A stretch of 32,000 nucleotides of DNA from Bdellovibrionales bacterium. Lineage in GTDB: Bacteria; Bdellovibrionota; Bdellovibrionia; Bdellovibrionales; UBA1609. Below, one piece after another: positions 1 through 32,000 of the stretch (positions within the stretch are counted from its first letter, which is position 1; the number at the start of each line of letters is the position of its first letter). The stretch covers positions 210,001 through 242,000 of the forward strand of contig OZ252021.1 of the NCBI GenBank assembly GCA_965247685.1, written 5' to 3'. Below the pieces are notes generated by a model, which made no database searches, was not told where the DNA came from, and was given only the letters and a program-made list of their open reading frames with translations. The position numbers were made by a program, and so were the translations under genes.

Positions 1-643
1 AGCAGGTTTTTTTGATATAACACAACTTAATATAACACAACTCCTCCTCAGACACGGAGTAGATCTAAACATCCCAGATACAGACGGTCGAACACCTTTA
101 CACCTAGCAGTTCTCAGAGGCAATACTGATATGGTACAAACTGTACTTGAAAAGGGAGCAAAGCTAAATATCCAAGATGAAATGGGTCGAACACCTTTAC
201 ACCTGGCAGCCGCTGAAAATTATGAAAATGTGGTACAAACTCTCCTCGAACACGGAGCAAAGCCAAATATCCCAGATACAGACGGTCGAACACCTTTACA
301 CCTAGCAGTTCTCGGAGGTAATGCTGATACGGTACAAACCCTACTTGAAAAGAGAGTAGATTCAAATATCCAAGATGAAATGGGTCGAACACCTTTACAT
401 TGGGCTACTGCTGAAGGTTATGAAGGTGTGGTACAAATTCTCCTCGAACACAAAGCAGATCCGAATATCCCAGATAACATGGGTGAAACAGCTTTACATC
501 TGGCAGTCAAAGTAGGTTTTTTTAATATAGCACAACTCCTCCTCAGACACGGAGCAGATCTAAATATCTCAGATAAAAATGGTCGAACAGCTTTCAGTTT
601 AGCAACTCTCAGAGGTCATAAGTTAGTAGATTATGATCTGTGA
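1..643 (+). CDS. Ankyrin-repeat protein, 5' end outside the window (partial)
   Basis: The frame is open from nt 2 (AGFFDITQLNITQLLLRHGVDLNIPDTDGRTPLHLAVLRGNTDMV...). It contains repeated 33-aa units fitting the ANK consensus G-TPLH-A---G----V--LL--GA--N. It ends RGHKLVDYDL* without the C-terminal tail shared by the downstream paralogs. Confidence 0.85.
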   Translation, partial: AGFFDITQLNITQLLLRHGVDLNIPDTDGRTPLHLAVLRGNTDMVQTVLEKGAKLNIQDEMGRTPLHLAAAENYENVVQTLLEHGAKPNIPDTDGRTPLHLAVLGGNADTVQTLLEKRVDSNIQDEMGRTPLHWATAEGYEGVVQILLEHKADPNIPDNMGETALHLAVKVGFFNIAQLLLRHGADLNISDKNGRTAFSLATLRGHKLVDYDL

Positions 644-984
644 ATTTATGGGATGGGAATCTAATCCTAAGAAGCTAGGGAACGATGGAATTGACGGTTA
701 GGTTAATAGAGGAAACACACCTATTCAAATAAAGAATCATAGGAAAGTAGTTAGTAGACTTGAAATTCAAAAGTTTTTAGGAGCAATAACCAATTATGAT
801 TCTGGTATATCTGCAGCTTGGAAATTCATTCCCTCTTCTTTTGAATATAACGCTAAGATTAAAGGTAGAAAAGCTTAAACCTCCTCGCCCTATGGAAAGA
901 AAAAAAGAGCGTATCAAAATCGTTTTCCAATAAATGTGTAAATCTTTCACTGAATGATGCATAGTCTTATAGTTTACTTCACTA

Positions 985-1025
985 TGTAATTATTACACAT
1001 ACGCTCTAATTGGATTGATTATATT
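985..1025 (+). promoter_or_regulatory. Palindrome TGTAA-N3-TTACA plus -10-like hexamer (candidate regulated promoter of the ANK gene at 1159)
   Basis: TGTAATTATTACA at 985-997, then 22 nt, then TATATT at 1020-1025. The same architecture recurs at the paralogs. Confidence 0.5.
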
Positions 1026-1087
1026 CATCTTTTACAGGTAAAGTAACTTCCTCAGTAGTAATCGTTTGGACCGTACAAAGGTCAGTT

Positions 1088-1132
1088 ATGAAAACTTATG
1101 TTTCTGATTATTATAGGGTTGTTTTTAAGTAG
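1088..1132 (+). promoter_or_regulatory. Conserved short upstream ORF in the ANK leader (MKTYVSDYYRVVFK*)
   Basis: ATG 1088 has AAAGG 6 nt upstream. The 14-codon ORF stops 26 nt before the main ATG. Homologous ORFs lie at 6578 and 7769. The same ATG serves as the gene start at 2573 and 5463. Confidence 0.35.
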
Positions 1133-1158
1133 AATATTACTATAAGGATGTAATCAAC

Positions 1159-2163
1159 ATGAAAAACTTAATAAATTTATTCGCTCATTTATTCACTCTT
1201 TTGAGTTTGTCAGTAATCGGGACAATAATATGTTTTACTGCTTATGCAGGAGCAGGAGCAGGAGTAGCAGCAGTAGCAGAATCAAAACAGCAACTTTCGT
1301 CACAATTAAACAACCGAGGAACTAAACTTCTCTTAGCATTGAAATTGGGAAATCTTGCAGCAGTTATGAAACTTTTTTCAGAAGAAAAAACATTAATAAA
1401 TCCGAATGTCAAAGGTGGTATATTGGGTCAAACAGCTTTACACCTAGCAGCCGAAAAAGGGATTTTAGGGATAATAATATCCCTAATCGAGAACTACAAC
1501 GCAAAACTAAATCTCAAAGATAACAAAGGTAAAACAGCTTTACTTATAGCAATTGAATCAGGTCATGCAGATGTGGCGCTACTTCTAATTACAAAGGGAG
1601 CAGATCTAAAGAGCTCAGATAATAATGGTCTAACACCTTTACTTGCAGCAATTAAAGTAGGTCATAAAGGTGTGGTAGAAGCTCTATTTAATAATGGAAT
1701 AAAAGATCTAGGCCAAAATAAAATGGGTTACACAGCTTTGCATTGGGCAACTCTCTACGGTCATTTAAAGATAATGAGGTTTTTAATCACCCTCGGCGAT
1801 GGCGAAGAAAAAAAACTAGATGCCCTAGATGCCAAAGATAAAGGAGGTCTAACACCTTTAATGGGAGCTGCCAAACAAGGTAATTCAGGTGCGGTACAAC
1901 TTCTACTTGAGTACGGAGCAGATTCGAATATCCCAGATAACGGGGGTCTAACAGCTTTACATTGGGCAGCTTTCTTTGGTCATGAACATGTGGTAGAAGC
2001 TCTAGCTGAAGCGGGAGCAGATCCAAATGCCCAAAATAATAGAAATGAAACACCTTTAGGTTTAGCAATTGAAGCACGTCATGATGGTGTGGCAAAAATT
2101 CTCCGCCAACACAGAGCAGTCTCAGGTGGAAACAGTTGTAGACAAATTATTCACTCCATTTGA
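1159..2163 (+). CDS. Secreted ankyrin-repeat protein (334 aa)
   Basis: ATG 1159 has AAGGA about 10 nt upstream. The N-terminus MKNLINLFAHLFTLLSLSVIGTIICFTAYA/GAGAG looks like a Sec signal peptide. There are about seven ANK units (GQTALHLAAEKG..., GKTALLIAIESGHADVALLLITKGADL...). It ends with the shared tail AVSGGNSCRQIIHSI*. Confidence 0.9.
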   Translation: MKNLINLFAHLFTLLSLSVIGTIICFTAYAGAGAGVAAVAESKQQLSSQLNNRGTKLLLALKLGNLAAVMKLFSEEKTLINPNVKGGILGQTALHLAAEKGILGIIISLIENYNAKLNLKDNKGKTALLIAIESGHADVALLLITKGADLKSSDNNGLTPLLAAIKVGHKGVVEALFNNGIKDLGQNKMGYTALHWATLYGHLKIMRFLITLGDGEEKKLDALDAKDKGGLTPLMGAAKQGNSGAVQLLLEYGADSNIPDNGGLTALHWAAFFGHEHVVEALAEAGADPNAQNNRNETPLGLAIEARHDGVAKILRQHRAVSGGNSCRQIIHSI

Positions 2164-2472
2164 AAATAGCTCACTCTCTATGCAGAAGTAATATCAACAC
2201 TTAAAAAAACTACAACCGCAAGTTTATCACAGGTGATGTTTCACCTGTAGCTGTTAGAGTGACAGCAGATAGACTTATATCAAAAGATTTTGTTGAATAT
2301 AATGTTAAATCCTTACCAAGCATAAAATACAAAAAATTATATAAGAAAAAAGTAAAAAAAGAAAAGCTTAAACCTCATCACCCCATGGAAAGAGAAAGAG
2401 ATCGTATCAAAATCGTTGTCCCATAACTGTGTAAAATCTCCACTGAATTATGCACAGTTTAATAATTCACTA
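2164..2472 (+). repeat. Type A inter-cassette spacer (about 300 nt, repeated)
   Basis: Near-identical to 5062-5361, and its 3' third matches 870-984. It begins with the common 3' module CTCACTCT-TATGCAGAAGTA...ACTACAACCGCAAGTTTATCACA. It contains a perfect 8-bp stem-loop ACAGGTGA-TGTT-TCACCTGT at 2229-2248. Confidence 0.85.
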
Positions 2473-2514
2473 TGTAATAATTACATATACTCTCTAATTG
2501 GATTGATTTATATT
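2473..2514 (+). promoter_or_regulatory. Palindrome plus -10-like hexamer upstream of the ANK gene at 2573
   Basis: TGTAATAATTACA at 2473-2485, then 23 nt, then TATATT at 2509-2514. Confidence 0.5.
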
Positions 2515-2572
2515 CATTAGGTAAACTAACTTGCTCAGTAGTAATCCGTTTTAACCCACACAAAGGTCAGTT

Positions 2573-3151
2573 ATGAAAACTTATGTTATCGGGACAATAA
2601 TATGTTTTACTGCTTATGCAGGAGCAGGAGCATCAGAATATCGATTTTTCTTAGCAGTTAAATCTGGAGATATTCAAAAAGTTAAAGAAATCTTGTCAAA
2701 AAAAATAATAGATATAAATACCCACAATAAAAAAGATGAAATAGCTTTAAACCTGGCAGCCGAACGAGGTAATGTAGGTATGTTACAAATTCTCCTCGAA
2801 CTCGGAGCAAAGCTAAATAAAACAGATAAAGAGGACCTTACAGCCTTACATTGGGCAGTTCTCGGAGGTAATGCTGATGTGATACGAACTCTCTTCGAAC
2901 ACGGAGCAGATTTGAATACCCCAGATGAAAGGGGCGAAACAGCCTTACATTGGGCAGTCGCTGAAGGTTATGAAGATCTGGTACGAATTCTCCTCGAACT
3001 CGGAGCAGATCTGAATAAAAAAGATAACTGGGATCAAACACCTTTAGGTTTAGCAATTAAAGCACGTCATGATGGTGTGGTAAAAATTCTCCGCCAACAC
3101 GGAGCAGTCTCAGGTGGAAACAGTTGTAGACAAATTATTCACTCCATTTGA
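2573..3151 (+). CDS. Ankyrin-repeat protein (192 aa) with a shortened signal peptide
   Basis: It has about four ANK units and the tail AVSGGNSCRQIIHSI*. The start ATG 2573 is the ATG that opens the short upstream ORF in the paralogs. Here it is fused in frame to the signal-peptide core (MKTYV-IGTIICFTAYAGAGA). Confidence 0.85.
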   Translation: MKTYVIGTIICFTAYAGAGASEYRFFLAVKSGDIQKVKEILSKKIIDINTHNKKDEIALNLAAERGNVGMLQILLELGAKLNKTDKEDLTALHWAVLGGNADVIRTLFEHGADLNTPDERGETALHWAVAEGYEDLVRILLELGADLNKKDNWDQTPLGLAIKARHDGVVKILRQHGAVSGGNSCRQIIHSI

Positions 3152-3317
3152 AAATAACTCACTCTCTATGCAGAAGTAAAATTAACACTTAAATAAAACT
3201 ACAACCGCAAGTTTATCACATTTGAGCAACTATTTAAAAAAGAACTTACAGTTGTTTTTAGTATAAATATTCAAGAACTTTTTAACTTTTGATTTTTAAC
3301 TTTTGATGATGAAACTA
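3152..3317 (+). repeat. Type B inter-cassette spacer (about 165 nt, repeated)
   Basis: It shares the first 70 nt or so with type A, then reads CACATTTGAGCAACTATTTAAAAAAGAACTTACAGTTGTTTTTAGTATAAATATTCAAGAACTTTTTAACTTTTGAT...GATGATGAAACTA up to the palindrome. The second copy is at 7506-7663, and the last 20 nt or so recur at 6470-6487. Confidence 0.85.
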
Positions 3318-3359
3318 TGTAAATATTACATACATACTCTATATCAGTTTGATTATATT
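3318..3359 (+). promoter_or_regulatory. Palindrome plus -10-like hexamer upstream of the ANK gene at 3469
   Basis: TGTAAATATTACA at 3318-3330, then 23 nt, then TATATT at 3354-3359. Confidence 0.5.
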
Positions 3360-3468
3360 CATTCAATAAGGTAACAGTAATTGTTTGGAGAGATAAGTTA
3401 TAAAAACTTATACTTCTGATTATTATGGGTTTGTTTTTAAATATGATCTCATTACAAGGGTGTATAAT

Positions 3469-5061
3469 ATGAAAAACTTAATAAAATTATTAGCTCATTT
3501 ATTCACTATCATTCTTTTGAGTTTGTCAGTAATCGCAACCGCTCATGCAGACAAAGTAGAATTAAATGAGAAATTTTTCTCAGCAGTTGAATCTGGAGAT
3601 ATTCAACAAGTTAACGAAATGTTGTCAAAAAAAACAGTAGATCTAAATACCAAAAATGAAAAGGGTCTAACACCTTTAATTATAGCTGCCGAACTAGGTC
3701 ATGAGCATGTGGTAGAATCCCTACTCAAACACGGAGCAGATCCAAATATCGAAAGTACAAAAACTATCAAAAATTCTACTTGGGATCAGCAAACTGCTTT
3801 ACATAAGGCAGCTCGCAAGGGCAATGTAAAGGTGATAAAAATTCTCTTTGACTACGGAGCAGATCTAGATAAAGGAGATTGGATGGGTATCACAGCTTTA
3901 CTTATGGCAGCCAAAAATGGTCATATAGATGCGGTACGAACTCTCCTCAAACTCGGAGCAGATCCAAATAAAAAAAGTCATATGGGAACCACTCCTTTAC
4001 GTCGGGCAGCTCTCAATGGTTATAGTAATGTGATAATAGCTTTAGTTACAAATGGAGCAAAAATAGATGCCAAAAGTAACGAAGGTAGCACAGCTTTACA
4101 CATGGCAACCGAACGAGGTCATGAGCATGTGGTACAAACTCTCCTCAAACTCGGAGCAAATCCAAATGAAGAAAATAATTTGAAAGAAACTAGTTTATAT
4201 TGGGCAGCTCGCAAGGGGCATACTGATGTGATAATAGCTTTAGTTAAAAATGGAGCAAATATAGATGCCAGAAGTAAAGGAGGTCTAACACCTTTACATA
4301 TAGCAGCTCACAATGGTAATGCTGATGCGATACGCACTCTCATCGAACTCGGAGCAGATTTGAATACCCCAGATGAAAGGGGTGAAACAGCTTTACATAC
4401 GGCAACTCGCAAGGGCAATGATACTATAGTAAGAATGCTAGTTCAAAACAAAGTAGATATAGATGCCAAAAATAAAGGAGGTAAAACAGCTTTAGATTTG
4501 GCAATTGAACAAGGAGATTATACAGGTGTTGTGACAGTTGTGGAAAATATTCTCCATGTCGCTCATGCAGACAAAGTAGAATTAAATGAGAAACTTTTCT
4601 CAGCAGTTAAATCTGGGGATATTCAAAAAGTTAACAAAATTTTGTCAAAAAAAATAATAGATCTAGATATCCAAAATAGAAAGGGTCGAACAGTTTTAAT
4701 TATAGCTGCCGAACTAGGTCATGAGCATGTGGTAGAATCCTTACTCAAACACGGAGCAGATCCAAATCAAGAAAATAATTTGAGAGAAACAGCTTTACAT
4801 ATAGCAGCTGACAATGGTTATTTTGGCATAGTACAACTTCTCCTCAAATCTGGAGCAAATCCAGATATCCAAAATACCAATAATTACAAAGCTTTAGATC
4901 TAGCAATGAGAACACCAACTTTAGATTCAGCAACTAAAAAACCTTACTTAGATATAATAGCTCTACTCAGCGAAAAAACAAAGATAGGTTTCCTAAAAAG
5001 AGCGCGTGTAAAAAGGATATTAAAAAAGTGTAGTAAAACTATCGGTTCCATAGGAAAATAA
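3469..5061 (+). CDS. Secreted ankyrin-repeat protein (530 aa), in-frame fusion of two cassettes
   Basis: ATG 3469 (MKNLIKLLAHLFTIILLSLSVIATAHA/DKVELNEK) has AAGGG upstream; the track start at 3460 is a GTG. It has about 12 ANK units. The mature N-terminal sequence AHADKVELNEK...GHEHVVESLLKHGADPN recurs internally exactly 1020 nt later (3541-3745 versus 4561-4765). The tail is a variant: KKCSKTIGSIGK*. Confidence 0.85.
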   Translation: MKNLIKLLAHLFTIILLSLSVIATAHADKVELNEKFFSAVESGDIQQVNEMLSKKTVDLNTKNEKGLTPLIIAAELGHEHVVESLLKHGADPNIESTKTIKNSTWDQQTALHKAARKGNVKVIKILFDYGADLDKGDWMGITALLMAAKNGHIDAVRTLLKLGADPNKKSHMGTTPLRRAALNGYSNVIIALVTNGAKIDAKSNEGSTALHMATERGHEHVVQTLLKLGANPNEENNLKETSLYWAARKGHTDVIIALVKNGANIDARSKGGLTPLHIAAHNGNADAIRTLIELGADLNTPDERGETALHTATRKGNDTIVRMLVQNKVDIDAKNKGGKTALDLAIEQGDYTGVVTVVENILHVAHADKVELNEKLFSAVKSGDIQKVNKILSKKIIDLDIQNRKGRTVLIIAAELGHEHVVESLLKHGADPNQENNLRETALHIAADNGYFGIVQLLLKSGANPDIQNTNNYKALDLAMRTPTLDSATKKPYLDIIALLSEKTKIGFLKRARVKRILKKCSKTIGSIGK

Positions 5062-5361
5062 CTCACTCTCTATGCAGAAGTAAAATTAACACTTAAATAA
5101 AACTACAACCGCAAGTTTATCACAGGTGATGTTTCACCTGTAGCTGTTAGAGTGATAGCAGATAGACTTATATCAAAAGATTTTGTTGAATATAATGTTA
5201 AATCCTTACCAAGCATAAAATACAAAAAGTTATATAAGAAAAGAGTGAAAAAAAGCTTAAATCTCATCACCCCATGGAAAGAGAAAGAGATCGTATCAAA
5301 ATCGTTGCCCGATAACTGTGTAAAATCTCCACTGAATTAAGCACAGTGTAATAGTTCACTA
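5062..5361 (+). repeat. Type A inter-cassette spacer, second copy
   Basis: Aligns with 2164-2472, with a few substitutions and an indel in the A-run near 5245. The stem-loop ACAGGTGA-TGTT-TCACCTGT lies at 5122-5141. Confidence 0.85.
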
Positions 5362-5400
5362 TGAATTATTACACACATACTCTAATTAGTTGATCATATT
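5362..5400 (+). promoter_or_regulatory. Degenerate palindrome plus -10-like hexamer upstream of the ANK gene at 5463
   Basis: TGAATTATTACA at 5362-5373 (left arm lacks one T), then 21 nt, then CATATT at 5395-5400. Confidence 0.35.
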
Positions 5401-5462
5401 CCTTTTTTATAGGTAAACTAACTTGCTCAGTAGTAATCGTTTGGACTGCACAAAGGTCAGTT

Positions 5463-6074
5463 ATGAAAACTTATGTTATCGGAACAATAATATTTTTTAC
5501 TGCTTATGCAGGAGCAGGAACTTTGGAAGATCAATTTCTCTCAGCAGTTGGATCTGGAGATATTCAAAAAGTTAACAAAATTTTGTCAAAAAAAATAATA
5601 GATCTAGATATCCAAAATGAAAGGGGTCTAACAGCTTTACACCTGGCAGCCAAAAACGGTGACTTAAATATGGTAGAATCCCTACTCAAACACGGAGCAG
5701 ATCCGGATATCCAAGAAGAAGACAAAAAAACAGCTTTACTTATAGCAACTGAAAACGACCATTTTGATATAGCACAACTCCTCCTCAGACACGGAGCAGA
5801 TCCAAATCTCCAAAATGAACATGGTATAACAGCCTTACATTCAGTAGCTCTCAAAGGTAATGGAAGTATGGTACAAATTCTCCTCGAATACAGAGCAGAT
5901 CCAAATAAAAAAGATAAATGGGGTAGAACGGCTTTAAGTTTAGCAATTAAAGCAGGTCACTTAGATGTAATAGCTCTACTCCATGAAGAAACAGCACATA
6001 GTATCCAAGATAAAGTGAACTCCATGCTTCTAAAGTTGGAATCAAAGTGTAAAGATCTCGTCAGCTCCATTTGA
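5463..6074 (+). CDS. Ankyrin-repeat protein (203 aa) with a shortened signal peptide
   Basis: The N-terminus MKTYVIGTIIFFTAYAGAG shows the same upstream-ORF-ATG fusion as the gene at 2573. It has about four ANK units. The C-terminus ...ESKCKDLVSSI* keeps the Cys-x5-SI end. Confidence 0.85.
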   Translation: MKTYVIGTIIFFTAYAGAGTLEDQFLSAVGSGDIQKVNKILSKKIIDLDIQNERGLTALHLAAKNGDLNMVESLLKHGADPDIQEEDKKTALLIATENDHFDIAQLLLRHGADPNLQNEHGITALHSVALKGNGSMVQILLEYRADPNKKDKWGRTALSLAIKAGHLDVIALLHEETAHSIQDKVNSMLLKLESKCKDLVSSI

Positions 6075-6124
6075 AAATAGCTCACTCTTCTATGCAGAAG
6101 TAAAATCAACACTTAGAAAATAAA

Positions 6125-6139
6125 TGGCATTCCCTACGG
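6125..6139 (-). pseudogene. Fragment of the tRNA-Glu 3' end (duplicated junction)
   Basis: TGGCATTCCCTACGG at 6125-6139 is identical to 8922-8936, the 3' acceptor/CCA end of the intact tRNA-Glu. The identity extends about 60 nt leftwards into the ANK 3' flank (6066-6139 versus 8863-8936, one mismatch). After position 6139 only weak similarity to the T-arm remains. Confidence 0.75.
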
Positions 6140-6378
6140 ACTACTAACCGGAGTATCCTGTTAAAATTTTGTATTTTGATGTAGTTCTAATTGTACTATA
6201 TACTCCTATTTACATAAGTATGATTATTAAGCAATAATTATAGCATCATCCGAGTAGTAATATCTTTTATTTCTTTTGGATATTTTTCACACTTTTGTCC
6301 TTTTCCTTTAGGTAGCAAATGCCATTTGAACGTTCAAAAAGAATCAATTCAATTTTTAGAACCACTATTTGTTAAATC

Positions 6379-6492
6379 ATGAACATGTTGAGCAAAGAGC
6401 AAGTTTTACAAATGAACTATCCAGACTTCATTGGATTTATGGGGATGGAAAACACCTCCTTGTTGGAGGACTTTGATGATGAAACTATGTAA
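6379..6492 (+). pseudogene. Possible N-terminal remnant of a SAM-dependent methyltransferase gene
   Basis: The 37-codon ORF MNMLSKEQVLQMNYPDFIGFMGMENTSLLEDFDDETM* resembles, from memory, the N-termini of class I methyltransferases (..LSKEE.L.MNY.DF......N). From about 6470 the sequence becomes the type B spacer, so the ORF is cut off there. Confidence 0.25.
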
Positions 6493-6528
6493 GTATTACA
6501 TACATATTCTAATTAGTTTGACTATATT
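6488..6528 (+). promoter_or_regulatory. Palindrome plus -10-like hexamer upstream of the ANK gene at 6648
   Basis: TGTAAGTATTACA at 6488-6500, then 22 nt, then TATATT at 6523-6528. Confidence 0.5.
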
Positions 6529-6577
6529 CATTAGGTAAAGTAATTTGCTCATCAGTAATTATTTGGAAAGATAAGTT

Positions 6578-6646
6578 ATGAAAACTTATGCTTCTGATTA
6601 TTATGGGTTTGTTTTTAAGTATAATCTCATTACAAGGGGTGTATAA
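6578..6646 (+). promoter_or_regulatory. Conserved short upstream ORF in the ANK leader (MKTYASDYYGFVFKYNLITRGV*)
   Basis: ATG 6578. The stop TAA at 6644-6646 lies 1 nt before the main ATG 6648. Confidence 0.3.
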
Positions 6647-6647
6647 T

Positions 6648-7505
6648 ATGAAAAACTTAATAAAATTATTCGCTCATTCATTCACTATCACTCTTTTGAG
6701 TTTGTCAGTACTCGCAACCGCTCATGCAGAAAAAGTAGAATTAAATGAGAAATCTTTATCACCAGAAGAAAGGGAATTTTTCTCAGCAGTTAAATCTGGG
6801 GATAATAAAAGGGTTGAAGAAATTTTGTCAAAAGAAGATATAGATCTAAATATCCAAAATGAAAGGGGTCTAACAGCTTTAATGATAGCTGCCGAACTAG
6901 GTCATGAGCGTGTGGTAGAATCCCTACTCAAACACGGAGCAGATCCAAATATCGAAAGTAAAAATATCAAACATTCTACTTGGGATCAGAGCACTGCTTT
7001 ACATACGGCAGTTCGCAAGGGCAATGTAAAGTTGATAAAAATTCTCTATGACTACAAAGCAGATCTAGATAAAGGGGATTGGATGGATTACACAGCTTTA
7101 AACCAGGCAGCTGCTGAAAATAATGAAAATGTGGTACAAACTCTCCTCAAACTCGGAGCAGATCCAAATAAAGAAAATGAATTGAAAGAAACTACTTTAC
7201 ATGAGGCAGCTCGCATGGGTCATACTAATATGATAATAGCTTTAGTTACAAATGGAGCAAATATAGATGCCAAAGGTAGAGAAGGTCAAACAGCTTTACA
7301 TTGGGCAGCCTGGAACGGTCATGCAGGTCTGGTACAGGCCCTGCTCAAACTCGGAGCAGATTCAAATATCCAAGATGATAAATATAGAATAGCTTTAGAT
7401 TTTGCAATTACACGAGGTTATAAAGGTGTGGAAGATATTCTCCGTAAACACAAAGCAGTCTCAGGTGCAAACAACAGTTGTAAACAAACTATCAGCTCCA
7501 TTTGA
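6648..7505 (+). CDS. Secreted ankyrin-repeat protein (285 aa)
   Basis: ATG 6648 (MKNLIKLFAHSFTITLLSLSVLATAHA/EKVELNEK) has AAGGGG 8 nt upstream and matches the paralog starts. The track start at 6588 would add 20 non-conserved residues. It has about six ANK units and the tail AVSGANNSCKQTISSI*. Confidence 0.8.
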   Translation: MKNLIKLFAHSFTITLLSLSVLATAHAEKVELNEKSLSPEEREFFSAVKSGDNKRVEEILSKEDIDLNIQNERGLTALMIAAELGHERVVESLLKHGADPNIESKNIKHSTWDQSTALHTAVRKGNVKLIKILYDYKADLDKGDWMDYTALNQAAAENNENVVQTLLKLGADPNKENELKETTLHEAARMGHTNMIIALVTNGANIDAKGREGQTALHWAAWNGHAGLVQALLKLGADSNIQDDKYRIALDFAITRGYKGVEDILRKHKAVSGANNSCKQTISSI

Positions 7506-7663
7506 AAATAGCTCACTCTTCTATGCAGAAGTAGTCTCAACACTTAAAAAAACTACAACCGCAAGTTTATCACATTTGAGTAACTATTTAAAAAAGAACT
7601 TACAGTTGTTTTTAGTATAAATATTCAAGAACTTTTTAACTTTTGATTTTGATGATGAAACTA
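7506..7663 (+). repeat. Type B inter-cassette spacer, second copy
   Basis: Aligns with 3152-3317 almost base for base. Confidence 0.85.
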
Positions 7664-7719
7664 TGTAAGTATTACATACATATTCTAATCAGCTTGATTC
7701 TAATCAGCTTGATTATATT
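7664..7719 (+). promoter_or_regulatory. Palindrome plus -10-like hexamers upstream of the ANK gene at 7840
   Basis: TGTAAGTATTACA at 7664-7676, then 22 nt, then TCTAAT at 7699-7704. A 15-nt tandem duplication (TCTAATCAGCTTGAT x2, 7683-7712) moves the ancestral TATATT to 7714-7719. Confidence 0.45.
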
Positions 7720-7768
7720 CATTCAATAAGGTAACTTTCTCAGCAGTAATTATTTGGAAAGATAAGTT

Positions 7769-7813
7769 ATGAAGACTTGTACTTCTGATTATTATGGGTT
7801 TGTTTTTAAGTAG
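7769..7813 (+). promoter_or_regulatory. Conserved short upstream ORF in the ANK leader (MKTCTSDYYGFVFK*)
   Basis: ATG 7769, stop TAG at 7811-7813, 26 nt before the main ATG 7840. Confidence 0.35.
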
Positions 7814-7839
7814 AATATTACTATAAGGATGTAATCAAC

Positions 7840-8871
7840 ATGAAAAACTTAATAAAATTATTCGCTCATTTATTCACTATCATTCTTTTGAGTTTGTCAG
7901 TAATCGCAACCGCTCATGCAGACAAAGTAGAATTAAATGAGAAACTTTTCTCAGCAGTTAAATCTGGGGATAATAAAAGGGTTGAAGAAATTTTGTTAAA
8001 AAAAATAATAGATCTAGATATCCAAAATGAAAGGGGTCGAACAGCTTTAATGATAGCTGCCGAACTAGGTCATGAACGTGTGGTAGAATCCCTACTCAAA
8101 CACGGAGCAGATCCAAATATCGAAAGTAAAAATATCAAACATTCTACTTTGGATCAGAGCACTGCTTTACATAAGGCAGTTCGCAAGGGCAATGCAAAGT
8201 TGATACAAATTCTCTCTGACTACAAAGCAGATCTAGATAAAGGAGATTGGTTGGGTCTAACACCTTTACATTGGGCAATCGCTGAAGGTTATGAAGATCT
8301 GGTACAAATTCTCCTCAAACTCGGAGCAAATCCAAATATCCAAAATAGAAAGGGTCGAACACCTTTACATTGGGCAGCTCGCATGGGTCATACTAATATG
8401 ATAATAGCTTTAGTTACAAATGGAGCAAATATAGATGCCAAAGGTAGAGAAGGTCTAACACCTTTACATTGGGCAGCCTTTAACGGTTATAATGGTGCGG
8501 TACAGACCCTCCTCGAACACAAAGCAGATCCAAATATCCCAGATAAAGACGGTCGAACACCTTTAAATTTGGCAATTGCACGAGGTCATACTAATGTGAT
8601 AATAGCTTTAGTTACAAATGGAGCAAATATAGATGCCAAAGGTAGAGAAGGTCTAACACTTTTAAATTGGGCAGCCTCTAACGGTCATGCAGGTCTGGTA
8701 CAGACCCTGCTCAAACTCGGAGCAGATCCATATATCCCAGATGATAAAAATAAAACAGCTTTAGATTTGGCAATTGCACAAGGTCATAAAGGTGTGGAGA
8801 ATATTCTCCGTAAACACAGAGCAGTCTCAGGTGCAAACAACAGTTGTAAACAAACTATCAGCTCCATTTGA
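7840..8871 (+). CDS. Secreted ankyrin-repeat protein (343 aa)
   Basis: ATG 7840 has AAGGA upstream. The signal peptide is MKNLIKLFAHLFTIILLSLSVIATAHA/DKVELNEK. It has about eight ANK units (GRTPLHWAARMGHTNMIIALVTNGANIDAK...) and the tail AVSGANNSCKQTISSI*. Confidence 0.9.
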   Translation: MKNLIKLFAHLFTIILLSLSVIATAHADKVELNEKLFSAVKSGDNKRVEEILLKKIIDLDIQNERGRTALMIAAELGHERVVESLLKHGADPNIESKNIKHSTLDQSTALHKAVRKGNAKLIQILSDYKADLDKGDWLGLTPLHWAIAEGYEDLVQILLKLGANPNIQNRKGRTPLHWAARMGHTNMIIALVTNGANIDAKGREGLTPLHWAAFNGYNGAVQTLLEHKADPNIPDKDGRTPLNLAIARGHTNVIIALVTNGANIDAKGREGLTLLNWAASNGHAGLVQTLLKLGADPYIPDDKNKTALDLAIAQGHKGVENILRKHRAVSGANNSCKQTISSI

Positions 8872-8921
8872 AAATAGCTCACTCTTCTATGCAGAAGTAA
8901 TATCAACACTTAGAAAATAAA

Positions 8922-8996
8922 TGGCATTCCCTACGGGACTCGAACCCGTGTCTTCACCGTGAAAGGGTGATGTCCTAACCGCTAGACGAAGGGAAC
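8922..8996 (-). tRNA. tRNA-Glu (anticodon UUC), CCA encoded
   Basis: The reverse complement is GTTCCCTTCGTCTAGCGGTTAGGACATCACCCTTTCACGGTGAAGACACGGGTTCGAGTCCCGTAGGGAATGCCA. Acceptor stem GTTCCCT/AGGGAAT, anticodon stem TCACC/GGTGA with loop CTTTCAC, T-loop GGTTCGAGTCC. Confidence 0.92.
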
Positions 8997-8999
8997 ACA

Positions 9000-9076
9000 T
9001 GGTGACCCGCCTTGGGCTCGAACCAAGGACCCTCTCCTTAAAAGGGAGATGCTCTACCAAACTGAGCTAGCGGGTC
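9000..9076 (-). tRNA. tRNA-Lys (anticodon UUU), CCA encoded
   Basis: The reverse complement is GACCCGCTAGCTCAGTTTGGTAGAGCATCTCCCTTTTAAGGAGAGGGTCCTTGGTTCGAGCCCAAGGCGGGTCACCA. Acceptor stem GACCCGC/GCGGGTC, anticodon stem TCTCC/GGAGA with loop CTTTTAA. Confidence 0.92.
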
Positions 9077-9214
9077 AGATCTATTCACCAAAAATATAAA
9101 AAAATTACTCCCCACAATCTCAAAAAAATAATACGAGCACAATCAAAAAAGTACGAAATATAGAATTTTCAGCACCATAAGAACATAAACCTTAATGAGC
9201 TTCAAGTCAGTATC

Positions 9215-10516
9215 TTAAAATAAAGAACGAACCCAAATAAATTCATCTCTCTTCGGTCCCACAGATACCATATCAATAGAAATTTTTAACTCTTCTTCAA
9301 TAAACTTCAAATAAATCTGAGCATTTTTCGGCAAATCTTTTACTGATCGAATAGATTTCAAATCCTCATGCCAACCCAAAAATTCCTTATAAATAGGCTT
9401 GCATCGTTTTAAATCACTCTCATAAACAGGATAGTGATCTATTACCTTTCCGTCTAACTCATAACTCACACACAACTTGATCTTTTCTAAACCAGAAAGA
9501 ACATCCAACTTCATCAAAGCTAAACACGTAAAGCCATTCAGACGAATCGCATATTTTAAAGCTATAAGATCGAGCCATCCACACCTTCTTAATCTGTCGG
9601 TCGTCGAACCCCGTTCTTTCCCCTTTTCTGATAAATGCGAATTTTCAGGGGAGTCTTTTTCACACTCCGAAGGAAAGGGTCCATACCCCACACGAGTGAC
9701 ATAAGCCTTAGCCACACCCACAACCTTATGGATATGCTTCCAACCTATACCTAAACCTGTGAGTGCAGAACCAGTTAAAGTCGAAGAGCTGGTCACATAA
9801 GGATAAGTTCCATGAAAAATATCAAGCAAAACACCTTGGGCACCTTCCAGAAGAACTTTTTTTCCTTCCTGAAAAGCCTGATGAATTAATAACGATGTGT
9901 CTTTACAACAATAAAGTTTTAAACTCTCTCGCACAGGAATTAATTTTTCAATCAAAGAATCTACGGAGTAACCCTCATATTGATAGAATTCTTTCATCAA
10001 AAATAATTTCTCTTTAGAAGAATTCACAAGTTTTTCCCTCAAATCATCTAGAGGTAAAAACAAATCCCTAAAGAGAAGAGCTTTTCGAGAAATTCTATCC
10101 TCATAAGCAGGGCCTATTCCTCTTCCTGTAGTTCCAATTTTAGACTTGCCTGCGCTTTCTTCCCTCAACTGGTCTAAATGTTTGTGATAGTCGAGCAAAA
10201 TAGTGGACGACTCGGACACCACCAACTGCTGATCATTTTCTAAATAGCCTGATTTTTTTAAGGCTTGAATTTCCTCCATCAAACCAAAAACATCGAGCAC
10301 TACCCCTGCTCCAATCACACAAATGGTGTGAGGATGGAGTACTCCGGAAGGCACTAGGTGCAGGATAATTCTATTTCCATTAATATTTAATGTATGCCCT
10401 GCGTTAGCCCCACCTTGGTAGCGAACAATATAATCCATATGTGAAGCAAAGACATCGACAAGCTTACCCTTACCTTCATCACCCCACTGAGAGCCTATAA
10501 CAACAATTCCAGACAC
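9215..10516 (-). CDS. purA: Adenylosuccinate synthetase
   Basis: 433 aa. The N-terminus VIGSQWGDEGKGKLVD (P-loop of PurA), GGANAGHT and TTGRGIGPAYEDR are hallmark PurA motifs. The start codon is GTG at 10516. Confidence 0.95.
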   Translation of the reverse strand: MSGIVVIGSQWGDEGKGKLVDVFASHMDYIVRYQGGANAGHTLNINGNRIILHLVPSGVLHPHTICVIGAGVVLDVFGLMEEIQALKKSGYLENDQQLVVSESSTILLDYHKHLDQLREESAGKSKIGTTGRGIGPAYEDRISRKALLFRDLFLPLDDLREKLVNSSKEKLFLMKEFYQYEGYSVDSLIEKLIPVRESLKLYCCKDTSLLIHQAFQEGKKVLLEGAQGVLLDIFHGTYPYVTSSSTLTGSALTGLGIGWKHIHKVVGVAKAYVTRVGYGPFPSECEKDSPENSHLSEKGKERGSTTDRLRRCGWLDLIALKYAIRLNGFTCLALMKLDVLSGLEKIKLCVSYELDGKVIDHYPVYESDLKRCKPIYKEFLGWHEDLKSIRSVKDLPKNAQIYLKFIEEELKISIDMVSVGPKRDEFIWVRSLF

Positions 10517-10563
10517 AAAAAGGAATCAGACATAATAAATCGAAATAAATCAAGCTTTAAAAA

Positions 10564-10589
10564 AATATTGTTATGTAATATTGTTATGT
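10564..10589. repeat. Perfect 13-bp tandem direct repeat (ATATTGTTATGTA x2)
   Basis: Read directly in the divergent purA / 211-aa-gene intergenic region. Confidence 0.9.
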
Positions 10590-10747
10590 AGAAGCTTTAC
10601 AATCAGAATAAATTTAAGAAAACCCCTCTATAAAGGACAGCTAGGCTTAAGTCTACTCTTATAAAGAATAATGTAATATTGTAAAAATTCCTTTTTAGAA
10701 ATATTAAAGACCTCCCGATAAATGAGTATGAAGAGGAAGTTTAAATT

Positions 10748-11383
10748 ATGAAGAAACCCAACGTATTCCTATATGTTCTCTTTTTTTTGATCAGTTCTGT
10801 TTTACTCCTGCATTGTGATGGTGTGCAGTCTGCTCGCGAAGACCGTCGAGTCAGAGAATTGGCTCGTTTAGCAAACCTGGATGACTTGGATGATGATGAA
10901 CTGGATGAAGTAATTACGGATGTTGAAGCAAGTATCAAAGACAAATTTAAAAACATTTTTAATAAATTAGAAAAATGTGAATCTTCTACACCTTCTACCC
11001 CACAAACTCGAGCAGATCTTGGTTTTTCACTTTTAGGAATACAAAGGTACAATAGACCTCAACAACTAAGAGTATGCTTCCAACAAAGACTGGAAAGTGC
11101 AACCGAGCTTTTATGTACAGCAAAGCAAGAAATATATTCAGAAAAACAAAGATGTAGAAATTTTGACTTTCGATGTACACGTTTAGACACATCTATCAAC
11201 AGACTAGAGAATCTACAAAGAAGATACAAAACTACTCTGAGAAAGACAGCGAATGAGTTTTCTGGCTGCAGCAGCAGACGCACTGGTATACTCAGAGCAG
11301 ATGAATGTAGTGCTTGGCATGATATTATCGACCATGAATCTTTTATAACCTGTGATTATGATGACCGTTCTCGTCGTTATTAG
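10748..11383 (+). CDS. Hypothetical exported protein (211 aa), acidic stretch and eight cysteines
   Basis: ATG has GAGGAAG about 10 nt upstream. The hydrophobic N-terminus MKKPNVFLYVLFFLISSVLLLHC/DG suggests a signal peptide, possibly an atypical lipobox. It has the run LDDLDDDELDEV and an Arg-rich C-terminal half. I recognise no family. Confidence 0.6.
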   Translation: MKKPNVFLYVLFFLISSVLLLHCDGVQSAREDRRVRELARLANLDDLDDDELDEVITDVEASIKDKFKNIFNKLEKCESSTPSTPQTRADLGFSLLGIQRYNRPQQLRVCFQQRLESATELLCTAKQEIYSEKQRCRNFDFRCTRLDTSINRLENLQRRYKTTLRKTANEFSGCSSRRTGILRADECSAWHDIIDHESFITCDYDDRSRRY

Positions 11384-11483
11384 CATATACATTTCAATTC
11401 ACAAGATGAAAGATCGAAATATCTTCAAAAAAAATTTCTAAAATTATCTAGCCCTTCAAAAAAATATAAGTCATGATAATTCC

Positions 11484-12839
11484 ATGACCGACAAAGGTTT
11501 TGATTTTTTAGTCATTGGAGGAGGTTCTGGTGGTGTTCGAGCAGCCCGAAGAGTTGCTTCCATGGGAAAGAAGGTTGCCCTGTTTGAAAAATCCGATATA
11601 GGAGGAACTTGTGTTCTCAAAGGCTGTATACCCAAAAAACTTATGTGGTATGGTGCTAGATTTTTAGAAGATACAAAGCTTGCACAAGAGTACGGCTGGA
11701 AAACTTCATCTCCTAAGTTAGATTGGAAATTACAAAAAGAAAGAAGAGAGATGGAATTAAAAAGACTCTCTCAAATCTACACTAAGCTTTTAACAGATAG
11801 TCATGTTCACATTATTCCACATGAAGCCTGCTTTGAAGCGCCTGGCACAATTCGCGCAGGAGACGCTCTCTATTCTGCACCCTATATTCTGATTGCAACT
11901 GGCGGATGGCCTTATAAGCCTGACATTGAAGGTGTTGAGCATACTCTCTCCTCTAATGAGATTTTTGAACTCCAACAGCAACCTCACTCCTTGATTGTTG
12001 TAGGAGCTGGCTATATTGCTTTAGAATTTGCAGGTATATTCCAAGCTTGTGGAACTCACACAACAGTTCTTTGTCGAAAAGATAAAGTACTCAGGGGCTT
12101 TGATGATGATGTTCGTATGTTCTATGAAAAACAAGCTCAACTCAAAGGACTTAATATTATTCATAATTTTCATCCTGAAAAAATAAAAAAAAATAAAGGT
12201 CAACTTTCAATTTATAACTCTGAAGGTCGTTCCCACTCTGCAGAACACATCCTTTTTGCAACAGGAAGAACACCTTTTATCGAACCTCTTCATTTAGAAA
12301 AAGCTGGCATTCAAACCAAAAACGGAAGTATTTTAGTCTCGGAGCAATTTGAAACTTCTGCTAAAGGAGTGTATGCTATCGGAGATTGTGCTCATACTCC
12401 TTATGCTTTAACTCCTGTCGCCTTAGCAGAAGCTGAAGTTTTAGTGCAAAATCTATTCGGCTTGCAAAAAACAAAGATGGATTACAATAATATTCCAAGT
12501 GCAGTTTTCTCAAATCCCAACATTGCTCAAGTGGGGCTCACCGAGCAACAAGCCTTAGAGAAAGGTTTAAAAATTCAAGTGTTTGAATCCTCCTTTCGCC
12601 CTTTGAAATACACCATTAAACCGATAAAGACTGAAGAAAAAATCTATGTTAAAATGATCGTCAACCAAGAAAACGATCGTGTATTAGGCTGCCATATGGT
12701 AGGAGAAGATTCTCCAGAAATTATTCAAGGGTTGGCGATTGCTATGGTAGCTAGGGCTACTAAAAAAGATTTTAACCGCACTATTGGACTTCACCCTTCA
12801 AGCGCCGAGGAGTTTTGTACTTTAAGGACTCCAAGATGA
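11484..12839 (+). CDS. gor: Glutathione-disulfide reductase family flavoprotein
   Basis: 451 aa. It has the FAD-binding GGGSGG, the redox-active GGTCVLKGCIPKK (CxxxxC) and ILIATGG-P, and the C-terminal KKDFNRTIGLHPSSAEEF matches the Gor dimer-interface His-Pro motif. It is collinear with E. coli Gor. Confidence 0.88.
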   Translation: MTDKGFDFLVIGGGSGGVRAARRVASMGKKVALFEKSDIGGTCVLKGCIPKKLMWYGARFLEDTKLAQEYGWKTSSPKLDWKLQKERREMELKRLSQIYTKLLTDSHVHIIPHEACFEAPGTIRAGDALYSAPYILIATGGWPYKPDIEGVEHTLSSNEIFELQQQPHSLIVVGAGYIALEFAGIFQACGTHTTVLCRKDKVLRGFDDDVRMFYEKQAQLKGLNIIHNFHPEKIKKNKGQLSIYNSEGRSHSAEHILFATGRTPFIEPLHLEKAGIQTKNGSILVSEQFETSAKGVYAIGDCAHTPYALTPVALAEAEVLVQNLFGLQKTKMDYNNIPSAVFSNPNIAQVGLTEQQALEKGLKIQVFESSFRPLKYTIKPIKTEEKIYVKMIVNQENDRVLGCHMVGEDSPEIIQGLAIAMVARATKKDFNRTIGLHPSSAEEFCTLRTPR

Positions 12840-12843
12840 GATC

Positions 12844-13773
12844 ATGAGTTCTCAAAAATTTCATCAATGGTTTAACTACATAAGAAAGATCCAAGATTTT
12901 TTCTTATCCCAAGGTTTTTGCCCTGTAGAAACTCCCATTCTTGTTCCAAATGCCAGCACTGAACCTTATTTAGAGTTTTTTTCCACTATAAGAATAACTC
13001 AAAATAAGAAACAAAAACTATGGCTCACAGCTTCTCCTGAAATGCATTTAAAAAAACTCCTCTGCCAAGGCTTTTCCCCGATCTTTGAAATTCATAAAAG
13101 TTTTAGAAATAACGAAGAAGGTCCACTCCATTTAAACGAATTCTATATGCTTGAATGGTACAGAACCCATACTCCATGGACAAAGATCATGGAAGATTTA
13201 GAAGAACTTTTAAAATTCTTACAAAAAATACTTAAATTCCCTCTTAAGCTTTTTAAAAGATATACTGTAAAAGAGTTATTCCAAAAACATTGTGATATAA
13301 ACCTTGATCCAAATTCAAAAAAAGAGGATCTCATCCCCCGCCTCAATCAATTTCAAATTCCTTATGAAAAATCTTTTTCTTTTGAAGATATGTTTCATCT
13401 TTTATTTCTCAACCAGATTGAAAAAAACCTTGAGAAAGATATTCCAACTATCATTTACAATTACCCTCCTTCTTTAAGGGCTTACTCTCAACTCAACGAA
13501 GAAGGTTGGGCTTCTCGCTTTGAATTTTATTGGAAAGGATTAGAGCTAGCTAATGCTTTTCATGAGATTCAAGATGCTAAAGAACAACTTGAAATATTCC
13601 AAAAAGATTTAGAAAATAGAAAAACCGACAAAGATCTCAGTATGGATCAAGAGCTTATTGAATATATGAAGAAAGGAATGCCCCCTTGTGTAGGTATTGC
13701 CTTAGGGCTCGAAAGATTATTCATGGCTATTTATGATTACAAAGACATTCACCAAGTTCATCCGTTTTTTTAA
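12844..13773 (+). CDS. epmA: EF-P lysine lysyltransferase (PoxA/GenX, truncated LysRS paralog)
   Basis: 309 aa. The motifs ASPEMHLKKLL, FEIHKSFRNNE, NEFYMLEWY, RFEFYWKGLELANAFHE and GIALGLERL parallel the class II aaRS motifs of E. coli EpmA. There is no anticodon-binding domain. Confidence 0.85.
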   Translation: MSSQKFHQWFNYIRKIQDFFLSQGFCPVETPILVPNASTEPYLEFFSTIRITQNKKQKLWLTASPEMHLKKLLCQGFSPIFEIHKSFRNNEEGPLHLNEFYMLEWYRTHTPWTKIMEDLEELLKFLQKILKFPLKLFKRYTVKELFQKHCDINLDPNSKKEDLIPRLNQFQIPYEKSFSFEDMFHLLFLNQIEKNLEKDIPTIIYNYPPSLRAYSQLNEEGWASRFEFYWKGLELANAFHEIQDAKEQLEIFQKDLENRKTDKDLSMDQELIEYMKKGMPPCVGIALGLERLFMAIYDYKDIHQVHPFF

Positions 13774-13776
13774 ACT

Positions 13777-14622
13777 TTATTCTGATTTGGGATCGAGGAT
13801 GTCGCGCAGGGATTCACCGAGGACGTTCACACTCAAAACAAGAGCAAACAAACAAAAGCCTGGTAGAGTGATGAGCCACCAAGCAGATTCCATGTAAGCT
13901 CTTCCATCACCAATCATCACACCCCACTCAGGAAGAGGAGGCTCTGCACCGAGACCTAAAAACCCAAGGGCTGCCACATTTAAAATCCCCTCACTAAAAC
14001 CTAAAGTAGCTTGTACAGTCAAAGGACCTATACAATGAGGAAAAATGTTAACGAATAAAATTCTAAAACGACCTGCTCCAAAACTTCTTACGGCTTGAAC
14101 ATAATCTTTTTCCCTCTCTCTTAAAACTACTGAACGAACTAAACGAATGACCGCAGGCCAAGCTGTTACATTCACTGCAATAACTGCGTTCCATACTCCA
14201 GGTCCAAGCAATGTCATAATCAATATTGCAATCAAAATACTAGGAAAAGACATCAAAGTGTCTACAAATCTCATAATAGTCTGATCTATTGCGCCTCCAA
14301 AATAGCCCGCAATCAAACCTAAAATAGTTCCCACTAACATAGAAATCACAACCACTCCAAGCCCAATGAGAATGGAAAGTCTTGCTCCATGAACAATACG
14401 AGAAAATAAATTCCGACCCAGATCATCTGTACCTAAAATAAACTGAAAAGAGCCCCCTTCTAACCAAAAGGGAGGTACTTTTAAAAAACCCTCATGCACT
14501 TCAAACGGAGAAGATAAAAAGTAAGCACCTATAAAACCCATAAAGGTAAAAAGTAAAAAAATGCAAGAACAAAAAATAAGCATTTTATCTTTTTTTATGA
14601 CATTCCAAATTTTTTCAAACAT
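13777..14622 (-). CDS. dppC: Peptide ABC transporter permease (DppC/OppC type)
   Basis: 281 aa and multi-TM. LGTDDLGRNLFSRIVHGARLSL and the EAA-like segment YVQAVRSFGAGRFRILFVNIFP are typical of DppC/OppC. Confidence 0.85.
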   Translation of the reverse strand: MFEKIWNVIKKDKMLIFCSCIFLLFTFMGFIGAYFLSSPFEVHEGFLKVPPFWLEGGSFQFILGTDDLGRNLFSRIVHGARLSILIGLGVVVISMLVGTILGLIAGYFGGAIDQTIMRFVDTLMSFPSILIAILIMTLLGPGVWNAVIAVNVTAWPAVIRLVRSVVLREREKDYVQAVRSFGAGRFRILFVNIFPHCIGPLTVQATLGFSEGILNVAALGFLGLGAEPPLPEWGVMIGDGRAYMESAWWLITLPGFCLFALVLSVNVLGESLRDILDPKSE

Positions 14623-14637
14623 TTAAAACCCCAACTC

Positions 14638-15657
14638 TCATGCATCCGTTTTAATTCGTGGATCAATCTTCATATAAGTTAAATCTACAACTAAATTAAT
14701 CATCACAACAAAAAAGGCAATTAATAAAATTCCACCTTGTAACGCTGGATAGTCCCTGGCAAGTACGGCTTTCACCAACCAATGACCAATACCCGGCCAA
14801 GAAAAAATAATCTCAGTCAATACAGCTCCCGTAATCAAAGAGCCAAACATAAAACCAATCACCGTCACTATAGGAATAAAACTATTTCTCAAGGCATGCT
14901 TTACAACTACATGATGATAACTGAGACCCTTCGCATGAGCTGTTCGTATAAAATCTTCTTGTAAACATTCAATCAAACTTGTACGAGTCATACGTACAAT
15001 AGAAACAAAAGGAATTGTTGCTAAAGTTAAAGTCGGTAGAACCAAATGCAACAAAAAAGAGCGGATAATCACCATAGGATTCTCGTATCCAAAAGCATCT
15101 AGAAGCATAAATCCTGTATGAGGAACCACATCATAGTAAACATCGATACGACCTGCAATAGGAGTCCATTCTAACTGAATAGAAAAAAACAAAATTAAAA
15201 TAAGACCCCACCAAAAAATAGACATAGAATAACCGGTTAAAGAAAGCCCCATCACAAAACGATCTAAAACAGAGTTGCGAAAAATAGCCGAAAGAATTCC
15301 TAAGGGTAAACCAAGTAATAAAGCAAGCAATAAAGCACTCAGTGCCAATTCCACAGTTGCCGGGAAACGACTAAAAAATTCTTCTGCGATCGTACGATCC
15401 GAAATAATAGATCGGCCAAAATCTCCCTTTAAAACCTGCCGAATAAAAATAAAAAACTGAACATAAATTGGCTTATCTAAACCAAGTTTTTCTTTGAGCT
15501 CTTGACGTAATTCTGGAGAAGCTCCTTTTTCTCCCAGTAAATAATCCACCGGATCCCCGGGTAGAATACGAACAGATAAAAAGACCAATATTGAAATAAA
15601 AAGCAATGTTGGAAGAGAGTAAATAAACCGTTTTAGGGATAAAACAAACACTATCAA
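14638..15657 (-). CDS. dppB: Peptide ABC transporter permease (DppB/OppB type)
   Basis: 339 aa. LKRFIYSLPTLLFISILVFLSVRILPGDPV is the canonical DppB N-terminus, and FIRTAHAKGLSYHHVVVKHALRNS is the EAA loop. The start is TTG at 15657 and is not certain. Confidence 0.85.
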   Translation of the reverse strand: MIVFVLSLKRFIYSLPTLLFISILVFLSVRILPGDPVDYLLGEKGASPELRQELKEKLGLDKPIYVQFFIFIRQVLKGDFGRSIISDRTIAEEFFSRFPATVELALSALLLALLLGLPLGILSAIFRNSVLDRFVMGLSLTGYSMSIFWWGLILILFFSIQLEWTPIAGRIDVYYDVVPHTGFMLLDAFGYENPMVIIRSFLLHLVLPTLTLATIPFVSIVRMTRTSLIECLQEDFIRTAHAKGLSYHHVVVKHALRNSFIPIVTVIGFMFGSLITGAVLTEIIFSWPGIGHWLVKAVLARDYPALQGGILLIAFFVVMINLVVDLTYMKIDPRIKTDA

Positions 15658-15714
15658 TCACTCACAATTAAATTATTACAATAGGATAATAACTGAAAGA
15701 GCAAAAGAATACTA

Positions 15715-17346
15715 CTATCGACTCAATGTCACACCGTAGAAAGACTCACTACCATGTGGAGCCAAAATATAACCCTGAACTTTCTTATTGGAACCTCGAA
15801 AACCATAAGTGTGAACTAATGGAACCCAAGGGCTTTCTTCCGCAAAAATCTCTTGTGCTTTTTTATAAAGCTCTTCTCTTTCTTTTTGATTCAAAGTTTG
15901 AGAAGCTTTTTTTACCAACTGACTAAAAGGTTTATTGCACCATTGAGCTAAATTCGTACCGCTTGTTAGAGATGTACAACTGAGAAGAGTTCCTAAGAAA
16001 TTATCCGGATCCCCATTATCACTTGTCCACCCCATCTGAACTAAGGCATGCTCTGCTTTTTGCGTCTTTTGAAGGTAGGTCACCCAATCATAATTAACGA
16101 GATGAACATTAATACCTACTTGAGCTAAATCTTCCTTCATTAATTCGCCCATTTTTTTTCCATCTGGGTTATAAGGGCGGGAAACTGGAAGCACCCATAG
16201 ATCAATATCAAAACCTTTTTCATAACCTGCTTTTTTCAGTAACTCTTTTGCTTTCTTTACATCATACTCATAAACTTTAATGTTCTTATTGTAAGACCAC
16301 ATACGAGGAGGAATAGGCCCCTTAGCGATCTGGGCGTTTCCTAGGTAAATAGCCTTCACATAAAGAGAACGATTCAAAGCATGATGAATGGCCTGTCGAA
16401 TAAATTTATTGTCTAAAGGAGTTTTTTTCACATTCATACCCAGATAAGCCACGTTATAAACTTCACTTTTTATCAACTTTAGTTTTTCATGGTTGGCGAT
16501 AGCCTCGTAATCACTAGGAGAAGGAAAACTCATCAAATGACATTCCTCTCTTTTTAATTTTTGAAACCTTACAGAAGCATCTGGAGTGATGGAAAAAACC
16601 ATTCCACTTAAAGAAGACGGTGCTTTAAAATATTTTTTATTCGTTTTATAACGAATCAAACTATCTTTTTTATAATCTGTTAAAATGAAGGGGCCTGTTC
16701 CAACAGGAATATGATCGATATCTCCTTTTCTCTTCTGTTGAATCAGTTGATCTCCGTATTCTTTAGAAAGAACCACAGGAAACTGCATGGCTAAACTGAC
16801 TAAAAATGTGGCACTCACTTCTTTCAAATCAAAACGAACAGTAGAGTTATTAATTTTCACGACATCTTTTAAAACTTTATCTAAGCCCATGGCAAAAAAG
16901 TACATATAGTTTCCACCACTTACTTTATGAAACGGATGAGATTTATCGAAAAATCTTTTAAAAGAAAAAAGAACGTCATCGGCGTTCATCTTGCGAGTGG
17001 GGGTAAAGTTTTTGGTGGTATGAAAAGACACATCTTGTCTTAGATAAAAAGTATATTGAAGACCATCTTTAGATATTTTCCATGATTTTGCTAGATTCGG
17101 CTGAATAATCGAAGTTCCTCTCTTAAATTCAACAAGTCCATCGTAAACATCACTGATCGCATCAAAGCTTGTGCCATCGGATGCAACTTGAGGATTGAGA
17201 AAGCGAGGAGAACCCTCAGAACAAAAAACAAAAATATTAGGAGTGGAGTTTTCTGAGTCTGAAACACTATCATTTGTATTTTGAAACAAATAAAAGCCAA
17301 TGACTAATGATAATAAAATAATCCAAAATATGTGTCTTTTTTTCAC
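15715..17346 (-). CDS. dppA: Peptide ABC transporter periplasmic substrate-binding protein (family 5, DppA-like)
   Basis: FVFCSEGSPRFLNPQVASDGTSFDA...LVEF...PNLAKSWKISKDGLQYTFYLRQDVSFH...TPTRKMNADDVLFSFKR is collinear with E. coli DppA. I place the start at GTG 17346 (GAAGGG 6 nt upstream, MKKRHIFWIILLSLVIGFYLF signal peptide). The longer track ORF to 17409 would overlap ung. Confidence 0.85.
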   Translation of the reverse strand: MKKRHIFWIILLSLVIGFYLFQNTNDSVSDSENSTPNIFVFCSEGSPRFLNPQVASDGTSFDAISDVYDGLVEFKRGTSIIQPNLAKSWKISKDGLQYTFYLRQDVSFHTTKNFTPTRKMNADDVLFSFKRFFDKSHPFHKVSGGNYMYFFAMGLDKVLKDVVKINNSTVRFDLKEVSATFLVSLAMQFPVVLSKEYGDQLIQQKRKGDIDHIPVGTGPFILTDYKKDSLIRYKTNKKYFKAPSSLSGMVFSITPDASVRFQKLKREECHLMSFPSPSDYEAIANHEKLKLIKSEVYNVAYLGMNVKKTPLDNKFIRQAIHHALNRSLYVKAIYLGNAQIAKGPIPPRMWSYNKNIKVYEYDVKKAKELLKKAGYEKGFDIDLWVLPVSRPYNPDGKKMGELMKEDLAQVGINVHLVNYDWVTYLQKTQKAEHALVQMGWTSDNGDPDNFLGTLLSCTSLTSGTNLAQWCNKPFSQLVKKASQTLNQKEREELYKKAQEIFAEESPWVPLVHTYGFRGSNKKVQGYILAPHGSESFYGVTLSR

Positions 17347-17356
17347 ATCCAACCCT

Positions 17357-18076
17357 TCAGTCCTTTGAAGGTAATATACTTGGAAGAGACCAGTCAATAG
17401 CAGTTTCACCTTTAGACTTTAGATAATCGTTTGCTTTAGAAAAATGAGAACAACCAAAAAAACCTCGATGCACCGATAAAGGAGAAGGATGAGGTGCTGT
17501 TAATACTAAATGTTTATCTCTATCAATAAACTGTCCTTTGCGATGGGCATAACTCCCCCATAACATAAAAACCAAATGCTCCTTATGGATATTTAATAAG
17601 GATAAAATTTTATCGGTAAACTCTTCCCATCCTCGGTTTTGATGAGAACCTGCTCTACCTTCATTCACAGTGAGCACGCTATTCAAAAGTAGCACCCCTT
17701 GTACAGCCCAATACTCTAAACAGCCATGATTCGGATATGGAATACCGAGATCTCTTTTAAGTTCACTAAAAATATTTTTCAATGACGGAGGAATAGCGAT
17801 ATGAGAACGAACAGAAAAACAAAGCCCATGCGCTTGATGTACACCATGGTAAGGGTCTTGCCCCAGCATCACAACTTTAACTTCATCAAAAGGGGTTATA
17901 TTTAAAGCTTGAAAGTATTCACTAGGTTGAGGGAACACTCGGTTCTTATTTTTAATTTCACTGACTAAAAACTTTCTCAGCTTTTTCATATAAGGTTCTT
18001 CAAACTCAGTTTGAAGATGCTGTTTCCACACTTTTTCTAATTGAACATCTTTAACAGATTGAGTAGATTCTGACAT
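17357..18076 (-). CDS. ung: Uracil-DNA glycosylase (family 1)
   Basis: It has GQDPYHGVHQAHGLCFSV (water-activating loop), the LLLN motif and HPSPLS (Leu-intercalation loop). The start is taken at ATG 18076. The track start at 18100 is a TTG and remains possible. Confidence 0.9.
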   Translation of the reverse strand: MSESTQSVKDVQLEKVWKQHLQTEFEEPYMKKLRKFLVSEIKNKNRVFPQPSEYFQALNITPFDEVKVVMLGQDPYHGVHQAHGLCFSVRSHIAIPPSLKNIFSELKRDLGIPYPNHGCLEYWAVQGVLLLNSVLTVNEGRAGSHQNRGWEEFTDKILSLLNIHKEHLVFMLWGSYAHRKGQFIDRDKHLVLTAPHPSPLSVHRGFFGCSHFSKANDYLKSKGETAIDWSLPSILPSKD

Positions 18077-18357
18077 ATCTGTTTCATAAAGTATTTTCAA
18101 AAAAAATTCAAAGCTTTTTAAAAAATAAAGTTTTCAAATCTACTCTCAACGAATGTCTCAATAAGAGTCATTCTAAAAATAAATTCGTATATTTTTAGAG
18201 CCTATTTTTACAGCCTCCCTGGCTTTAAAACCCCCAAAAGAAGTATTTTTTGTCATAAAATTGACAAATATCCCAACTCAACACACTTTTACCCTGTAAA
18301 AGAGTTATTTAAAAATAGTGTTAGTTCCGATAAAATAATTATAAAGGAAATAAAAAT

Positions 18358-18702
18358 ATGGATAAAAAATATAAATTATTCCAACCTTCCAACGCTGAAA
18401 AGGCTTTTATTTACCAACAAACCCAAGATCTCATTTCTATCACTAATGAGCAATGCCCTGTATCTGTCTTTTTAGAAAAAAATGAAACTGCTCCTCAAAA
18501 AGAGTACATCGTCACTTTCGTACTAGGTGTGGCTCCTAGCAATGTTTTAGCTCGAAGTAAGGGAGCAGACTTTATGGAAGCTTGCGTATCTGCAAAAAAT
18601 GAAATGAAGAAAAAACTATCACTCATCGCACAATCTATGGAAGAATCTCCAGAAAGAATAAAGTTTATTGACGAAATCAAAAAATCTCATTACCTTCATT
18701 AG
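18358..18702 (+). CDS. Small protein, possibly of the ribosome hibernation factor (HPF/RaiA) fold
   Basis: 114 aa with AAGGA upstream. The segment VSVFLEKNE...YIVTFVLGV...LARSKGADFMEACVSAKNEMKKKL has the same hydrophobic pattern as the E. coli HPF beta-beta-beta-alpha core. The similarity is weak and recalled from memory. Confidence 0.35.
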   Translation: MDKKYKLFQPSNAEKAFIYQQTQDLISITNEQCPVSVFLEKNETAPQKEYIVTFVLGVAPSNVLARSKGADFMEACVSAKNEMKKKLSLIAQSMEESPERIKFIDEIKKSHYLH

Positions 18703-18741
18703 GCTATTAGAAAATTCCTTGAATAAACAAACGGATAGCTC

Positions 18742-19554
18742 ATGAGCCTAAATGCAGTTTTTACAAAAATGTGTGGTGCTGGAAATGATTTTCTCATTAC
18801 CGATTCGGATCGAATTTCTAAATCTCAATCCTCTCATAGTATTCAAGACCTTGTTTCTAAAATTCCAGAATTTTGTCATCGAAAATTTGGAATAGGAGCT
18901 GATGGTGTTTGCCTTCTAGTTCCTCAAAAAAATTCTGAACTAGAATGGCAATTTTTTAACAATGATGGTTCTCAAGCTTCCATGTGCGGTAATGCTGCCT
19001 GCTGTATTATTCATTATGCTTATGAACAAGGGTTGCAAAAAAAAACAAACCCTGTTATTTTGAAGATTAGAGATAAGACTTTAAAGGGATCACTCAACTC
19101 TAAAAAAAAGGCTCAGCTTCAATGCGAAATGCCTCAATGGATTCAAAAAGATCAATCTATAGAATTTAATAATGAATTATTCCACTTTAATAAAATTCAC
19201 TCAGGTGTGGATCATATTGTGATCAAACATGATCAAGTTCATACCCCAAACTCGCTAAAGCCTGTTGCTCAGTTTCTTCGTCAACAACATCCAACTTGCA
19301 ATATCACATTTTGCAAAAAAGAAAGTAAAAGCAACCTCACCTGTGTCACTTTTGAAAGAGGAGTTGAGGAATTTACTCTTGCCTGTGGTACTGGAGCTTT
19401 GGCCGCTTCTTATTTCTTCAAAGACAACATGTCATTTGACATTGCTATGCCTGGAGGAGTATTAAATGTTTATTTTGATAACCAATATGCTTTTTTAAGT
19501 TCTCCCGTACATTGGATTGCTGAAGTCACACTTCAACTCAAAACATACAACTAG
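18742..19554 (+). CDS. dapF: Diaminopimelate epimerase
   Basis: 270 aa. It has FTKMCGAGNDFLI, NNDGSQASMCGNAACC (first catalytic Cys) and FTLACGTGALA (second catalytic Cys). Confidence 0.9.
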   Translation: MSLNAVFTKMCGAGNDFLITDSDRISKSQSSHSIQDLVSKIPEFCHRKFGIGADGVCLLVPQKNSELEWQFFNNDGSQASMCGNAACCIIHYAYEQGLQKKTNPVILKIRDKTLKGSLNSKKKAQLQCEMPQWIQKDQSIEFNNELFHFNKIHSGVDHIVIKHDQVHTPNSLKPVAQFLRQQHPTCNITFCKKESKSNLTCVTFERGVEEFTLACGTGALAASYFFKDNMSFDIAMPGGVLNVYFDNQYAFLSSPVHWIAEVTLQLKTYN

Positions 19555-19560
19555 TTCACC

Positions 19561-20661
19561 ATGGCACAAATCACTTATCCCCTTATTATTAAAAAAAAAA
19601 TAAAAGAATGCGATAATGCTTGCTCTCTTGTTTTAACCCCTAAGAATCTCGAAGATCAAAAACTGTTTCTTTATAAACCAGCTCAGTTTTTATCTTTTCA
19701 TATTGAAGTAGATGGAAAAAAAGTGATGAGAAGTTATTCCATCTCCAGTTGTCCTCTTACGAGGGAAGATCTCACTACATCTATTAAAAAACTTCCTTAT
19801 GGAAAAGCCTCCAGTTATCTCGTGGATGAGATCAAAGAAAATGATATTATTTATAGCTCCCGCCCTCAAGGTCGTTTTTTTAAAATACCTGATAGTTTAA
19901 AACCACGTCATTACCTTATGGTTGCGGGTGGAAGTGGTATCACCCCTCTTTTTTCTATTTTAAAAACAGTTCTTTTATCAGATAAGCAAAATCAAGTGAC
20001 TCTTGTTTATTGCAATAAAAATGAAAACTCTATTATCTATAAAAACCCTTTGAAGGAATGGGAAAAACGTTATTCTGATCGTTTTCAAGTGATCCACTTT
20101 ATCAGCCGCCCTGTAACACATGAGTATGAAAACCAAGGCCGCTTGACTGAAAAAACTTTCACTCACATTGTAAATACCTGTAATACGAAACAGCTCGACA
20201 TGGAATCTTATCTTTGCGGTCCGACTGAGTTAATGAAAATGATAGAAACTATTTTACTCGAAAGCATAGACAAAAAAATGATTCGAAAAGAAAGTTTTGG
20301 AGTAGTTCAAAAAAAGAAACCAGCACATGCTCCAACTTCTGCTCTTATTATTTCTGCTGATGGAAGCTCCCACTCTTCGGGTGAAACTGTGGAGTCGATC
20401 CACGCACGACTAGACGGAGAAAAAATTGAAATTTCCGCTGAGCCGGATGTTTCTATTTTGGATCAGTTGATTGATGCTGGGCATGCCCCTCCTTTTTCCT
20501 GTATGGAAGGAAACTGTATGACCTGTATGGCTGTATTAAAAAAAGGTAAAGTTTACCAAGATGAGCCTGGAATTTTAGTCGAAGAAAATATTGAGGCTAA
20601 AGAAATTTTAACCTGCCAAGCCAAGCCTCTTACTCGTACCGTAGAGGTCGATTACGAATAG
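19561..20661 (+). CDS. Ferredoxin-NAD(P) reductase-like flavoprotein with C-terminal plant-type 2Fe-2S domain (PaaE/phthalate dioxygenase reductase architecture)
   Basis: 366 aa. It has RSYSISS (the RxYS FAD motif), AGGSGITP (NAD(P) binding) and the C-terminal FSCMEGNCMTCMA...LTCQA (C-x4-C-x2-C...C). Confidence 0.8.
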   Translation: MAQITYPLIIKKKIKECDNACSLVLTPKNLEDQKLFLYKPAQFLSFHIEVDGKKVMRSYSISSCPLTREDLTTSIKKLPYGKASSYLVDEIKENDIIYSSRPQGRFFKIPDSLKPRHYLMVAGGSGITPLFSILKTVLLSDKQNQVTLVYCNKNENSIIYKNPLKEWEKRYSDRFQVIHFISRPVTHEYENQGRLTEKTFTHIVNTCNTKQLDMESYLCGPTELMKMIETILLESIDKKMIRKESFGVVQKKKPAHAPTSALIISADGSSHSSGETVESIHARLDGEKIEISAEPDVSILDQLIDAGHAPPFSCMEGNCMTCMAVLKKGKVYQDEPGILVEENIEAKEILTCQAKPLTRTVEVDYE

Positions 20662-20751
20662 ATTTTTGAGTGGTAGATTCAATTGAAGATAAAAGTGTTG
20701 TATTTTAATTAAAATTCCTATTACTATCTTTTTTCACCAAGGGTTCAAGAT

Positions 20752-22173
20752 ATGACAAAAATAACAGTCGCTATGGGAGATGGAATCGGACCAGAAATCA
20801 TGCAAGCTTGTTTACTGATTATGGAAAAAGCTGGCGCCAACATTCAGCCTGAATTTGTAAAAATAGGAGAAGAAGTTTACAACAAAGAAATCCTTACAGG
20901 AATTGAAGATAAAACTTGGGAATCTTTATATAATAATAAAATCTTTTACAAAGCCCCTATCACAACTCCTCAAGGAGGAGGTTTTAAAAGCGTAAATGTC
21001 ACTATTCGAAAAACTCTAGGGCTTTATGCCAATGTTCGACATTCTTGTTCTTATTATCCTTATGTCGATACAAAACATAAAGATTTAGATGTTGTTATTG
21101 TTCGAGAAAATGAAGAAGATCTCTACTCAGGTGTAGAGCATAGACAAACTCAACAAGTCTATCAATGTCTTAAGCTATTTTCTCAATATGGATGCCAAAG
21201 AATATGTCGATTTGCTTTTGAATATGCGATAGCAAACAATAGAAAAAAAGTGGCCTGCTTCACTAAAGATAATATTATGAAGATGACCGATGGGCTCTTT
21301 CATAAGATGTTTGATGAAGTCAGCAAAGACTACCCCTCTATTGCTGCAGAACATTGGATTATCGATATTGGTTCGGCAAAACTAGCAGACACTCCTGAAA
21401 ACTTTGATGTCATTGTGACTTCTAATTTATACGGAGATATTTTATCTGATATAACGGCTCAACTGAGTGGATCGGTGGGTATGGCAGGCTCTTCTAATCT
21501 TGGAGATGGTTATGCCATGTTTGAAGCTATTCACGGTTCAGCTCCTCGAAGAGCAGGACAAAATTTAGCAAATCCTTCGGGATTACTTTCTGCAGGGGTA
21601 GACATGCTTGTTAACATTGAGCAGTCGGATGTAGCTGAAAAAATTAAAAATGCGTGGCTTAAAACTTTAGAAGATGGTTTTCACACATATGACATCTTTC
21701 AAGAAAATAAGAGCAAGGAAAAAGTTGGAACAAAAGAATTTGCTCAAGCTATCATTGATCGTTTAGGAGAAAAGCCTCAAAACTTAAAACCTGTAAAATA
21801 TAAAAGCACTAGTAAAATAAAAAAAATTACTCCCTCGATTGAAAAAACTCAAAAGAAAGAATGTGTGGGGGCAGATATATTTTTTGAGAAACAAACCAAT
21901 AGTGTATCAAAACTTGTTTCTAAACTTCAAAAATTAAATACAAATTTAAAGCTCAATAGCTTGAAGTGCCGAGGACTTGAAGTATGGCCTGGTCCTGAAA
22001 CTCATTTGCAGCTGAGTGATCATTGGGGAGCTCGATTCCTTAGTGAAGAGCCGATTGATTTCAAAGAAGTTTTGTCCTTGATGTCCAAACTTCAAGAAAA
22101 CGGTTTCCTTTGCATAAAAATGGAAGGGCTGTTTTTATTTGATGGACAACCTGGGTTTTATTTAAAAAAATGA
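20752..22173 (+). CDS. icd: Isocitrate dehydrogenase (isocitrate/isopropylmalate dehydrogenase family, NAD-IDH-like) with a C-terminal extension of about 130 aa
   Basis: It has GDGIGPEI, VRENEEDLYSG and NLYGDILSDITAQLSGSVGMAGSSNLG...FEAIHGSAPRRAGQNLANP. Residues from about 340 to 473 have no counterpart in short IDH/IPMDH enzymes. Confidence 0.8.
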   Translation: MTKITVAMGDGIGPEIMQACLLIMEKAGANIQPEFVKIGEEVYNKEILTGIEDKTWESLYNNKIFYKAPITTPQGGGFKSVNVTIRKTLGLYANVRHSCSYYPYVDTKHKDLDVVIVRENEEDLYSGVEHRQTQQVYQCLKLFSQYGCQRICRFAFEYAIANNRKKVACFTKDNIMKMTDGLFHKMFDEVSKDYPSIAAEHWIIDIGSAKLADTPENFDVIVTSNLYGDILSDITAQLSGSVGMAGSSNLGDGYAMFEAIHGSAPRRAGQNLANPSGLLSAGVDMLVNIEQSDVAEKIKNAWLKTLEDGFHTYDIFQENKSKEKVGTKEFAQAIIDRLGEKPQNLKPVKYKSTSKIKKITPSIEKTQKKECVGADIFFEKQTNSVSKLVSKLQKLNTNLKLNSLKCRGLEVWPGPETHLQLSDHWGARFLSEEPIDFKEVLSLMSKLQENGFLCIKMEGLFLFDGQPGFYLKK

Positions 22174-22212
22174 TCCTACTCTTTGTGGAGTAGAAAATAT
22201 AATTAAGGGGTT

Positions 22213-22881
22213 ATGATTATTCAATTTGAAGAATATATTTTAAGTTTCCTTATCTCCTATGCCTCTGAACCTAACATTGCTTATATGGCCATTGTGATTT
22301 TGATGACTATGGGAAGTTTCGGTCTTCCTGTGTCGGAAGAAATAGTTATTATCGCAGCAGGTCTCATGTCTTATATGGGAGCTCACCCTGAACTCTACCC
22401 GCAAATTGCGGAAGCTGAGCATGTGATGACCGTACATACAACGGCACTCGTTTGTTTCTCATCTGTTTTCCTGAGTGATTTTCTTGTATTTCTCATTGGA
22501 CGCCTCATTCAAAATTCGATGTCTAAACAACCTTATATTTTAAAATTAATACCAGAAAAAAAGATGATAAAAATTTCAAAATGGGTCAATCGATATGGAT
22601 ACTTTTACCCTGCTGTTTTCCGTTTACTGCCTGGCCTTAGATTTCCCGGCCATCTTTCTAGTGGATTTTTTAAAATTCCTTACTCACAGTTCATTATTGT
22701 CGACGGTCTGGCAGTCTTACTTCTTGTTCCCACTCAAGTGATTCTTATTGCCTTCTGGGGGCATAAAATTGTAGAAAATTTAAAAATGTTTTCTATACTA
22801 TTGATGGTCATAGTTATTTCATTTATTTCTATTTTTCTATTTAGAAAATTTTCTGAGATCAAAAATCTATTTACTAGGTAA
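22213..22881 (+). CDS. DedA/VTT-family inner-membrane protein
   Basis: 222 aa and multi-TM. KWVNRYGYFYPAVFRLLPGLRFPGHLSSG fits the DedA signature (F..R..PG.R......G). Confidence 0.7.
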   Translation: MIIQFEEYILSFLISYASEPNIAYMAIVILMTMGSFGLPVSEEIVIIAAGLMSYMGAHPELYPQIAEAEHVMTVHTTALVCFSSVFLSDFLVFLIGRLIQNSMSKQPYILKLIPEKKMIKISKWVNRYGYFYPAVFRLLPGLRFPGHLSSGFFKIPYSQFIIVDGLAVLLLVPTQVILIAFWGHKIVENLKMFSILLMVIVISFISIFLFRKFSEIKNLFTR

Positions 22882-22885
22882 AATA

Positions 22886-23851
22886 ATGCAAGGCTATAAA
22901 GTATCTTTTAAAGAAGCTTGCAAACTACTACAACAAGGTGATGTGGTTTCTATTCCTACAGAAACAGTATATGGATTGGCTGGAGATATTAGTAATGCCG
23001 AAACAATAAAAAAAATTTTTCATATAAAACAAAGACCCTTTTTTGATCCTTTGATCGTCCATTTTTCTCACTGGAGTCAATTAAAAAAAATAGCTCAATG
23101 TTCTTCTCCTGTCACAGAACGTTTATCTCAATCTTTTCACCCGGGACCTTTGACGTTGGTGCTCCCAAAAAAAGAAGAAATCTCTGATCTAGTTACATCC
23201 CATCTTCCTACGGTAGCAGTACGAATACCCTCTCATTCTTTGACATTGAAGCTTTTACGAGAGACTCAACTACTTTTAGCGGCGCCTAGTGCTAATTTGT
23301 TTTCAAAAATAAGTCCCACTCGTGCCGAACATGTGACACTCTCTTTATCCGTTCCTGTATTAGATGGAGGTCCTTGCGATGTAGGAATTGAATCAACTAT
23401 TTTGGAAGTGCAGGAAGATCAAAAAACACTTGTTGTATTAAGACCCGGAGTGATTGGTTTGAAAGAACTCCATAAATTTTTAAAATCTAATAACTTCACA
23501 AATTGGAGTGTTCATTTATCTGATTCTAATCTATCTACTCATCCTGGACAGTTTCACGCTCACTACACTCCGGATGCACCATTGGTATTAGTTCAAGTTC
23601 AAAAAAGGATTACTTCTGATGCAATCATCAAAAAAATAAAAGAATTCTATCCCCTTCTTGAACCAGAAGAATATAAAATCTCAGATGACCCTTATCTCTT
23701 AGCGAGAAATCTTTATCACAATTTAAGAAATCTTTCTCAAAATTCTGTAGGTTACGTTGTGAGAACTTATCCATTCAAATATAAAAATGATGCTTGGAGA
23801 GCTGTCTGGAACCGTCTTGAAAAAGCTTCTTCCAAAACCATTAATCTTTAA
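22886..23851 (+). CDS. tsaC: L-threonylcarbamoyladenylate synthase (Sua5/YwlC-type TsaC, YrdC plus Sua5 domains)
   Basis: 321 aa. It has PTETVYGLAGD, RPFFDPLIVH, AVRIPSH and LAAPSANLFSKISPT, and the length fits the two-domain Sua5 form. Its last 11 nt overlap the convergent gene at 23841-25310. Confidence 0.85.
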   Translation: MQGYKVSFKEACKLLQQGDVVSIPTETVYGLAGDISNAETIKKIFHIKQRPFFDPLIVHFSHWSQLKKIAQCSSPVTERLSQSFHPGPLTLVLPKKEEISDLVTSHLPTVAVRIPSHSLTLKLLRETQLLLAAPSANLFSKISPTRAEHVTLSLSVPVLDGGPCDVGIESTILEVQEDQKTLVVLRPGVIGLKELHKFLKSNNFTNWSVHLSDSNLSTHPGQFHAHYTPDAPLVLVQVQKRITSDAIIKKIKEFYPLLEPEEYKISDDPYLLARNLYHNLRNLSQNSVGYVVRTYPFKYKNDAWRAVWNRLEKASSKTINL

Positions 23852-25310
23852 AACTATTTTGGAGAGAATCTAAAGTATCACGGACATCCCTTTGATATTG
23901 CTTTCTTACTTTATCCATTTCATATGTAGATTCAAAACCGATGTAAACTACATCTCCTGCGATAACAGCATAAGCAGAAACACCAGCTAAAGAGACAGCA
24001 CCAATACCTATACCGCGTGCGATACGACCTAGTCTGTGGAAGAAAGATTTTCGACCTTCTAACACTTGATTGGTGACATTTTTCAAGTCTTCTCCTGCTT
24101 TCCTTATCTTCATCTCTTCTTCACTAACTTTAACATCTTGAGCTGCACTTGTTTTTGGATCAGATGTTTGACTCCTGTCGACATTGTTATCAGCTGCACT
24201 TGTTTTTGGATCAGATGTTTGACTCCTGTCGACATTGTTATCAGCTATGGCACGTTTGCTTTGTTCATACTCTTCATTTATGGCAAGTTTGCTTTGTTCA
24301 TACTCTTCATACGCTTCATTTACGGTAAGTTTTCTTTGTTCATTCGCTACAGCTATGGCAAATTTTCTTTTTCCATCCTCTTCAGCTATGGCACGAACTT
24401 TTTGTTTATTCGCTTCACCTAGGGCACGTTTTCTTTGTTCATTCGCTTCATCTATGGCACGTTCTCTTTCAACCCCCGTCTCCTTCTCCGCTTCAACTAG
24501 GGCACGAGCTTTTTGTTTATCCGCTTCAACTATGGCACGTTTTCTTTGTTCATCCGCTTCAACTAGGGCACGTTTTCTTTGTTCATTCGCTTCAGCTATG
24601 GCACGTTTGTTTTGTCCATTCGCTTTAACTACGACACGAGCTTTTTGTTTATCCGCTTCAACTAGGGCACGAACTTTTTGTTTATTCGCTTCAACTGGGG
24701 CATCTTCTTTTTTCGATTTTTCTGTTGCCACTAGGTCATCAATTTTTCTTTTTTGTTTATTCATTTGTTCAAATAGGACTGTGCTCTTTTCTGGGTCAGC
24801 CTTTATAGCTTGGTCAAGTATTCCTTGTTGAATCTTCACCGCTCTCCTTAGTTTTCTAGCACCAGGCTTTTTATTAGGAGTTAAGAGTCGGACAGTACCT
24901 TTTCCAAATGCTGAAGCTTTATGTACCATATATGCAGTACCAAGAGCTGCTGGCACAGCGATATATATACCACGCTCACTGTTTACACCAATCGCTTCAT
25001 TCATCTGTTGGAATTCATCTATAAAGACAGAAACTCCCTGTTTAAAAATCAACTCTATCCTATCTTCACCGTCTAATTGTTCAAAAGCAAGAGCTATGTT
25101 TTCCCATTTAGAAGTAATCGATTCTAATTGATCGAGATCTATATCTCCACCATTTGTTCCAAGATTATTCCTCACATCTTGTGCAAGCAACATAGCTAAT
25201 TGATCGTCTAGTGACTCATTTGGTTCTTCATTATTTTCTACAGCATTTGCTGACAGACTCAAAAGAATGACAGTGAATAAACTGACGAATAATTTTATTA
25301 AGTTTTTCAT
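23841..25310 (-). CDS. Signal-peptide protein with hendecad (11-aa) Lys/Glu/Ala-rich repeat core and C-terminal glycine-rich hydrophobic segment (489 aa)
   Basis: The N-terminus MKNLIKLFVSLFTVILLSLSANA/VENNEE uses the same signal-peptide module as the ANK genes. The core is about 13 units of the type VEADKQKARAL / AEANEQRKRAL, followed by 2 x DNNVDRSQTSDPKTSAA. The C-terminus has RGIGIGAVSLAGVSAYAVIAGDVVYIGF plus a charged tail. Confidence 0.8.
   Translation of the reverse strand: MKNLIKLFVSLFTVILLSLSANAVENNEEPNESLDDQLAMLLAQDVRNNLGTNGGDIDLDQLESITSKWENIALAFEQLDGEDRIELIFKQGVSVFIDEFQQMNEAIGVNSERGIYIAVPAALGTAYMVHKASAFGKGTVRLLTPNKKPGARKLRRAVKIQQGILDQAIKADPEKSTVLFEQMNKQKRKIDDLVATEKSKKEDAPVEANKQKVRALVEADKQKARVVVKANGQNKRAIAEANEQRKRALVEADEQRKRAIVEADKQKARALVEAEKETGVERERAIDEANEQRKRALGEANKQKVRAIAEEDGKRKFAIAVANEQRKLTVNEAYEEYEQSKLAINEEYEQSKRAIADNNVDRSQTSDPKTSAADNNVDRSQTSDPKTSAAQDVKVSEEEMKIRKAGEDLKNVTNQVLEGRKSFFHRLGRIARGIGIGAVSLAGVSAYAVIAGDVVYIGFESTYEMDKVRKQYQRDVRDTLDSLQNSFKD
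24141..24242 (-). repeat. 51-nt tandem repeat x2 (encodes DNNVDRSQTSDPKTSAA twice)
   Basis: AGCTGCACTTGTTTTTGGATCAGATGTTTGACTCCTGTCGACATTGTTATC is repeated with a period of 51 nt. An identical pair lies at 26236-26337. Confidence 0.9.
24243..24700 (-). repeat. Degenerate 33-nt coding repeats (hendecads)
   Basis: The pattern ...GCTTCAACTAGGGCACG(A/T)...TTT(C/G)TTTGTT(C/T)AT(C/T)C... recurs every 33 nt, with two irregular units. Confidence 0.8.
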
Positions 25311-25365
25311 ATTAATTACACTCCCTATAATAATTTAAAAACAACCTCATAATAATCAGATTTCA

Positions 25366-25407
25366 AATTTAGCACAATAAAAATTTCTAAACCATGTAAT
25401 TATTACA
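25366..25407 (-). promoter_or_regulatory. Palindrome plus -10-like hexamer upstream of the hendecad-repeat gene at 23841-25310
   Basis: On the coding (minus) strand: TGTAATAATTACA (25395-25407), then 23 nt, then TAAATT (25366-25371) preceded by TGC (extended -10-like). The ATG is about 55 nt further on. Confidence 0.5.
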
Positions 25408-25415
25408 CTTTAATA

Positions 25416-25667
25416 TTACTGTTGTTGTCTTTCTATTTCTGTTAATTCCTCTTTAAACCATTCTTGAATGATTCGATTCTGATCTTGATTCTCTTGATAT
25501 TGATACCATAGCATAATAGCCACTCCTCCAATTCCAACTCCTACTCCACTTAGAACAAATTTTTTCGCATAAGAAGGTGGAATGTGTAATTTATTTAATG
25601 AAGCAAAATATGCTTGAGACAGTGGAGATTTGATGAACTTAAAAGATTTTAAAATAAGGGAAAAAAG
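25416..25667 (-). pseudogene. Truncated copy (C-terminal 83 codons) of the 273-aa membrane-protein gene
   Basis: Aligns with 27882-28133. It translates to FSLILKSFKFIKSPLSQAYFASLNKLHIPPSYAKKFVLSGVGVGIGGVAIMLWYQYQENQDQNRIIQEWFKEELTEIERQQQ*. It has no start codon and no upstream part, and it ends at a junction with tsaC-derived sequence. Confidence 0.8.
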
Positions 25668-25946
25668 AAGAAATCTCTGATCTAGTTACATCCCATCTTC
25701 CTACGGTAGCAGTACGAATACCTTCTCATTCTTTGACATTGAAGCTTTTACAACAGACTCAACTACTTTTAGCAGCGCCTAGTACTAACTTGTTTTCAAA
25801 AATAAGTCCCACTCGTGTTAAGAAATCTTTCTCAAAATTCTGTAGGTTACGTTGTGAGAACTTATCCATTCAAATATAAAAATGATGCTTGGAGAGCTGT
25901 CTGGAACCGTCTTGAAAAAGCTTCTTCCAAAACCATTAATCTTTAA
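25668..25946 (+). pseudogene. tsaC fragment copy with an internal deletion
   Basis: 25668-25817 aligns with tsaC 23174-23324, and 25818-25946 aligns with tsaC 23723-23851. About 398 nt of tsaC are missing between the two pieces, and there is no 5' part. Confidence 0.8.
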
Positions 25947-27693
25947 AACTATTTTGGAGAGAATCTAAAGTATCACGGACATCCCTTTGATATTGCTTTC
26001 TTACTTTATCCATTTCATATGTAGATTCAAAACCGATGTAAACTACATCTCCTGCGATAACAGCATAAGCAGAAACACCAGCTAAAGAGACAGCACCAAT
26101 ACCTACACCGCGTGCGATACGACCTAGTCTGTGGAAGAAAGATTTTCGACCTTCTAACACTTGATTGGTGACTTTTTTCAAGTCTTCTCCTGCTTTCCTT
26201 ATCTTCATCTCTTCTTCACTAACTTTAACATCTTGAGCTGCACTTGTTTTTGGATCAGATGTTTGACTCCTGTCGACATTGTTATCAGCTGCACTTGTTT
26301 TTGGATCAGATGTTTGACTCCTGTCGACATTGTTATCAGCTATGGCAAGTTTTCTTTGTTCATACTCTTCAGCTATGGCAAGTTTTCTTTGTCCATGCTC
26401 TTCATCTATGGCAAGTTTTCTTTGTCCATGCTCTTCATCTGTGGCACTTTTTCTTTGTTCATACTCTTCATCTATGGCACTTTTTCTTTTTTCATACTCT
26501 TCATCTATGGCACTTTTTCTTTGTTTATATTCTTCATCTATGGCAAGTTTTCTTTGTGGATCCGCTTCAGCTATCGCTACAGCTACGGCACGATCTTTTT
26601 GTGCAAACTCTTCAACCATGGCAAGTCTTCTTTGTTCATGCGCTTCATCTAGGTCAAATTTTCTTTTTGCATCCGCTTCATCTAGGGCAGACTGTCTTTT
26701 TGCATCCACTTCATCTAGGGCAGACTGTCTTTTTGCATCCGCTTCATCTAGGGCAGACTGTCTTTTTGCATCCACTTCATCTAGGGCAGACTGTCTTTTT
26801 GCATCCACTTCATCTAGGGCAGATTTTCTTTTTGCATCTTTCGCATCTGCTTTTTCTTGTCTTTTCGCTGCTGCTTCTTCTTTTTTCGCATTTTTCGCAT
26901 CTGCTTTTTCTTGTCTTTTCGCTGCTGCTTCTTCTTTTTTCGCATTTTTCGCATCTGCTTTTTCTTGTCTTTTCGCTGCTACTTCTTCTTTTTTCGCATT
27001 TTTCGCATCTGCTTTTTCTTGTCTTTTCGCTGCTACTTCTTCTTTTTTCGCATTTTTCGCATCTGCTTTTTCTTTTTTCGCATCTGCTTCTTTTTTCGCT
27101 TCTGCTTTTACCACTAGGTCATCAATTTTTCTTTTTTGTTTATTCATTTGTTCAAATAGGACTGTGCTCTTTTCTGGGTCAGCCTTCATAGCTTGGTCAA
27201 GTATTCCTTGTTGAATCTTCACCGCTCTCCTTAGTTTTCTAAAAGAAGGTTTTTTATTAGGAGTTAAGAGTCGGACAGTACCTTTTCCAAATGCTGAAGC
27301 TTTATGTACCATATATGCAGTACTAATAGCTGCTGGCACAGCGATATATATACCACGCTCACTGTTTACACCAATCGCTTCATTCATCTGTTGGAATTCA
27401 TCTATAAAGACAGAAACTCCCTGTTTAAAAATCAACTCTATCCTATCTTCACCGTCTAATTGTTCAAAAGCAAGAGCTATGTTTTCCCATTTAGAAACTA
27501 TCGATTCTAATTGATCGAGATCTATATCTCCACCATTTGTTCCAAGATTATTCCTCACATCTTGTGCAAGCAACATAGCTAATTGATCGTCTAGTGACTC
27601 ATTCGGTTCTTCATTATTTTCTACGGCATTTGCTGACAAACTCAAAAGAATGATAGTGAATAAACTGACGAATAATTTTATTAAGTTTTTCAT
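25936..27693 (-). CDS. Signal-peptide protein with hendecad and 18-aa Lys/Glu/Ala-rich repeats and C-terminal glycine-rich hydrophobic segment (585 aa), paralog of 23841-25310
   Basis: The first 195 aa or so and the last 140 aa or so are almost identical to the paralog. The core differs: 4 x EKADAKNAKKEE(V/A)AAKRQ, 6 x DAKRQSALDE(V/A), 7 x DEEY(K/E)QRKSAI. Confidence 0.8.
   Translation of the reverse strand: MKNLIKLFVSLFTIILLSLSANAVENNEEPNESLDDQLAMLLAQDVRNNLGTNGGDIDLDQLESIVSKWENIALAFEQLDGEDRIELIFKQGVSVFIDEFQQMNEAIGVNSERGIYIAVPAAISTAYMVHKASAFGKGTVRLLTPNKKPSFRKLRRAVKIQQGILDQAMKADPEKSTVLFEQMNKQKRKIDDLVVKAEAKKEADAKKEKADAKNAKKEEVAAKRQEKADAKNAKKEEVAAKRQEKADAKNAKKEEAAAKRQEKADAKNAKKEEAAAKRQEKADAKDAKRKSALDEVDAKRQSALDEVDAKRQSALDEADAKRQSALDEVDAKRQSALDEADAKRKFDLDEAHEQRRLAMVEEFAQKDRAVAVAIAEADPQRKLAIDEEYKQRKSAIDEEYEKRKSAIDEEYEQRKSATDEEHGQRKLAIDEEHGQRKLAIAEEYEQRKLAIADNNVDRSQTSDPKTSAADNNVDRSQTSDPKTSAAQDVKVSEEEMKIRKAGEDLKKVTNQVLEGRKSFFHRLGRIARGVGIGAVSLAGVSAYAVIAGDVVYIGFESTYEMDKVRKQYQRDVRDTLDSLQNSFKD
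26236..26337 (-). repeat. 51-nt tandem repeat x2
   Basis: The same unit as at 24141-24242. Confidence 0.9.
26338..26568 (-). repeat. 33-nt coding repeats, about 7 units (DEEYxQRKxAI)
   Basis: CAGCTATGGCAAGTTTTCTTTGTTCATACTCTT-like units with a period of 33 nt. Confidence 0.85.
26640..26837 (-). repeat. 33-nt coding repeats, about 6 units (DAKRQSALDEV)
   Basis: TGCATCC(G/A)CTTCATCTAGGGCAGACTGTCTTTT with a period of 33 nt (for example 26668 and 26701). Confidence 0.9.
26838..27075 (-). repeat. 54-nt coding repeats, about 4 units (EKADAKNAKKEEVAAKRQ)
   Basis: TTTTTCGCATCTGCTTTTTCTTGTCTTTTCGCTGCTGCTTCTTCTTTTTTCGCA with a period of 54 nt (for example 26891 and 26945). The + strand here is strongly pyrimidine-rich. 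Confidence 0.9.
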
Positions 27694-27748
27694 ATTAATT
27701 ACACTCCCTATAATAATTTAAAAACAACCCCATAATAATCAGATTTCA

Positions 27749-27790
27749 AATTTAGCACAATAAAAATTTCTAAACCATGTAATTATTACA
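27749..27790 (-). promoter_or_regulatory. Palindrome plus -10-like hexamer upstream of the hendecad-repeat gene at 25936-27693
   Basis: On the minus strand: TGTAATAATTACA (27778-27790), then 23 nt, then TAAATT (27749-27754). Confidence 0.5.
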
Positions 27791-27860
27791 TCATAACATT
27801 AATGCTACAGTCTTGCTACTTCTTCTAATTCCTCTTTAAGCCATTAAAATTTCTAAACCA

Positions 27861-27873
27861 TGTAATTATTACA
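27861..27873 (-). promoter_or_regulatory. Orphan copy of the palindrome
   Basis: TGTAATTATTACA. On the minus strand it is followed by only 15 nt of the leader (TGGTTTAGAAATTTT), and then by a short remnant resembling the 3' end of the 273-aa gene (27812-27845). Confidence 0.4.
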
Positions 27874-27881
27874 TTTTAATA

Positions 27882-28691
27882 TTACTGTTGTTGTCTTTCT
27901 ATTTTTGTTAATTCCTCTTTAAACCATTCTTGAATGATTTGATTCTGATCTTGATTCTCTTGATATTGATACCATAGCATAATAGCCACTCCTCCAATTC
28001 CAACTCCTGCCCCACTTAGAAAAAACTTTTTCGCATAAGAAGGTGGAATGTGTAATTTATTTAATGAAGCAAAATATGCTCGAGACAGAGGAGATTTGAC
28101 GAACCTAAAAGATTTTAAAATAAGGGAAAAAAGTTTCTCCATCGCCACCAATTCTAAAGCATAAAATCCAGTGCTTCCTAAAATATCAACAATTCGAATA
28201 GTTTTGGCAAAACCACCTATCTCATCTTGATCCATAGTCCCTAAACAATCTATTGCCCCTTGCTTAAATCCATCTGAACGGATGAGAAAAATTGTATATA
28301 AAGAATGGAACCAGCTTTCGAGCTCAAAAAATCCAGTATTCGTTTTTTCGAGATAGTCTGCTTTTTTCCCTCCAATAGCTGAAAAAGGCTGGGCTGCACC
28401 TTCATATAAAATATGCATCCAAGCTAATAGAGAAGAATCTTCTGAATCATATTGATCCTGTTCATTCAATTCACCTGATCCAGCAACCGTACGATAAACG
28501 GAACATAGACTTATGGTCATAGAATAAGCATCTTTTTCCACACTCATTCTATAATCGTATAGATCTTGTAAGACCTCATCTCCAAAATTTTTACGAGTTA
28601 CCTTTTGAATACTTTGCAATTCAGTATTTGATTGTGCTTGCACAGAAAATACAATGAATAAGGAAAAAATAAAATATAACAAACGAAACAT
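27882..28691 (-). CDS. Hypothetical signal-peptide protein with C-terminal glycine-rich TM segment (269 aa from ATG 28691; 273 aa from GTG 28703)
   Basis: The signal peptide is MFRLLYFIFSLFIVFSVQA/QSN, with AGGGAG upstream. The C-terminus has FFLSGAGVGIGGVAIMLWY followed by the tail QYQENQDQNQIIQEWFKEELTKIERQQQ. I recognise no family. Confidence 0.7.
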   Translation of the reverse strand: MFRLLYFIFSLFIVFSVQAQSNTELQSIQKVTRKNFGDEVLQDLYDYRMSVEKDAYSMTISLCSVYRTVAGSGELNEQDQYDSEDSSLLAWMHILYEGAAQPFSAIGGKKADYLEKTNTGFFELESWFHSLYTIFLIRSDGFKQGAIDCLGTMDQDEIGGFAKTIRIVDILGSTGFYALELVAMEKLFSLILKSFRFVKSPLSRAYFASLNKLHIPPSYAKKFFLSGAGVGIGGVAIMLWYQYQENQDQNQIIQEWFKEELTKIERQQQ

Positions 28692-28733
28692 CTTTAAAAA
28701 CACTCCCTGTACAAAAAAATGCAGTTTTAACGG

Positions 28734-28792
28734 ATTATACAGATTTTATTTAGAAAGACGTGTAAAAAAAGATATGTGTGTAAATTTTACAC
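28734..28792 (-). promoter_or_regulatory. Palindrome GTGTAAA-T-TTTACAC plus extended -10 (TGTATAAT) upstream of the 273-aa gene
   Basis: The palindrome spans 28778-28792 (core TGTAA-ATT-TTACA at 28779-28791). On the minus strand TGTATAAT lies at 28734-28741, 39 nt beyond the core. This spacing differs from the 21-23 nt seen at the other copies. Confidence 0.4.
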
Positions 28793-28793
28793 T

Positions 28794-29360
28794 CTAAATG
28801 TTGAAATCAACAACAGTAAACAATGAGATAGAAGCAGGCCTTCTCCACCAATTCTCTTGTCTAAGCATATACTGAACCCCCACTTCAATAAGAGCAGAGG
28901 TATTTCGATTCAACTGTATTAATTTATAAGCACTCAATACTTTTAAGTAAATAGGCCATTTTACTTTAGAGTTTTTGGCAAAACCTACTCCAAATAAAAA
29001 ACCAAAATAAAAAGGGGTTTTGCGATGCAAATGTGGAAAACGGAGGCCTGAATAGACATTAACAGATTTCATACGAGCCTGTAAATCTAACTCCATTTGA
29101 ACTCTAAAAATAGAGGAGGAGTACCAATTCTTATACTCTTTGCGGTAATCCATTTGGACAATAATCTCTTTTGCAAAAGTATTTGTGAAAGAATGAAAAG
29201 GACGAAATATCGGAACTCCTAAAGCAAAGTTGATGTTCTGAGAAGAAAACAATTTATTAGAAAAGTATTCATTTGCTCTGACATGAGAGCTAAAAAAAAT
29301 AGATAAGATGATTAAACTACTAGCCACAAAATTCAATTTCTTTTCCTTGAGCTGCGCCAA
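28794..29360 (-). CDS. Hypothetical exported protein (188 aa), possibly a small outer-membrane beta-barrel
   Basis: A TTG start at 29360 gives MAQLKEKKLNFVASSLIILSIFFSSHVRA/NEY (signal-peptide-like). It is rich in aromatic and alternating residues and ends VVDFNI. It overlaps the pyrC 3' end by 41 nt. The start is uncertain. Confidence 0.55.
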   Translation of the reverse strand: MAQLKEKKLNFVASSLIILSIFFSSHVRANEYFSNKLFSSQNINFALGVPIFRPFHSFTNTFAKEIIVQMDYRKEYKNWYSSSIFRVQMELDLQARMKSVNVYSGLRFPHLHRKTPFYFGFLFGVGFAKNSKVKWPIYLKVLSAYKLIQLNRNTSALIEVGVQYMLRQENWWRRPASISLFTVVDFNI

Positions 29361-30657
29361 TCACTTCACCTTCCTGCATAGCTCGTTGACCTTCTAAAAT
29401 CACAGTGTGAGGCCAACCTTCGATACTCATTCCCTCAAAGGGAGACCAACCACATTTATAAGATAACCAATTTTTCGTAATCTGCCATTTTTTCTTTGAA
29501 TCTATAATTGTAAAATTAGCTTTAAACCCTTTTTGAATCAAACCTCTATTTTTCATTTTGAACTTTAAATAAGGCTGCACCGCTAGTAATCGGACAATAG
29601 TTTGAAGATCAAGCCTTTTAAGGCTCCGATGATGGAGAAGAAGAGGCAACAAAGTTTGAACTCCTGGCATTCCAGACGGTGTCGCAGGATAAGTTTTATT
29701 TTTTTCTTCCAAAGTGTGAGGGGCATGATCAGAACCAATAATATCTACAACTCCGTTTTGCACTCCCCTCCATAAAGCGTGAAAATGCCTTTCAGATCGA
29801 ATGGGAGGATTCATTTGTGTTAATGTGCCAAGTTTTTCATAACATTCTGGAGCAGTTAAAGTAAGATGCTGAGGTGTCACTTCCACAGAAGCCACAGACT
29901 TATGCTGAGCTAAAAATTCTATTTCATCTTGAGTCGTGACATGAAGAATATGAACAGGTCGATTGTATTTTTCTGCAAACTGAACCAATTTTTGAGTGGC
30001 CAGTAACGCAGTTTGCTCATCTCTCCAGATACAATGAGAGTCCACTTGCCCTTCCACAATATAAGACTTTCTTTGATTCAGCCTGTCTTCATCTTCACAG
30101 TGAGAAGCCATCCTACGAGATCCATGTTGAACTACTTTTTCTAAATCTTTTTCTTGATCCACCAATAAATTCCCAGTGGAGCTACCCATAAATACCTTAA
30201 CACCACAACAAGCTGGTTGTTTTTCTAATTCATCTAATTGGTCAGCATTTTCAGGGCTTGCCCCCATATAAAAAGCATAATCACAATAAAATCTATTTTT
30301 TGCTCTTCTTCTTTTTTCTTCTAAGGCTTCAACGGATGTTGTAGGAGGAAAGGTATTTGGCATTTCAAAAACACCCGTCATGCCTCCAAGCAGTGCACTA
30401 CGACTTCCTGTTTCAAAATTTTCTTTATGTTCCATTCCAGGTTCTCTAAAGTGAACTTGACAGTCAAATAAACCTGGCAAGACATGAAGATTATGAGCAT
30501 TAAAAACTTGATGAGCTTTTTTTTGTTCAATAAAACCTATTTCAACAATTTGACCATCAGAAATACCAATATCGACCTGTTCTTCCACCAAGTCCAAAGG
30601 ATTCTCAGGACGAGAAATTAAAACCAGTCCGCCTTTTATTACTAAATCGAAGATCAA
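29320..30657 (-). CDS. pyrC: Dihydroorotase (class I, about 445 aa)
   Basis: It has PGLFDCQVHFREPG (the HxH metal site), TGSRSALLGGMTGVFEMPNT, VKVFMGSSTG and IGSDHAPH. I place the start at TTG 30657 (IFDLVIKGG..., typical of the DHOase N-terminus). The track ORF to 30762 adds 35 low-complexity residues. Confidence 0.85.
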   Translation of the reverse strand: MIFDLVIKGGLVLISRPENPLDLVEEQVDIGISDGQIVEIGFIEQKKAHQVFNAHNLHVLPGLFDCQVHFREPGMEHKENFETGSRSALLGGMTGVFEMPNTFPPTTSVEALEEKRRRAKNRFYCDYAFYMGASPENADQLDELEKQPACCGVKVFMGSSTGNLLVDQEKDLEKVVQHGSRRMASHCEDEDRLNQRKSYIVEGQVDSHCIWRDEQTALLATQKLVQFAEKYNRPVHILHVTTQDEIEFLAQHKSVASVEVTPQHLTLTAPECYEKLGTLTQMNPPIRSERHFHALWRGVQNGVVDIIGSDHAPHTLEEKNKTYPATPSGMPGVQTLLPLLLHHRSLKRLDLQTIVRLLAVQPYLKFKMKNRGLIQKGFKANFTIIDSKKKWQITKNWLSYKCGWSPFEGMSIEGWPHTVILEGQRAMQEGEVIGAAQGKEIEFCG

Positions 30658-30739
30658 AACCTCATTCCTTTTCGACAAAATACATATGAAACAGTTTAAA
30701 AAAAATATCTTATTCAAGCAACTGTTTATAGTATTTTTA

Positions 30740-31987
30740 CTATTGGCAATGGGAGTTATCATTGAGGCTTGATAAGCCTAATTGAGGCGCAAATTGCTCC
30801 CACTTCTGAAAGACAGAGGGATGACCTGAGCTTATATTTCCTAAACCTGCCTCAGCGTAAGCTAAATTATTCAATAAGCACTTATTTTTTTTGCAATTTT
30901 GGAAATAGTATACTCGCATTCTTTCCCATTCCGAAAGTTTCTCCCATTTGCTATTATTAAGGCCCAATGGAGGATCTTTTATTTTACTTTTTATCTTCCT
31001 AATATTACCGCTACCTGCATTATAGGCAGCCAAAGCTTTTCTCCAGTCATCATATGGCTCCTCCAAAGAAGATGCTTTTTTAGAACACCTAAATGAAGGT
31101 CTTTTACCTTTATTAAGAGATTTGTAATAATCTTTAACAATATCCATGCTGACTTCAAGACTTGTTTGAGGATCATTTAGGCATTGTGGTGCAGATAAAT
31201 TCCTTGGGCAAATTTTTTGAATTCGATTCTCATGAACACTTTGATAGATTTGAAAAGGTCCTTTACTTTTTCCATCATCTCCTAGAGGAGAGCATTTTCC
31301 AGAATTTTCCAAGTACATAATAGAAAGCATGAGTGCCGGAGGAACCTTTGACTGACAAGCTTTACAAACTAAAGTATTTTTAACATAGTTAGGAAAGTCA
31401 CTCGGTTGGCAATGATTACGAAAATTTTGAACTACTTGATTAGTAAAATCTTGATCCCTGCCACCAATACAAATTTTTGATCTTAACTTATTCTTTAAAT
31501 CTCTTTCATATCTCTCCACTTTTACAGCTTCACATTCTGTACACTGATCGATGGCTTCCGTATGAATATCACTTAAATCGGTACAAGAAGGTGTATCTGG
31601 TCTTTTGGATTCAACAAGAGCAACGTGATGTATGGGGCTACTAGTCACTCTAGTAGATGAATCTGAACTTTGTTCTGCGGAATTGTTAACAATATCTTCA
31701 GTCGAAGTCTCTACCGATTTTCCTTGCTCTACATCAATTCGACTATCTATTCTTTGTTCTGCGGAATTGTTAACAACATCTTCAGTCGAAGCCGCTACCA
31801 ATTTCCCCTGCTTTACATTAATTTGACCATCTGTTCTTTCTTCTTGAATAATATCGTCATCTTTTGTGTGCAAGAAAGAGTAATCTTGACTACTCTTTAT
31901 TTTCTTCTCTCTGTCTCTTCGACTGATTGTTTTATACTTTCGCTCGGTATCGGAATATTCCCAAGAACGCCAATTCTTATTCAACAA
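30740..31987 (-). CDS. Lytic transglycosylase (SLT domain) protein with repeat-containing N-terminal region and no obvious signal peptide
   Basis: The C-terminal half carries the three SLT motifs: MYLENSG (catalytic Glu-Ser region), GPFQI (the GLMQ equivalent) and LAAYNAGSGN. The N-terminus MLNKNWRSWEYSDTERKYKTISRRDREKK is charged and not hydrophobic. Confidence 0.75.
   Translation of the reverse strand: MLNKNWRSWEYSDTERKYKTISRRDREKKIKSSQDYSFLHTKDDDIIQEERTDGQINVKQGKLVAASTEDVVNNSAEQRIDSRIDVEQGKSVETSTEDIVNNSAEQSSDSSTRVTSSPIHHVALVESKRPDTPSCTDLSDIHTEAIDQCTECEAVKVERYERDLKNKLRSKICIGGRDQDFTNQVVQNFRNHCQPSDFPNYVKNTLVCKACQSKVPPALMLSIMYLENSGKCSPLGDDGKSKGPFQIYQSVHENRIQKICPRNLSAPQCLNDPQTSLEVSMDIVKDYYKSLNKGKRPSFRCSKKASSLEEPYDDWRKALAAYNAGSGNIRKIKSKIKDPPLGLNNSKWEKLSEWERMRVYYFQNCKKNKCLLNNLAYAEAGLGNISSGHPSVFQKWEQFAPQLGLSSLNDNSHCQ
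31668..31835 (-). repeat. 84-nt tandem repeat x2 inside the SLT gene (28-aa units ...QGK-V--STED-VNNSAEQ...)
   Basis: TGTTCTGCGGAATTGTTAACAA(T/C)ATCTTCAGTCGAAG recurs at 31671 and 31755. Confidence 0.85.
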
Positions 31988-32000
31988 AGTTCTCCTTAAT

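Follow-up and report, generated by a model that had tools for sequence, protein, structure and literature searches.

What kind of locus is formed by the tandem ankyrin-repeat (ANK) genes at the start of the window (the whole 32-kb stretch of DNA analysed here), how have its copies come to differ, and what may their products do? The explanation that we favour, with a probability of about 0.65 for the whole of it (family, expression, diversification and function jointly), is that these genes, at least seven in number, form a family that is specific to the lineage, has expanded locally and encodes Sec-exported ANK proteins.

Organization of the gene array

All seven plus-strand open reading frames of the array matched Pfam Ank/Ank_2 with E values of 1e-29 to 1e-85, which upheld the original prediction of seven same-strand ANK genes; seven is a minimum, because the window edge cuts the array. 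The repeats were counted with an HMM trained on those of the window itself, and the predicted range of 4 to 12 repeats per gene was confirmed. The genes are separated by 317–573 nt and have individual leaders.

2–643, plus strand: g1, ANK gene, at least 7 repeats; 5′ end lost at the window edge
1159–2163, plus strand: g2, ANK gene, 7 repeats
2573–3151, plus strand: g3, ANK gene, 4 repeats and an N-cap; tail as in g2
3469–5061, plus strand: g4, ANK gene, 12 repeats, fusion of two genes
5463–6074, plus strand: g5, ANK gene, 4 repeats; N-terminus MKTYVIGTIIFFTAYAGAG; tail ending in ESKCKDLVSSI
6648–7505, plus strand: g6, ANK gene, 6 repeats; predicted signal peptide MKNLIKLFAHSFTITLLSLSVLATAHA, cleaved before E; tail ending in AVSGANNSCKQTISSI
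7840–8871, plus strand: g7, ANK gene, 8 repeats; predicted signal peptide MKNLIKLFAHLFTIILLSLSVIATAHA, cleaved before D; tail as in g6

The N-terminus of g2 is a longer, hydrophobic hybrid (MKNLINLFAHLFT plus LLSLSVIGTIICFTAYAGAGAG), and its tail ends in AVSGGNSCRQIIHSI. In g4 two genes are joined in frame at about 4535–4560 (VENILH followed by VAHADKVELNEK), and the tail (KKCSKTIGSI) is lengthened by GK through mutation of the usual TGA stop. The tail of g1 is divergent, ending in GHKLVDYDL before the stop.

Conserved 5′ and 3′ modules

The same conserved flanks had been proposed for every gene. Their conservation proved to be far above chance, but the full modules are present in some of the genes only. 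The complete 5′ module, consisting of the palindrome TGTAATnATTACA, a leader and the MKNLIKLF signal peptide, is restricted to g2, g4, g6 and g7. A single 122-nt deletion, common to g3 and g5, takes out the distal leader together with the ribosome-binding site, the ATG and 19 codons; the reading frames of these two genes begin at the ATG of a leader uORF and read MKTYVIGTII (the deletion variant in g3 is MKTYVIGTIICFTAYAGAGA). The palindrome of g5 is also degenerate (∼5361–5372). Eight palindrome matches were counted in the window against 0.18 expected, and the palindrome is located, both here and in relatives, upstream of other genes that probably encode secreted proteins. No promoter could be defined consistently across the array genes and no terminators were found after them.

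644–1158, plus strand: intergenic region between g1 and g2; 644–865 unique, 866–986 79% identical to the distal part of spacer A
985–997, plus strand: palindrome before g2, then a leader with uORF MKTYVSDYYRVVFK ending in a stop
2473–2485, plus strand: palindrome before g3; leader shortened by the 122-nt deletion
3318–3330, plus strand: palindrome before g4; full leader
5062–5462, plus strand: region before g5; degenerate palindrome, leader with the 122-nt deletion
6150–6647, plus strand: region before g6; 6150–6468 unique non-coding, palindrome at 6488–6500, full leader
7664–7676, plus strand: palindrome before g7; 15-nt tandem duplication at 7682–7714, full leader

On the 3′ side, a flank of about 70 nt and a common C-terminal tail had been assigned to each gene. 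The first ∼50 nt past the stop are present in g2–g7, with six exact matches to the core CTCACTCT(T)CTATGCAGAAGTA against 0 expected, and the module is absent from g1. The following 23 nt (ACTACAACCGCAAGTTTATCACA) occur after g2, g3, g4 and g6 only; after g5 and g7 their position is occupied by the 3′ end of tRNA-Glu, as a fragment (6125–6149) and as the intact gene (8922–8996), respectively. The tail ILR-H-AVSG-NSC-Q-I-SI is limited to g2, g3, g6 and g7, while those of g4 and g5 differ and retain only the final C-x7 motif. The two proposed spacer types were upheld: type A follows g2 and g4 (97% identity), and type B follows g3 and g6 (98% identity).

2164–2231, plus strand: 3′ module after g2; CTCACTCTCTATGCAGAAGTA at 2170–2190, ACTACAACCGCAAGTTTATCACA at 2209–2231
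2232–2572, plus strand: spacer type A after g2, 97% identical to 5125–5462; region includes palindrome and leader
3158–3178 and 3198–3220, plus strand: 3′ module after g3, within region 3152–3468
3192–3296, plus strand: spacer type B after g3, 98% identical to 7546–7650
5062–5082 and 5102–5124, plus strand: 3′ module after g4, then spacer type A
6075–6149, plus strand: region with the opening 50 nt of the g5 3′ module; core at 6081–6102
7512–7533 and 7552–7574, plus strand: 3′ module after g6, then spacer type B; region 7506–7839
8872–8921, plus strand: opening 50 nt of the g7 3′ module; core at 8878–8899; adjoins tRNA-Glu

The C-terminal Cys motif was found again in unrelated secreted proteins of one relative.

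For expression we infer that every gene is its own unit. Such a unit would start with the 13-bp palindrome as a probable operator, continue with a ∼170-nt leader, a Shine-Dalgarno sequence and a signal peptide with a signal-peptidase-I site, and end with the ANK domain and a short Cys-containing tail.

Predicted export of the ANK proteins

The predicted signal peptides have the three-part textbook layout, with Lys at positions 2 and 6. In g2, g4, g6, g7 and two coiled-coil genes (cc1 and cc2, see below) the 12-residue hydrophobic core had a mean Kyte-Doolittle value of 2.1–2.8; the N-termini of g3 and g5 are weaker, with one Lys and a core value of ∼2.0. The cleavage-type sites were AHA↓D, ANA↓V and AGA↓S, and no lipobox was present at them. 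The view that Sec signal peptides are unusual on ANK proteins was overstated, as Chromulinavorax, RARP-1 and Bd3460 provide precedents. Chromulinavorax destructans has 98 ANK proteins, 78% of them with signal peptides, and an expansion of such proteins is known from the Dependentiae (PMC6561590). Sec export or a periplasmic location is known for RARP-1 of Rickettsia, AnkB of Pseudomonas and the ANK immunity protein of Bdellovibrio (PMC9553169, PMC8289219), and ANK proteins of sponge-symbiont phages likewise have signal peptides (10.1101/608950). The proteins of the array would be exported to the periplasm and probably further.

The 5′ module is shared with two genes located ∼15–19 kb from the array on the opposite strand:

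23841–25310, minus strand (23841–25407 with 5′ module): cc1, tandem paralogue of cc2, with the same 5′ module
25395–25407, minus strand: palindrome of cc1
25936–27693, minus strand (25936–27873 with 5′ module): cc2, non-ANK coiled-coil repeat gene
27778–27790 and 27861–27873, minus strand: palindromes of cc2

Between ANK and coiled-coil genes the module is 84–91% identical, and the distal leader and N-terminal half of the signal peptide of cc2 are 87–91% identical to the ANK copies. Since the coiled-coil pair bears the same 5′ module, the ANK proteins are probably co-regulated with other secreted proteins.

A periplasmic location would also suit an array of inhibitors or immunity proteins, in which each paralogue neutralises a different secreted enzyme or toxin, whether from the cell itself or from a competitor; we regard this as unlikely. 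The models for it are the homogeneous polyimmunity locus and a Bdellovibrio ANK blocker of the cell's own peptidoglycan endopeptidases. The lineage is Bdellovibrionota-like, B. bacteriovorus has a periplasmic ANK immunity protein (PMC8289219, PMC9553169), ANK is a recognised immunity-protein fold, tandem arrays of paralogous immunity genes have been described (PMC3482391), and a predicted signal peptide with no obvious further secretion signal fits the periplasm. However, no toxin or hydrolase gene paired with the array was found in the window, and polyimmunity loci are compact and apparently polycistronic (PMC3482391), unlike the widely spaced ANK genes with their individual leaders. The coiled-coil proteins with the same 5′ module are unlikely immunity factors, and the cargo of relatives is typically eukaryote-directed (Sel1, LRR, HEAT, collagenase).

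Selection and variability of the repeats

In nine paralogous blocks dN/dS ranged from 0.96 to 4.1, with no single comparison significant and with dS subject to distortion by gene-conversion mosaics. Pooling of g6/g7 gave an excess of non-synonymous changes (odds ratio 3.3, p=0.039), and the coiled-coil N-terminus, used as a control, gave 0.59. Amino-acid changes thus appear to build up at least as fast as silent ones, although values of 1 or more are compatible with relaxed constraint too. The most variable repeat positions (2, 3, 5, 13 and 14) are canonical binding-face positions, while the structural ANK positions G4, T6, L8, A11, G15 and L23 are nearly invariant. We infer that binding of proteins from a eukaryotic host, or from prey, would take place at the variable concave faces.

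It is improbable that the copies are decaying or neutrally drifting duplicates whose flanks are conserved by recent duplication and conversion only, and not by function. Several dN/dS values near 1, non-coding flanks conserved equally to or above the coding parts, the missing 3′ module of g1, the lost original start of g3 and g5 and the degenerate palindrome of g5 would fit such drift. Against it, the ∼6.3 kb of coding sequence in the seven genes contains no frameshift or premature stop, and the frames are intact although even the most similar (alignable) blocks of the paralogues differ by 5–16%. An open frame with a signal-peptide-like N-terminus survived the fusion as well as the 122-nt deletion, and both the contrast between structural and binding-face positions and the pooled non-synonymous excess above neutrality are unexpected under drift.

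Genomic site and relatives

The array occupies a variable site next to tRNA-Glu, tRNA-Lys and purA in a reduced, Bdellovibrionota-related genome of ∼1.28 Mb, and comes from a small-genome bacterium related to the predatory Bdellovibrio.

6125–6149: 25-nt copy of the tRNA-Glu 3′ end, matching 8922–8946
8922–8996, minus strand: tRNA-Glu(UUC)
9000–9076, minus strand: tRNA-Lys(UUU)
9215–10516: purA; it and both tRNAs make up a conserved anchor for the variable site

Two of the ANK proteins and two housekeeping proteins encoded nearby, when looked up, were singleton clusters on one 1,280,446-bp contig, and purA formed a one-member cluster on the same contig. The nearest purA sequences (83, 80 and 79% identical) came from metagenome contigs between 46 kb and 1.16 Mb in length, with the second largest at 0.59 Mb; no strain above 83% purA identity was present in the databases searched, and the named matches, at ∼60%, were Bdellovibrionales. 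The relatives retain the order purA-tRNA-Lys-tRNA-Glu, and beyond it, the array being absent, they hold other cargo (Sel1, weak ANK, AbiE, methyltransferase). In more distant relatives (∼64% purA identity) LRR and HEAT proteins, a lipase and a collagenase surround purA. Reduced, ANK-rich Bdellovibrionota are known from sponges (PMC9944714).

The location against tRNA-Glu, the att-like copy of the tRNA 3′ end 2.8 kb inside and the different cargo of relatives at the same site, including AbiE and methyltransferase, are consistent with cargo brought in by a mobile element, or by a genomic island, that inserted at the tRNA 3′ end, as opposed to a native family grown in place. This origin is also improbable. 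The tRNA-fragment repeat runs on for 64 nt into the ANK 3′ module (6061–6124, matching 8858–8921), which points to a tandem duplication with a breakpoint inside the tRNA and not to an att core. The portion of the locus that lies in the window showed neither integrase nor phage genes, the G+C content of the array (0.32–0.41) spans the value for the rest of the window, and the 5′ module is common to the distant coiled-coil genes on the other strand.

Recombination among the copies

Unequal crossing-over or gene conversion between shared flanks, as originally predicted, was supported by several lines of evidence, and recombination between the array copies is well supported by the sequence itself. 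Module identity matrices gave gene groupings that were incongruent from module to module, all four allele combinations were present inside the 50-nt 3′ UTR, and site patterns of g4/g6/g7 clustered in tracts of 25–60 nt (runs test, p∼0.001). Junction blocks, composed of a 3′ end, a spacer and the next 5′ end, are duplicated at 93–98% identity (97–98% for the spacers), in contrast to ANK cores with 60–75%. Structural events were directly visible: the junction within g4, the 122-nt deletion common to g3 and g5, and the fragment of tRNA-Glu, whose block (6061–6149) is 95.6% identical to 8858–8946. These traces show that repeat numbers were altered, genes fused and segments deleted by unequal crossing-over, both among the 99-nt repeats and from gene to gene, and that the flanks were homogenised and reassorted by gene conversion in short tracts and by segmental duplications that copied junction blocks. 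From the comparison of paralogues, such variation is probably ongoing.

The conserved flanks around variable cores, the short conversion tracts, the dN/dS of 1 or more and the predicted signal peptides would fit the originally suggested likeness to contingency or antigenic-variation loci, in which flanks act as recombination handles and, frequently within one population, cassettes are swapped into an expressed copy or copies are switched on and off. Such a programmed locus is highly improbable, as every copy bears its own complete 5′ unit (leader, ribosome-binding site, start codon) and there is therefore no single expression site, silent promoterless cassettes are absent, the array contains no invertible segment or simple-sequence tract, nor any homopolymer tract in its promoters or 5′ coding regions, no recombinase was present among the annotated or long open reading frames of the 32-kb window, and the observed rearrangements, namely the fusion and a deletion later copied by duplication, are fixed changes of structure and not reversible switches. 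For a locally expanded family of exported ANK proteins, the swapping of pieces between genes is a real and fairly familiar route by which host-dependent bacteria diversify host- or prey-binding proteins; changes in size and recombination have been described for the ANK genes of Wolbachia (PMC3563639).

Organization of the ankyrin-repeat gene array

The ankyrin-repeat (ANK) genes g1 to g7 lie next to one another on the + strand of the window, and all seven scored 99-281 bits against the Pfam Ank/Ank_2 profiles, for which the gathering cut-offs are 21-27. The profile check thus bore out the seven same-strand ANK genes that had been read from the sequence, and with g1 cut by the window edge, their true number is at least seven. 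The repeats were counted with an HMM made from the window's own 33-residue units, and the resulting range, from four in g3 and g5 to twelve in g4, was the one that had been estimated. All ANK open reading frames were intact. The genes are separated by spacers of 317-573 nt, each with an individual leader.

Features of the ANK array and its flank
2-643, + strand: g1, ANK gene cut by the window edge, at least 7 repeats
1159-2163, + strand: g2, ANK gene, 7 repeats
2573-3151, + strand: g3, ANK gene, 4 repeats
3469-5061, + strand: g4, ANK gene, 12 repeats
5463-6074, + strand: g5, ANK gene, 4 repeats
6648-7505, + strand: g6, ANK gene, 6 repeats
7840-8871, + strand: g7, ANK gene, 8 repeats
8922-8996, - strand: tRNA-Glu, where the array ends
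9000-9076, - strand: tRNA-Lys, beyond tRNA-Glu
9215-10516, - strand: purA, beyond tRNA-Lys

The 5' module and its palindrome

An upstream alignment of the six visible 5' ends showed the palindrome TGTAATnATTACA and a proximal leader block ahead of each gene, with one base of the palindrome lost in g5. Each of the six genes is equipped with a leader, a ribosome-binding site and a start codon of its own. Downstream of the block, g2, g4, g6 and g7 have a distal leader, a Shine-Dalgarno sequence (AAGGA/AAGGG) and the codons ATG AAA AAC (MKNLIKLF...). Through an identical 122-nt deletion in g3 and g5, the second half of a 'type II' signal peptide, VIGTIICFTAYAGAGA, is fused to the ATG of a small ORF in the leader (MKTYV). 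The original prediction had given every gene the same 5' flank; this holds for the palindrome block and the proximal leader, but the MKNLIKLF start is missing in two of the six visible 5' ends (g3 and g5). The N-terminus of g2 consists of both signal-peptide halves, with 34 hydrophobic residues, and it ends in an Ala-Gly run encoded by an in-frame GCAGGA hexanucleotide (5.7 copies, 1246-1279).

The distal leader and the N-terminal half of the signal peptide were also found at the head of two non-ANK genes, cc1 and cc2, with 84-91% nucleotide identity to the ANK copies.

23841-25310, - strand: cc1, 489 aa, coiled-coil repeats
25936-27693, - strand: cc2, 585 aa, coiled-coil repeats

The block shared between the ANK and coiled-coil genes includes about 100 nt of leader and the upstream palindrome. 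Because it also stands on cc1 and cc2, the 5' module appears to serve expression and export in general rather than to be a flank specific to ANK genes. Neither coiled-coil protein had a match in Pfam or NCBIfam, and no homologue was returned when the N-terminal 194 residues of cc2 were used in a word-indexed search. The pair constitutes a ∼2.5-kb tandem duplication (23168-28133) that is 88-96% identical and differs in the numbers of 33-, 54- and 66-nt internal repeats. In the second copy, 157 nt are repeated from the 3' part of the tsaC-like neighbour (23168-23324 matches 25661-25817). Both proteins begin with a candidate signal peptide, and their C-terminal segment is hydrophobic.

The palindrome occurred eight times in the window, compared to 0.18 expected, and always upstream of ANK or coiled-coil genes. 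Its looser form, TGTAAnnnTTACA, was also present at 28779-28791, 76 nt upstream of the gene at 27882-28703, which encodes a probable secreted protein of 273 aa with a signal-peptide-like N-terminus. In related loci the looser form was found at four independent sites in ∼92 kb, where ∼0.3 were expected according to our own base-composition estimate.

Occurrences of TGTAAnnnTTACA in loci of relatives (L082, close; L165-L167, more distant)
L082, 3051-3063: upstream of a repeat-protein gene with a signal-peptide-like N-terminus
L165, 8726 and 17179: upstream of genes including a lipase
L166, 20322, and L167, 14869: upstream of an apparent operon with an M9 collagenase

The palindrome, which we take to resemble the 7-1-7 Fur/Zur boxes of Bacillus subtilis, reads as a putative transcription-factor operator, and its distribution suggests that it may be an operator, common to the clade, of a regulon that encodes exported proteins. 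Scans for a consistent sigma-70 promoter and for intrinsic terminators yielded no more sites than shuffled sequence. A metagenome scan with the 5' pattern ATGAAAAAYTTAATAAAWTTATT returned 81 loci, all of them chance matches of 23-49 nt that encode unrelated proteins.

The shared leader holds a short upstream ORF, MKTY[V/A]SDYYG[F/V]VFK.., with its own AAAGG-type ribosome-binding site (1088-1132, 6578-6646 and 7769-7813). In the coiled-coil leaders (near 25330-25380 and 27710-27760, - strand) ..SDYYGVVFK.. is in frame from a GTG; the start of this ORF is ATA in g4, and its ATG is the gene start in g3 and g5. Perfect tandem duplications lie just downstream of the g7 palindrome (15 nt, 2.2 copies, 7682-7714) and just upstream of the g4 palindrome (14 nt, 2.1 copies, 3279-3307), and alter the spacing among the elements of the upstream region.

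The 3' module, spacers and C-terminal tails

The conserved 3' flank that had been assigned to every gene was recovered in part. Its core, CTCACTCT(T)CTATGCAGAAGTA, was exact after g2-g7 (six matches, 0 expected), but it is absent after g1, the reading frame of which departs from the family consensus right after ..GHK, and the next block, ACTACAACCGCAAGTTTATCACA, follows four genes only (g2, g3, g4 and g6). The place of this block is taken by the intact tRNA-Glu after g7, and after g5 it holds 25 nt that duplicate the tRNA 3' end (6125-6149); the segments 6061-6149 and 8858-8946 were 95.6% identical. The two proposed spacer types were both present, type A after g2 and g4 (97%) and type B after g3 and g6 (98%), and the spacer after g5 (6150-6468) had no match elsewhere in the window.

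The leader and the 3' module were also searched for structured RNA. Rfam matched the two tRNAs only, and the alignment fold showed no covariation and only -2.15 kcal/mol, with fold z-scores from -0.5 to +1.1. By these three measures the 3' module was ruled out as a terminator hairpin or known RNA element.

The C-terminal peptide quoted in the original prediction fits g2 and g3 (..AVSGGNSCRQIIHSI) as well as g6 and g7 (..AVSGANNSCKQTISSI), but g4 and g5 share its last eight residues only. The g5 protein ends in ..ESKCKDLVSSI and the g4 protein in ..KKCSKTIGSI followed by GK, two extra codons that are read through mutation of the usual TGA stop. Six of the seven tails end in C-(K/R/S)-(Q/D/K)-(I/T/L)-(I/V/G)-(H/S/G)-S-I, and the Cys is at -8 in five of these and, owing to the two-codon read-through, at -10 in g4. 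The tail is neither a CaaX motif (Cys at -8, not -4) nor a PDZ ligand (IHSI misfits S/T-x-Phi). The pattern, which was defined after the sequences had been seen, occurred in none of 8,965 background ORFs from unrelated loci. Two tandem secreted repeat proteins of L082, encoded between oppC and epmA (3218-4765 and 4805-6574), end in NKCEKVFSKF and NKCKEVFSKL, which resemble the Cys tails of the ANK proteins. They gave faint 'integrase repeat' matches with a GEWKGW motif and belong to a repeat family different from the ANK family of the window, and their flanks showed no nucleotide similarity to its 3' module. The C-terminal Cys motif could be a second sorting signal or could have arisen by chance.

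Recombination between the copies

A comparison of module identities showed that the modules group the genes differently.

Grouping of the ANK genes by module
Palindrome block: g2, g3 and g5 versus g4, g6 and g7
Distal leader and signal peptide: g2 with g7 (94%); g4 with g6 (95%)
Last 45 codons: g2 with g3; g6 with g7
50-nt 3' UTR: g3 identical to g4 (100%); g5 close to g7 (98%); g2 close to g6 (96%)
Spacers: g2 with g4; g3 with g6

Within the 50-nt 3' UTR, two variable sites occur in all four combinations. The three-way alignment of g4, g6 and g7 contained 72 informative sites, and tracts of 25-60 nt backed alternating pairs (34 runs, permutation p ∼0.001). The junction blocks, each comprising a 3' end, a spacer and the next 5' end, were 93-98% identical, whereas the in-register ANK cores were 60-75% identical. 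At ∼4535-4560, g4 has the junction of an in-frame fusion, where the last repeat of an upstream gene (..VENIL) meets the signal-peptide c-region of a downstream one (AHADKVELNEK..). The tRNA-Glu fragment indicates a tandem duplication of a segment ending 25 nt inside the tRNA. Together, the incongruent groupings, the four allele combinations, the runs test, the junction blocks, the fusion and the tRNA fragment argue for unequal crossing-over or gene conversion between shared flanks, as had been proposed from the layout.

The suggested likeness to contingency or antigenic-variation loci was not supported by the window sequence. The array is without silent cassettes, switching repeats or invertible segments: none of the six visible 5' ends belonged to a promoterless, 5'-truncated silent copy of the pilE/pilS, vlsE or msp2 type, the short repeats were in-frame or non-switching (GCAGGA in g2, 5.7 copies; 14-15 nt in the spacers, 2 copies), no flanking inverted repeats were found in the array, and the annotated and long ORFs of the window included no recombinase. 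An integron cassette array was also rejected: each gene has a long leader of its own, an attC-like imperfect palindrome is lacking from the 3' module, which gave no fold signal (z +0.9 to +1.1), and no integrase was seen in the window. As for a genomic island, the tRNA adjacency and the 25-nt tRNA-Glu repeat are present, yet the repeat runs on into the ANK 3' module, and no integrase was visible in the 32 kb, which exclude the left end of the array.

Possible selection on the repeats

The dN/dS ratios of nine paralogous blocks, calculated according to Nei-Gojobori, ranged from 0.96 to 4.1; the control, the N-terminal domain of the coiled-coil paralogues in the same window, had a ratio of 0.59. 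Pooling of the g6/g7 blocks resulted in an odds ratio of 3.3 (Fisher p=0.039), and pooling of four partly dependent comparisons in an odds ratio of 2.8 (p=0.001). The framework residues G4, T6, L8, A11, G15 and L23 were almost invariant, and the most variable repeat positions included the canonical binding-face positions 2, 3, 5, 13 and 14, plus 10, 17 and 18. Diversifying selection on the binding surfaces would fit this pattern better than decay, and the signal is suggestive, not proven, because of the conversion mosaics and the small counts.

Predicted export signals

When inspected heuristically, the N-termini of g4, g6, g7, cc1 and cc2 contained K2, K6, an AHA↓D or ANA↓V site and a hydrophobic core with a mean hydropathy of 2.1-2.8 over 12 residues. 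The hydrophobic stretch of g2 was unusually long, and g3 and g5 were weaker, with one Lys and a core of ∼2.0. By this heuristic, rather than by a trained predictor, the N-termini are candidate Sec/signal-peptidase-I signals. The lipobox L-[AS]-[GA]-C was absent: the signal peptides of g4, g6, g7, cc1 and cc2 have no Cys, and the Cys of the g2 and g3 N-termini (..IICFTAY..) has no lipobox around it. When 1.84 billion representative proteins were queried with residues 1-45 of g7, an approach of low sensitivity for so short a signal peptide, the only matches were g6 and one spurious repetitive eukaryotic protein.

Sec signal peptides on ANK proteins had been regarded as unusual, but they are documented in several systems. 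In Chromulinavorax destructans (Dependentiae), 78% of 98 ANK proteins have signal peptides (PMC6561590), and RARP-1 of Rickettsia, AnkB of Pseudomonas aeruginosa and an ANK immunity protein of Bdellovibrio bacteriovorus are periplasmic or Sec-dependent (PMC9553169, PMC8289219). ANK proteins with signal peptides are also encoded by sponge-symbiont phages (10.1101/608950). Membership of the array genes in the Legionella Dot/Icm Ank family was rejected, as the best score against the T4SS_Ank equivalogs of NCBIfam was 136 bits, from repeat-only matches, compared to a cut-off of 600.

Organism, relatives and history of the locus

The g2 and g6 proteins and two neighbouring housekeeping proteins formed singleton 90% clusters from one contig of 1,280,446 bp, and the purA cluster likewise had one member, on the same contig. 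The nearest purA proteins were 83, 80 and 79% identical and were encoded on metagenome contigs that ranged from 46 kb to 1.16 Mb, the second largest being 0.59 Mb; named purA matches at ∼60% were Bdellovibrionales. Among the listed matches of a genome-contig scan with purA, which a universal motif (QWGDEGKG) saturated, none exceeded 49% identity, a result without bearing on close relatives.

Upstream gene order was conserved throughout the relatives, and the three closest (L081-L083) keep the order oppABC-epmA-reductase-purA-tRNA-Lys-tRNA-Glu. The sequence after tRNA-Glu varies: it encodes a lipoprotein and a secreted Sel1 protein in L081 and AbiE (AbiEi/AbiEii) with two secreted, weakly ANK-like proteins in L082, and the cargo across the three loci also includes a D12-class methyltransferase. 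In the relatives with ∼64% purA identity (L165-L167), compared for gene content irrespective of tRNAs, LRR, HEAT, lipase, M9 collagenase and GIY-YIG/SNIPE nuclease genes were found near purA. The ANK array was present in none of the relatives. The best-scoring external match of g7 was 34% identical over 89% of the query, the highest listed identity was 45% over 63%, and no protein outside this genome reached 50% among the matches listed; matches this weak indicate an independent expansion. The array has thus most probably arisen recently by expansion within this lineage, at a variable site flanked by tRNA genes.

The Sel1 protein of L081 (12386-13288) and the weakly ANK-like proteins of L082 (15244-16386 and 16612-17889) have similar N-termini, a signal peptide followed by (A/S)SC(S/K)(N/D)(A/L)F. 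In these tRNA-Glu-adjacent proteins, one N-terminal module again appears to be joined to different repeat families.

Reduced-genome relatives of Bdellovibrio have only lately been recognised as host-associated. The gene content of the clade points to a probable dependence on a eukaryotic host, which agrees with the published ANK-rich, 1.24-Mb genome of a sponge-associated Bdellovibrionota (PMC9944714).

Comparison with known systems

Judged from its sequence, the locus probably encodes a family of exported ANK proteins that is diversifying in a host-dependent bacterium with a reduced genome, a kind of locus that is already known. The features worth following are the common control and export module and the possible C-terminal tag. 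Chromulinavorax and the sponge-associated Bdellovibrionota (1.24 Mb, 12 Ank domains; PMC9944714) are alike in their small genomes and many ANK paralogues, most with N-terminal signal peptides. Unlike in these organisms, the copies here are packed into a single tandem array, and their non-coding flanks are homogenised. In Wolbachia, the ANK genes lie scattered and most are not known to have a Sec signal peptide, whereas the genes here adjoin one another and have one regulatory and export module in common. Wolbachia ANK genes change size by repeat gain and loss at short direct repeats, undergo intragenic recombination and mosaic evolution, and have moved between strains with the help of bacteriophages (PMC3563639). 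Repeat gain and loss, recombination and mosaicism recur in the array, but no phage genes were seen in this window.

The phytoplasma effectors SAP11 and SAP54 have a 'sequence-variable mosaic' (SVM) signal-peptide motif in common (PMC8026896). The likeness is one of layout only, with one signal-peptide module on unrelated mature proteins (here ANK and coiled-coil), and the SVM profile PF12113 had no match in the Pfam scan of g1-g7, cc1 and cc2. In contrast to phytoplasmas, the bacterium is Gram-negative, so that export would stop at the periplasm barring a second step.

RARP-1, AnkB and the Bdellovibrio ANK immunity protein, the last from the same phylum, are alike in having an N-terminal Sec signal on ANK, but each is a lone, conserved gene that serves in housekeeping or immunity, whereas the array here is multi-copy, diversifying and without an adjoining partner gene. 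The Bdellovibrio protein is nevertheless a precedent for the rival view that the array encodes periplasmic immunity proteins, which we keep as a live minority explanation. Homogeneous polyimmunity loci consist of tandem same-strand divergent paralogues, and ANK is among the known immunity folds (PMC3482391; Zhang et al., 2012); the array resembles them in its tandem same-strand layout and its one protein-binding fold. Polyimmunity loci are, however, compact and apparently polycistronic, and the array has spacers of 317-573 nt, long individual leaders and signal peptides. A toxin or recombinase gene, often present near such loci, was not seen in the 32 kb, and partner genes were absent from the window.

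As a diversifying family of exported ANK proteins, the locus would provide a compact panel of candidate exported binders, defined by sequence and visibly undergoing diversification, and its control and export module could let the secretome of the lineage be listed from genome sequence alone. If the C-terminal Cys motif acts in sorting, an as yet undescribed second step of export would be indicated; otherwise, the locus would be one more case of ANK expansion via duplication and gene conversion.

A wider interpretation, which we consider unlikely, is that the array is one visible portion of a system that addresses secreted repeat proteins and is specific to the clade. Such a system would comprise the putative TGTAAnnnTTACA operator, the common leader with its Sec signal peptide, and a C-terminal octapeptide, C-(polar)-(polar)-Phi-Phi-[S/H]-[S/K]-Phi-COOH, directing a second step, for which outer-membrane passage, surface attachment and host uptake are candidates. 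These portable elements would sit on cargo of unrelated kinds, namely the ANK and coiled-coil proteins of the window and the 'integrase-repeat'-like ones of the relative at 80% purA identity. The idea draws on the 5' module shared by ANK and coiled-coil genes, the C-terminal motif in L082 and the palindrome upstream of genes in related loci.

An 84-nt tandem repeat (2.1 copies, 87%) was also observed at 31668-31844, inside a gene for a protein of 415 aa (30740-31987, - strand), the C-terminal part of which resembles a lytic transglycosylase by eye (..AYNAG..).

Follow-up and report, generated by a model that had tools for sequence, protein, structure and literature searches.

We found that a short palindrome precedes accessory genes for signal-peptide proteins in a 32-kb stretch of DNA (the window, 32,000 nucleotides) and in four related uncultured genomes. 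Its best form, RTGTAAT-W-ATTACAY (consensus of 14 non-redundant copies), is a 15-bp repeat of 7-1-7 architecture. The motif is extremely enriched, restricted to accessory promoters and conserved between genomes against diverged flanks. The best explanation as a whole, to which we assign a probability of roughly 0.6, would be that one dimeric factor, conserved in the clade, reads the palindrome and that the accessory signal-peptide genes form one regulon. The analysis covered 106.8 kb from five genomes, i.e. the 32 kb source window and about 75 kb from the relatives (L010, L011, L012 and L015; housekeeping proteins 62-85% identical).

Table 1. Palindrome copies, accessory blocks, shared cassette and promoter elements of the window.
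Feature	Position	Strand	Context	Remark
Palindrome TGTAATTATTACA	985-997		upstream of ANK gene 1159-2163	exact match; weight-matrix score 23.6
Palindrome TGTAATAATTACA	2473-2485		87 nt before ATG of ANK gene 2573-3151	exact match
Palindrome TGTAAATATTACA	3318-3330		upstream of ANK gene, likely start 3469, end 5061	exact match
Degenerate palindrome ATGAATTATTACA	5361-5373		upstream of ANK gene 5463-6074	left arm one base short
Palindrome TGTAAGTATTACA	6488-6500		upstream of ANK gene, likely start 6648, end 7505	exact match
Palindrome TGTAAGTATTACA	7664-7676		upstream of ANK gene 7840-8871	exact match
Palindrome	25395-25407		84 nt before ATG of hendecad gene 23841-25310 (minus strand)	exact match
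Palindrome	27778-27790		84 nt before ATG of hendecad gene 25936-27693 (minus strand)	exact match
Palindrome ('orphan')	27861-27873		upstream member of 86-bp tandem duplication	exact match
Palindrome GTGTAAATTTTACAC	28779-28791		87 nt before likely ATG (28691) of 273-aa gene	exact match
Accessory block 1	1159-8871	+	six tandem ANK-repeat genes	N-terminal signal peptides
Accessory block 2	23841-28691	-	two hendecad-repeat genes and 273-aa gene
Shared cassette (module S)	1104-1172	+		CTGATTATTATnnGnTTGTTTTTAA, ribosome-binding site, ATGAAAAACTTAAT coding MKNLIKLF signal peptide
Further module S copies	starts 3416, 6594, 7785	+
Further module S copies	starts 25359, 27742	-
-35-like TTGATT	1015-1020	+		17 nt past palindrome
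TTGATT equivalents	2503-2508, 3349-3354, 5390-5395, 6518-6523, 7694-7699		ANK promoters
Proximal -10 candidate TATATT	1020-1025	+	proposed by the sequence-only reading	not conserved between genomes in HEN-type promoters
Proximal -10 equivalents	2509-2514, 3354-3359, 5395-5400, 6523-6528, 7714-7719
Proximal -10 equivalents, TAAATT	25366-25371, 27749-27754		hendecad genes
-35-like TTGTGC	25372-25377	-	twin at 27755-27760	17 nt past palindrome; TTG kept compared with L011
Distal -10 candidate TATTAT	25349-25354	-	hendecad gene 23841-25310	offset 40; start of shared cassette
Distal -10 candidate TATTAT	27732-27737	-	hendecad gene 25936-27693	offset 40
Probable -10 box TATAAT	28734-28739	-	273-aa gene	39 nt downstream of palindrome

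Exact copies of TGTAANNNTTACA (TGTAA-N3-TTACA) occurred nine times in the window, all of them in intergenic DNA, against 0.02 expected from window shuffles. A Markov model of intergenic DNA only (4.6 kb, 29% GC) also gave 0.02. The sequence-only reading had counted ten copies: nine are exact, and the tenth (5361-5373) is degenerate, having lost one base of its left arm. Among 5-3-5 palindromes, only the TGTAA type occurs repeatedly in the window. The family is discrete, without a tail of weaker sites. A search allowing up to two mismatches to TGTAATNATTACA returned the listed copies and a single further site at 15668, while three-mismatch sites were found at chance rate (36 versus 32 expected). 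As had been described, the arms are constant and the 3-nt spacer varies; the symmetry reaches further out, to RTGTAA(T)-W-(A)TTACAY. Conservation is symmetric, covering the two arms as well as the R/Y flanks, and within this AT-rich DNA the positions that carry G or C are invariant. Every copy has 3 bp between the half-sites, whose centres are 8 bp apart. The reported absence of the motif from the regions upstream of purA, gor, dppA, ung, dapF, icd, tsaC and pyrC in the window was also confirmed.

Block 1 is bordered by two tRNA genes (8925-9076). All genes of block 2 encode a signal peptide and a Gly-rich C-terminal hydrophobic segment. The copy at 28779-28791 lies 3 nt past the stop codon of a 188-aa gene, and a tandem duplication of 15 nt (7684-7713) before ANK gene 7840-8871 moves the core promoter 15 nt further from the palindrome. 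A terminator-like hairpin was observed at 6455-6469, 19 nt upstream of the palindrome at 6488-6500.

The contexts of the copies had been called otherwise unrelated, which we found not to be the case. All six ANK genes have paralogous upstream sequence, the similarity starting about 5 nt ahead of the palindrome, and four ANK genes share a leader and signal-peptide cassette with both hendecad genes. Three copies in the hendecad block are of recent duplication origin: those at 25395 and 27861 are 95% identical and come from a segmental duplication, and that at 27778 arose by tandem duplication of 86 bp (27760-27845 matching 27843-27928). Because many copies are related in this way, copy counts overstate independence, and the window holds about three independent contexts, not ten.

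Orthologues of the 273-aa gene were preceded by the palindrome in all four relatives. Identity among the proteins of this family is no more than 36-62% and the flanks have diverged, yet the palindrome was kept, even where protein identity is down to 36-46%; four genomes retain 10/10 arm positions and the fifth 9/10. Further exact copies in L010, L011 and L012 precede non-orthologous signal-peptide genes. Among the copies in relatives, one stands before the gene that opens a tandem operon of 7 genes, and two sit between divergent gene pairs (L010, L011), both members of which one copy could serve since the site is symmetric. A weight-matrix scan of the 106.8 kb gave 17 strong matches. All 17 are intergenic and stand before accessory exported-protein genes, at a distance of 69-174 nt; none of the 17 preceded a housekeeping gene in the five genomes. 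Some accessory signal-peptide genes of the relatives have no good copy (e.g. those of 229 aa in L010 and 275 aa in L011). Eight genes, drawn from four genomes, have their start codon 84-91 nt from the palindrome. From the cross-genome conservation and the 17/17 placement, a secretome regulon under a dimeric-regulator site is therefore well supported. The earlier suggestion of one dimeric regulator of exported proteins gains from this conservation, from the signal-peptide targets and from the absence at housekeeping promoters, though the copies are not independent.

The same data bear on whether the palindrome has a regulatory role at all. It might be a hitch-hiker in a cassette spread by duplication or recombination, or a site for recombination or a mobile element; copies do lie at the 5' edge of duplicated units, and the blocks are rich in tandem and segmental duplications and in chimeric 5' ends. 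The arms also start with TG and finish with CA, a feature of many transposon ends. However, the palindrome was kept in orthologous promoters where neutral intergenic sequence diverged, and it stands out as a stretch of identity between promoters that otherwise differ, which argues against hitch-hiking. The constrained start-codon distance likewise argues against the lack of a role, and no transposase, integrase or target-site duplication was seen near the palindrome. We consider this explanation very unlikely.

A role at the RNA level, in which the palindrome would fold into a hairpin and either end transcription of the upstream gene or control the leader, seems extremely improbable. It would agree with the location of the palindrome 3-10 nt past the stop codon of the 188-aa gene in three genomes and with a T-run after it in the 273-aa orthologue promoters. 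However, the stem has only 5-6 AU-rich pairs around a 3-nt loop, whereas an intrinsic terminator needs a GC-rich stem; the T-run begins 4-10 nt past the stem instead of abutting it, and the palindrome was not reported by a terminator scan. An intrinsic terminator was ruled out on these grounds. Rfam gave no RNA family at the palindrome, and many copies have no co-oriented upstream gene, for example those in the divergent pairs.

The sequence-only reading had placed the dyad at -41/-42, replacing the -35 box, as for a class II activator or a polymerase-blocking operator, with a -10-like hexamer 21-23 nt downstream in eight copies. Seven copies have such a hexamer (TATATT, CATATT or TAAATT), and ANK gene 7840-8871 provides the eighth only if TCTAAT is accepted. 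Weaker boxes at 21-22 nt (L010_315, L012_461 and the L010 orthologue of the 273-aa gene) bring the total to 10 sites in 5 contexts. The HEN and L010_315 promoters have a TG one base upstream of the proximal hexamer, resembling an extended -10, and the proximal hexamers have no canonical -35 partner at 16-18 nt spacing. The comparison between genomes speaks against this geometry. In HEN-type promoters TAAATT becomes TGAATT in L011, with loss of the essential A at position 2, and in the 315/461 pair the proximal box becomes TAAGAA. At 21-23 nt the 273-aa gene lacks a -10-like box; it and its orthologues, the weaker L010 box aside, have instead a conserved TATAAT 30-39 nt away. In the ANK genes the proximal hexamer abuts TTGATT, itself equally readable as a -35 box. 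A dyad at -41.5 is thus possible at the ANK promoters but is contradicted by cross-genome conservation at the HEN-type, 315/461-type and 273-aa promoters, and we regard this geometry as rather unlikely overall.

Two elements downstream of the palindrome are kept between genomes: TTGAyw, which resembles a -35 box, at about 17 nt, and a -10 box at about 39-40 nt. TTGAyw was found at offset 15-18 in 10 sites (4 contexts). For a distal -10-like box, at offset 38-41, the count was also 10 sites (5 contexts), numerical support equal to that of the proximal box. The distal TATTAT of hendecad gene 23841-25310 is kept as TACTAT in L011 HEN-like promoters, and all five orthologous 273-aa promoters have TATAAT, TAGAAT or TACAAT, at 39, 32, 30, 39 and 30 nt from the site. 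The dyad, rather than replacing the -35 box, would then lie upstream of it, with a predicted centre near -58, or at -49 to -51 in three orthologues. Sequence cannot tell the two geometries apart when the ANK genes are taken alone. The variable site-to--10 distance in the 273-aa orthologues does not keep helical phase and is awkward for a strict class I activator.

We compared the palindrome with known operators. A CRP/FNR-type site (5-bp half-sites 4-6 bp apart, 14-16 bp core in a 22-bp site) was rejected on the 3-bp spacing found here. The half-site letters TGTnA/TnACA are like those of GlnR/TnrA (TGTNAN7TNACA), and the TyrR box (TGTAAA-N6-TTTACA) and the LacI/CcpA cre (TGTAAnCGnTTACA) have TGTAA/TTACA-like arms. 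Their spacings are N7, N6 and N4 with a central CG, respectively, versus N3 here, and their geometry is incompatible because the half-site centres of our palindrome are 8 bp apart. The 17-bp GlnR/TnrA (MerR-type) site was excluded by its spacing, and an even-length LacI/GalR cre-like operator by the odd 13-bp core with central A/T and no CG. An identical 6-1-6 palindrome, TGTAAT-S-ATTACA, is dispersed in two phage contigs (L118 and L074). One L118 copy is flanked by divergent small ORFs, of which one encodes an XRE/Cro-type HTH protein. The two contigs are, however, GC-rich phage genomes with many copies inside genes, sequence unrelated to the window and no exported-protein link. No annotated phage relative was found.

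The closest architectural likeness was to Fur-family boxes such as those of Zur (TAAATCGTAATNATTACGATTTA) and B. subtilis PerR (TTATAATNATTATAA), which are also dimer-bound 15-bp AT-rich 7-1-7 repeats; the Fur box core TGATAATNATTATCA within the Y. pestis 9-1-9 repeat was compared as well. A metal- or redox-sensing repressor of this family (Zur/PerR/Fur/Mur-like) could hold secretome genes off until the host depletes its cofactor. The palindrome has the TAAT-N-ATTA core expected of such boxes, and its central 11 bp, GTAAT-N-ATTAC, equal the core of the Gram-positive Zur consensus, an identity that we read as resemblance only. Reduced genomes often keep Fur-family genes, which also counts in favour. 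So does the Fur-family control of virulence networks reported for Fur4/Mur of Brucella, an intracellular bacterium (PMC12748984). The targets, however, are secreted ANK and coiled-coil proteins, with no metal-homeostasis genes among them; the about 107 kb examined in five genomes contained no metal-related genes, and no Fur-family Pfam match was found among the listed genes (32 kb source and about 75 kb from relatives). Specificity in the family is set by positions 5 and 6 from the centre. Here these outer positions are T6 G5, invariant in the exact copies, and match neither Zur (C6 G5), Fur (G6 A5) nor PerR (T6 A5); compared with the published consensus strings, they are a hybrid of the Zur and PerR patterns. 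Fur-family boxes lie at or near the -35 region, whereas the palindrome is probably upstream of it: overlap with the -35 holds only under the proximal geometry, and under the distal one the site is unlike typical overlapping Zur boxes. The small XRE-type HTH protein beside the same palindrome in phage contig L118 makes other families equally plausible readers. A Fur-family reader is, in our view, distinctly improbable.

The preferred reading of a single regulon has parallels in other systems. PmrA and CpxR sites of Legionella and Coxiella are short cis motifs in a fixed place upstream of many unrelated Dot/Icm effector genes; they define an effector regulon and can be used for predicting new effectors. 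A short upstream motif would mark the regulon here too. In those systems, however, response regulators bind direct repeats arranged in tandem and the genes controlled encode type IV substrates that lack Sec signal peptides, in contrast to the inverted repeat and Sec-type signal peptides found here. Secreted and surface proteins make up most of the PrfA regulon. In Listeria monocytogenes, the PrfA box (tTAACanntGTtAa, centre -41.5) is a short palindrome that binds a symmetric dimer and marks virulence regulon promoters (PMC3443378). Its functional logic is that of the sequence-only proposal. The PrfA box differs in sequence and is 14 bp long around a 2-bp centre, whereas the palindrome here spans 13-15 bp around a single central base, and its HEN-type and 273-aa promoters give no support to a centre at -41.5.

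As noted earlier for the window, no regulator gene was seen there, nor in the relatives' loci (about 107 kb, five genomes). We propose that the palindrome is bound by one sequence-specific homodimeric transcription factor, which would have been kept across a clade of small-genome bacteria (about 1.1-1.4 Mb) that is probably host-associated. One site would lie directly upstream of the promoter of each accessory signal-peptide gene or operon, in the ANK-repeat, hendecad/HEN-like and 273-aa families. The core promoter would be of a weak sigma-70 type, with TTGAyw about 17 nt past the site and TAnnAT about 17 nt further on. A dyad near -58 (-49 to -51 in three orthologues) would be a more usual placement for an activator bound upstream, in class I-like fashion, than for a repressor. 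The accessory exported-protein set would be turned on or off together by the predicted regulator.

We scanned the window for the palindrome TGTAANNNTTACA and found nine exact copies, all of them intergenic (9/9), where dinucleotide-preserving shuffles predicted 0.02; a first-order Markov model of the intergenic DNA alone (4.6 kb, 29% GC) gave the same expectation. The sequence-only reading had listed ten copies of this TGTAA-N3-TTACA motif, and its coordinates were confirmed, the tenth copy (5361-5373, ATGAATTATTACA) being degenerate with a left arm one base short. Chance occurrence in AT-rich intergenic DNA, which that reading had named as grounds for discarding the motif, therefore does not explain the copies within the window. 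TGTAA was the only recurring 5-3-5 palindrome there. With up to two mismatches to TGTAATNATTACA allowed, the window yielded solely these copies and one site at 15668, and three-mismatch sites occurred at the chance rate (36 observed versus 32 expected); the palindrome family is discrete. When the copies were aligned on it, the palindrome formed an island of conservation, and its symmetry continued into the flanks as RTGTAA(T)-W-(A)TTACAY, giving a 7-1-7 layout. The A-type promoters of the ankyrin-repeat (ANK) genes, named here by start position, also carry a half-site-like TGTGTAAA some 48 nt before the main palindrome (937-949 and its equivalents before ANK2573 and ANK5463; weight-matrix score 9.9); it might have arisen by chance or serve as an auxiliary half-site.

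We compared the window, from a contig of 1,280,446 bp, with related genomes. Homologues of the 273-aa protein were found on four other contigs (37-55% identity), which gave the related loci L010, L011, L012 and L015, with L013 and L014 as variants of L012. L010, L011 and L012 share the gene order SLT, pyrC, 188-aa gene, 273-aa orthologue, variable accessory block, tsaC, VTT, icd; L015 is a 12.4-kb contig without those housekeeping genes. Housekeeping proteins in the related loci were 62-85% identical to those of the window, and the 273-aa orthologues were 36-62% identical among themselves. An exact palindrome lies 62-67 nt before the start codon of the 273-aa orthologue in L010, L012 and L015, and a copy with one mismatch precedes that of L011. 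Alignment of these promoters left the palindrome, a T-run, a TAtAATC box, the ribosome-binding site and the start codon as conserved islands. In each of L010, L011 and L012, a second exact copy precedes a different signal-peptide gene, which in L011 encodes a 398-aa protein resembling the hendecad-repeat proteins and in L012 is the first of a seven-gene tandem operon. A copy in L010 sits between a divergent gene pair, and a further copy in L011 between a divergent 494-aa gene and the 273-aa orthologue.

A weight matrix built on RTGTAAWWWTTACAY gave 17 strong matches in 106.8 kb from five genomes, all intergenic, and in every case (17/17) an accessory signal-peptide gene begins 69-174 nt downstream of the centre of the match; none fell at a housekeeping promoter in the same DNA. 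The proposal that one dimeric regulator's site precedes the exported-protein genes thus extends to four related loci, and we regard the regulon interpretation as well supported. The motif is real, departs strongly from chance and is conserved across a clade. Of the evidence available, this cross-genome conservation speaks most strongly for the palindrome being a functional cis element that is read symmetrically. A sigma factor -35 element was rejected as its identity, both arms being equally conserved and one copy serving divergent genes; a terminator and a transposon end were also rejected.

The related loci showed two further features. The L012 operon (10897-16977) encodes seven tandem signal-peptide paralogues of 461, 125, 301, 297, 301, 282 and 228 aa, separated mostly by gaps of ~10 nt, the first gap being 30 nt, with a single palindrome upstream of the first gene; in their N-terminal domain they have the motif ED-x-x-EL-x-FK, which the window's hendecad proteins share. 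L015 encodes on its minus strand (6041-10204) a 1387-aa protein with a match to the RNA polymerase alpha C-terminal domain (PF03118) and faint helix-hairpin-helix matches, an architecture that is unusual for a bacterial protein.

The copies in the window had been taken to lie in otherwise unrelated contexts, and this claim was not supported. Alignment showed that the regions upstream of the six ANK genes are paralogues, with homology beginning ~5 nt ahead of the palindrome and running to the start codon. ANK2573 and ANK5463 start at ATGAAAACTTATG; the other four retain this start only as a remnant, reading ATA in ANK gene 3460 and ATG in the other three, where it gives a short upstream ORF. 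The remnant is followed by a second module, made up of CTGATTATTATnnGnTTGTTTTTAA, a ribosome-binding site and an MKNLIKLF signal peptide. This second module recurs in both hendecad genes, so that their context is related to that of the ANK genes. The hendecad copies were themselves duplicated, in a segmental duplication of 88-96% identity that takes in a 3' fragment each of tsaC and the 273-aa gene. What had appeared to be an orphan palindrome is the product of an 86-bp tandem duplication, which is older than the segmental one. Given this paralogy, the shared module and the duplications, the independent contexts in the window number roughly three: ANK, hendecad and the 273-aa gene.

The second module forms a cassette of ~70 nt that is highly identical across four ANK genes and both hendecad genes, the mature proteins of which are unrelated. 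From its sequence, it looks like a portable -10/leader/signal-peptide module swapped by recombination. At its N-terminus ANK1159 has two signal peptides joined as a chimera, first MKNLINLFAHLFTLLSLS and then VIGTIICFTAYAGAG. Only eight chance matches to the shared leader pattern, all in unrelated MAGs, were obtained in a scan of a genome collection, and the ANK promoter core gave one chance match, in eukaryote-like DNA, in a metagenome scan.

Features of the window and their coordinates
Feature	Positions	Strand	Genes or remarks
Shared ~70-nt cassette	1104-1172, 3416-3482, 6594-6661, 7785-7853	+	four ANK genes
Shared ~70-nt cassette	25297-25359, 27680-27742	-	both hendecad genes
ATGAAAACTTATG start remnants in leaders	1088-1100, 3400-3412, 6578-6590, 7769-7781		four ANK genes
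Chimeric double signal peptide	1159-1260		ANK1159
15-nt tandem duplication	7684-7713		ANK7840
Two tRNA genes	8925-9076	-	directly border ANK array
Segmental duplication	23723-25667, 25818-28133		block 2
273-aa gene 3' fragment	25377-25667		within segmental duplication
tsaC 3' fragment	25818-25946		within segmental duplication
86-bp tandem duplication	27760-27928		'orphan' palindrome
Hendecad genes	23841-25310, 25936-27693	-	exported proteins
273-aa gene	27882-28691	-	exported protein

Promoter geometry was examined at the same sites. The sequence-only reading had placed a -10-like hexamer 21-23 nt downstream of the palindrome, with the dyad centre near -41 as at class II activator sites. The hexamer was present in seven or eight window copies, and this part stood; the class II geometry was not supported, failing in the non-ANK genes across genomes. 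Over 17 pooled sites, -10-like hexamers peaked at both 21-23 nt and 38-41 nt (10 sites in 5 contexts each), and 10 sites from 4 contexts had a TTGAyw hexamer at 15-18 nt. In the hendecad-type promoters, L011 has TGAATT where the window has the proximal TAAATT, so that the A at position 2 is lost, while TTG and a distal gATTAyTATGg are kept. The 315/461 pair likewise keeps TTGATA and a distal GATAAT or TAGTAT, its proximal hexamer having decayed. The 273-aa gene and its orthologues have the distal box only, a near-perfect TATAAT, TAGAAT or TACAAT, at gaps of 39, 32, 30, 39 and 30 nt from the palindrome in the five genomes. This retention of distal and loss of proximal elements would put the non-ANK dyad near -58 (-49 to -51 in three orthologues), where it would precede a -35-like element and not take the place of the -35. 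The ANK geometry could not be separated in this way because TTGATT and TATATT abut. A consensus scan detected no canonical sigma-70 promoter at any palindrome copy, and a MerR-type operator within an over-long -35/-10 spacer was rejected, since by eye no -35 box lies upstream of the palindrome.

A homodimeric regulator that binds the palindrome and co-ordinates transcription of the accessory secretome is the most likely mechanism. The position of the site upstream of weak promoters would favour activation, though a repressor is also possible. Were the protein a strict class I activator, two observations would fit poorly: the palindrome-to-box spacing varies among the 273-aa orthologues, and the ANK7840 promoter has been displaced. 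The displacement, by 1.4 helical turns, stems from 15 nt (TCTAATCAGCTTGAT) repeated perfectly in tandem between palindrome and core promoter, and it may have uncoupled ANK7840 from the regulator. As the sequence-only reading had noted for the window, no regulator gene was found there, nor in the related loci; small unknown proteins gave no Pfam or NCBIfam match. One of them, a conserved 114-aa ORF next to dapF (18358-18702 in the window, 18926-19270 in L011), looks by eye like a short ribosome hibernation factor of the HPF/RaiA kind.

We compared the palindrome with known operators. TyrR and cre operators have its half-site letters at other spacing, as does the GlnR/TnrA site TGTNAN7TNACA, and CRP/FNR sites need a 4-6 bp spacer, unlike the palindrome; the LacI, TyrR, TnrA and CRP families were rejected on spacing. 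Fur-family sites share the 7-1-7 architecture, and the palindrome core GTAAT-N-ATTAC is that of the Gram-positive Zur box, TAAATCGTAATNATTACGATTTA (PMC2706843, PMC545781). However, the flanking T6 and G5 fit no Zur, Fur or PerR consensus string, none of the targets is a metal gene, and the loci read showed no Fur-family gene. The likeness is one of resemblance, not membership. The closest functional analogue is the PrfA box, a palindrome at -41.5 that marks a virulence regulon (PMC3443378), but its sequence, spacing and probable position differ. Literature searches with the motif strings and half-sites returned no relevant match. Perfect copies do occur in unrelated viral DNA. The GC-rich phage contig L118, for which no annotated relative was found, has eight (741, 3813, 5722, 7463, 8095, 9280, 10889, 13390), one of them between divergent small ORFs and adjoining an XRE/Cro-type HTH gene (7818-8054). 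A second GC-rich phage contig, L074, has three, the form in both being TGTAAT[G/C]ATTACA, and the giant-virus-like contig L060 has three intergenic copies of TGTAATWATTACA. All that L118 shows is that a site of this kind could also be read by other HTH families.

The hendecad N-terminal domain had no detectable homologues, an ANK search returned only generic ANK proteins and one same-genome paralogue, and the AlphaFold model of the 273-aa protein (pLDDT 46.5) was too poor for a fold search. The hendecad and 273-aa proteins have an N-terminal signal peptide and a Gly-rich C-terminal hydrophobic segment (e.g. GIGIGAVSLAGVSAYAVIAG), which suggests membrane-anchored exported proteins; long antisense ORFs in the hendecad repeats are probably repeat artefacts. 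ANK genes ending at 2163, 3151, 7505 and 8871, and more weakly at 6074, share the C-terminal tail ...R(K/Q)H(R/K/G)AVSG(A/G)N(N)SC(K/R)Q(T/I)I(S/H)SI-stop, which could be a sorting, lipidation or secretion signal. Rfam detected only two tRNAs in the window, and their place at the ANK array border is typical of a genomic-island edge. The best PDB matches were Legionella/E. coli PurA for PurA and E. coli/Coxiella Ung for Ung, and icd matched the ICDH_alpha equivalog, a model we take to be mainly alphaproteobacterial.

The palindrome is an unassigned operator motif, new but familiar in kind, and it reveals no new type of mechanism. Our fullest reading, from the ANK and hendecad families and the chimeric ANK1159, is tentative (probability roughly 0.3): that a lineage-specific master regulator of the accessory secretome uses the palindrome as its operator, in a small-genome clade not described before, and that this operator moves with its promoter, a leader and a Sec signal peptide as one portable 5' cassette, grafted by recombination onto unrelated genes. 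If so, a new protein would gain a regulon and an export pathway in one step; the mosaic 5' ends show shuffling of promoter, leader and signal-peptide modules among effector families. If correct, the 15-bp motif would be a concrete bait for recovering the regulator and, like the PmrA and PrfA boxes already put to this use in Legionella, Coxiella and Listeria, a predictor of co-regulated secreted proteins, candidate host-interaction factors, in this uncultured clade.

Follow-up and report, generated by a model that had tools for sequence, protein, structure and literature searches.

Two neighbouring genes on the minus strand of the window, by which the whole analysed stretch of 32,000 nucleotides is meant, probably encode tandem paralogues of membrane-anchored α-helical rod proteins, with a Sec-type signal peptide and stalks of free length. 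These genes, termed here paralogues A and B, share near-identical ends and differ in the repeat arrays that make up their central cores.

Two paralogues with shared ends

23841-25310, minus strand: paralogue A, an ORF of 489 aa with GGGAG 10 nt 5' of its ATG
25936-27693, minus strand: paralogue B, 585 aa, from its ORF and its alignment to A
A 24141-24242 and B 26236-26337, minus strand: Pro/Ser/Thr-rich linker of 2 × 17 aa, DNNVDRSQTSDPKTSAA, with a 51-nt unit

A preliminary description of this DNA had placed ORFs of 489 and 585 aa at these coordinates and reported near-identical ends together with an identical 2 × 17-aa repeat in both proteins, all of which is borne out. The alignment gives an overall identity of 67%; the encoded proteins differ at 7 residues over codons 1-193 and at 4 over the final 141. 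The 51-nt unit of the linker is present in 2.1 copies that are 100% identical within and between A and B (Tandem Repeats Finder), and the linker of A is predicted by AlphaFold2 to be non-helical, with a pLDDT below 50.

Repeat cores

24243-24692, minus strand: hendecad array of A, residues 207-356, 13 units including one of 15 and one of 14 residues
26845-27072, minus strand: 18-residue (54-nt) array of B, residues 208-283, EKADAKNAKKEE[VA]AAKRQ, four full units and a partial fifth
26338-26844, minus strand: hendecad array of B, residues 284-452, 15 units including one of 15 residues

Eleven of the 13 units of the A core are regular hendecads, in agreement with the approximately 13 counted before, and the four complete 18-residue units earlier attributed to B are likewise found, followed by the partial fifth and by 15 units of hendecad type. 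The 18-residue array occurs only in B (54-nt period, 5.1 copies, 95% matches in Tandem Repeats Finder); its 54-nt units are pairwise 100% identical, and each reads as a hendecad plus seven residues. The repeats of both genes lie far above chance, with Tandem Repeats Finder scores of 169-466. An analysis of hydropathy periodicity, which the preliminary description had suggested, gives a peak near 11 residues that exceeds every shuffle.

The two cores had also been called entirely different, which overstates the case. Every 33-nt unit of A and B is homologous (61-100% in the unit identity matrix), mean identity being 73% between the genes and 78% within each, and the C-terminal units are orthologous across them (94% for B15 and A13, 91% for B14 and A10). 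The hendecads have the consensus E-A-[DN]-x-Q-[KR]-x-R-A-[LI]-x. The central arrays thus evidently descend from one 33-nt (11-residue) unit, and the unit comparison indicates that they have been remodelled by gain and loss of unit variants, different ones having been amplified in each copy, and that B in addition acquired its 18-residue array. The rapid repeat turnover proposed earlier fits this pattern, as units are 100% identical inside the arrays (B2, B3 and B5, for instance).

Duplication, scars and gene conversion

25380-25667, minus strand: duplication scar copied from 27846-28133 in the 3' part of the 273-aa gene, 277/288 nt identical
25661-25935, plus strand: duplication scar, two Sua5/TsaC fragments, copies of 23168-23324 and 23723-23840
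23723-24010, no strand given: 3' gene-conversion tract, identical to 25818-26105
27760-27925, no strand given: 83-nt tandem duplication in the leader of B (repeat family D7), spanning the stop codon of the 273-aa gene
27882-28703, minus strand: 273-aa gene directly upstream of B; its product has a signal peptide, a C-terminal transmembrane segment rich in Gly and a coiled acidic tail

A recent tandem segmental duplication is the main source of the near-identical ends of A and B. Between the two genes, the spacer (25311-25935) is made of scraps of both flanking genes, the 273-aa gene and Sua5, which are 96-100% identical to their sources. The scar at 25380-25667 differs from its parent by 3 synonymous and 7 non-synonymous codon changes, and the Sua5 fragments at 25661-25817 and 25818-25935 match their sources at 151/157 and 118/118 nt, respectively. 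The scars indicate a duplicated segment of approximately 2.1-2.5 kb, carrying the ancestral gene with pieces of Sua5/TsaC and of the 273-aa gene, whose flanks have evidently diverged by about 4% since then. The preliminary description had missed this duplication, the scars of which fill the spacer.

At the 3' end there is a 288-nt identical run, and only 2 mismatches occur in the first 530 nt. Given the 3.8% divergence of the neutral scraps, such a run has P = 1.3e-5, which indicates that the 3' end has been re-homogenised by gene conversion; conversion in a flank, as suggested previously, is therefore upheld. The N-terminal coding region of A and B has a dS of 0.042 and a dN of 0.022, and this dN/dS of about 0.5 cannot tell relaxed from diversifying selection.

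A small family in a syntenic island

An exhaustive search of 1.84 billion representative proteins returned 7 hits only, from three long contigs representing three related reduced genomes, in which family genes lie at the same locus in 2-7 copies. The preliminary description had allowed that A and B might belong to a well-described family, and profile and structure searches assigned them to none: there is no Pfam or NCBIfam match at E ≤ 1, and no PHROG, PDB or fold match, nor did any homologue with a known function turn up. A Pfam scan of nine family members gave sub-threshold generic coiled-coil hits only. A relationship to methyl-accepting chemotaxis proteins was considered and rejected, the profile hit to PDB 3g6b being insignificant (E = 0.19) and no MCPsignal Pfam match being present. 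By these searches the family is tiny, lineage-restricted and undescribed.

All members have an N-terminal signal-like segment, followed in the conserved layout by a helix with a hydrophobic segment; further along come a basic stretch, a transmembrane segment rich in Gly and Ala, and a tail of acidic character. Conservation across the family is limited to the ends; the core ranges from about 65 to 260 residues and consists of 7-, 11- or 18-residue repeats or of non-repetitive helix, repeat lengths that all fit the geometry of an α-helical rod. Divergent, non-repetitive paralogues are also present. In one relative, two proteins (P0004 and P0005) are identical over 215 residues except one, and their cores are unrelated, one being 65 aa long and the other made of a 7-aa repeat in 27 copies. 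In relatives the cores are heptad-based or non-repetitive, with a period of 3.5 or 7 against 11 residues in the window, and the family is therefore not defined by an 11-residue period.

The island is syntenic in 4/4 genomes and comprises SLT, a DHOase-like gene, a 152-188-aa gene, a 256-274-aa gene with the family array, Sua5, VTT and IDH. Family genes mostly sit between the 256-274-aa gene and Sua5; in L005, one lies beyond the orthologue of the 273-aa gene, between it and the DHOase-like gene. These orthologues are 49-54% identical and, in 4/4 genomes, lie on the DHOase side of the island, at the opposite array end from Sua5. The 273-aa gene is not demonstrably related to the A/B family (hhalign probability 0.85%).

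Protein layout and membrane topology

A 25242-25310 and B 27625-27693, minus strand: signal peptide, residues 1-23 of A (...LSANA|VENNE), from hydropathy
A 24864-25136 and B 27247-27519, minus strand: conserved N-block, about residues 59-149 of A, with a helix (ED..EL.FK...N.A.G), hydrophobic segment 1 and a TPNK motif
A 24921-24971 and B 27304-27354, minus strand: hydrophobic segment 1, residues 114-130 (IYIAVPAA..Y.V; IYIAVPAALGTAYMV..), conserved in the family
A 23934-24014 and B 26029-26109, minus strand: Gly/Ala-rich transmembrane segment, residues 433-459 of A, from hydropathy

The signal peptide is the most hydrophobic segment of A and B, preceded by basic residues and followed by an A-x-A motif. 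The N-block is the sole N-terminal part matched by the 7 database hits, and its invariant columns are L87, F89, K90, N104, A106, G108, A118, P120, A121, A132, T144 and P145. Those in or near the transmembrane segment are R429, R432, G433, G437, G443, G452, D453 and Y456. The combination of a signal peptide with a C-terminal hydrophobic anchor, noted before, is present; the second conserved hydrophobic segment at 114-130 means, therefore, that A and B are more than a signal peptide and an anchor.

Charge is distributed unevenly around both segments. Segment 1 is flanked in the family by acidic residues before it and basic ones after it, and the transmembrane segment of A and B by a basic stretch before and an acidic C-terminal helix after; the 15 residues preceding the latter hold 4-6 K+R and 0-1 D+E in 14/14 members. 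This distribution somewhat favours, at slightly better than even chances, a two-span hairpin with the rod in the cytoplasm, the alternative being a periplasmic rod held by one C-terminal anchor. Segment 1 is transmembrane-like in divergent paralogues and marginal in A and B, where it scores above +6 kcal/mol on a crude Hessa-type scale and would not alone halt translocation. On the same crude scale the transmembrane segment, at +2.6 to +2.9, is among the weaker ones, the median of the controls being +0.65. With segment 1 scoring so high and the transmembrane segment being weak, the hairpin topology is therefore uncertain.

The periplasmic alternative can be put in the form of a TolA-like, periplasm-spanning rod, in which the signal peptide would be cleaved, segment 1 would not span the membrane, the N-terminal part and rod would be periplasmic and the C-terminal segment would sit in the inner membrane, so that the lengths of the paralogues would set how deep into the envelope each reaches. 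The Sec-type signal peptide and the polarity of segment 1, too great for a stop-transfer sequence, agree with such a rod, as does the composition of the Ala/Lys/Glu-rich 18-residue repeats, similar to that of TolA domain II. The charge asymmetry in all 14 members opposes this orientation, however, segment 1 of the divergent paralogues is a good candidate for a membrane span, TolA has its anchor at the opposite end, and no TolA-family hit was obtained in Pfam or NCBIfam. A rod of this kind is thus the less likely arrangement, with perhaps one chance in several.

A possible host-facing role

It may also be argued that A and B are host-facing variable proteins, exported and inserted, like chlamydial Inc or phytoplasma immunodominant membrane proteins, in a membrane of host origin, with the rod facing the host under diversifying selection. 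Both hydrophobic segments are only marginally hydrophobic, and the context suggests association with a eukaryotic host, as seven consecutive ankyrin-repeat genes lie at 131-8871 in the window and the contigs of this genome and its relatives measure 1.2-1.4 Mb. Moreover, the family is present in several copies within a variable island, and its members evolve far faster than the housekeeping neighbours (identity of 23-32% vs 61-87%). The reading is nonetheless unlikely: the N-terminus of A and B is a signal peptide of the classical Sec kind and not one for type III or IV secretion, the window shows no secretion system, and the hydrophobic segments, about 300 residues apart, form no bilobed hairpin. 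Chlamydial Inc proteins themselves were considered as a match and rejected, neither their bilobed domain nor their type III signal being found.

A bolder version, a shade less probable again, would make A and B the founders of an undescribed host-interface class in a reduced-genome, ankyrin-rich bacterium that may be allied to Bdellovibrionota, their marginal segments allowing passage through the inner membrane and insertion into a host-derived one, and their variable-length rod, diversified by repeat turnover and paralogue conversion, facing the host. Such proteins would be Inc-like in function and structurally unrelated to Inc. As a counterpoint to a passive spacer, a multi-copy, fast-evolving family in an ankyrin-rich organism would also fit a host-facing role.

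The core as a proposed helical stalk

AlphaFold2 predicts helical cores in both proteins (pLDDT 70-87), with helices at 205-276 and 281-362 in A (pLDDT 70-85). The models are poor overall, with a mean pLDDT of 55 and 60, and render the hydrophobic segments as low-confidence strands. Over a 22-residue window, the hydrophobic moment of the A core is 0.24 against 0.21 ± 0.04 for shuffles, and that of the B hendecads is 0.10 against 0.21 ± 0.03, i.e., below shuffles; the reference peptides 18A and apoA-I consensus reach 0.48 and 0.43. The apolar stripe is narrow, about 100 degrees (A9, x2, (K/R)6, (L/I)10), with a conserved Lys/Arg at its centre. Its coherence at 11/3 to 18/5 residues per turn has z = 3.8 for all units of A, on a binary hydrophobicity scale, z = 2.0 for the B hendecads, and none is found in the 18-residue array of B, compared with z = 2.1-2.3 for the rod of E. 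coli AtpF. The 18-residue array contains 2% large hydrophobic residues; as it has no stripe, at least this stretch cannot be a coiled coil. The narrow stripe is compatible with a right-handed hendecad coiled coil or stalk, one of the two structural options raised in the preliminary description.

The other option, that the hendecads form 3-11 amphipathic helices which lie on, bind or protect lipid surfaces as in apolipoproteins, perilipins, α-synuclein and group 3 LEA proteins, has a strict 11-residue period and an apolar register at 11/3 over 150 residues of A to recommend it (whole-array moment 0.20, near the 0.25 of α-synuclein and of an LEA3 consensus), but it is the least probable of all, given local moments no higher than in composition-matched shuffles, the Lys/Arg within the stripe, the scarcity of large hydrophobic residues in the 18-residue array, relatives that swap hendecads for heptads or non-repeats while keeping the ends, and the lack of any match at E ≤ 1 to the Pfam families Apolipoprotein, LEA_4, Synuclein and Perilipin. 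In appearance the rod is closer to a rigid stalk than to an apolipoprotein-like lipid-binding domain.

The preferred model thus proposes a membrane-tethered helical stalk. A membrane-embedded base would be formed by the two conserved blocks, both of which contain a hydrophobic segment, and the charged, Ala-rich core would act as a rigid stalk or a weak right-handed coiled coil. Such a core, comparable to the subunit b stator stalk of ATP synthase, would be constrained in helicity only, rather than in sequence or length. Its hypervariability could arise through slippage and unequal recombination in a rod under little constraint.

Significance

The locus offers a clean case of core turnover, in which the ends of a membrane protein stay constant and its helical core is replaced wholesale by 7-, 11- or 18-residue units, and it displays the steps directly, as duplication scars, unit amplification and a conversion tract. 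The undescribed family occurs in only a few reduced genomes, in which arrays of ankyrin-repeat genes are also present. Should it turn out to face the host, it would represent a new class of variable proteins at that interface; otherwise it would be an ordinary lineage-specific envelope protein whose linker is prone to slippage. Its repeat length makes the locus usable as a ready-made strain-typing marker.

Comparison with known systems

The likeness to apolipoproteins, perilipins, α-synuclein and group 3 LEA proteins lies in the 11-residue period and the 11/3 register of A. The A/B family differs from them in that its amphipathicity is weak or absent, a basic residue lies in the stripe, the period is not conserved, no profile matches, and the proteins are membrane-anchored via hydrophobic segments. 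Only part of B resembles TolA domain II, the 18-residue repeats being Ala/Lys/Glu-rich, predicted helical, devoid of a hydrophobic stripe and part of an envelope-anchored protein. A and B have, in contrast, neither a TolA C-terminal domain nor a profile hit, their anchor is C-terminal instead of N-terminal, and their neighbours are Sua5, VTT, IDH and the DHOase-like gene, with no Tol-Pal context.

Streptococcal M proteins, mycoplasma Vlp/Vsa and phytoplasma Amp/IdpA likewise combine conserved targeting or anchoring ends with central repeats variable in length and sequence, and evolve via repeat gain and loss and recombination between paralogues. A and B differ from these in their anchoring chemistry, with neither an LPXTG motif nor a lipobox, in having no sequence relationship to them, and in belonging to an organism that appears to be two-membraned.

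As for ATP synthase subunit b and related stator stalks, their membrane anchor is joined, as in A and B, to a long and highly charged helix rich in Ala; their apolar stripe, at 11/3 to 18/5 residues per turn, may have a counterpart in the hendecads of A and B. AtpF is 43% charged, with 23% Ala and 16% large hydrophobic residues, compared with 43-47%, 18-19% and 18-19% in A and B, and the rod of the b subunit tolerates length changes. The proteins are not homologous, with no ATP-synt_B Pfam match in A or B. In A and B, moreover, the rod leads at its far end to another conserved block with a transmembrane segment, a signal peptide is present, the DNA is tandemly repeated, each genome holds several copies, and the genes do not lie in an ATP synthase context.

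The Bdr proteins of Borrelia are multi-copy, inner-membrane-associated paralogues whose function is still unknown (PMC10016077). A and B, with no Pfam/NCBIfam match at E ≤ 1, have no sequence relationship to the Bdr domain or to its KID-type repeat, and their genes lie in a chromosomal island, whereas bdr genes are plasmid- or prophage-borne. Bdr proteins are not known to have a signal peptide or another conserved hydrophobic segment, both of which A and B carry. According to the work of Zuckert in 1999 and Roberts in 2000, Bdr proteins reportedly have a conserved N-terminal part, a variable number of central 33-bp (11-residue) repeats and a C-terminal hydrophobic anchor. A and B have a conserved N-terminus, a variable 11-residue array, a C-terminal hydrophobic anchor and a multi-copy state, and the likeness in architecture may extend to these four features.

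Repeat arrays of two paralogous genes

Two genes of the window encode paralogues, A and B, in which a variable repeat core separates conserved ends:

23841-25310, minus strand, A, ORF of 489 aa
25936-27693, minus strand, B, ORF of 585 aa

The near-identity of their ends and the repetitive nature of their cores, already noted in the preliminary description, were confirmed by the ORFs, alignment, Tandem Repeats Finder and hydropathy periodicity, with A and B differing at 7 positions among the first 193 residues and at 4 among the last 141. Tandem Repeats Finder detected a 51-nt unit in both genes (2.1 copies, 100% identical), 33-nt arrays in each of them, and a 54-nt array in B only (5.1 copies, 95% matches). 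Parsed as protein, the core of A consists of 13 units (A1-A13; eleven hendecads plus a 15- and a 14-residue unit), and that of B of four 18-residue units and a partial fifth, followed by 15 hendecad-type units (B1-B15), one of which has 15 residues; each array thus contains one irregular 15-residue unit. The 11-residue period is genuine, as hydropathy power near 11 and its harmonics exceeded that of all shuffles. On the plus strand, the arrays are crossed by long antisense ORFs (24235-24831, 26161-26652, 26244-27191 and 26330-27214; 163-315 aa); they were rejected as genes because their low-complexity translations, rich in Phe, Leu, Ser and Cys, mark them as repeat by-products. Promoter and terminator scans were uninformative, giving fewer sites than shuffled sequence.

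Tandem duplication and gene conversion

The 625-nt spacer between A and B is unlike ordinary intergenic DNA and harbors copies of both flanking genes, Sua5/TsaC and a 273-aa gene located directly upstream of B:

25380-25667, 3' part of the 273-aa gene, source 27846-28133, 277/288 nt identical
25661-25817, internal piece of Sua5/TsaC, source 23168-23324, 151/157 nt identical
25818-25935, 3' end of Sua5, source 23723-23840, 118/118 nt identical

These scraps point to an ancestral order Sua5, repeat gene, 273-aa gene, from which a tandem duplication with its ends inside Sua5 and inside the 273-aa gene produced the present arrangement, part of the Sua5 scrap having been lost afterwards by deletion. 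Sua5/TsaC (plus strand) and A (minus strand) are convergent and their 3' ends overlap by 11 nt (23841-23851), which is why the Sua5 terminus was copied along with the repeat gene. Judging from these scars, the near-identical ends of A and B are explained by a recent tandem segmental duplication. The near-neutral divergence derived from the scraps is 3.8% (17/445 nt); the copied fragment of the 273-aa gene differs from its parent by three synonymous and seven non-synonymous changes, and dS and dN in the N-terminal coding region of A and B are 0.042 and 0.022. The leader of B carries an 83-nt tandem duplication (27760-27925, 83% identical) within which the 273-aa gene has its stop codon, and a third related copy lies upstream of A (25377-25459).

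It had also been suggested that gene conversion acts on the flanks, and the 3' side bears this out. Positions 23723-24010 and 25818-26105 form a 288-nt identical run, with just two mismatches in the first 530 nt, and the probability of such a run under 3.8% divergence is 1.3e-5. Purifying selection is ruled out as its cause, since the tract in copy B includes non-functional Sua5 sequence. By this comparison, the identical run is a gene-conversion tract.

Relationships and turnover of the repeat units

The two cores had been described as entirely different. Each gene has indeed amplified its own interior units, but all 33-nt units belong to one family, with a mean identity of 78% within each gene and 73% between A and B. 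Amplification within genes is seen in B2, B3 and B5, which are identical, and in A4/A8 (97%) and A1/A6/A9 (94%), and terminal units match across genes (A13/B15 94%, A10/B14 91%). The 18-residue unit of B, whose four copies are pairwise identical as DNA, reads as a hendecad-like EVAAKRQEKAD plus AKNAKKE, and the former shares 20 of 33 nt with the hendecad EVDAKRQSALD. The picture is one of rapid unit birth and death through slippage or unequal exchange, acting on pre-existing variant units. The unit identities within and between the genes support the rapid repeat turnover initially proposed, so that the evolutionary part of that proposal, turnover and conversion alike, holds and is sharpened by the duplication scars.

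Nature of the core

The core of A and B is read as a predicted charged helical stalk or weak right-handed coiled coil, a reading drawn from its weak hydrophobic moments, narrow stripe, AtpF-like register and predicted helices. On an 11/3 wheel, the narrow stripe A9-x2-(K/R)6-(L/I)10, with the basic residue central, is common to all four unit types. The register at 11/3 is coherent in A (z = 3.8) and weak in the B hendecads (z = 2.0), values that resemble those of the E. coli ATP synthase subunit b rod (z = 2.1-2.3 on what we take to be its sequence), whose composition is also similar. AlphaFold2 models of A and of the shortest relative show the cores as long helices (pLDDT 70-87), although the whole models are poor (mean pLDDT 55 and 60).

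The alternative first put forward was that a secreted protein with a C-terminal anchor carries an apolipoprotein- or LEA-like amphipathic, lipid-binding core. For 22-residue segments, the mean hydrophobic moment of A is 0.24, against 0.21 +/- 0.04 in shuffles, and that of the B hendecads 0.10, against 0.21 +/- 0.03, whereas reference lipid-binding peptides, with sequences that we assume to be correct, reach 0.43-0.48 on the same measure; large hydrophobic residues make up 2% of the 18-residue array of B, which lacks a stripe. With moments near or below those of shuffles, a basic residue within the stripe and a stripeless array in B, neither the lipid-binding core nor the functional reading built on it is supported. 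A single alpha-helix (ER/K) domain was rejected at 0.08-0.15 opposite-charge i,i+4 pairs per residue, a density judged to be low for a domain of this type.

Conserved architecture and topology

Around the core, the family, that is A, B and their relatives, displays a common plan: a signal peptide; an acidic segment that varies and, in the relative P0002, includes a 162-nt repeat of 2.4 copies at 99% identity; a conserved helix ED..EL.FK...N.A.G leading to a Pro-containing hydrophobic segment (segment 1) and a TP[DN]K motif; and, after the variable core, a basic stretch ..GR..RG, a Gly/Ala-rich hydrophobic segment with invariant GD..Y and a C-terminal acidic helix DMD.L..Y..D. The core ranges from about 65 to about 260 residues. 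Some relatives have heptad cores (21-nt repeats, 27 copies, hydropathy peaks at 3.5 and 7) and others non-repetitive ones. At 7/2, 11/3 and 18/5 residues per turn, the units of 7, 11 and 18 residues all fit the geometry of an alpha-helical rod, which suggests that selection maintains little in the core beyond its helicity.

A two-span hairpin with a cytoplasmic core is mildly favored as topology. The 15 residues before the C-terminal hydrophobic segment contain 4-6 K+R and 0-1 D+E in 14/14 members, the tail after it is neutral to acidic, segment 1 is flanked by acidic residues before and basic residues after, and in divergent paralogues it is a credible transmembrane helix. Against the hairpin, segment 1 of A and B scores above +6 and their C-terminal segment +2.6 to +2.9 on a crude Hessa-type scale, on which the known transmembrane helices of the Opp and DedA proteins of the window have a median score of +0.65 and reach +3.9 at most.

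Distribution of the family and its genomic island

When 1.84 billion representative proteins were searched exhaustively with HMMER, residues 1-195 gave seven matches (E 1e-16 to 3e-7), all from three ENA contigs (1.37, 1.16 and 0.59 Mb). Pfam, NCBIfam and PHROGs gave nothing for A, B and their neighbours and only sub-threshold coiled-coil noise for the relatives; PDB searches with single proteins and profiles gave no significant match (best, a chemotaxis receptor, E = 0.19), and Foldseek none against the PDB at E <= 0.001. No family relative was found in scans of GTDB genomes, of viral contigs or, with C-terminal and N-terminal blocks as queries, of JGI metagenomes. A word-indexed search of 5.8 billion proteins found none with A and P0003 alone with the family profile, but it missed relatives found by HMMER (1/7 returned), so its negatives should be treated cautiously for repeat-rich proteins. 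Profile and structure searches thus assigned A and B to no well-described family. By these searches, the family is new to databases and very narrow.

The family genes, 2 to 7 per genome, lie in the same island in the window and the three relatives, in the order SLT, DHOase-like gene, 152-188-aa gene, 256-274-aa gene and family array, Sua5, VTT/DedA, IDH. BLASTP revealed divergent paralogues among the island genes (164-303 aa, non-repetitive cores). Among these genomes, identity is 61-87% for housekeeping neighbours, 49-54% for the 273-aa gene and 23-32% overall for the family. Most family genes are flanked by the 256-274-aa gene and Sua5; one relative has one beyond the former, and one has two further copies between the SLT and DHOase-like genes. 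The 256-274-aa gene is present in the island, at the end away from Sua5, in all four genomes:

27882-28703, minus strand, window
7372-8196, relative locus L003
9105-9875, relative locus L004
8649-9470, relative locus L005

Its product, which matches nothing in Pfam or the PDB, combines a signal peptide, conserved Cys residues and a basic loop with a Gly-rich transmembrane segment and a coiled tail of acidic character. Despite this analogous architecture, BLASTP and hhalign (probability 0.85%) rejected the 273-aa protein as a core-less family member. The 188-aa protein encoded at 28794-29360 (minus strand), 67-77% identical in the three relatives, has an N-terminal hydrophobic segment, is seemingly beta-strand-rich and may be a small outer-membrane protein; it has no match in Pfam, NCBIfam or PHROGs, and the last 41 nt of the DHOase-like gene are shared with the start of its own.

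On L003 (1.16-Mb contig), four family members are arranged as two pairs (2408-5009 and 8766-11734). Two of its proteins, P0004 and P0005, share all but one of their first 215 residues and then have unrelated cores, so that the pattern seen in A and B recurs independently. L004 (1.37-Mb contig) contains seven same-strand tandem genes at 10001-15651 (451, 164, 303, 125, 301, 227 and 280 aa), in most of which the core is non-repetitive and the first segment strongly hydrophobic; the comparison with the family does not include the 125-aa gene.

Genome setting and comparison with known systems

Seven consecutive ankyrin-repeat genes, whose products of 170-533 aa match Pfam Ank families at E values as low as 1e-91, occupy positions 131-8871 (plus strand), and such arrays are typical of bacteria living inside or on eukaryotic cells. 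The only named close matches of the PurA of the window are Bdellovibrionales metagenome-assembled genomes (59%), and a Sua5 match in a genome labelled Flavobacteriia was discarded as not syntenic with the window. The organism is probably a reduced-genome, eukaryote-associated bacterium loosely affiliated with Bdellovibrionota. A 309-aa class II aminoacyl-tRNA-synthetase-like protein (12844-13773, plus strand), which matches Pfam tRNA-synt_2 only and has no anticodon-binding domain, corresponds in size and type to the EF-P lysyltransferase EpmA/PoxA.

A host-facing role of the family proteins is considered quite unlikely. The family is of a familiar kind, membrane-anchored paralogues whose helical repeat core is prone to slippage, and its nearest analogy is with the Bdr proteins of Borrelia.

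Follow-up and report, generated by a model that had tools for sequence, protein, structure and literature searches.

A leader and signal-peptide start common to ankyrin-repeat genes and an unrelated, repeat-rich gene family

Common leader peptides on unrelated protein bodies are already known, for instance from the Erp and Elp proteins of Borrelia and the SVM proteins of phytoplasmas. In the Borrelia Erp system, the sharing of leaders is ascribed to recombination among paralogs, and common operator sites lead to co-regulation. Here we describe a cassette at the 5' ends of ankyrin (ANK) genes and of orphan genes with 11-residue repeats (HEN), in a 32-kb window (the whole stretch of DNA that was analyzed) out of a 1.28-Mb genome. 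As with the Erp proteins (OspE-related, OspF-related, and Elp), conserved upstream DNA and a leader peptide precede dissimilar mature parts. These Borrelia burgdorferi families are the "upstream homology box" genes. The Elp proteins are classed as "OspE/F-like leader peptide" proteins (PMC12242104), and PMC10016077 cites Marconi 1996 and Akins 1999 by title. The Erp proteins differ from ours in that they have lipobox signals, are encoded on cp32 prophage plasmids, and share a region that includes the promoter. In contrast, our cassette encodes the start of a predicted signal peptide of the signal peptidase I type, is chromosomal (it lies among purA, tsaC, and opp genes), is only about 115 nt long, and begins downstream of the likely promoter. 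Also unlike the Erp system, a pair of filled and empty sites points to insertion into a pre-existing coding start.

In phytoplasmas, which have reduced genomes, secreted effectors that are otherwise unrelated, SAP11 and SAP54 among them, carry the sequence-variable mosaic (SVM) signal-peptide motif (PF12113; PMC8026896). The likeness is a conserved N-terminal signal peptide before unrelated bodies in a small genome. But there is no sequence relationship, and our Pfam scan gave no match to PF12113; also, the SVM proteins belong to mobile-unit regions of Mollicutes, and conservation of the leader at the DNA level is not their defining feature. The vlp, vsp, vsa, and vpma genes of Mycoplasma have a highly conserved 5' UTR and signal peptide before divergent, repeat-rich bodies, with recombination at the junction. 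These are single lipoprotein families that are switched by site-specific inversion or promoter slippage, whereas here the bodies are unrelated, and there is no lipobox, no recombinase in the window, and no silent cassettes. Finally, the palindromic elements of Rickettsia are repeats of about 100-150 nt that are inserted in coding sequence and translated within the protein. They lie inside many unrelated genes and have no start codon, whereas our cassette has no palindromic fold and carries its own Shine-Dalgarno (SD) site and ATG.

There are six 5' copies of the cassette in the window, on four ANK genes and two HEN genes. The ANK copies are on the forward strand at 1103-1215 (ANK1159; ATG at 1159), 3415-3531 (ANK3469; ATG at 3469), 6593-6710 (ANK6648; ATG at 6648), and 7784-7902 (ANK7840; ATG at 7840). 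The copy on ANK1159 is 113 nt long and has a 6-nt deletion in the signal-peptide part. The HEN copies are on the reverse strand at 25248-25360 (HEN25310; ATG at 25310) and 27631-27743 (HEN27693; ATG at 27693). The block is about 111-119 nt long, with TCTGATTATTAT at its left end and TGTCAG or GTCAG(T/C)A at its right end. Pattern searches of the window with the 25-nt coding start and with the 26-nt leader block each gave six copies, with 0 expected, and neither sub-block had any match in 100 shuffles. An unprompted repeat search paired 7830-7903 with 27630-27703 (74 nt, 91% identity) and with 25247-25320 (88% identity); the HEN copies are inverted relative to the ANK copies, at distances of 17-26 kb (repeats I1-I9). 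A profile built from the six copies recovers them with nhmmer at E values of 1e-28 to 1e-34. It found no further convincing copies in the 32-kb window, and neither partial copies nor copies away from gene starts.

An earlier, sequence-only reading of this DNA had proposed a common leader and signal-peptide start on two unrelated bodies, and we agree: the ANK proteins match Ank families in Pfam, and HEN has no family match and no detectable homolog. Homology was also said to stop at the end of the h-region, which is what we see, as identity between ANK and HEN falls from 80-87% inside the cassette to 45-53% in the following 60 nt. Some details changed. The block is there, but the estimate of 85-90% identity over about 115 nt was slightly high, since the gapped identity is 80-87% over 111-119 nt. 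The first 25 coding nucleotides, described as identical, are so in four of the six copies; ANK1159 and ANK3469 have one mismatch each. The ANK example given as 7786-7902 lies at 7784-7900. The interval 25251-25407 takes in a separate palindrome (25395-25407) along with the cassette, and the interval for the HEN paralog, 27694-27790, covers only what precedes the ATG at 27693 (the leader and upstream sequence with the palindrome), while the module is at 27631-27743.

The homology between ANK and HEN begins with TCTGATT and ends with GTCAG(Y)A. In the 60 nt upstream of the cassette, there is no significant similarity between ANK and HEN except for the 13-nt palindrome. We rejected a longer shared unit that reaches the palindrome because the intervening sequence is not significantly similar. 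At the protein level, similarity between ANK and HEN is confined to residues 1-22 (BLASTP E = 5e-8). The most conserved segment of the six-copy profile is the non-coding 26-nt block. Three other genes in the window that encode signal peptides (10748, 27882, and 28794) have no similarity to the cassette.

HEN25310 (23841-25310, reverse strand) encodes a 489-aa orphan in which a signal peptide and an N-terminal region are followed by 33-nt (11-aa) repeats and a hydrophobic segment at the C-terminus. Its 585-aa paralog HEN27693 (25936-27693, reverse strand) has a different repeat array, with 33-nt and 54-nt units. The HEN proteins also contain hydrophobic, membrane-anchor-like segments. They matched no family in Pfam or NCBIfam, and a homolog search detected none; in the collection searched, HEN25310 itself is clustered under an unrelated 46-aa representative. 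A relationship to the neighboring 273-aa protein was rejected, as the proteins are unrelated on comparison. A single-sequence AlphaFold model of HEN is all-helical, with a mean pLDDT of 55, which is too weak for a fold search. The two HEN copies derive from one recent tandem segmental duplication (repeat families D9, D10, and D12), so they are not independent, and the second copy does not count as another grafting event.

The ANK genes form an array on the forward strand (1159-2163, 2573-3151, 3469-5061, 5463-6074, 6648-7505, and 7840-8871) and match Ank families in Pfam. An additional partial ANK gene crosses the start of the window. The array adjoins tRNA-Glu and tRNA-Lys genes at 8922-9076, and in relatives its position is occupied by other genes. 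Both the ANK and HEN families are repeat-rich and variable. The ANK genes fall into two subfamilies: the A-type includes ANK1159 and P0129, and the B-type (ANK-B) comprises ANK3469, ANK6648, and ANK7840. P0129 is an ANK-A-type protein that is encoded outside the window on the same 1.28-Mb contig, and a HMMER scan identified it as a seventh copy; V9, S10, and A19 in its signal peptide are residues of the HEN type. In this protein-level scan beyond the window, the cassette N-terminus was found on ANK bodies only.

The cassette consists of a nearly invariant 26-nt 5' block, an SD site (AAGGA or GGGAG), an ATG, and 21 codons. These codons encode the positively charged n-region MKNLIK and the h-region LFxxLFTIILLSLS of a predicted Sec/signal-peptidase-I signal peptide. 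In five window copies, the n-region is charged at K2 and K6; the sixth copy, on ANK1159, has N6. The uncharged runs are 18-21 aa long, or 38 aa in ANK1159, and the maximum 10-residue Kyte-Doolittle means are 2.3-2.9. The -3/-1 AXA sites lie outside the cassette (AHA before D in ANK-B, ANA before V in HEN, and AGA before S in ANK-A), so each recipient gene would contribute the c-region and the AXA site. By a hand calculation, using a rule on n/h/c anatomy, these N-termini are predicted to have all three regions of a signal peptide of the Sec signal peptidase I type. No lipobox Cys was found at the cleavage region, and the special signal-peptide families (PF12113 SVM, YSIRK, and ESPR) gave no match in Pfam at E ≤ 0.01 or in NCBIfam at E ≤ 1. 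The term "effector families" in the sequence-only reading goes too far, as a Sec signal carries a protein across the inner membrane only, and HEN also has its membrane-anchor-like segments. The cassette would act by replacing or supplying two things, the start of translation and the half of the export signal that targets the membrane, and any in-frame body downstream would be translated from the common start region and passed to the Sec machinery.

The cassette had also been called an "expression-and-export module." The expression half amounts to an SD site and a start codon: we found no sigma-70-like promoter that is conserved within the cassette, and a common internal -35/-10 pair is ruled out because the ANK and HEN versions differ by a 7-nt indel. 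A -10-like hexamer adjoins the 5' edge of the cassette in ANK and HEN contexts alike, so the unit may correspond to the 5' end of a transcript. We rejected the idea that the leader is an RNA element, as Rfam gave no match and the fold energies are the same as those of shuffles (z-scores of -0.65 to +1.3).

Two of the ANK genes have an empty site instead. In ANK2573, the site (2573-2602, forward strand) has ATGAAAACTTATGTT before the junction at 2587/2588 and ATCGGG after it, and the N-terminus is MKTYVIGTIICFTAYAGAGA; in ANK5463, the site is at 5463-5492 (forward strand) with the junction at 5477/5478. If 1103-1215 is removed from ANK1159, then it matches ANK2573 at 60/60 nt over the junction, and the 20-aa N-termini are identical. 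The cassette is therefore a precise indel, and its edges in ANK1159 coincide with the edges of the homology between ANK and HEN. At the cassette junctions, we found no microhomology, no target duplication, and no bases that are duplicated or in common. Filled and empty sites within the ANK family thus make the case for a grafted module stronger than the sequence-only reading had it. Four observations agree that the unit is discrete: the edges of the homology between ANK and HEN, the 60/60 match, the differing affinities of the ANK1159 flanks and cassette, and the HEN-type residues of P0129.

The flanks of ANK1159 are 82-88% (upstream) and 91-100% (downstream) identical to those of the module-less ANK2573 and ANK5463, versus 61-66% and about 41% for ANK-B, and its cassette is 92% identical to the cassette of ANK7840. 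Because ANK1159 differs from its closest paralog by exactly the cassette, it appears that an export front end was copied between genes. The former ANK start, with SD AAAGG, is at 1088-1132 on the forward strand and is now a 14-codon uORF that ends within the cassette. The equivalents of this old start are at 6578 and 7769, and the counterpart at 3400 is ATA by mutation. ANK1159 has kept the old SD/ATG intact; in ANK-B it is degraded, with ATA in ANK3469. An internal fusion in ANK3469 was considered as a third coincident breakpoint and rejected, as it is about 11 nt off the cassette edge.

We favor, with modest confidence, the explanation that a HEN-type 5' cassette was inserted at ANK codon 5/6 and later spread through gene conversion. 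Judging from the anatomy, the HEN-type arrangement would be native, with the center of the palindrome 91 nt before the start codon. The recipient of a copy would have been an ANK gene with an SD site, an ATG, and a short signal peptide of its own (MKTYVIGTIICFTAYAGA), and the copy would have entered at the boundary of codons 5 and 6; ANK2573 and ANK5463 would have kept the state before this event. With the insertion, the old start would have become that of a short uORF, and the h-region would have doubled in length, as seen in ANK1159 and P0129. In ANK-B (3469, 6648, and 7840), the old h-region would have been trimmed afterwards, and the old SD/ATG would have decayed. Gene conversion and tandem duplication may then have spread the cassette among paralogs and homogenized it. 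Against this route, gene conversion into an empty ANK-A site would have a right-hand homology of only about 4 nt (ATCG). Parsimony and anatomy suggest the direction from HEN to ANK: the palindrome lies 91 nt from the start in HEN, whereas in ANK it lies 94-97 nt from the old start and 145-170 nt from the new one; the old SD/ATG forms a series of decay; and ANK1159 has the 38-aa uncharged run. The donor could also be a third gene family outside the 32-kb window.

Alternatively, the cassette might be native to ANK. The HEN ancestor would have captured an ANK 5' end by illegitimate recombination, and ANK2573/5463 would have lost the block later, by a deletion that happened to bring a fortuitous uORF start into frame with the signal-peptide tail. 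Since both ANK subfamilies carry the module (ANK1159 and P0129 of the A-type; 3469, 6648, and 7840 of the B-type), one loss is as parsimonious as several gains; leaving gene conversion aside, a single loss in the ANK2573/5463 lineage takes the same small number of events on the ANK tree as repeated gains would. ANK copies also outnumber HEN copies, at five or more versus one duplicated pair. However, two independent events would have to match at both breakpoints within 0-2 nt, and the deletion would have to yield a working SD-ATG-signal peptide by accident, with no direct repeats at its supposed ends. Also, the old SD/ATG is best kept in ANK1159, where the module looks newest, and the palindrome-to-start spacing points to HEN as the native context. 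We consider a native ANK cassette to be unlikely.

It is very unlikely that the cassette is a small non-autonomous mobile element, MITE-like or of a new kind, that brings an SD site, a start codon, and the start of a signal peptide to the 5' ends of genes. Such an element would account for the exact edges at filled and empty sites, for the identical edges in two unrelated contexts, for a module phylogeny that is discordant with that of the flanks, and for the termini CTGA...TCAG, which form a 4-5-bp inverted repeat. The comparison of ANK1159 with ANK2573/5463 gives the filled and empty pair expected of MITE-like elements, but gene conversion between paralogs would look alike. The terminal inverted repeat is no longer than those 4-5 bp, target-site duplications and subterminal hairpins are absent (fold z-scores are at background), and the left flanks are unlike (TGTT vs. 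GAAA), so a common target is not evident. All copies in the window are at gene starts and none are partial, and the window has no transposase or recombinase gene. Outside this genome, we found no copies in the syntenic loci of three related genomes (PurA 79-83% identical), which also lack the ANK array, and a full HMMER scan did not find the cassette N-terminus among 1.84 billion protein representatives. Searching public genome and metagenome collections with the 26-nt leader pattern gave 3 and 2 matches, respectively, which we judged to be chance: they were single, with no MKNLIK start nearby. Another quite improbable explanation is a mobile "secretion front-end," in which a dedicated mechanism repeatedly copies a unit whose ends are fixed into genes, at their first codons. 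The recipients would gain a common translation start and a Sec signal, giving a lineage-specific secretome. Transposon-like terminal repeats and target duplication are absent from this unit.

Programmed switching, as in the vsa/vsp systems of Mycoplasma, would use the inverted copies as recombination sites to swap bodies behind one expression site. The opposite orientation of the ANK and HEN copies, 17-26 kb apart, would allow this, and the repeat-rich, variable character of both families is also common among phase-variable surface proteins. But there would be nothing for an exchange to switch, because the cassette is already complete in every copy and the module-less genes have starts of their own. 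An inversion would also flip 16-20 kb of housekeeping genes, no recombinase gene is in the window, and the copies are 13-20% diverged, unlike actively recombining sites; we view switching as highly improbable. Lastly, the concern of the sequence-only reading that the similarity might just reflect AT-richness or the usual composition of signal peptides (GC content is 36% in this genome, and many bacterial proteins begin with MK(N/K)L) is almost certainly unfounded, given 0 matches in 100 shuffles versus 6 observed for two separate sub-blocks, the alignment, the nhmmer profile, the strongest conservation in the non-coding 26-nt block, and the dissimilarity of the signal-peptide genes at 10748, 27882, and 28794.

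The palindrome, TGTAATNATTACA, is separate from the cassette and is found upstream of every ANK and HEN gene in the window. There are 8 matches, versus 0.18 expected, and every one is upstream of ANK or HEN genes. The palindrome is at 985-997 upstream of ANK1159, and the others on the ANK side are at 2473-2485, 3318-3330, 5362-5373 (degenerate), 6488-6500, and 7664-7676. Upstream of HEN25310 (25395-25407), the distance from its center is 41 nt to the cassette and 91 nt to the ATG; further palindromes on the HEN side are at 27778-27790 and 27861-27873. The 273-aa gene is preceded by a palindrome-like sequence, TGTAAATTTTACA, at 28779-28791.

The palindrome is an AT-rich 7-1-7 inverted repeat (ATGTAAT-N-ATTACAT), 82-97 nt before the native start codons. 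Operators of the Fur family have a 7-1-7 architecture (PMC5007448), and the Bacillus-type Zur box is TAAATCGTAATNATTACGATTTA (PMC2706843, PMC545781). The core of the palindrome, GTAATNATTAC, equals the core of the Bacillus-type Zur box at 11/11 positions, yet the outer positions that set specificity differ (ATGTAAT vs. TCGTAAT). Unlike in the Fur/Zur systems, the ANK and HEN genes are not metal-uptake genes. Both families are probably under one transcription factor that acts via the palindrome. The ANK and HEN blocks had been proposed to belong to one functional system; the upstream palindrome that is common to both gives independent support to this idea, which we take as an inference.

Three stages occur in one genome: an empty site, a newly filled site that still shows the fossil start codon and a doubled h-region, and a trimmed mature form. 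Such natural series are rare, and this one would show a protein acquiring or upgrading its export signal, with 5' module exchange caught in the act. Current ideas are not overturned, as it is already established for Borrelia and Mollicutes that leader peptides are shared through recombination. What is new here is the precise indel whose edges match those of the homology between ANK and HEN, the mixed affinities of ANK1159, the HEN-type residues of P0129, and the palindrome. The cassette and the palindrome provide search handles for the secretome and the regulon of an uncultured-type bacterium with a small (1.28-Mb) genome. Gene starts are also corrected by the cassette ATG. For instance, the public annotation P0128 begins at 6588, upstream of and in frame with the ATG at 6648, and this gene model is probably 20 codons too long.

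The window has a GC content of 36% and contains two accessory blocks, with housekeeping genes between them (purA, glutathione-reductase-like, epmA-like, opp permeases, ung, dapF, icd, and tsaC). Block 1 (1-8871, plus strand) consists of ankyrin-repeat (ANK) genes arranged in an array; their matches to Ank in Pfam are strong. Two orphan genes, HEN25310 and HEN27693, make up block 2 (23841-27693, minus strand); they encode proteins of 489 and 585 amino acids and contain 33-nt (11-residue) tandem repeats as well as 54-nt and 51-nt repeats. The accessory blocks have the same GC content as the core genes. The HEN proteins do not match any family in Pfam or NCBIfam, and a protein homology search detected no homologs; HEN25310 is hidden from such searches by an artefact, as it was clustered at 90% identity under an unrelated 46-aa metagenome representative (P0122/P0123). 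A 51-nt unit, ADNNVDRSQTSDPKTSA, occurs twice in each HEN gene (24141-24246 and 26236-26341). All four copies are 100% identical, while the adjoining 33-nt arrays have diverged.

As the sequence-only reading had claimed, the ANK and HEN genes share a leader and signal-peptide start, which we will call the cassette. The window has six copies each of a 25-nt coding start (ATGAAAAACTTAATAAAATTATTCG) and a 26-nt leader block (TCTGATTATTATNNNNTTGTTTTTAA), with 0 expected. The genes start at 1159, 3469, 6648, and 7840 on the plus strand and at 25310 and 27693 on the minus strand. The copies run from TCTGATT to TGTCAG and span 111-117 nt. Between ANK and HEN copies, identity is 80-87% (ANK copies among themselves, 82-95%; the HEN pair, 97%), but it falls to 45-53% in the next 60 nt, which is the background for global alignment of AT-rich DNA here. 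The homology does end with the h-region, as proposed. In the 60 nt upstream of the block, local-alignment scores were within the shuffle distribution, except for a 13-nt palindrome. An independent repeat search of the window recovered the ANK/HEN pairs as inverted repeats of 65-74 nt at 88-91% identity, and BLASTP of HEN25310 against ANK7840 aligned residues 1-22 and nothing else. The other signal-peptide genes of the window (10748, 27882, and 28794) lack the block. A profile of the six copies found no other convincing copy in the window (a single 12-bit match at 16376-16440) and no match in three related loci. The similarity is thus far above background: the counts, the drop in identity outside the block, and its absence from other signal-peptide genes exclude generic AT-rich or signal-peptide composition, which the earlier reading had named as the alternative.

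We also scanned 1.84 billion representative proteins using HMMER and a profile of the six N-termini. Besides one spurious repeat protein, the only hits were from this genome: P0121, which is ANK1159; P0128 (6588-7505), which is the public annotation of ANK6648; and P0129, an ANK protein starting MRNLIKLFVSLFTLLSLSAIGTIICFTAYA that is encoded outside the window on the same contig (1,280,446 bp). The start of P0129 has the HEN-type residues V9, S10, and A19 in the context of the ANK-A genes (the type of ANK1159, ANK2573, and ANK5463), along with ANK1159's two-residue deletion. Variants of the cassette do not segregate with the type of body. The genome has at least seven copies, and the only bodies seen in the window and the protein scan were ANK and HEN. 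Both are lower bounds: the DNA covered is 32 kb of the genome, and cluster representatives can hide members (HEN25310 is an example).

The HEN pair represents a single event. Both genes lie within a recent tandem segmental duplication, whose unit takes in a piece from the 3' end of tsaC (25818-25946, identical to 23723-23851) and a truncated copy of a 273-aa gene (25417-25667, 96% identical to the matching part of 27882-28133). Both remnants sit between the HEN genes. The second HEN paralog of the earlier reading does have the cassette, with its ATG at 27693, but it is not a separate case. The repeat arrays of the duplicates have already diverged (489 versus 585 aa).

Beyond the earlier reading, we found that the shared block is a discrete unit. 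ANK2573 and ANK5463 lack it, and both begin MKTYVIGTIICFTAYAGAGA. In ANK1159, ATGAAAACTTATGTT lies 71 nt upstream of the MKNLI start, and ATCGGGACAATAATATG follows immediately 3' of the block. With 1103-1215 (113 nt) removed, ANK1159 is identical to ANK2573 at 60/60 positions across the junction and to ANK5463 at 56/60, and it encodes the same 20 residues as the module-less genes. The insert ends and the flanks share no bases, so the junction is unambiguous, with neither target duplication nor microhomology. The edges of this indel (left before TCTGATT, right after GTCAGTA) match the limits of ANK/HEN homology to within 0-2 nt. The flanks of ANK1159 are 82-88% (upstream 100 nt) and 91-100% (downstream 45 nt) identical to the module-less genes, versus 61-66% and ~41% for the ANK-B genes (3469, 6648, and 7840). 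In the module itself, ANK1159 and ANK7840 are 92% identical, with an identical 30-nt stretch near the Shine-Dalgarno sequence (SD).

The SD (AAGGA, AAGGGG, or GGGAG) is downstream of the invariant 26-nt block and 8-10 nt before the ATG. The 21 codons of the cassette encode an n-region that contains K2 and K6, followed by an h-region. The AXA cleavage motif is beyond the block and is specific to the recipient (AHA/D, ANA/V, or AGA/S, with the slash at the cleavage site). None of the cassette-bearing signal peptides has a lipobox Cys. Within the block, we saw no conserved promoter of the sigma-70 type, and any common -35/-10 spacing would be broken by a 7-nt indel that distinguishes the ANK version from the HEN version. 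The block RNA has no stable or conserved fold and no match in Rfam. This suggests a translation-start-plus-export cassette that is not demonstrably a transcription unit. Of the proposed "expression-and-export module," the SD, ATG, and n- and h-regions stand, and "expression" comes down to the SD and start codon. We infer that the cassette's start codon is used and that its signal directs export.

All copies have a conserved ATG within the 26-nt leader (TTATTATGRG), from which a short uORF begins. ANK6648 can be read in frame without interruption from 6588, where the public P0128 (305 aa) starts, probably 20 codons too far upstream. At 10/12 positions, the SD regions CUAUAAGGAUGU and UUACAAGGGUGU (7822-7833, 3456-3467, and equivalents) match the CsrA SELEX consensus, RUACARGGAUGU; this is no more than a lead, as any SD tends by nature to look like that consensus.

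The upstream palindrome, TGTAATNATTACA, has eight matches in the window with at most one mismatch (0.18 expected). All are upstream of ANK or HEN genes, including the module-less ANK2573; with two mismatches allowed, the 273-aa gene gains an upstream site as well (palindrome-like, 28779-28791). Each of the ANK and HEN genes in the window is preceded by a palindrome (985-997, 2473-2485, 3318-3330, 5362-5373, which is degenerate, 6488-6500, and 7664-7676 on the ANK side; 25395-25407, 27778-27790, and 27861-27873 on the HEN side). A stretch of 83 nt with the palindrome and the 273-aa gene's end is duplicated in tandem (27778-27900), which gives HEN27693 two palindromes, while HEN25310 has one. 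From the center of the palindrome to the start codon, the distance is 91 nt in HEN, 82 nt in the 273-aa gene, and 94-97 nt for the old ANK start (the ATG upstream of the cassette); to the cassette ATG of the ANK genes, it is 145-170 nt. It is 41 nt from the cassette in HEN genes versus 91-114 nt in ANK genes, so it is independent of the cassette. Fur-family operators have a 7-1-7 architecture (PMC5007448), as does the palindrome (ATGTAAT-N-ATTACAT), and it shares its core with the Bacillus-type Zur box (GTAATNATTAC within TAAATCGTAATNATTACGATTTA; PMC2706843, PMC545781), which is a resemblance and not a test. We propose the palindrome as a candidate shared operator, with transcription starts and regulator binding predicted at both sets of genes. 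Even so, the palindrome lends independent support to co-regulation of blocks 1 and 2, in keeping with the earlier idea of one functional system.

How did the cassette arise? We somewhat favor a model in which a HEN-type (or third-party) 5' segment inserted into an ANK gene with a start and signal of its own, and then spread among paralogs by conversion. The spacing of the palindrome, a fossil SD/ATG (intact in ANK1159, decayed in ANK-B), and a double h-region fit such a pre-equipped recipient. The uncharged run of ANK1159 has 38 residues, with the cassette's h-region followed by the entire old h/c-region; in ANK-B, the old h-region is shortened (ATCGCAACCGCTCATGCAGAC versus ATCGGGACAATAATATGTTTTACTGCTTATGCAGGA). 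Where an ANK gene carries the module, its old ATG opens a uORF of 14-22 codons that ends in or just past the block; in ANK3469, this ATG is mutated to ATA. A single insertion also explains why the edges of the indel are the edges of homology. Transfer in the opposite direction would require two independent events with matching breakpoints, and we consider it unlikely. A true mobile element is less plausible still, given a cassette with no terminal inverted repeats, target duplication, hairpins, or non-genic copies in the window.

A 5' UTR and signal peptide are shared among the variable lipoproteins of Mycoplasma. The closest precedent appears to be the Erp group of Borrelia, whose genes were first described, in titles cited in PMC10016077, as having a common "upstream homology box"; the Elp family is named for an "OspE/F-like leader peptide" (PMC12242104). 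Phytoplasma effectors have the SVM signal motif PF12113 in common (PMC8026896). By analogy, the cassette would work like these systems, but it belongs to none of them. Unlike lipoprotein leaders, it has no lipobox; unlike SVM, it matches neither PF12113 nor any other signal family in Pfam or NCBIfam. Its genes are on neither a plasmid nor a prophage, and we saw no inversion system here. It differs from all three in being a short promoter-less unit with a filled/empty pair inside the coding start.

A 100% match to PurA is encoded on a 1.28-Mb contig; relatives at 83%, 80%, and 79% identity come from contigs measuring 1.16 Mb, 0.59 Mb, and 46 kb. The named matches, at ~59-61% identity, are Bdellovibrionales MAGs. 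The order purA-tRNA-Lys(ttt)-tRNA-Glu(ttc) is conserved in the relatives (tRNAs at 8922-9076 in the window and around 11345-11596 in L006, L007, and L008), but past tRNA-Glu the gene content varies: one relative has Sel1, another has AbiE and divergent ANK genes, and this genome has the ANK array. This suggests that the DNA beyond tRNA-Glu is a hot spot for variable islands, which houses the ANK array, and that the cassette is lineage-specific. L007 (PurA at 80%) encodes two paralogous secreted repeat proteins (3218-4765 and 4805-6574) with their own common signal peptide. A palindrome-like TGTAAATATTACA lies at 3051-3063, ~160 nt upstream of them (chance p ~0.08).

The ANK proteins also share a conserved C-terminal tail (...AVSGANNSCKQTISSI, ...AVSGGNSCRQIIHSI, ...SGGNSCAAAIIGFI; plus strand, 2110-2163, 3100-3151, 7455-7505, and 8820-8871, and the C-terminus of P0129). 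It has no match in NCBIfam or Pfam and may be a sorting or modification motif. ANK3469 (3469-5061) is itself two ANK genes fused: the family's mature N-terminus recurs mid-protein (...ENILHVAHADKVELNEK, 4545-4606), with the breakpoint ~11 nt 3' of where a cassette would end.
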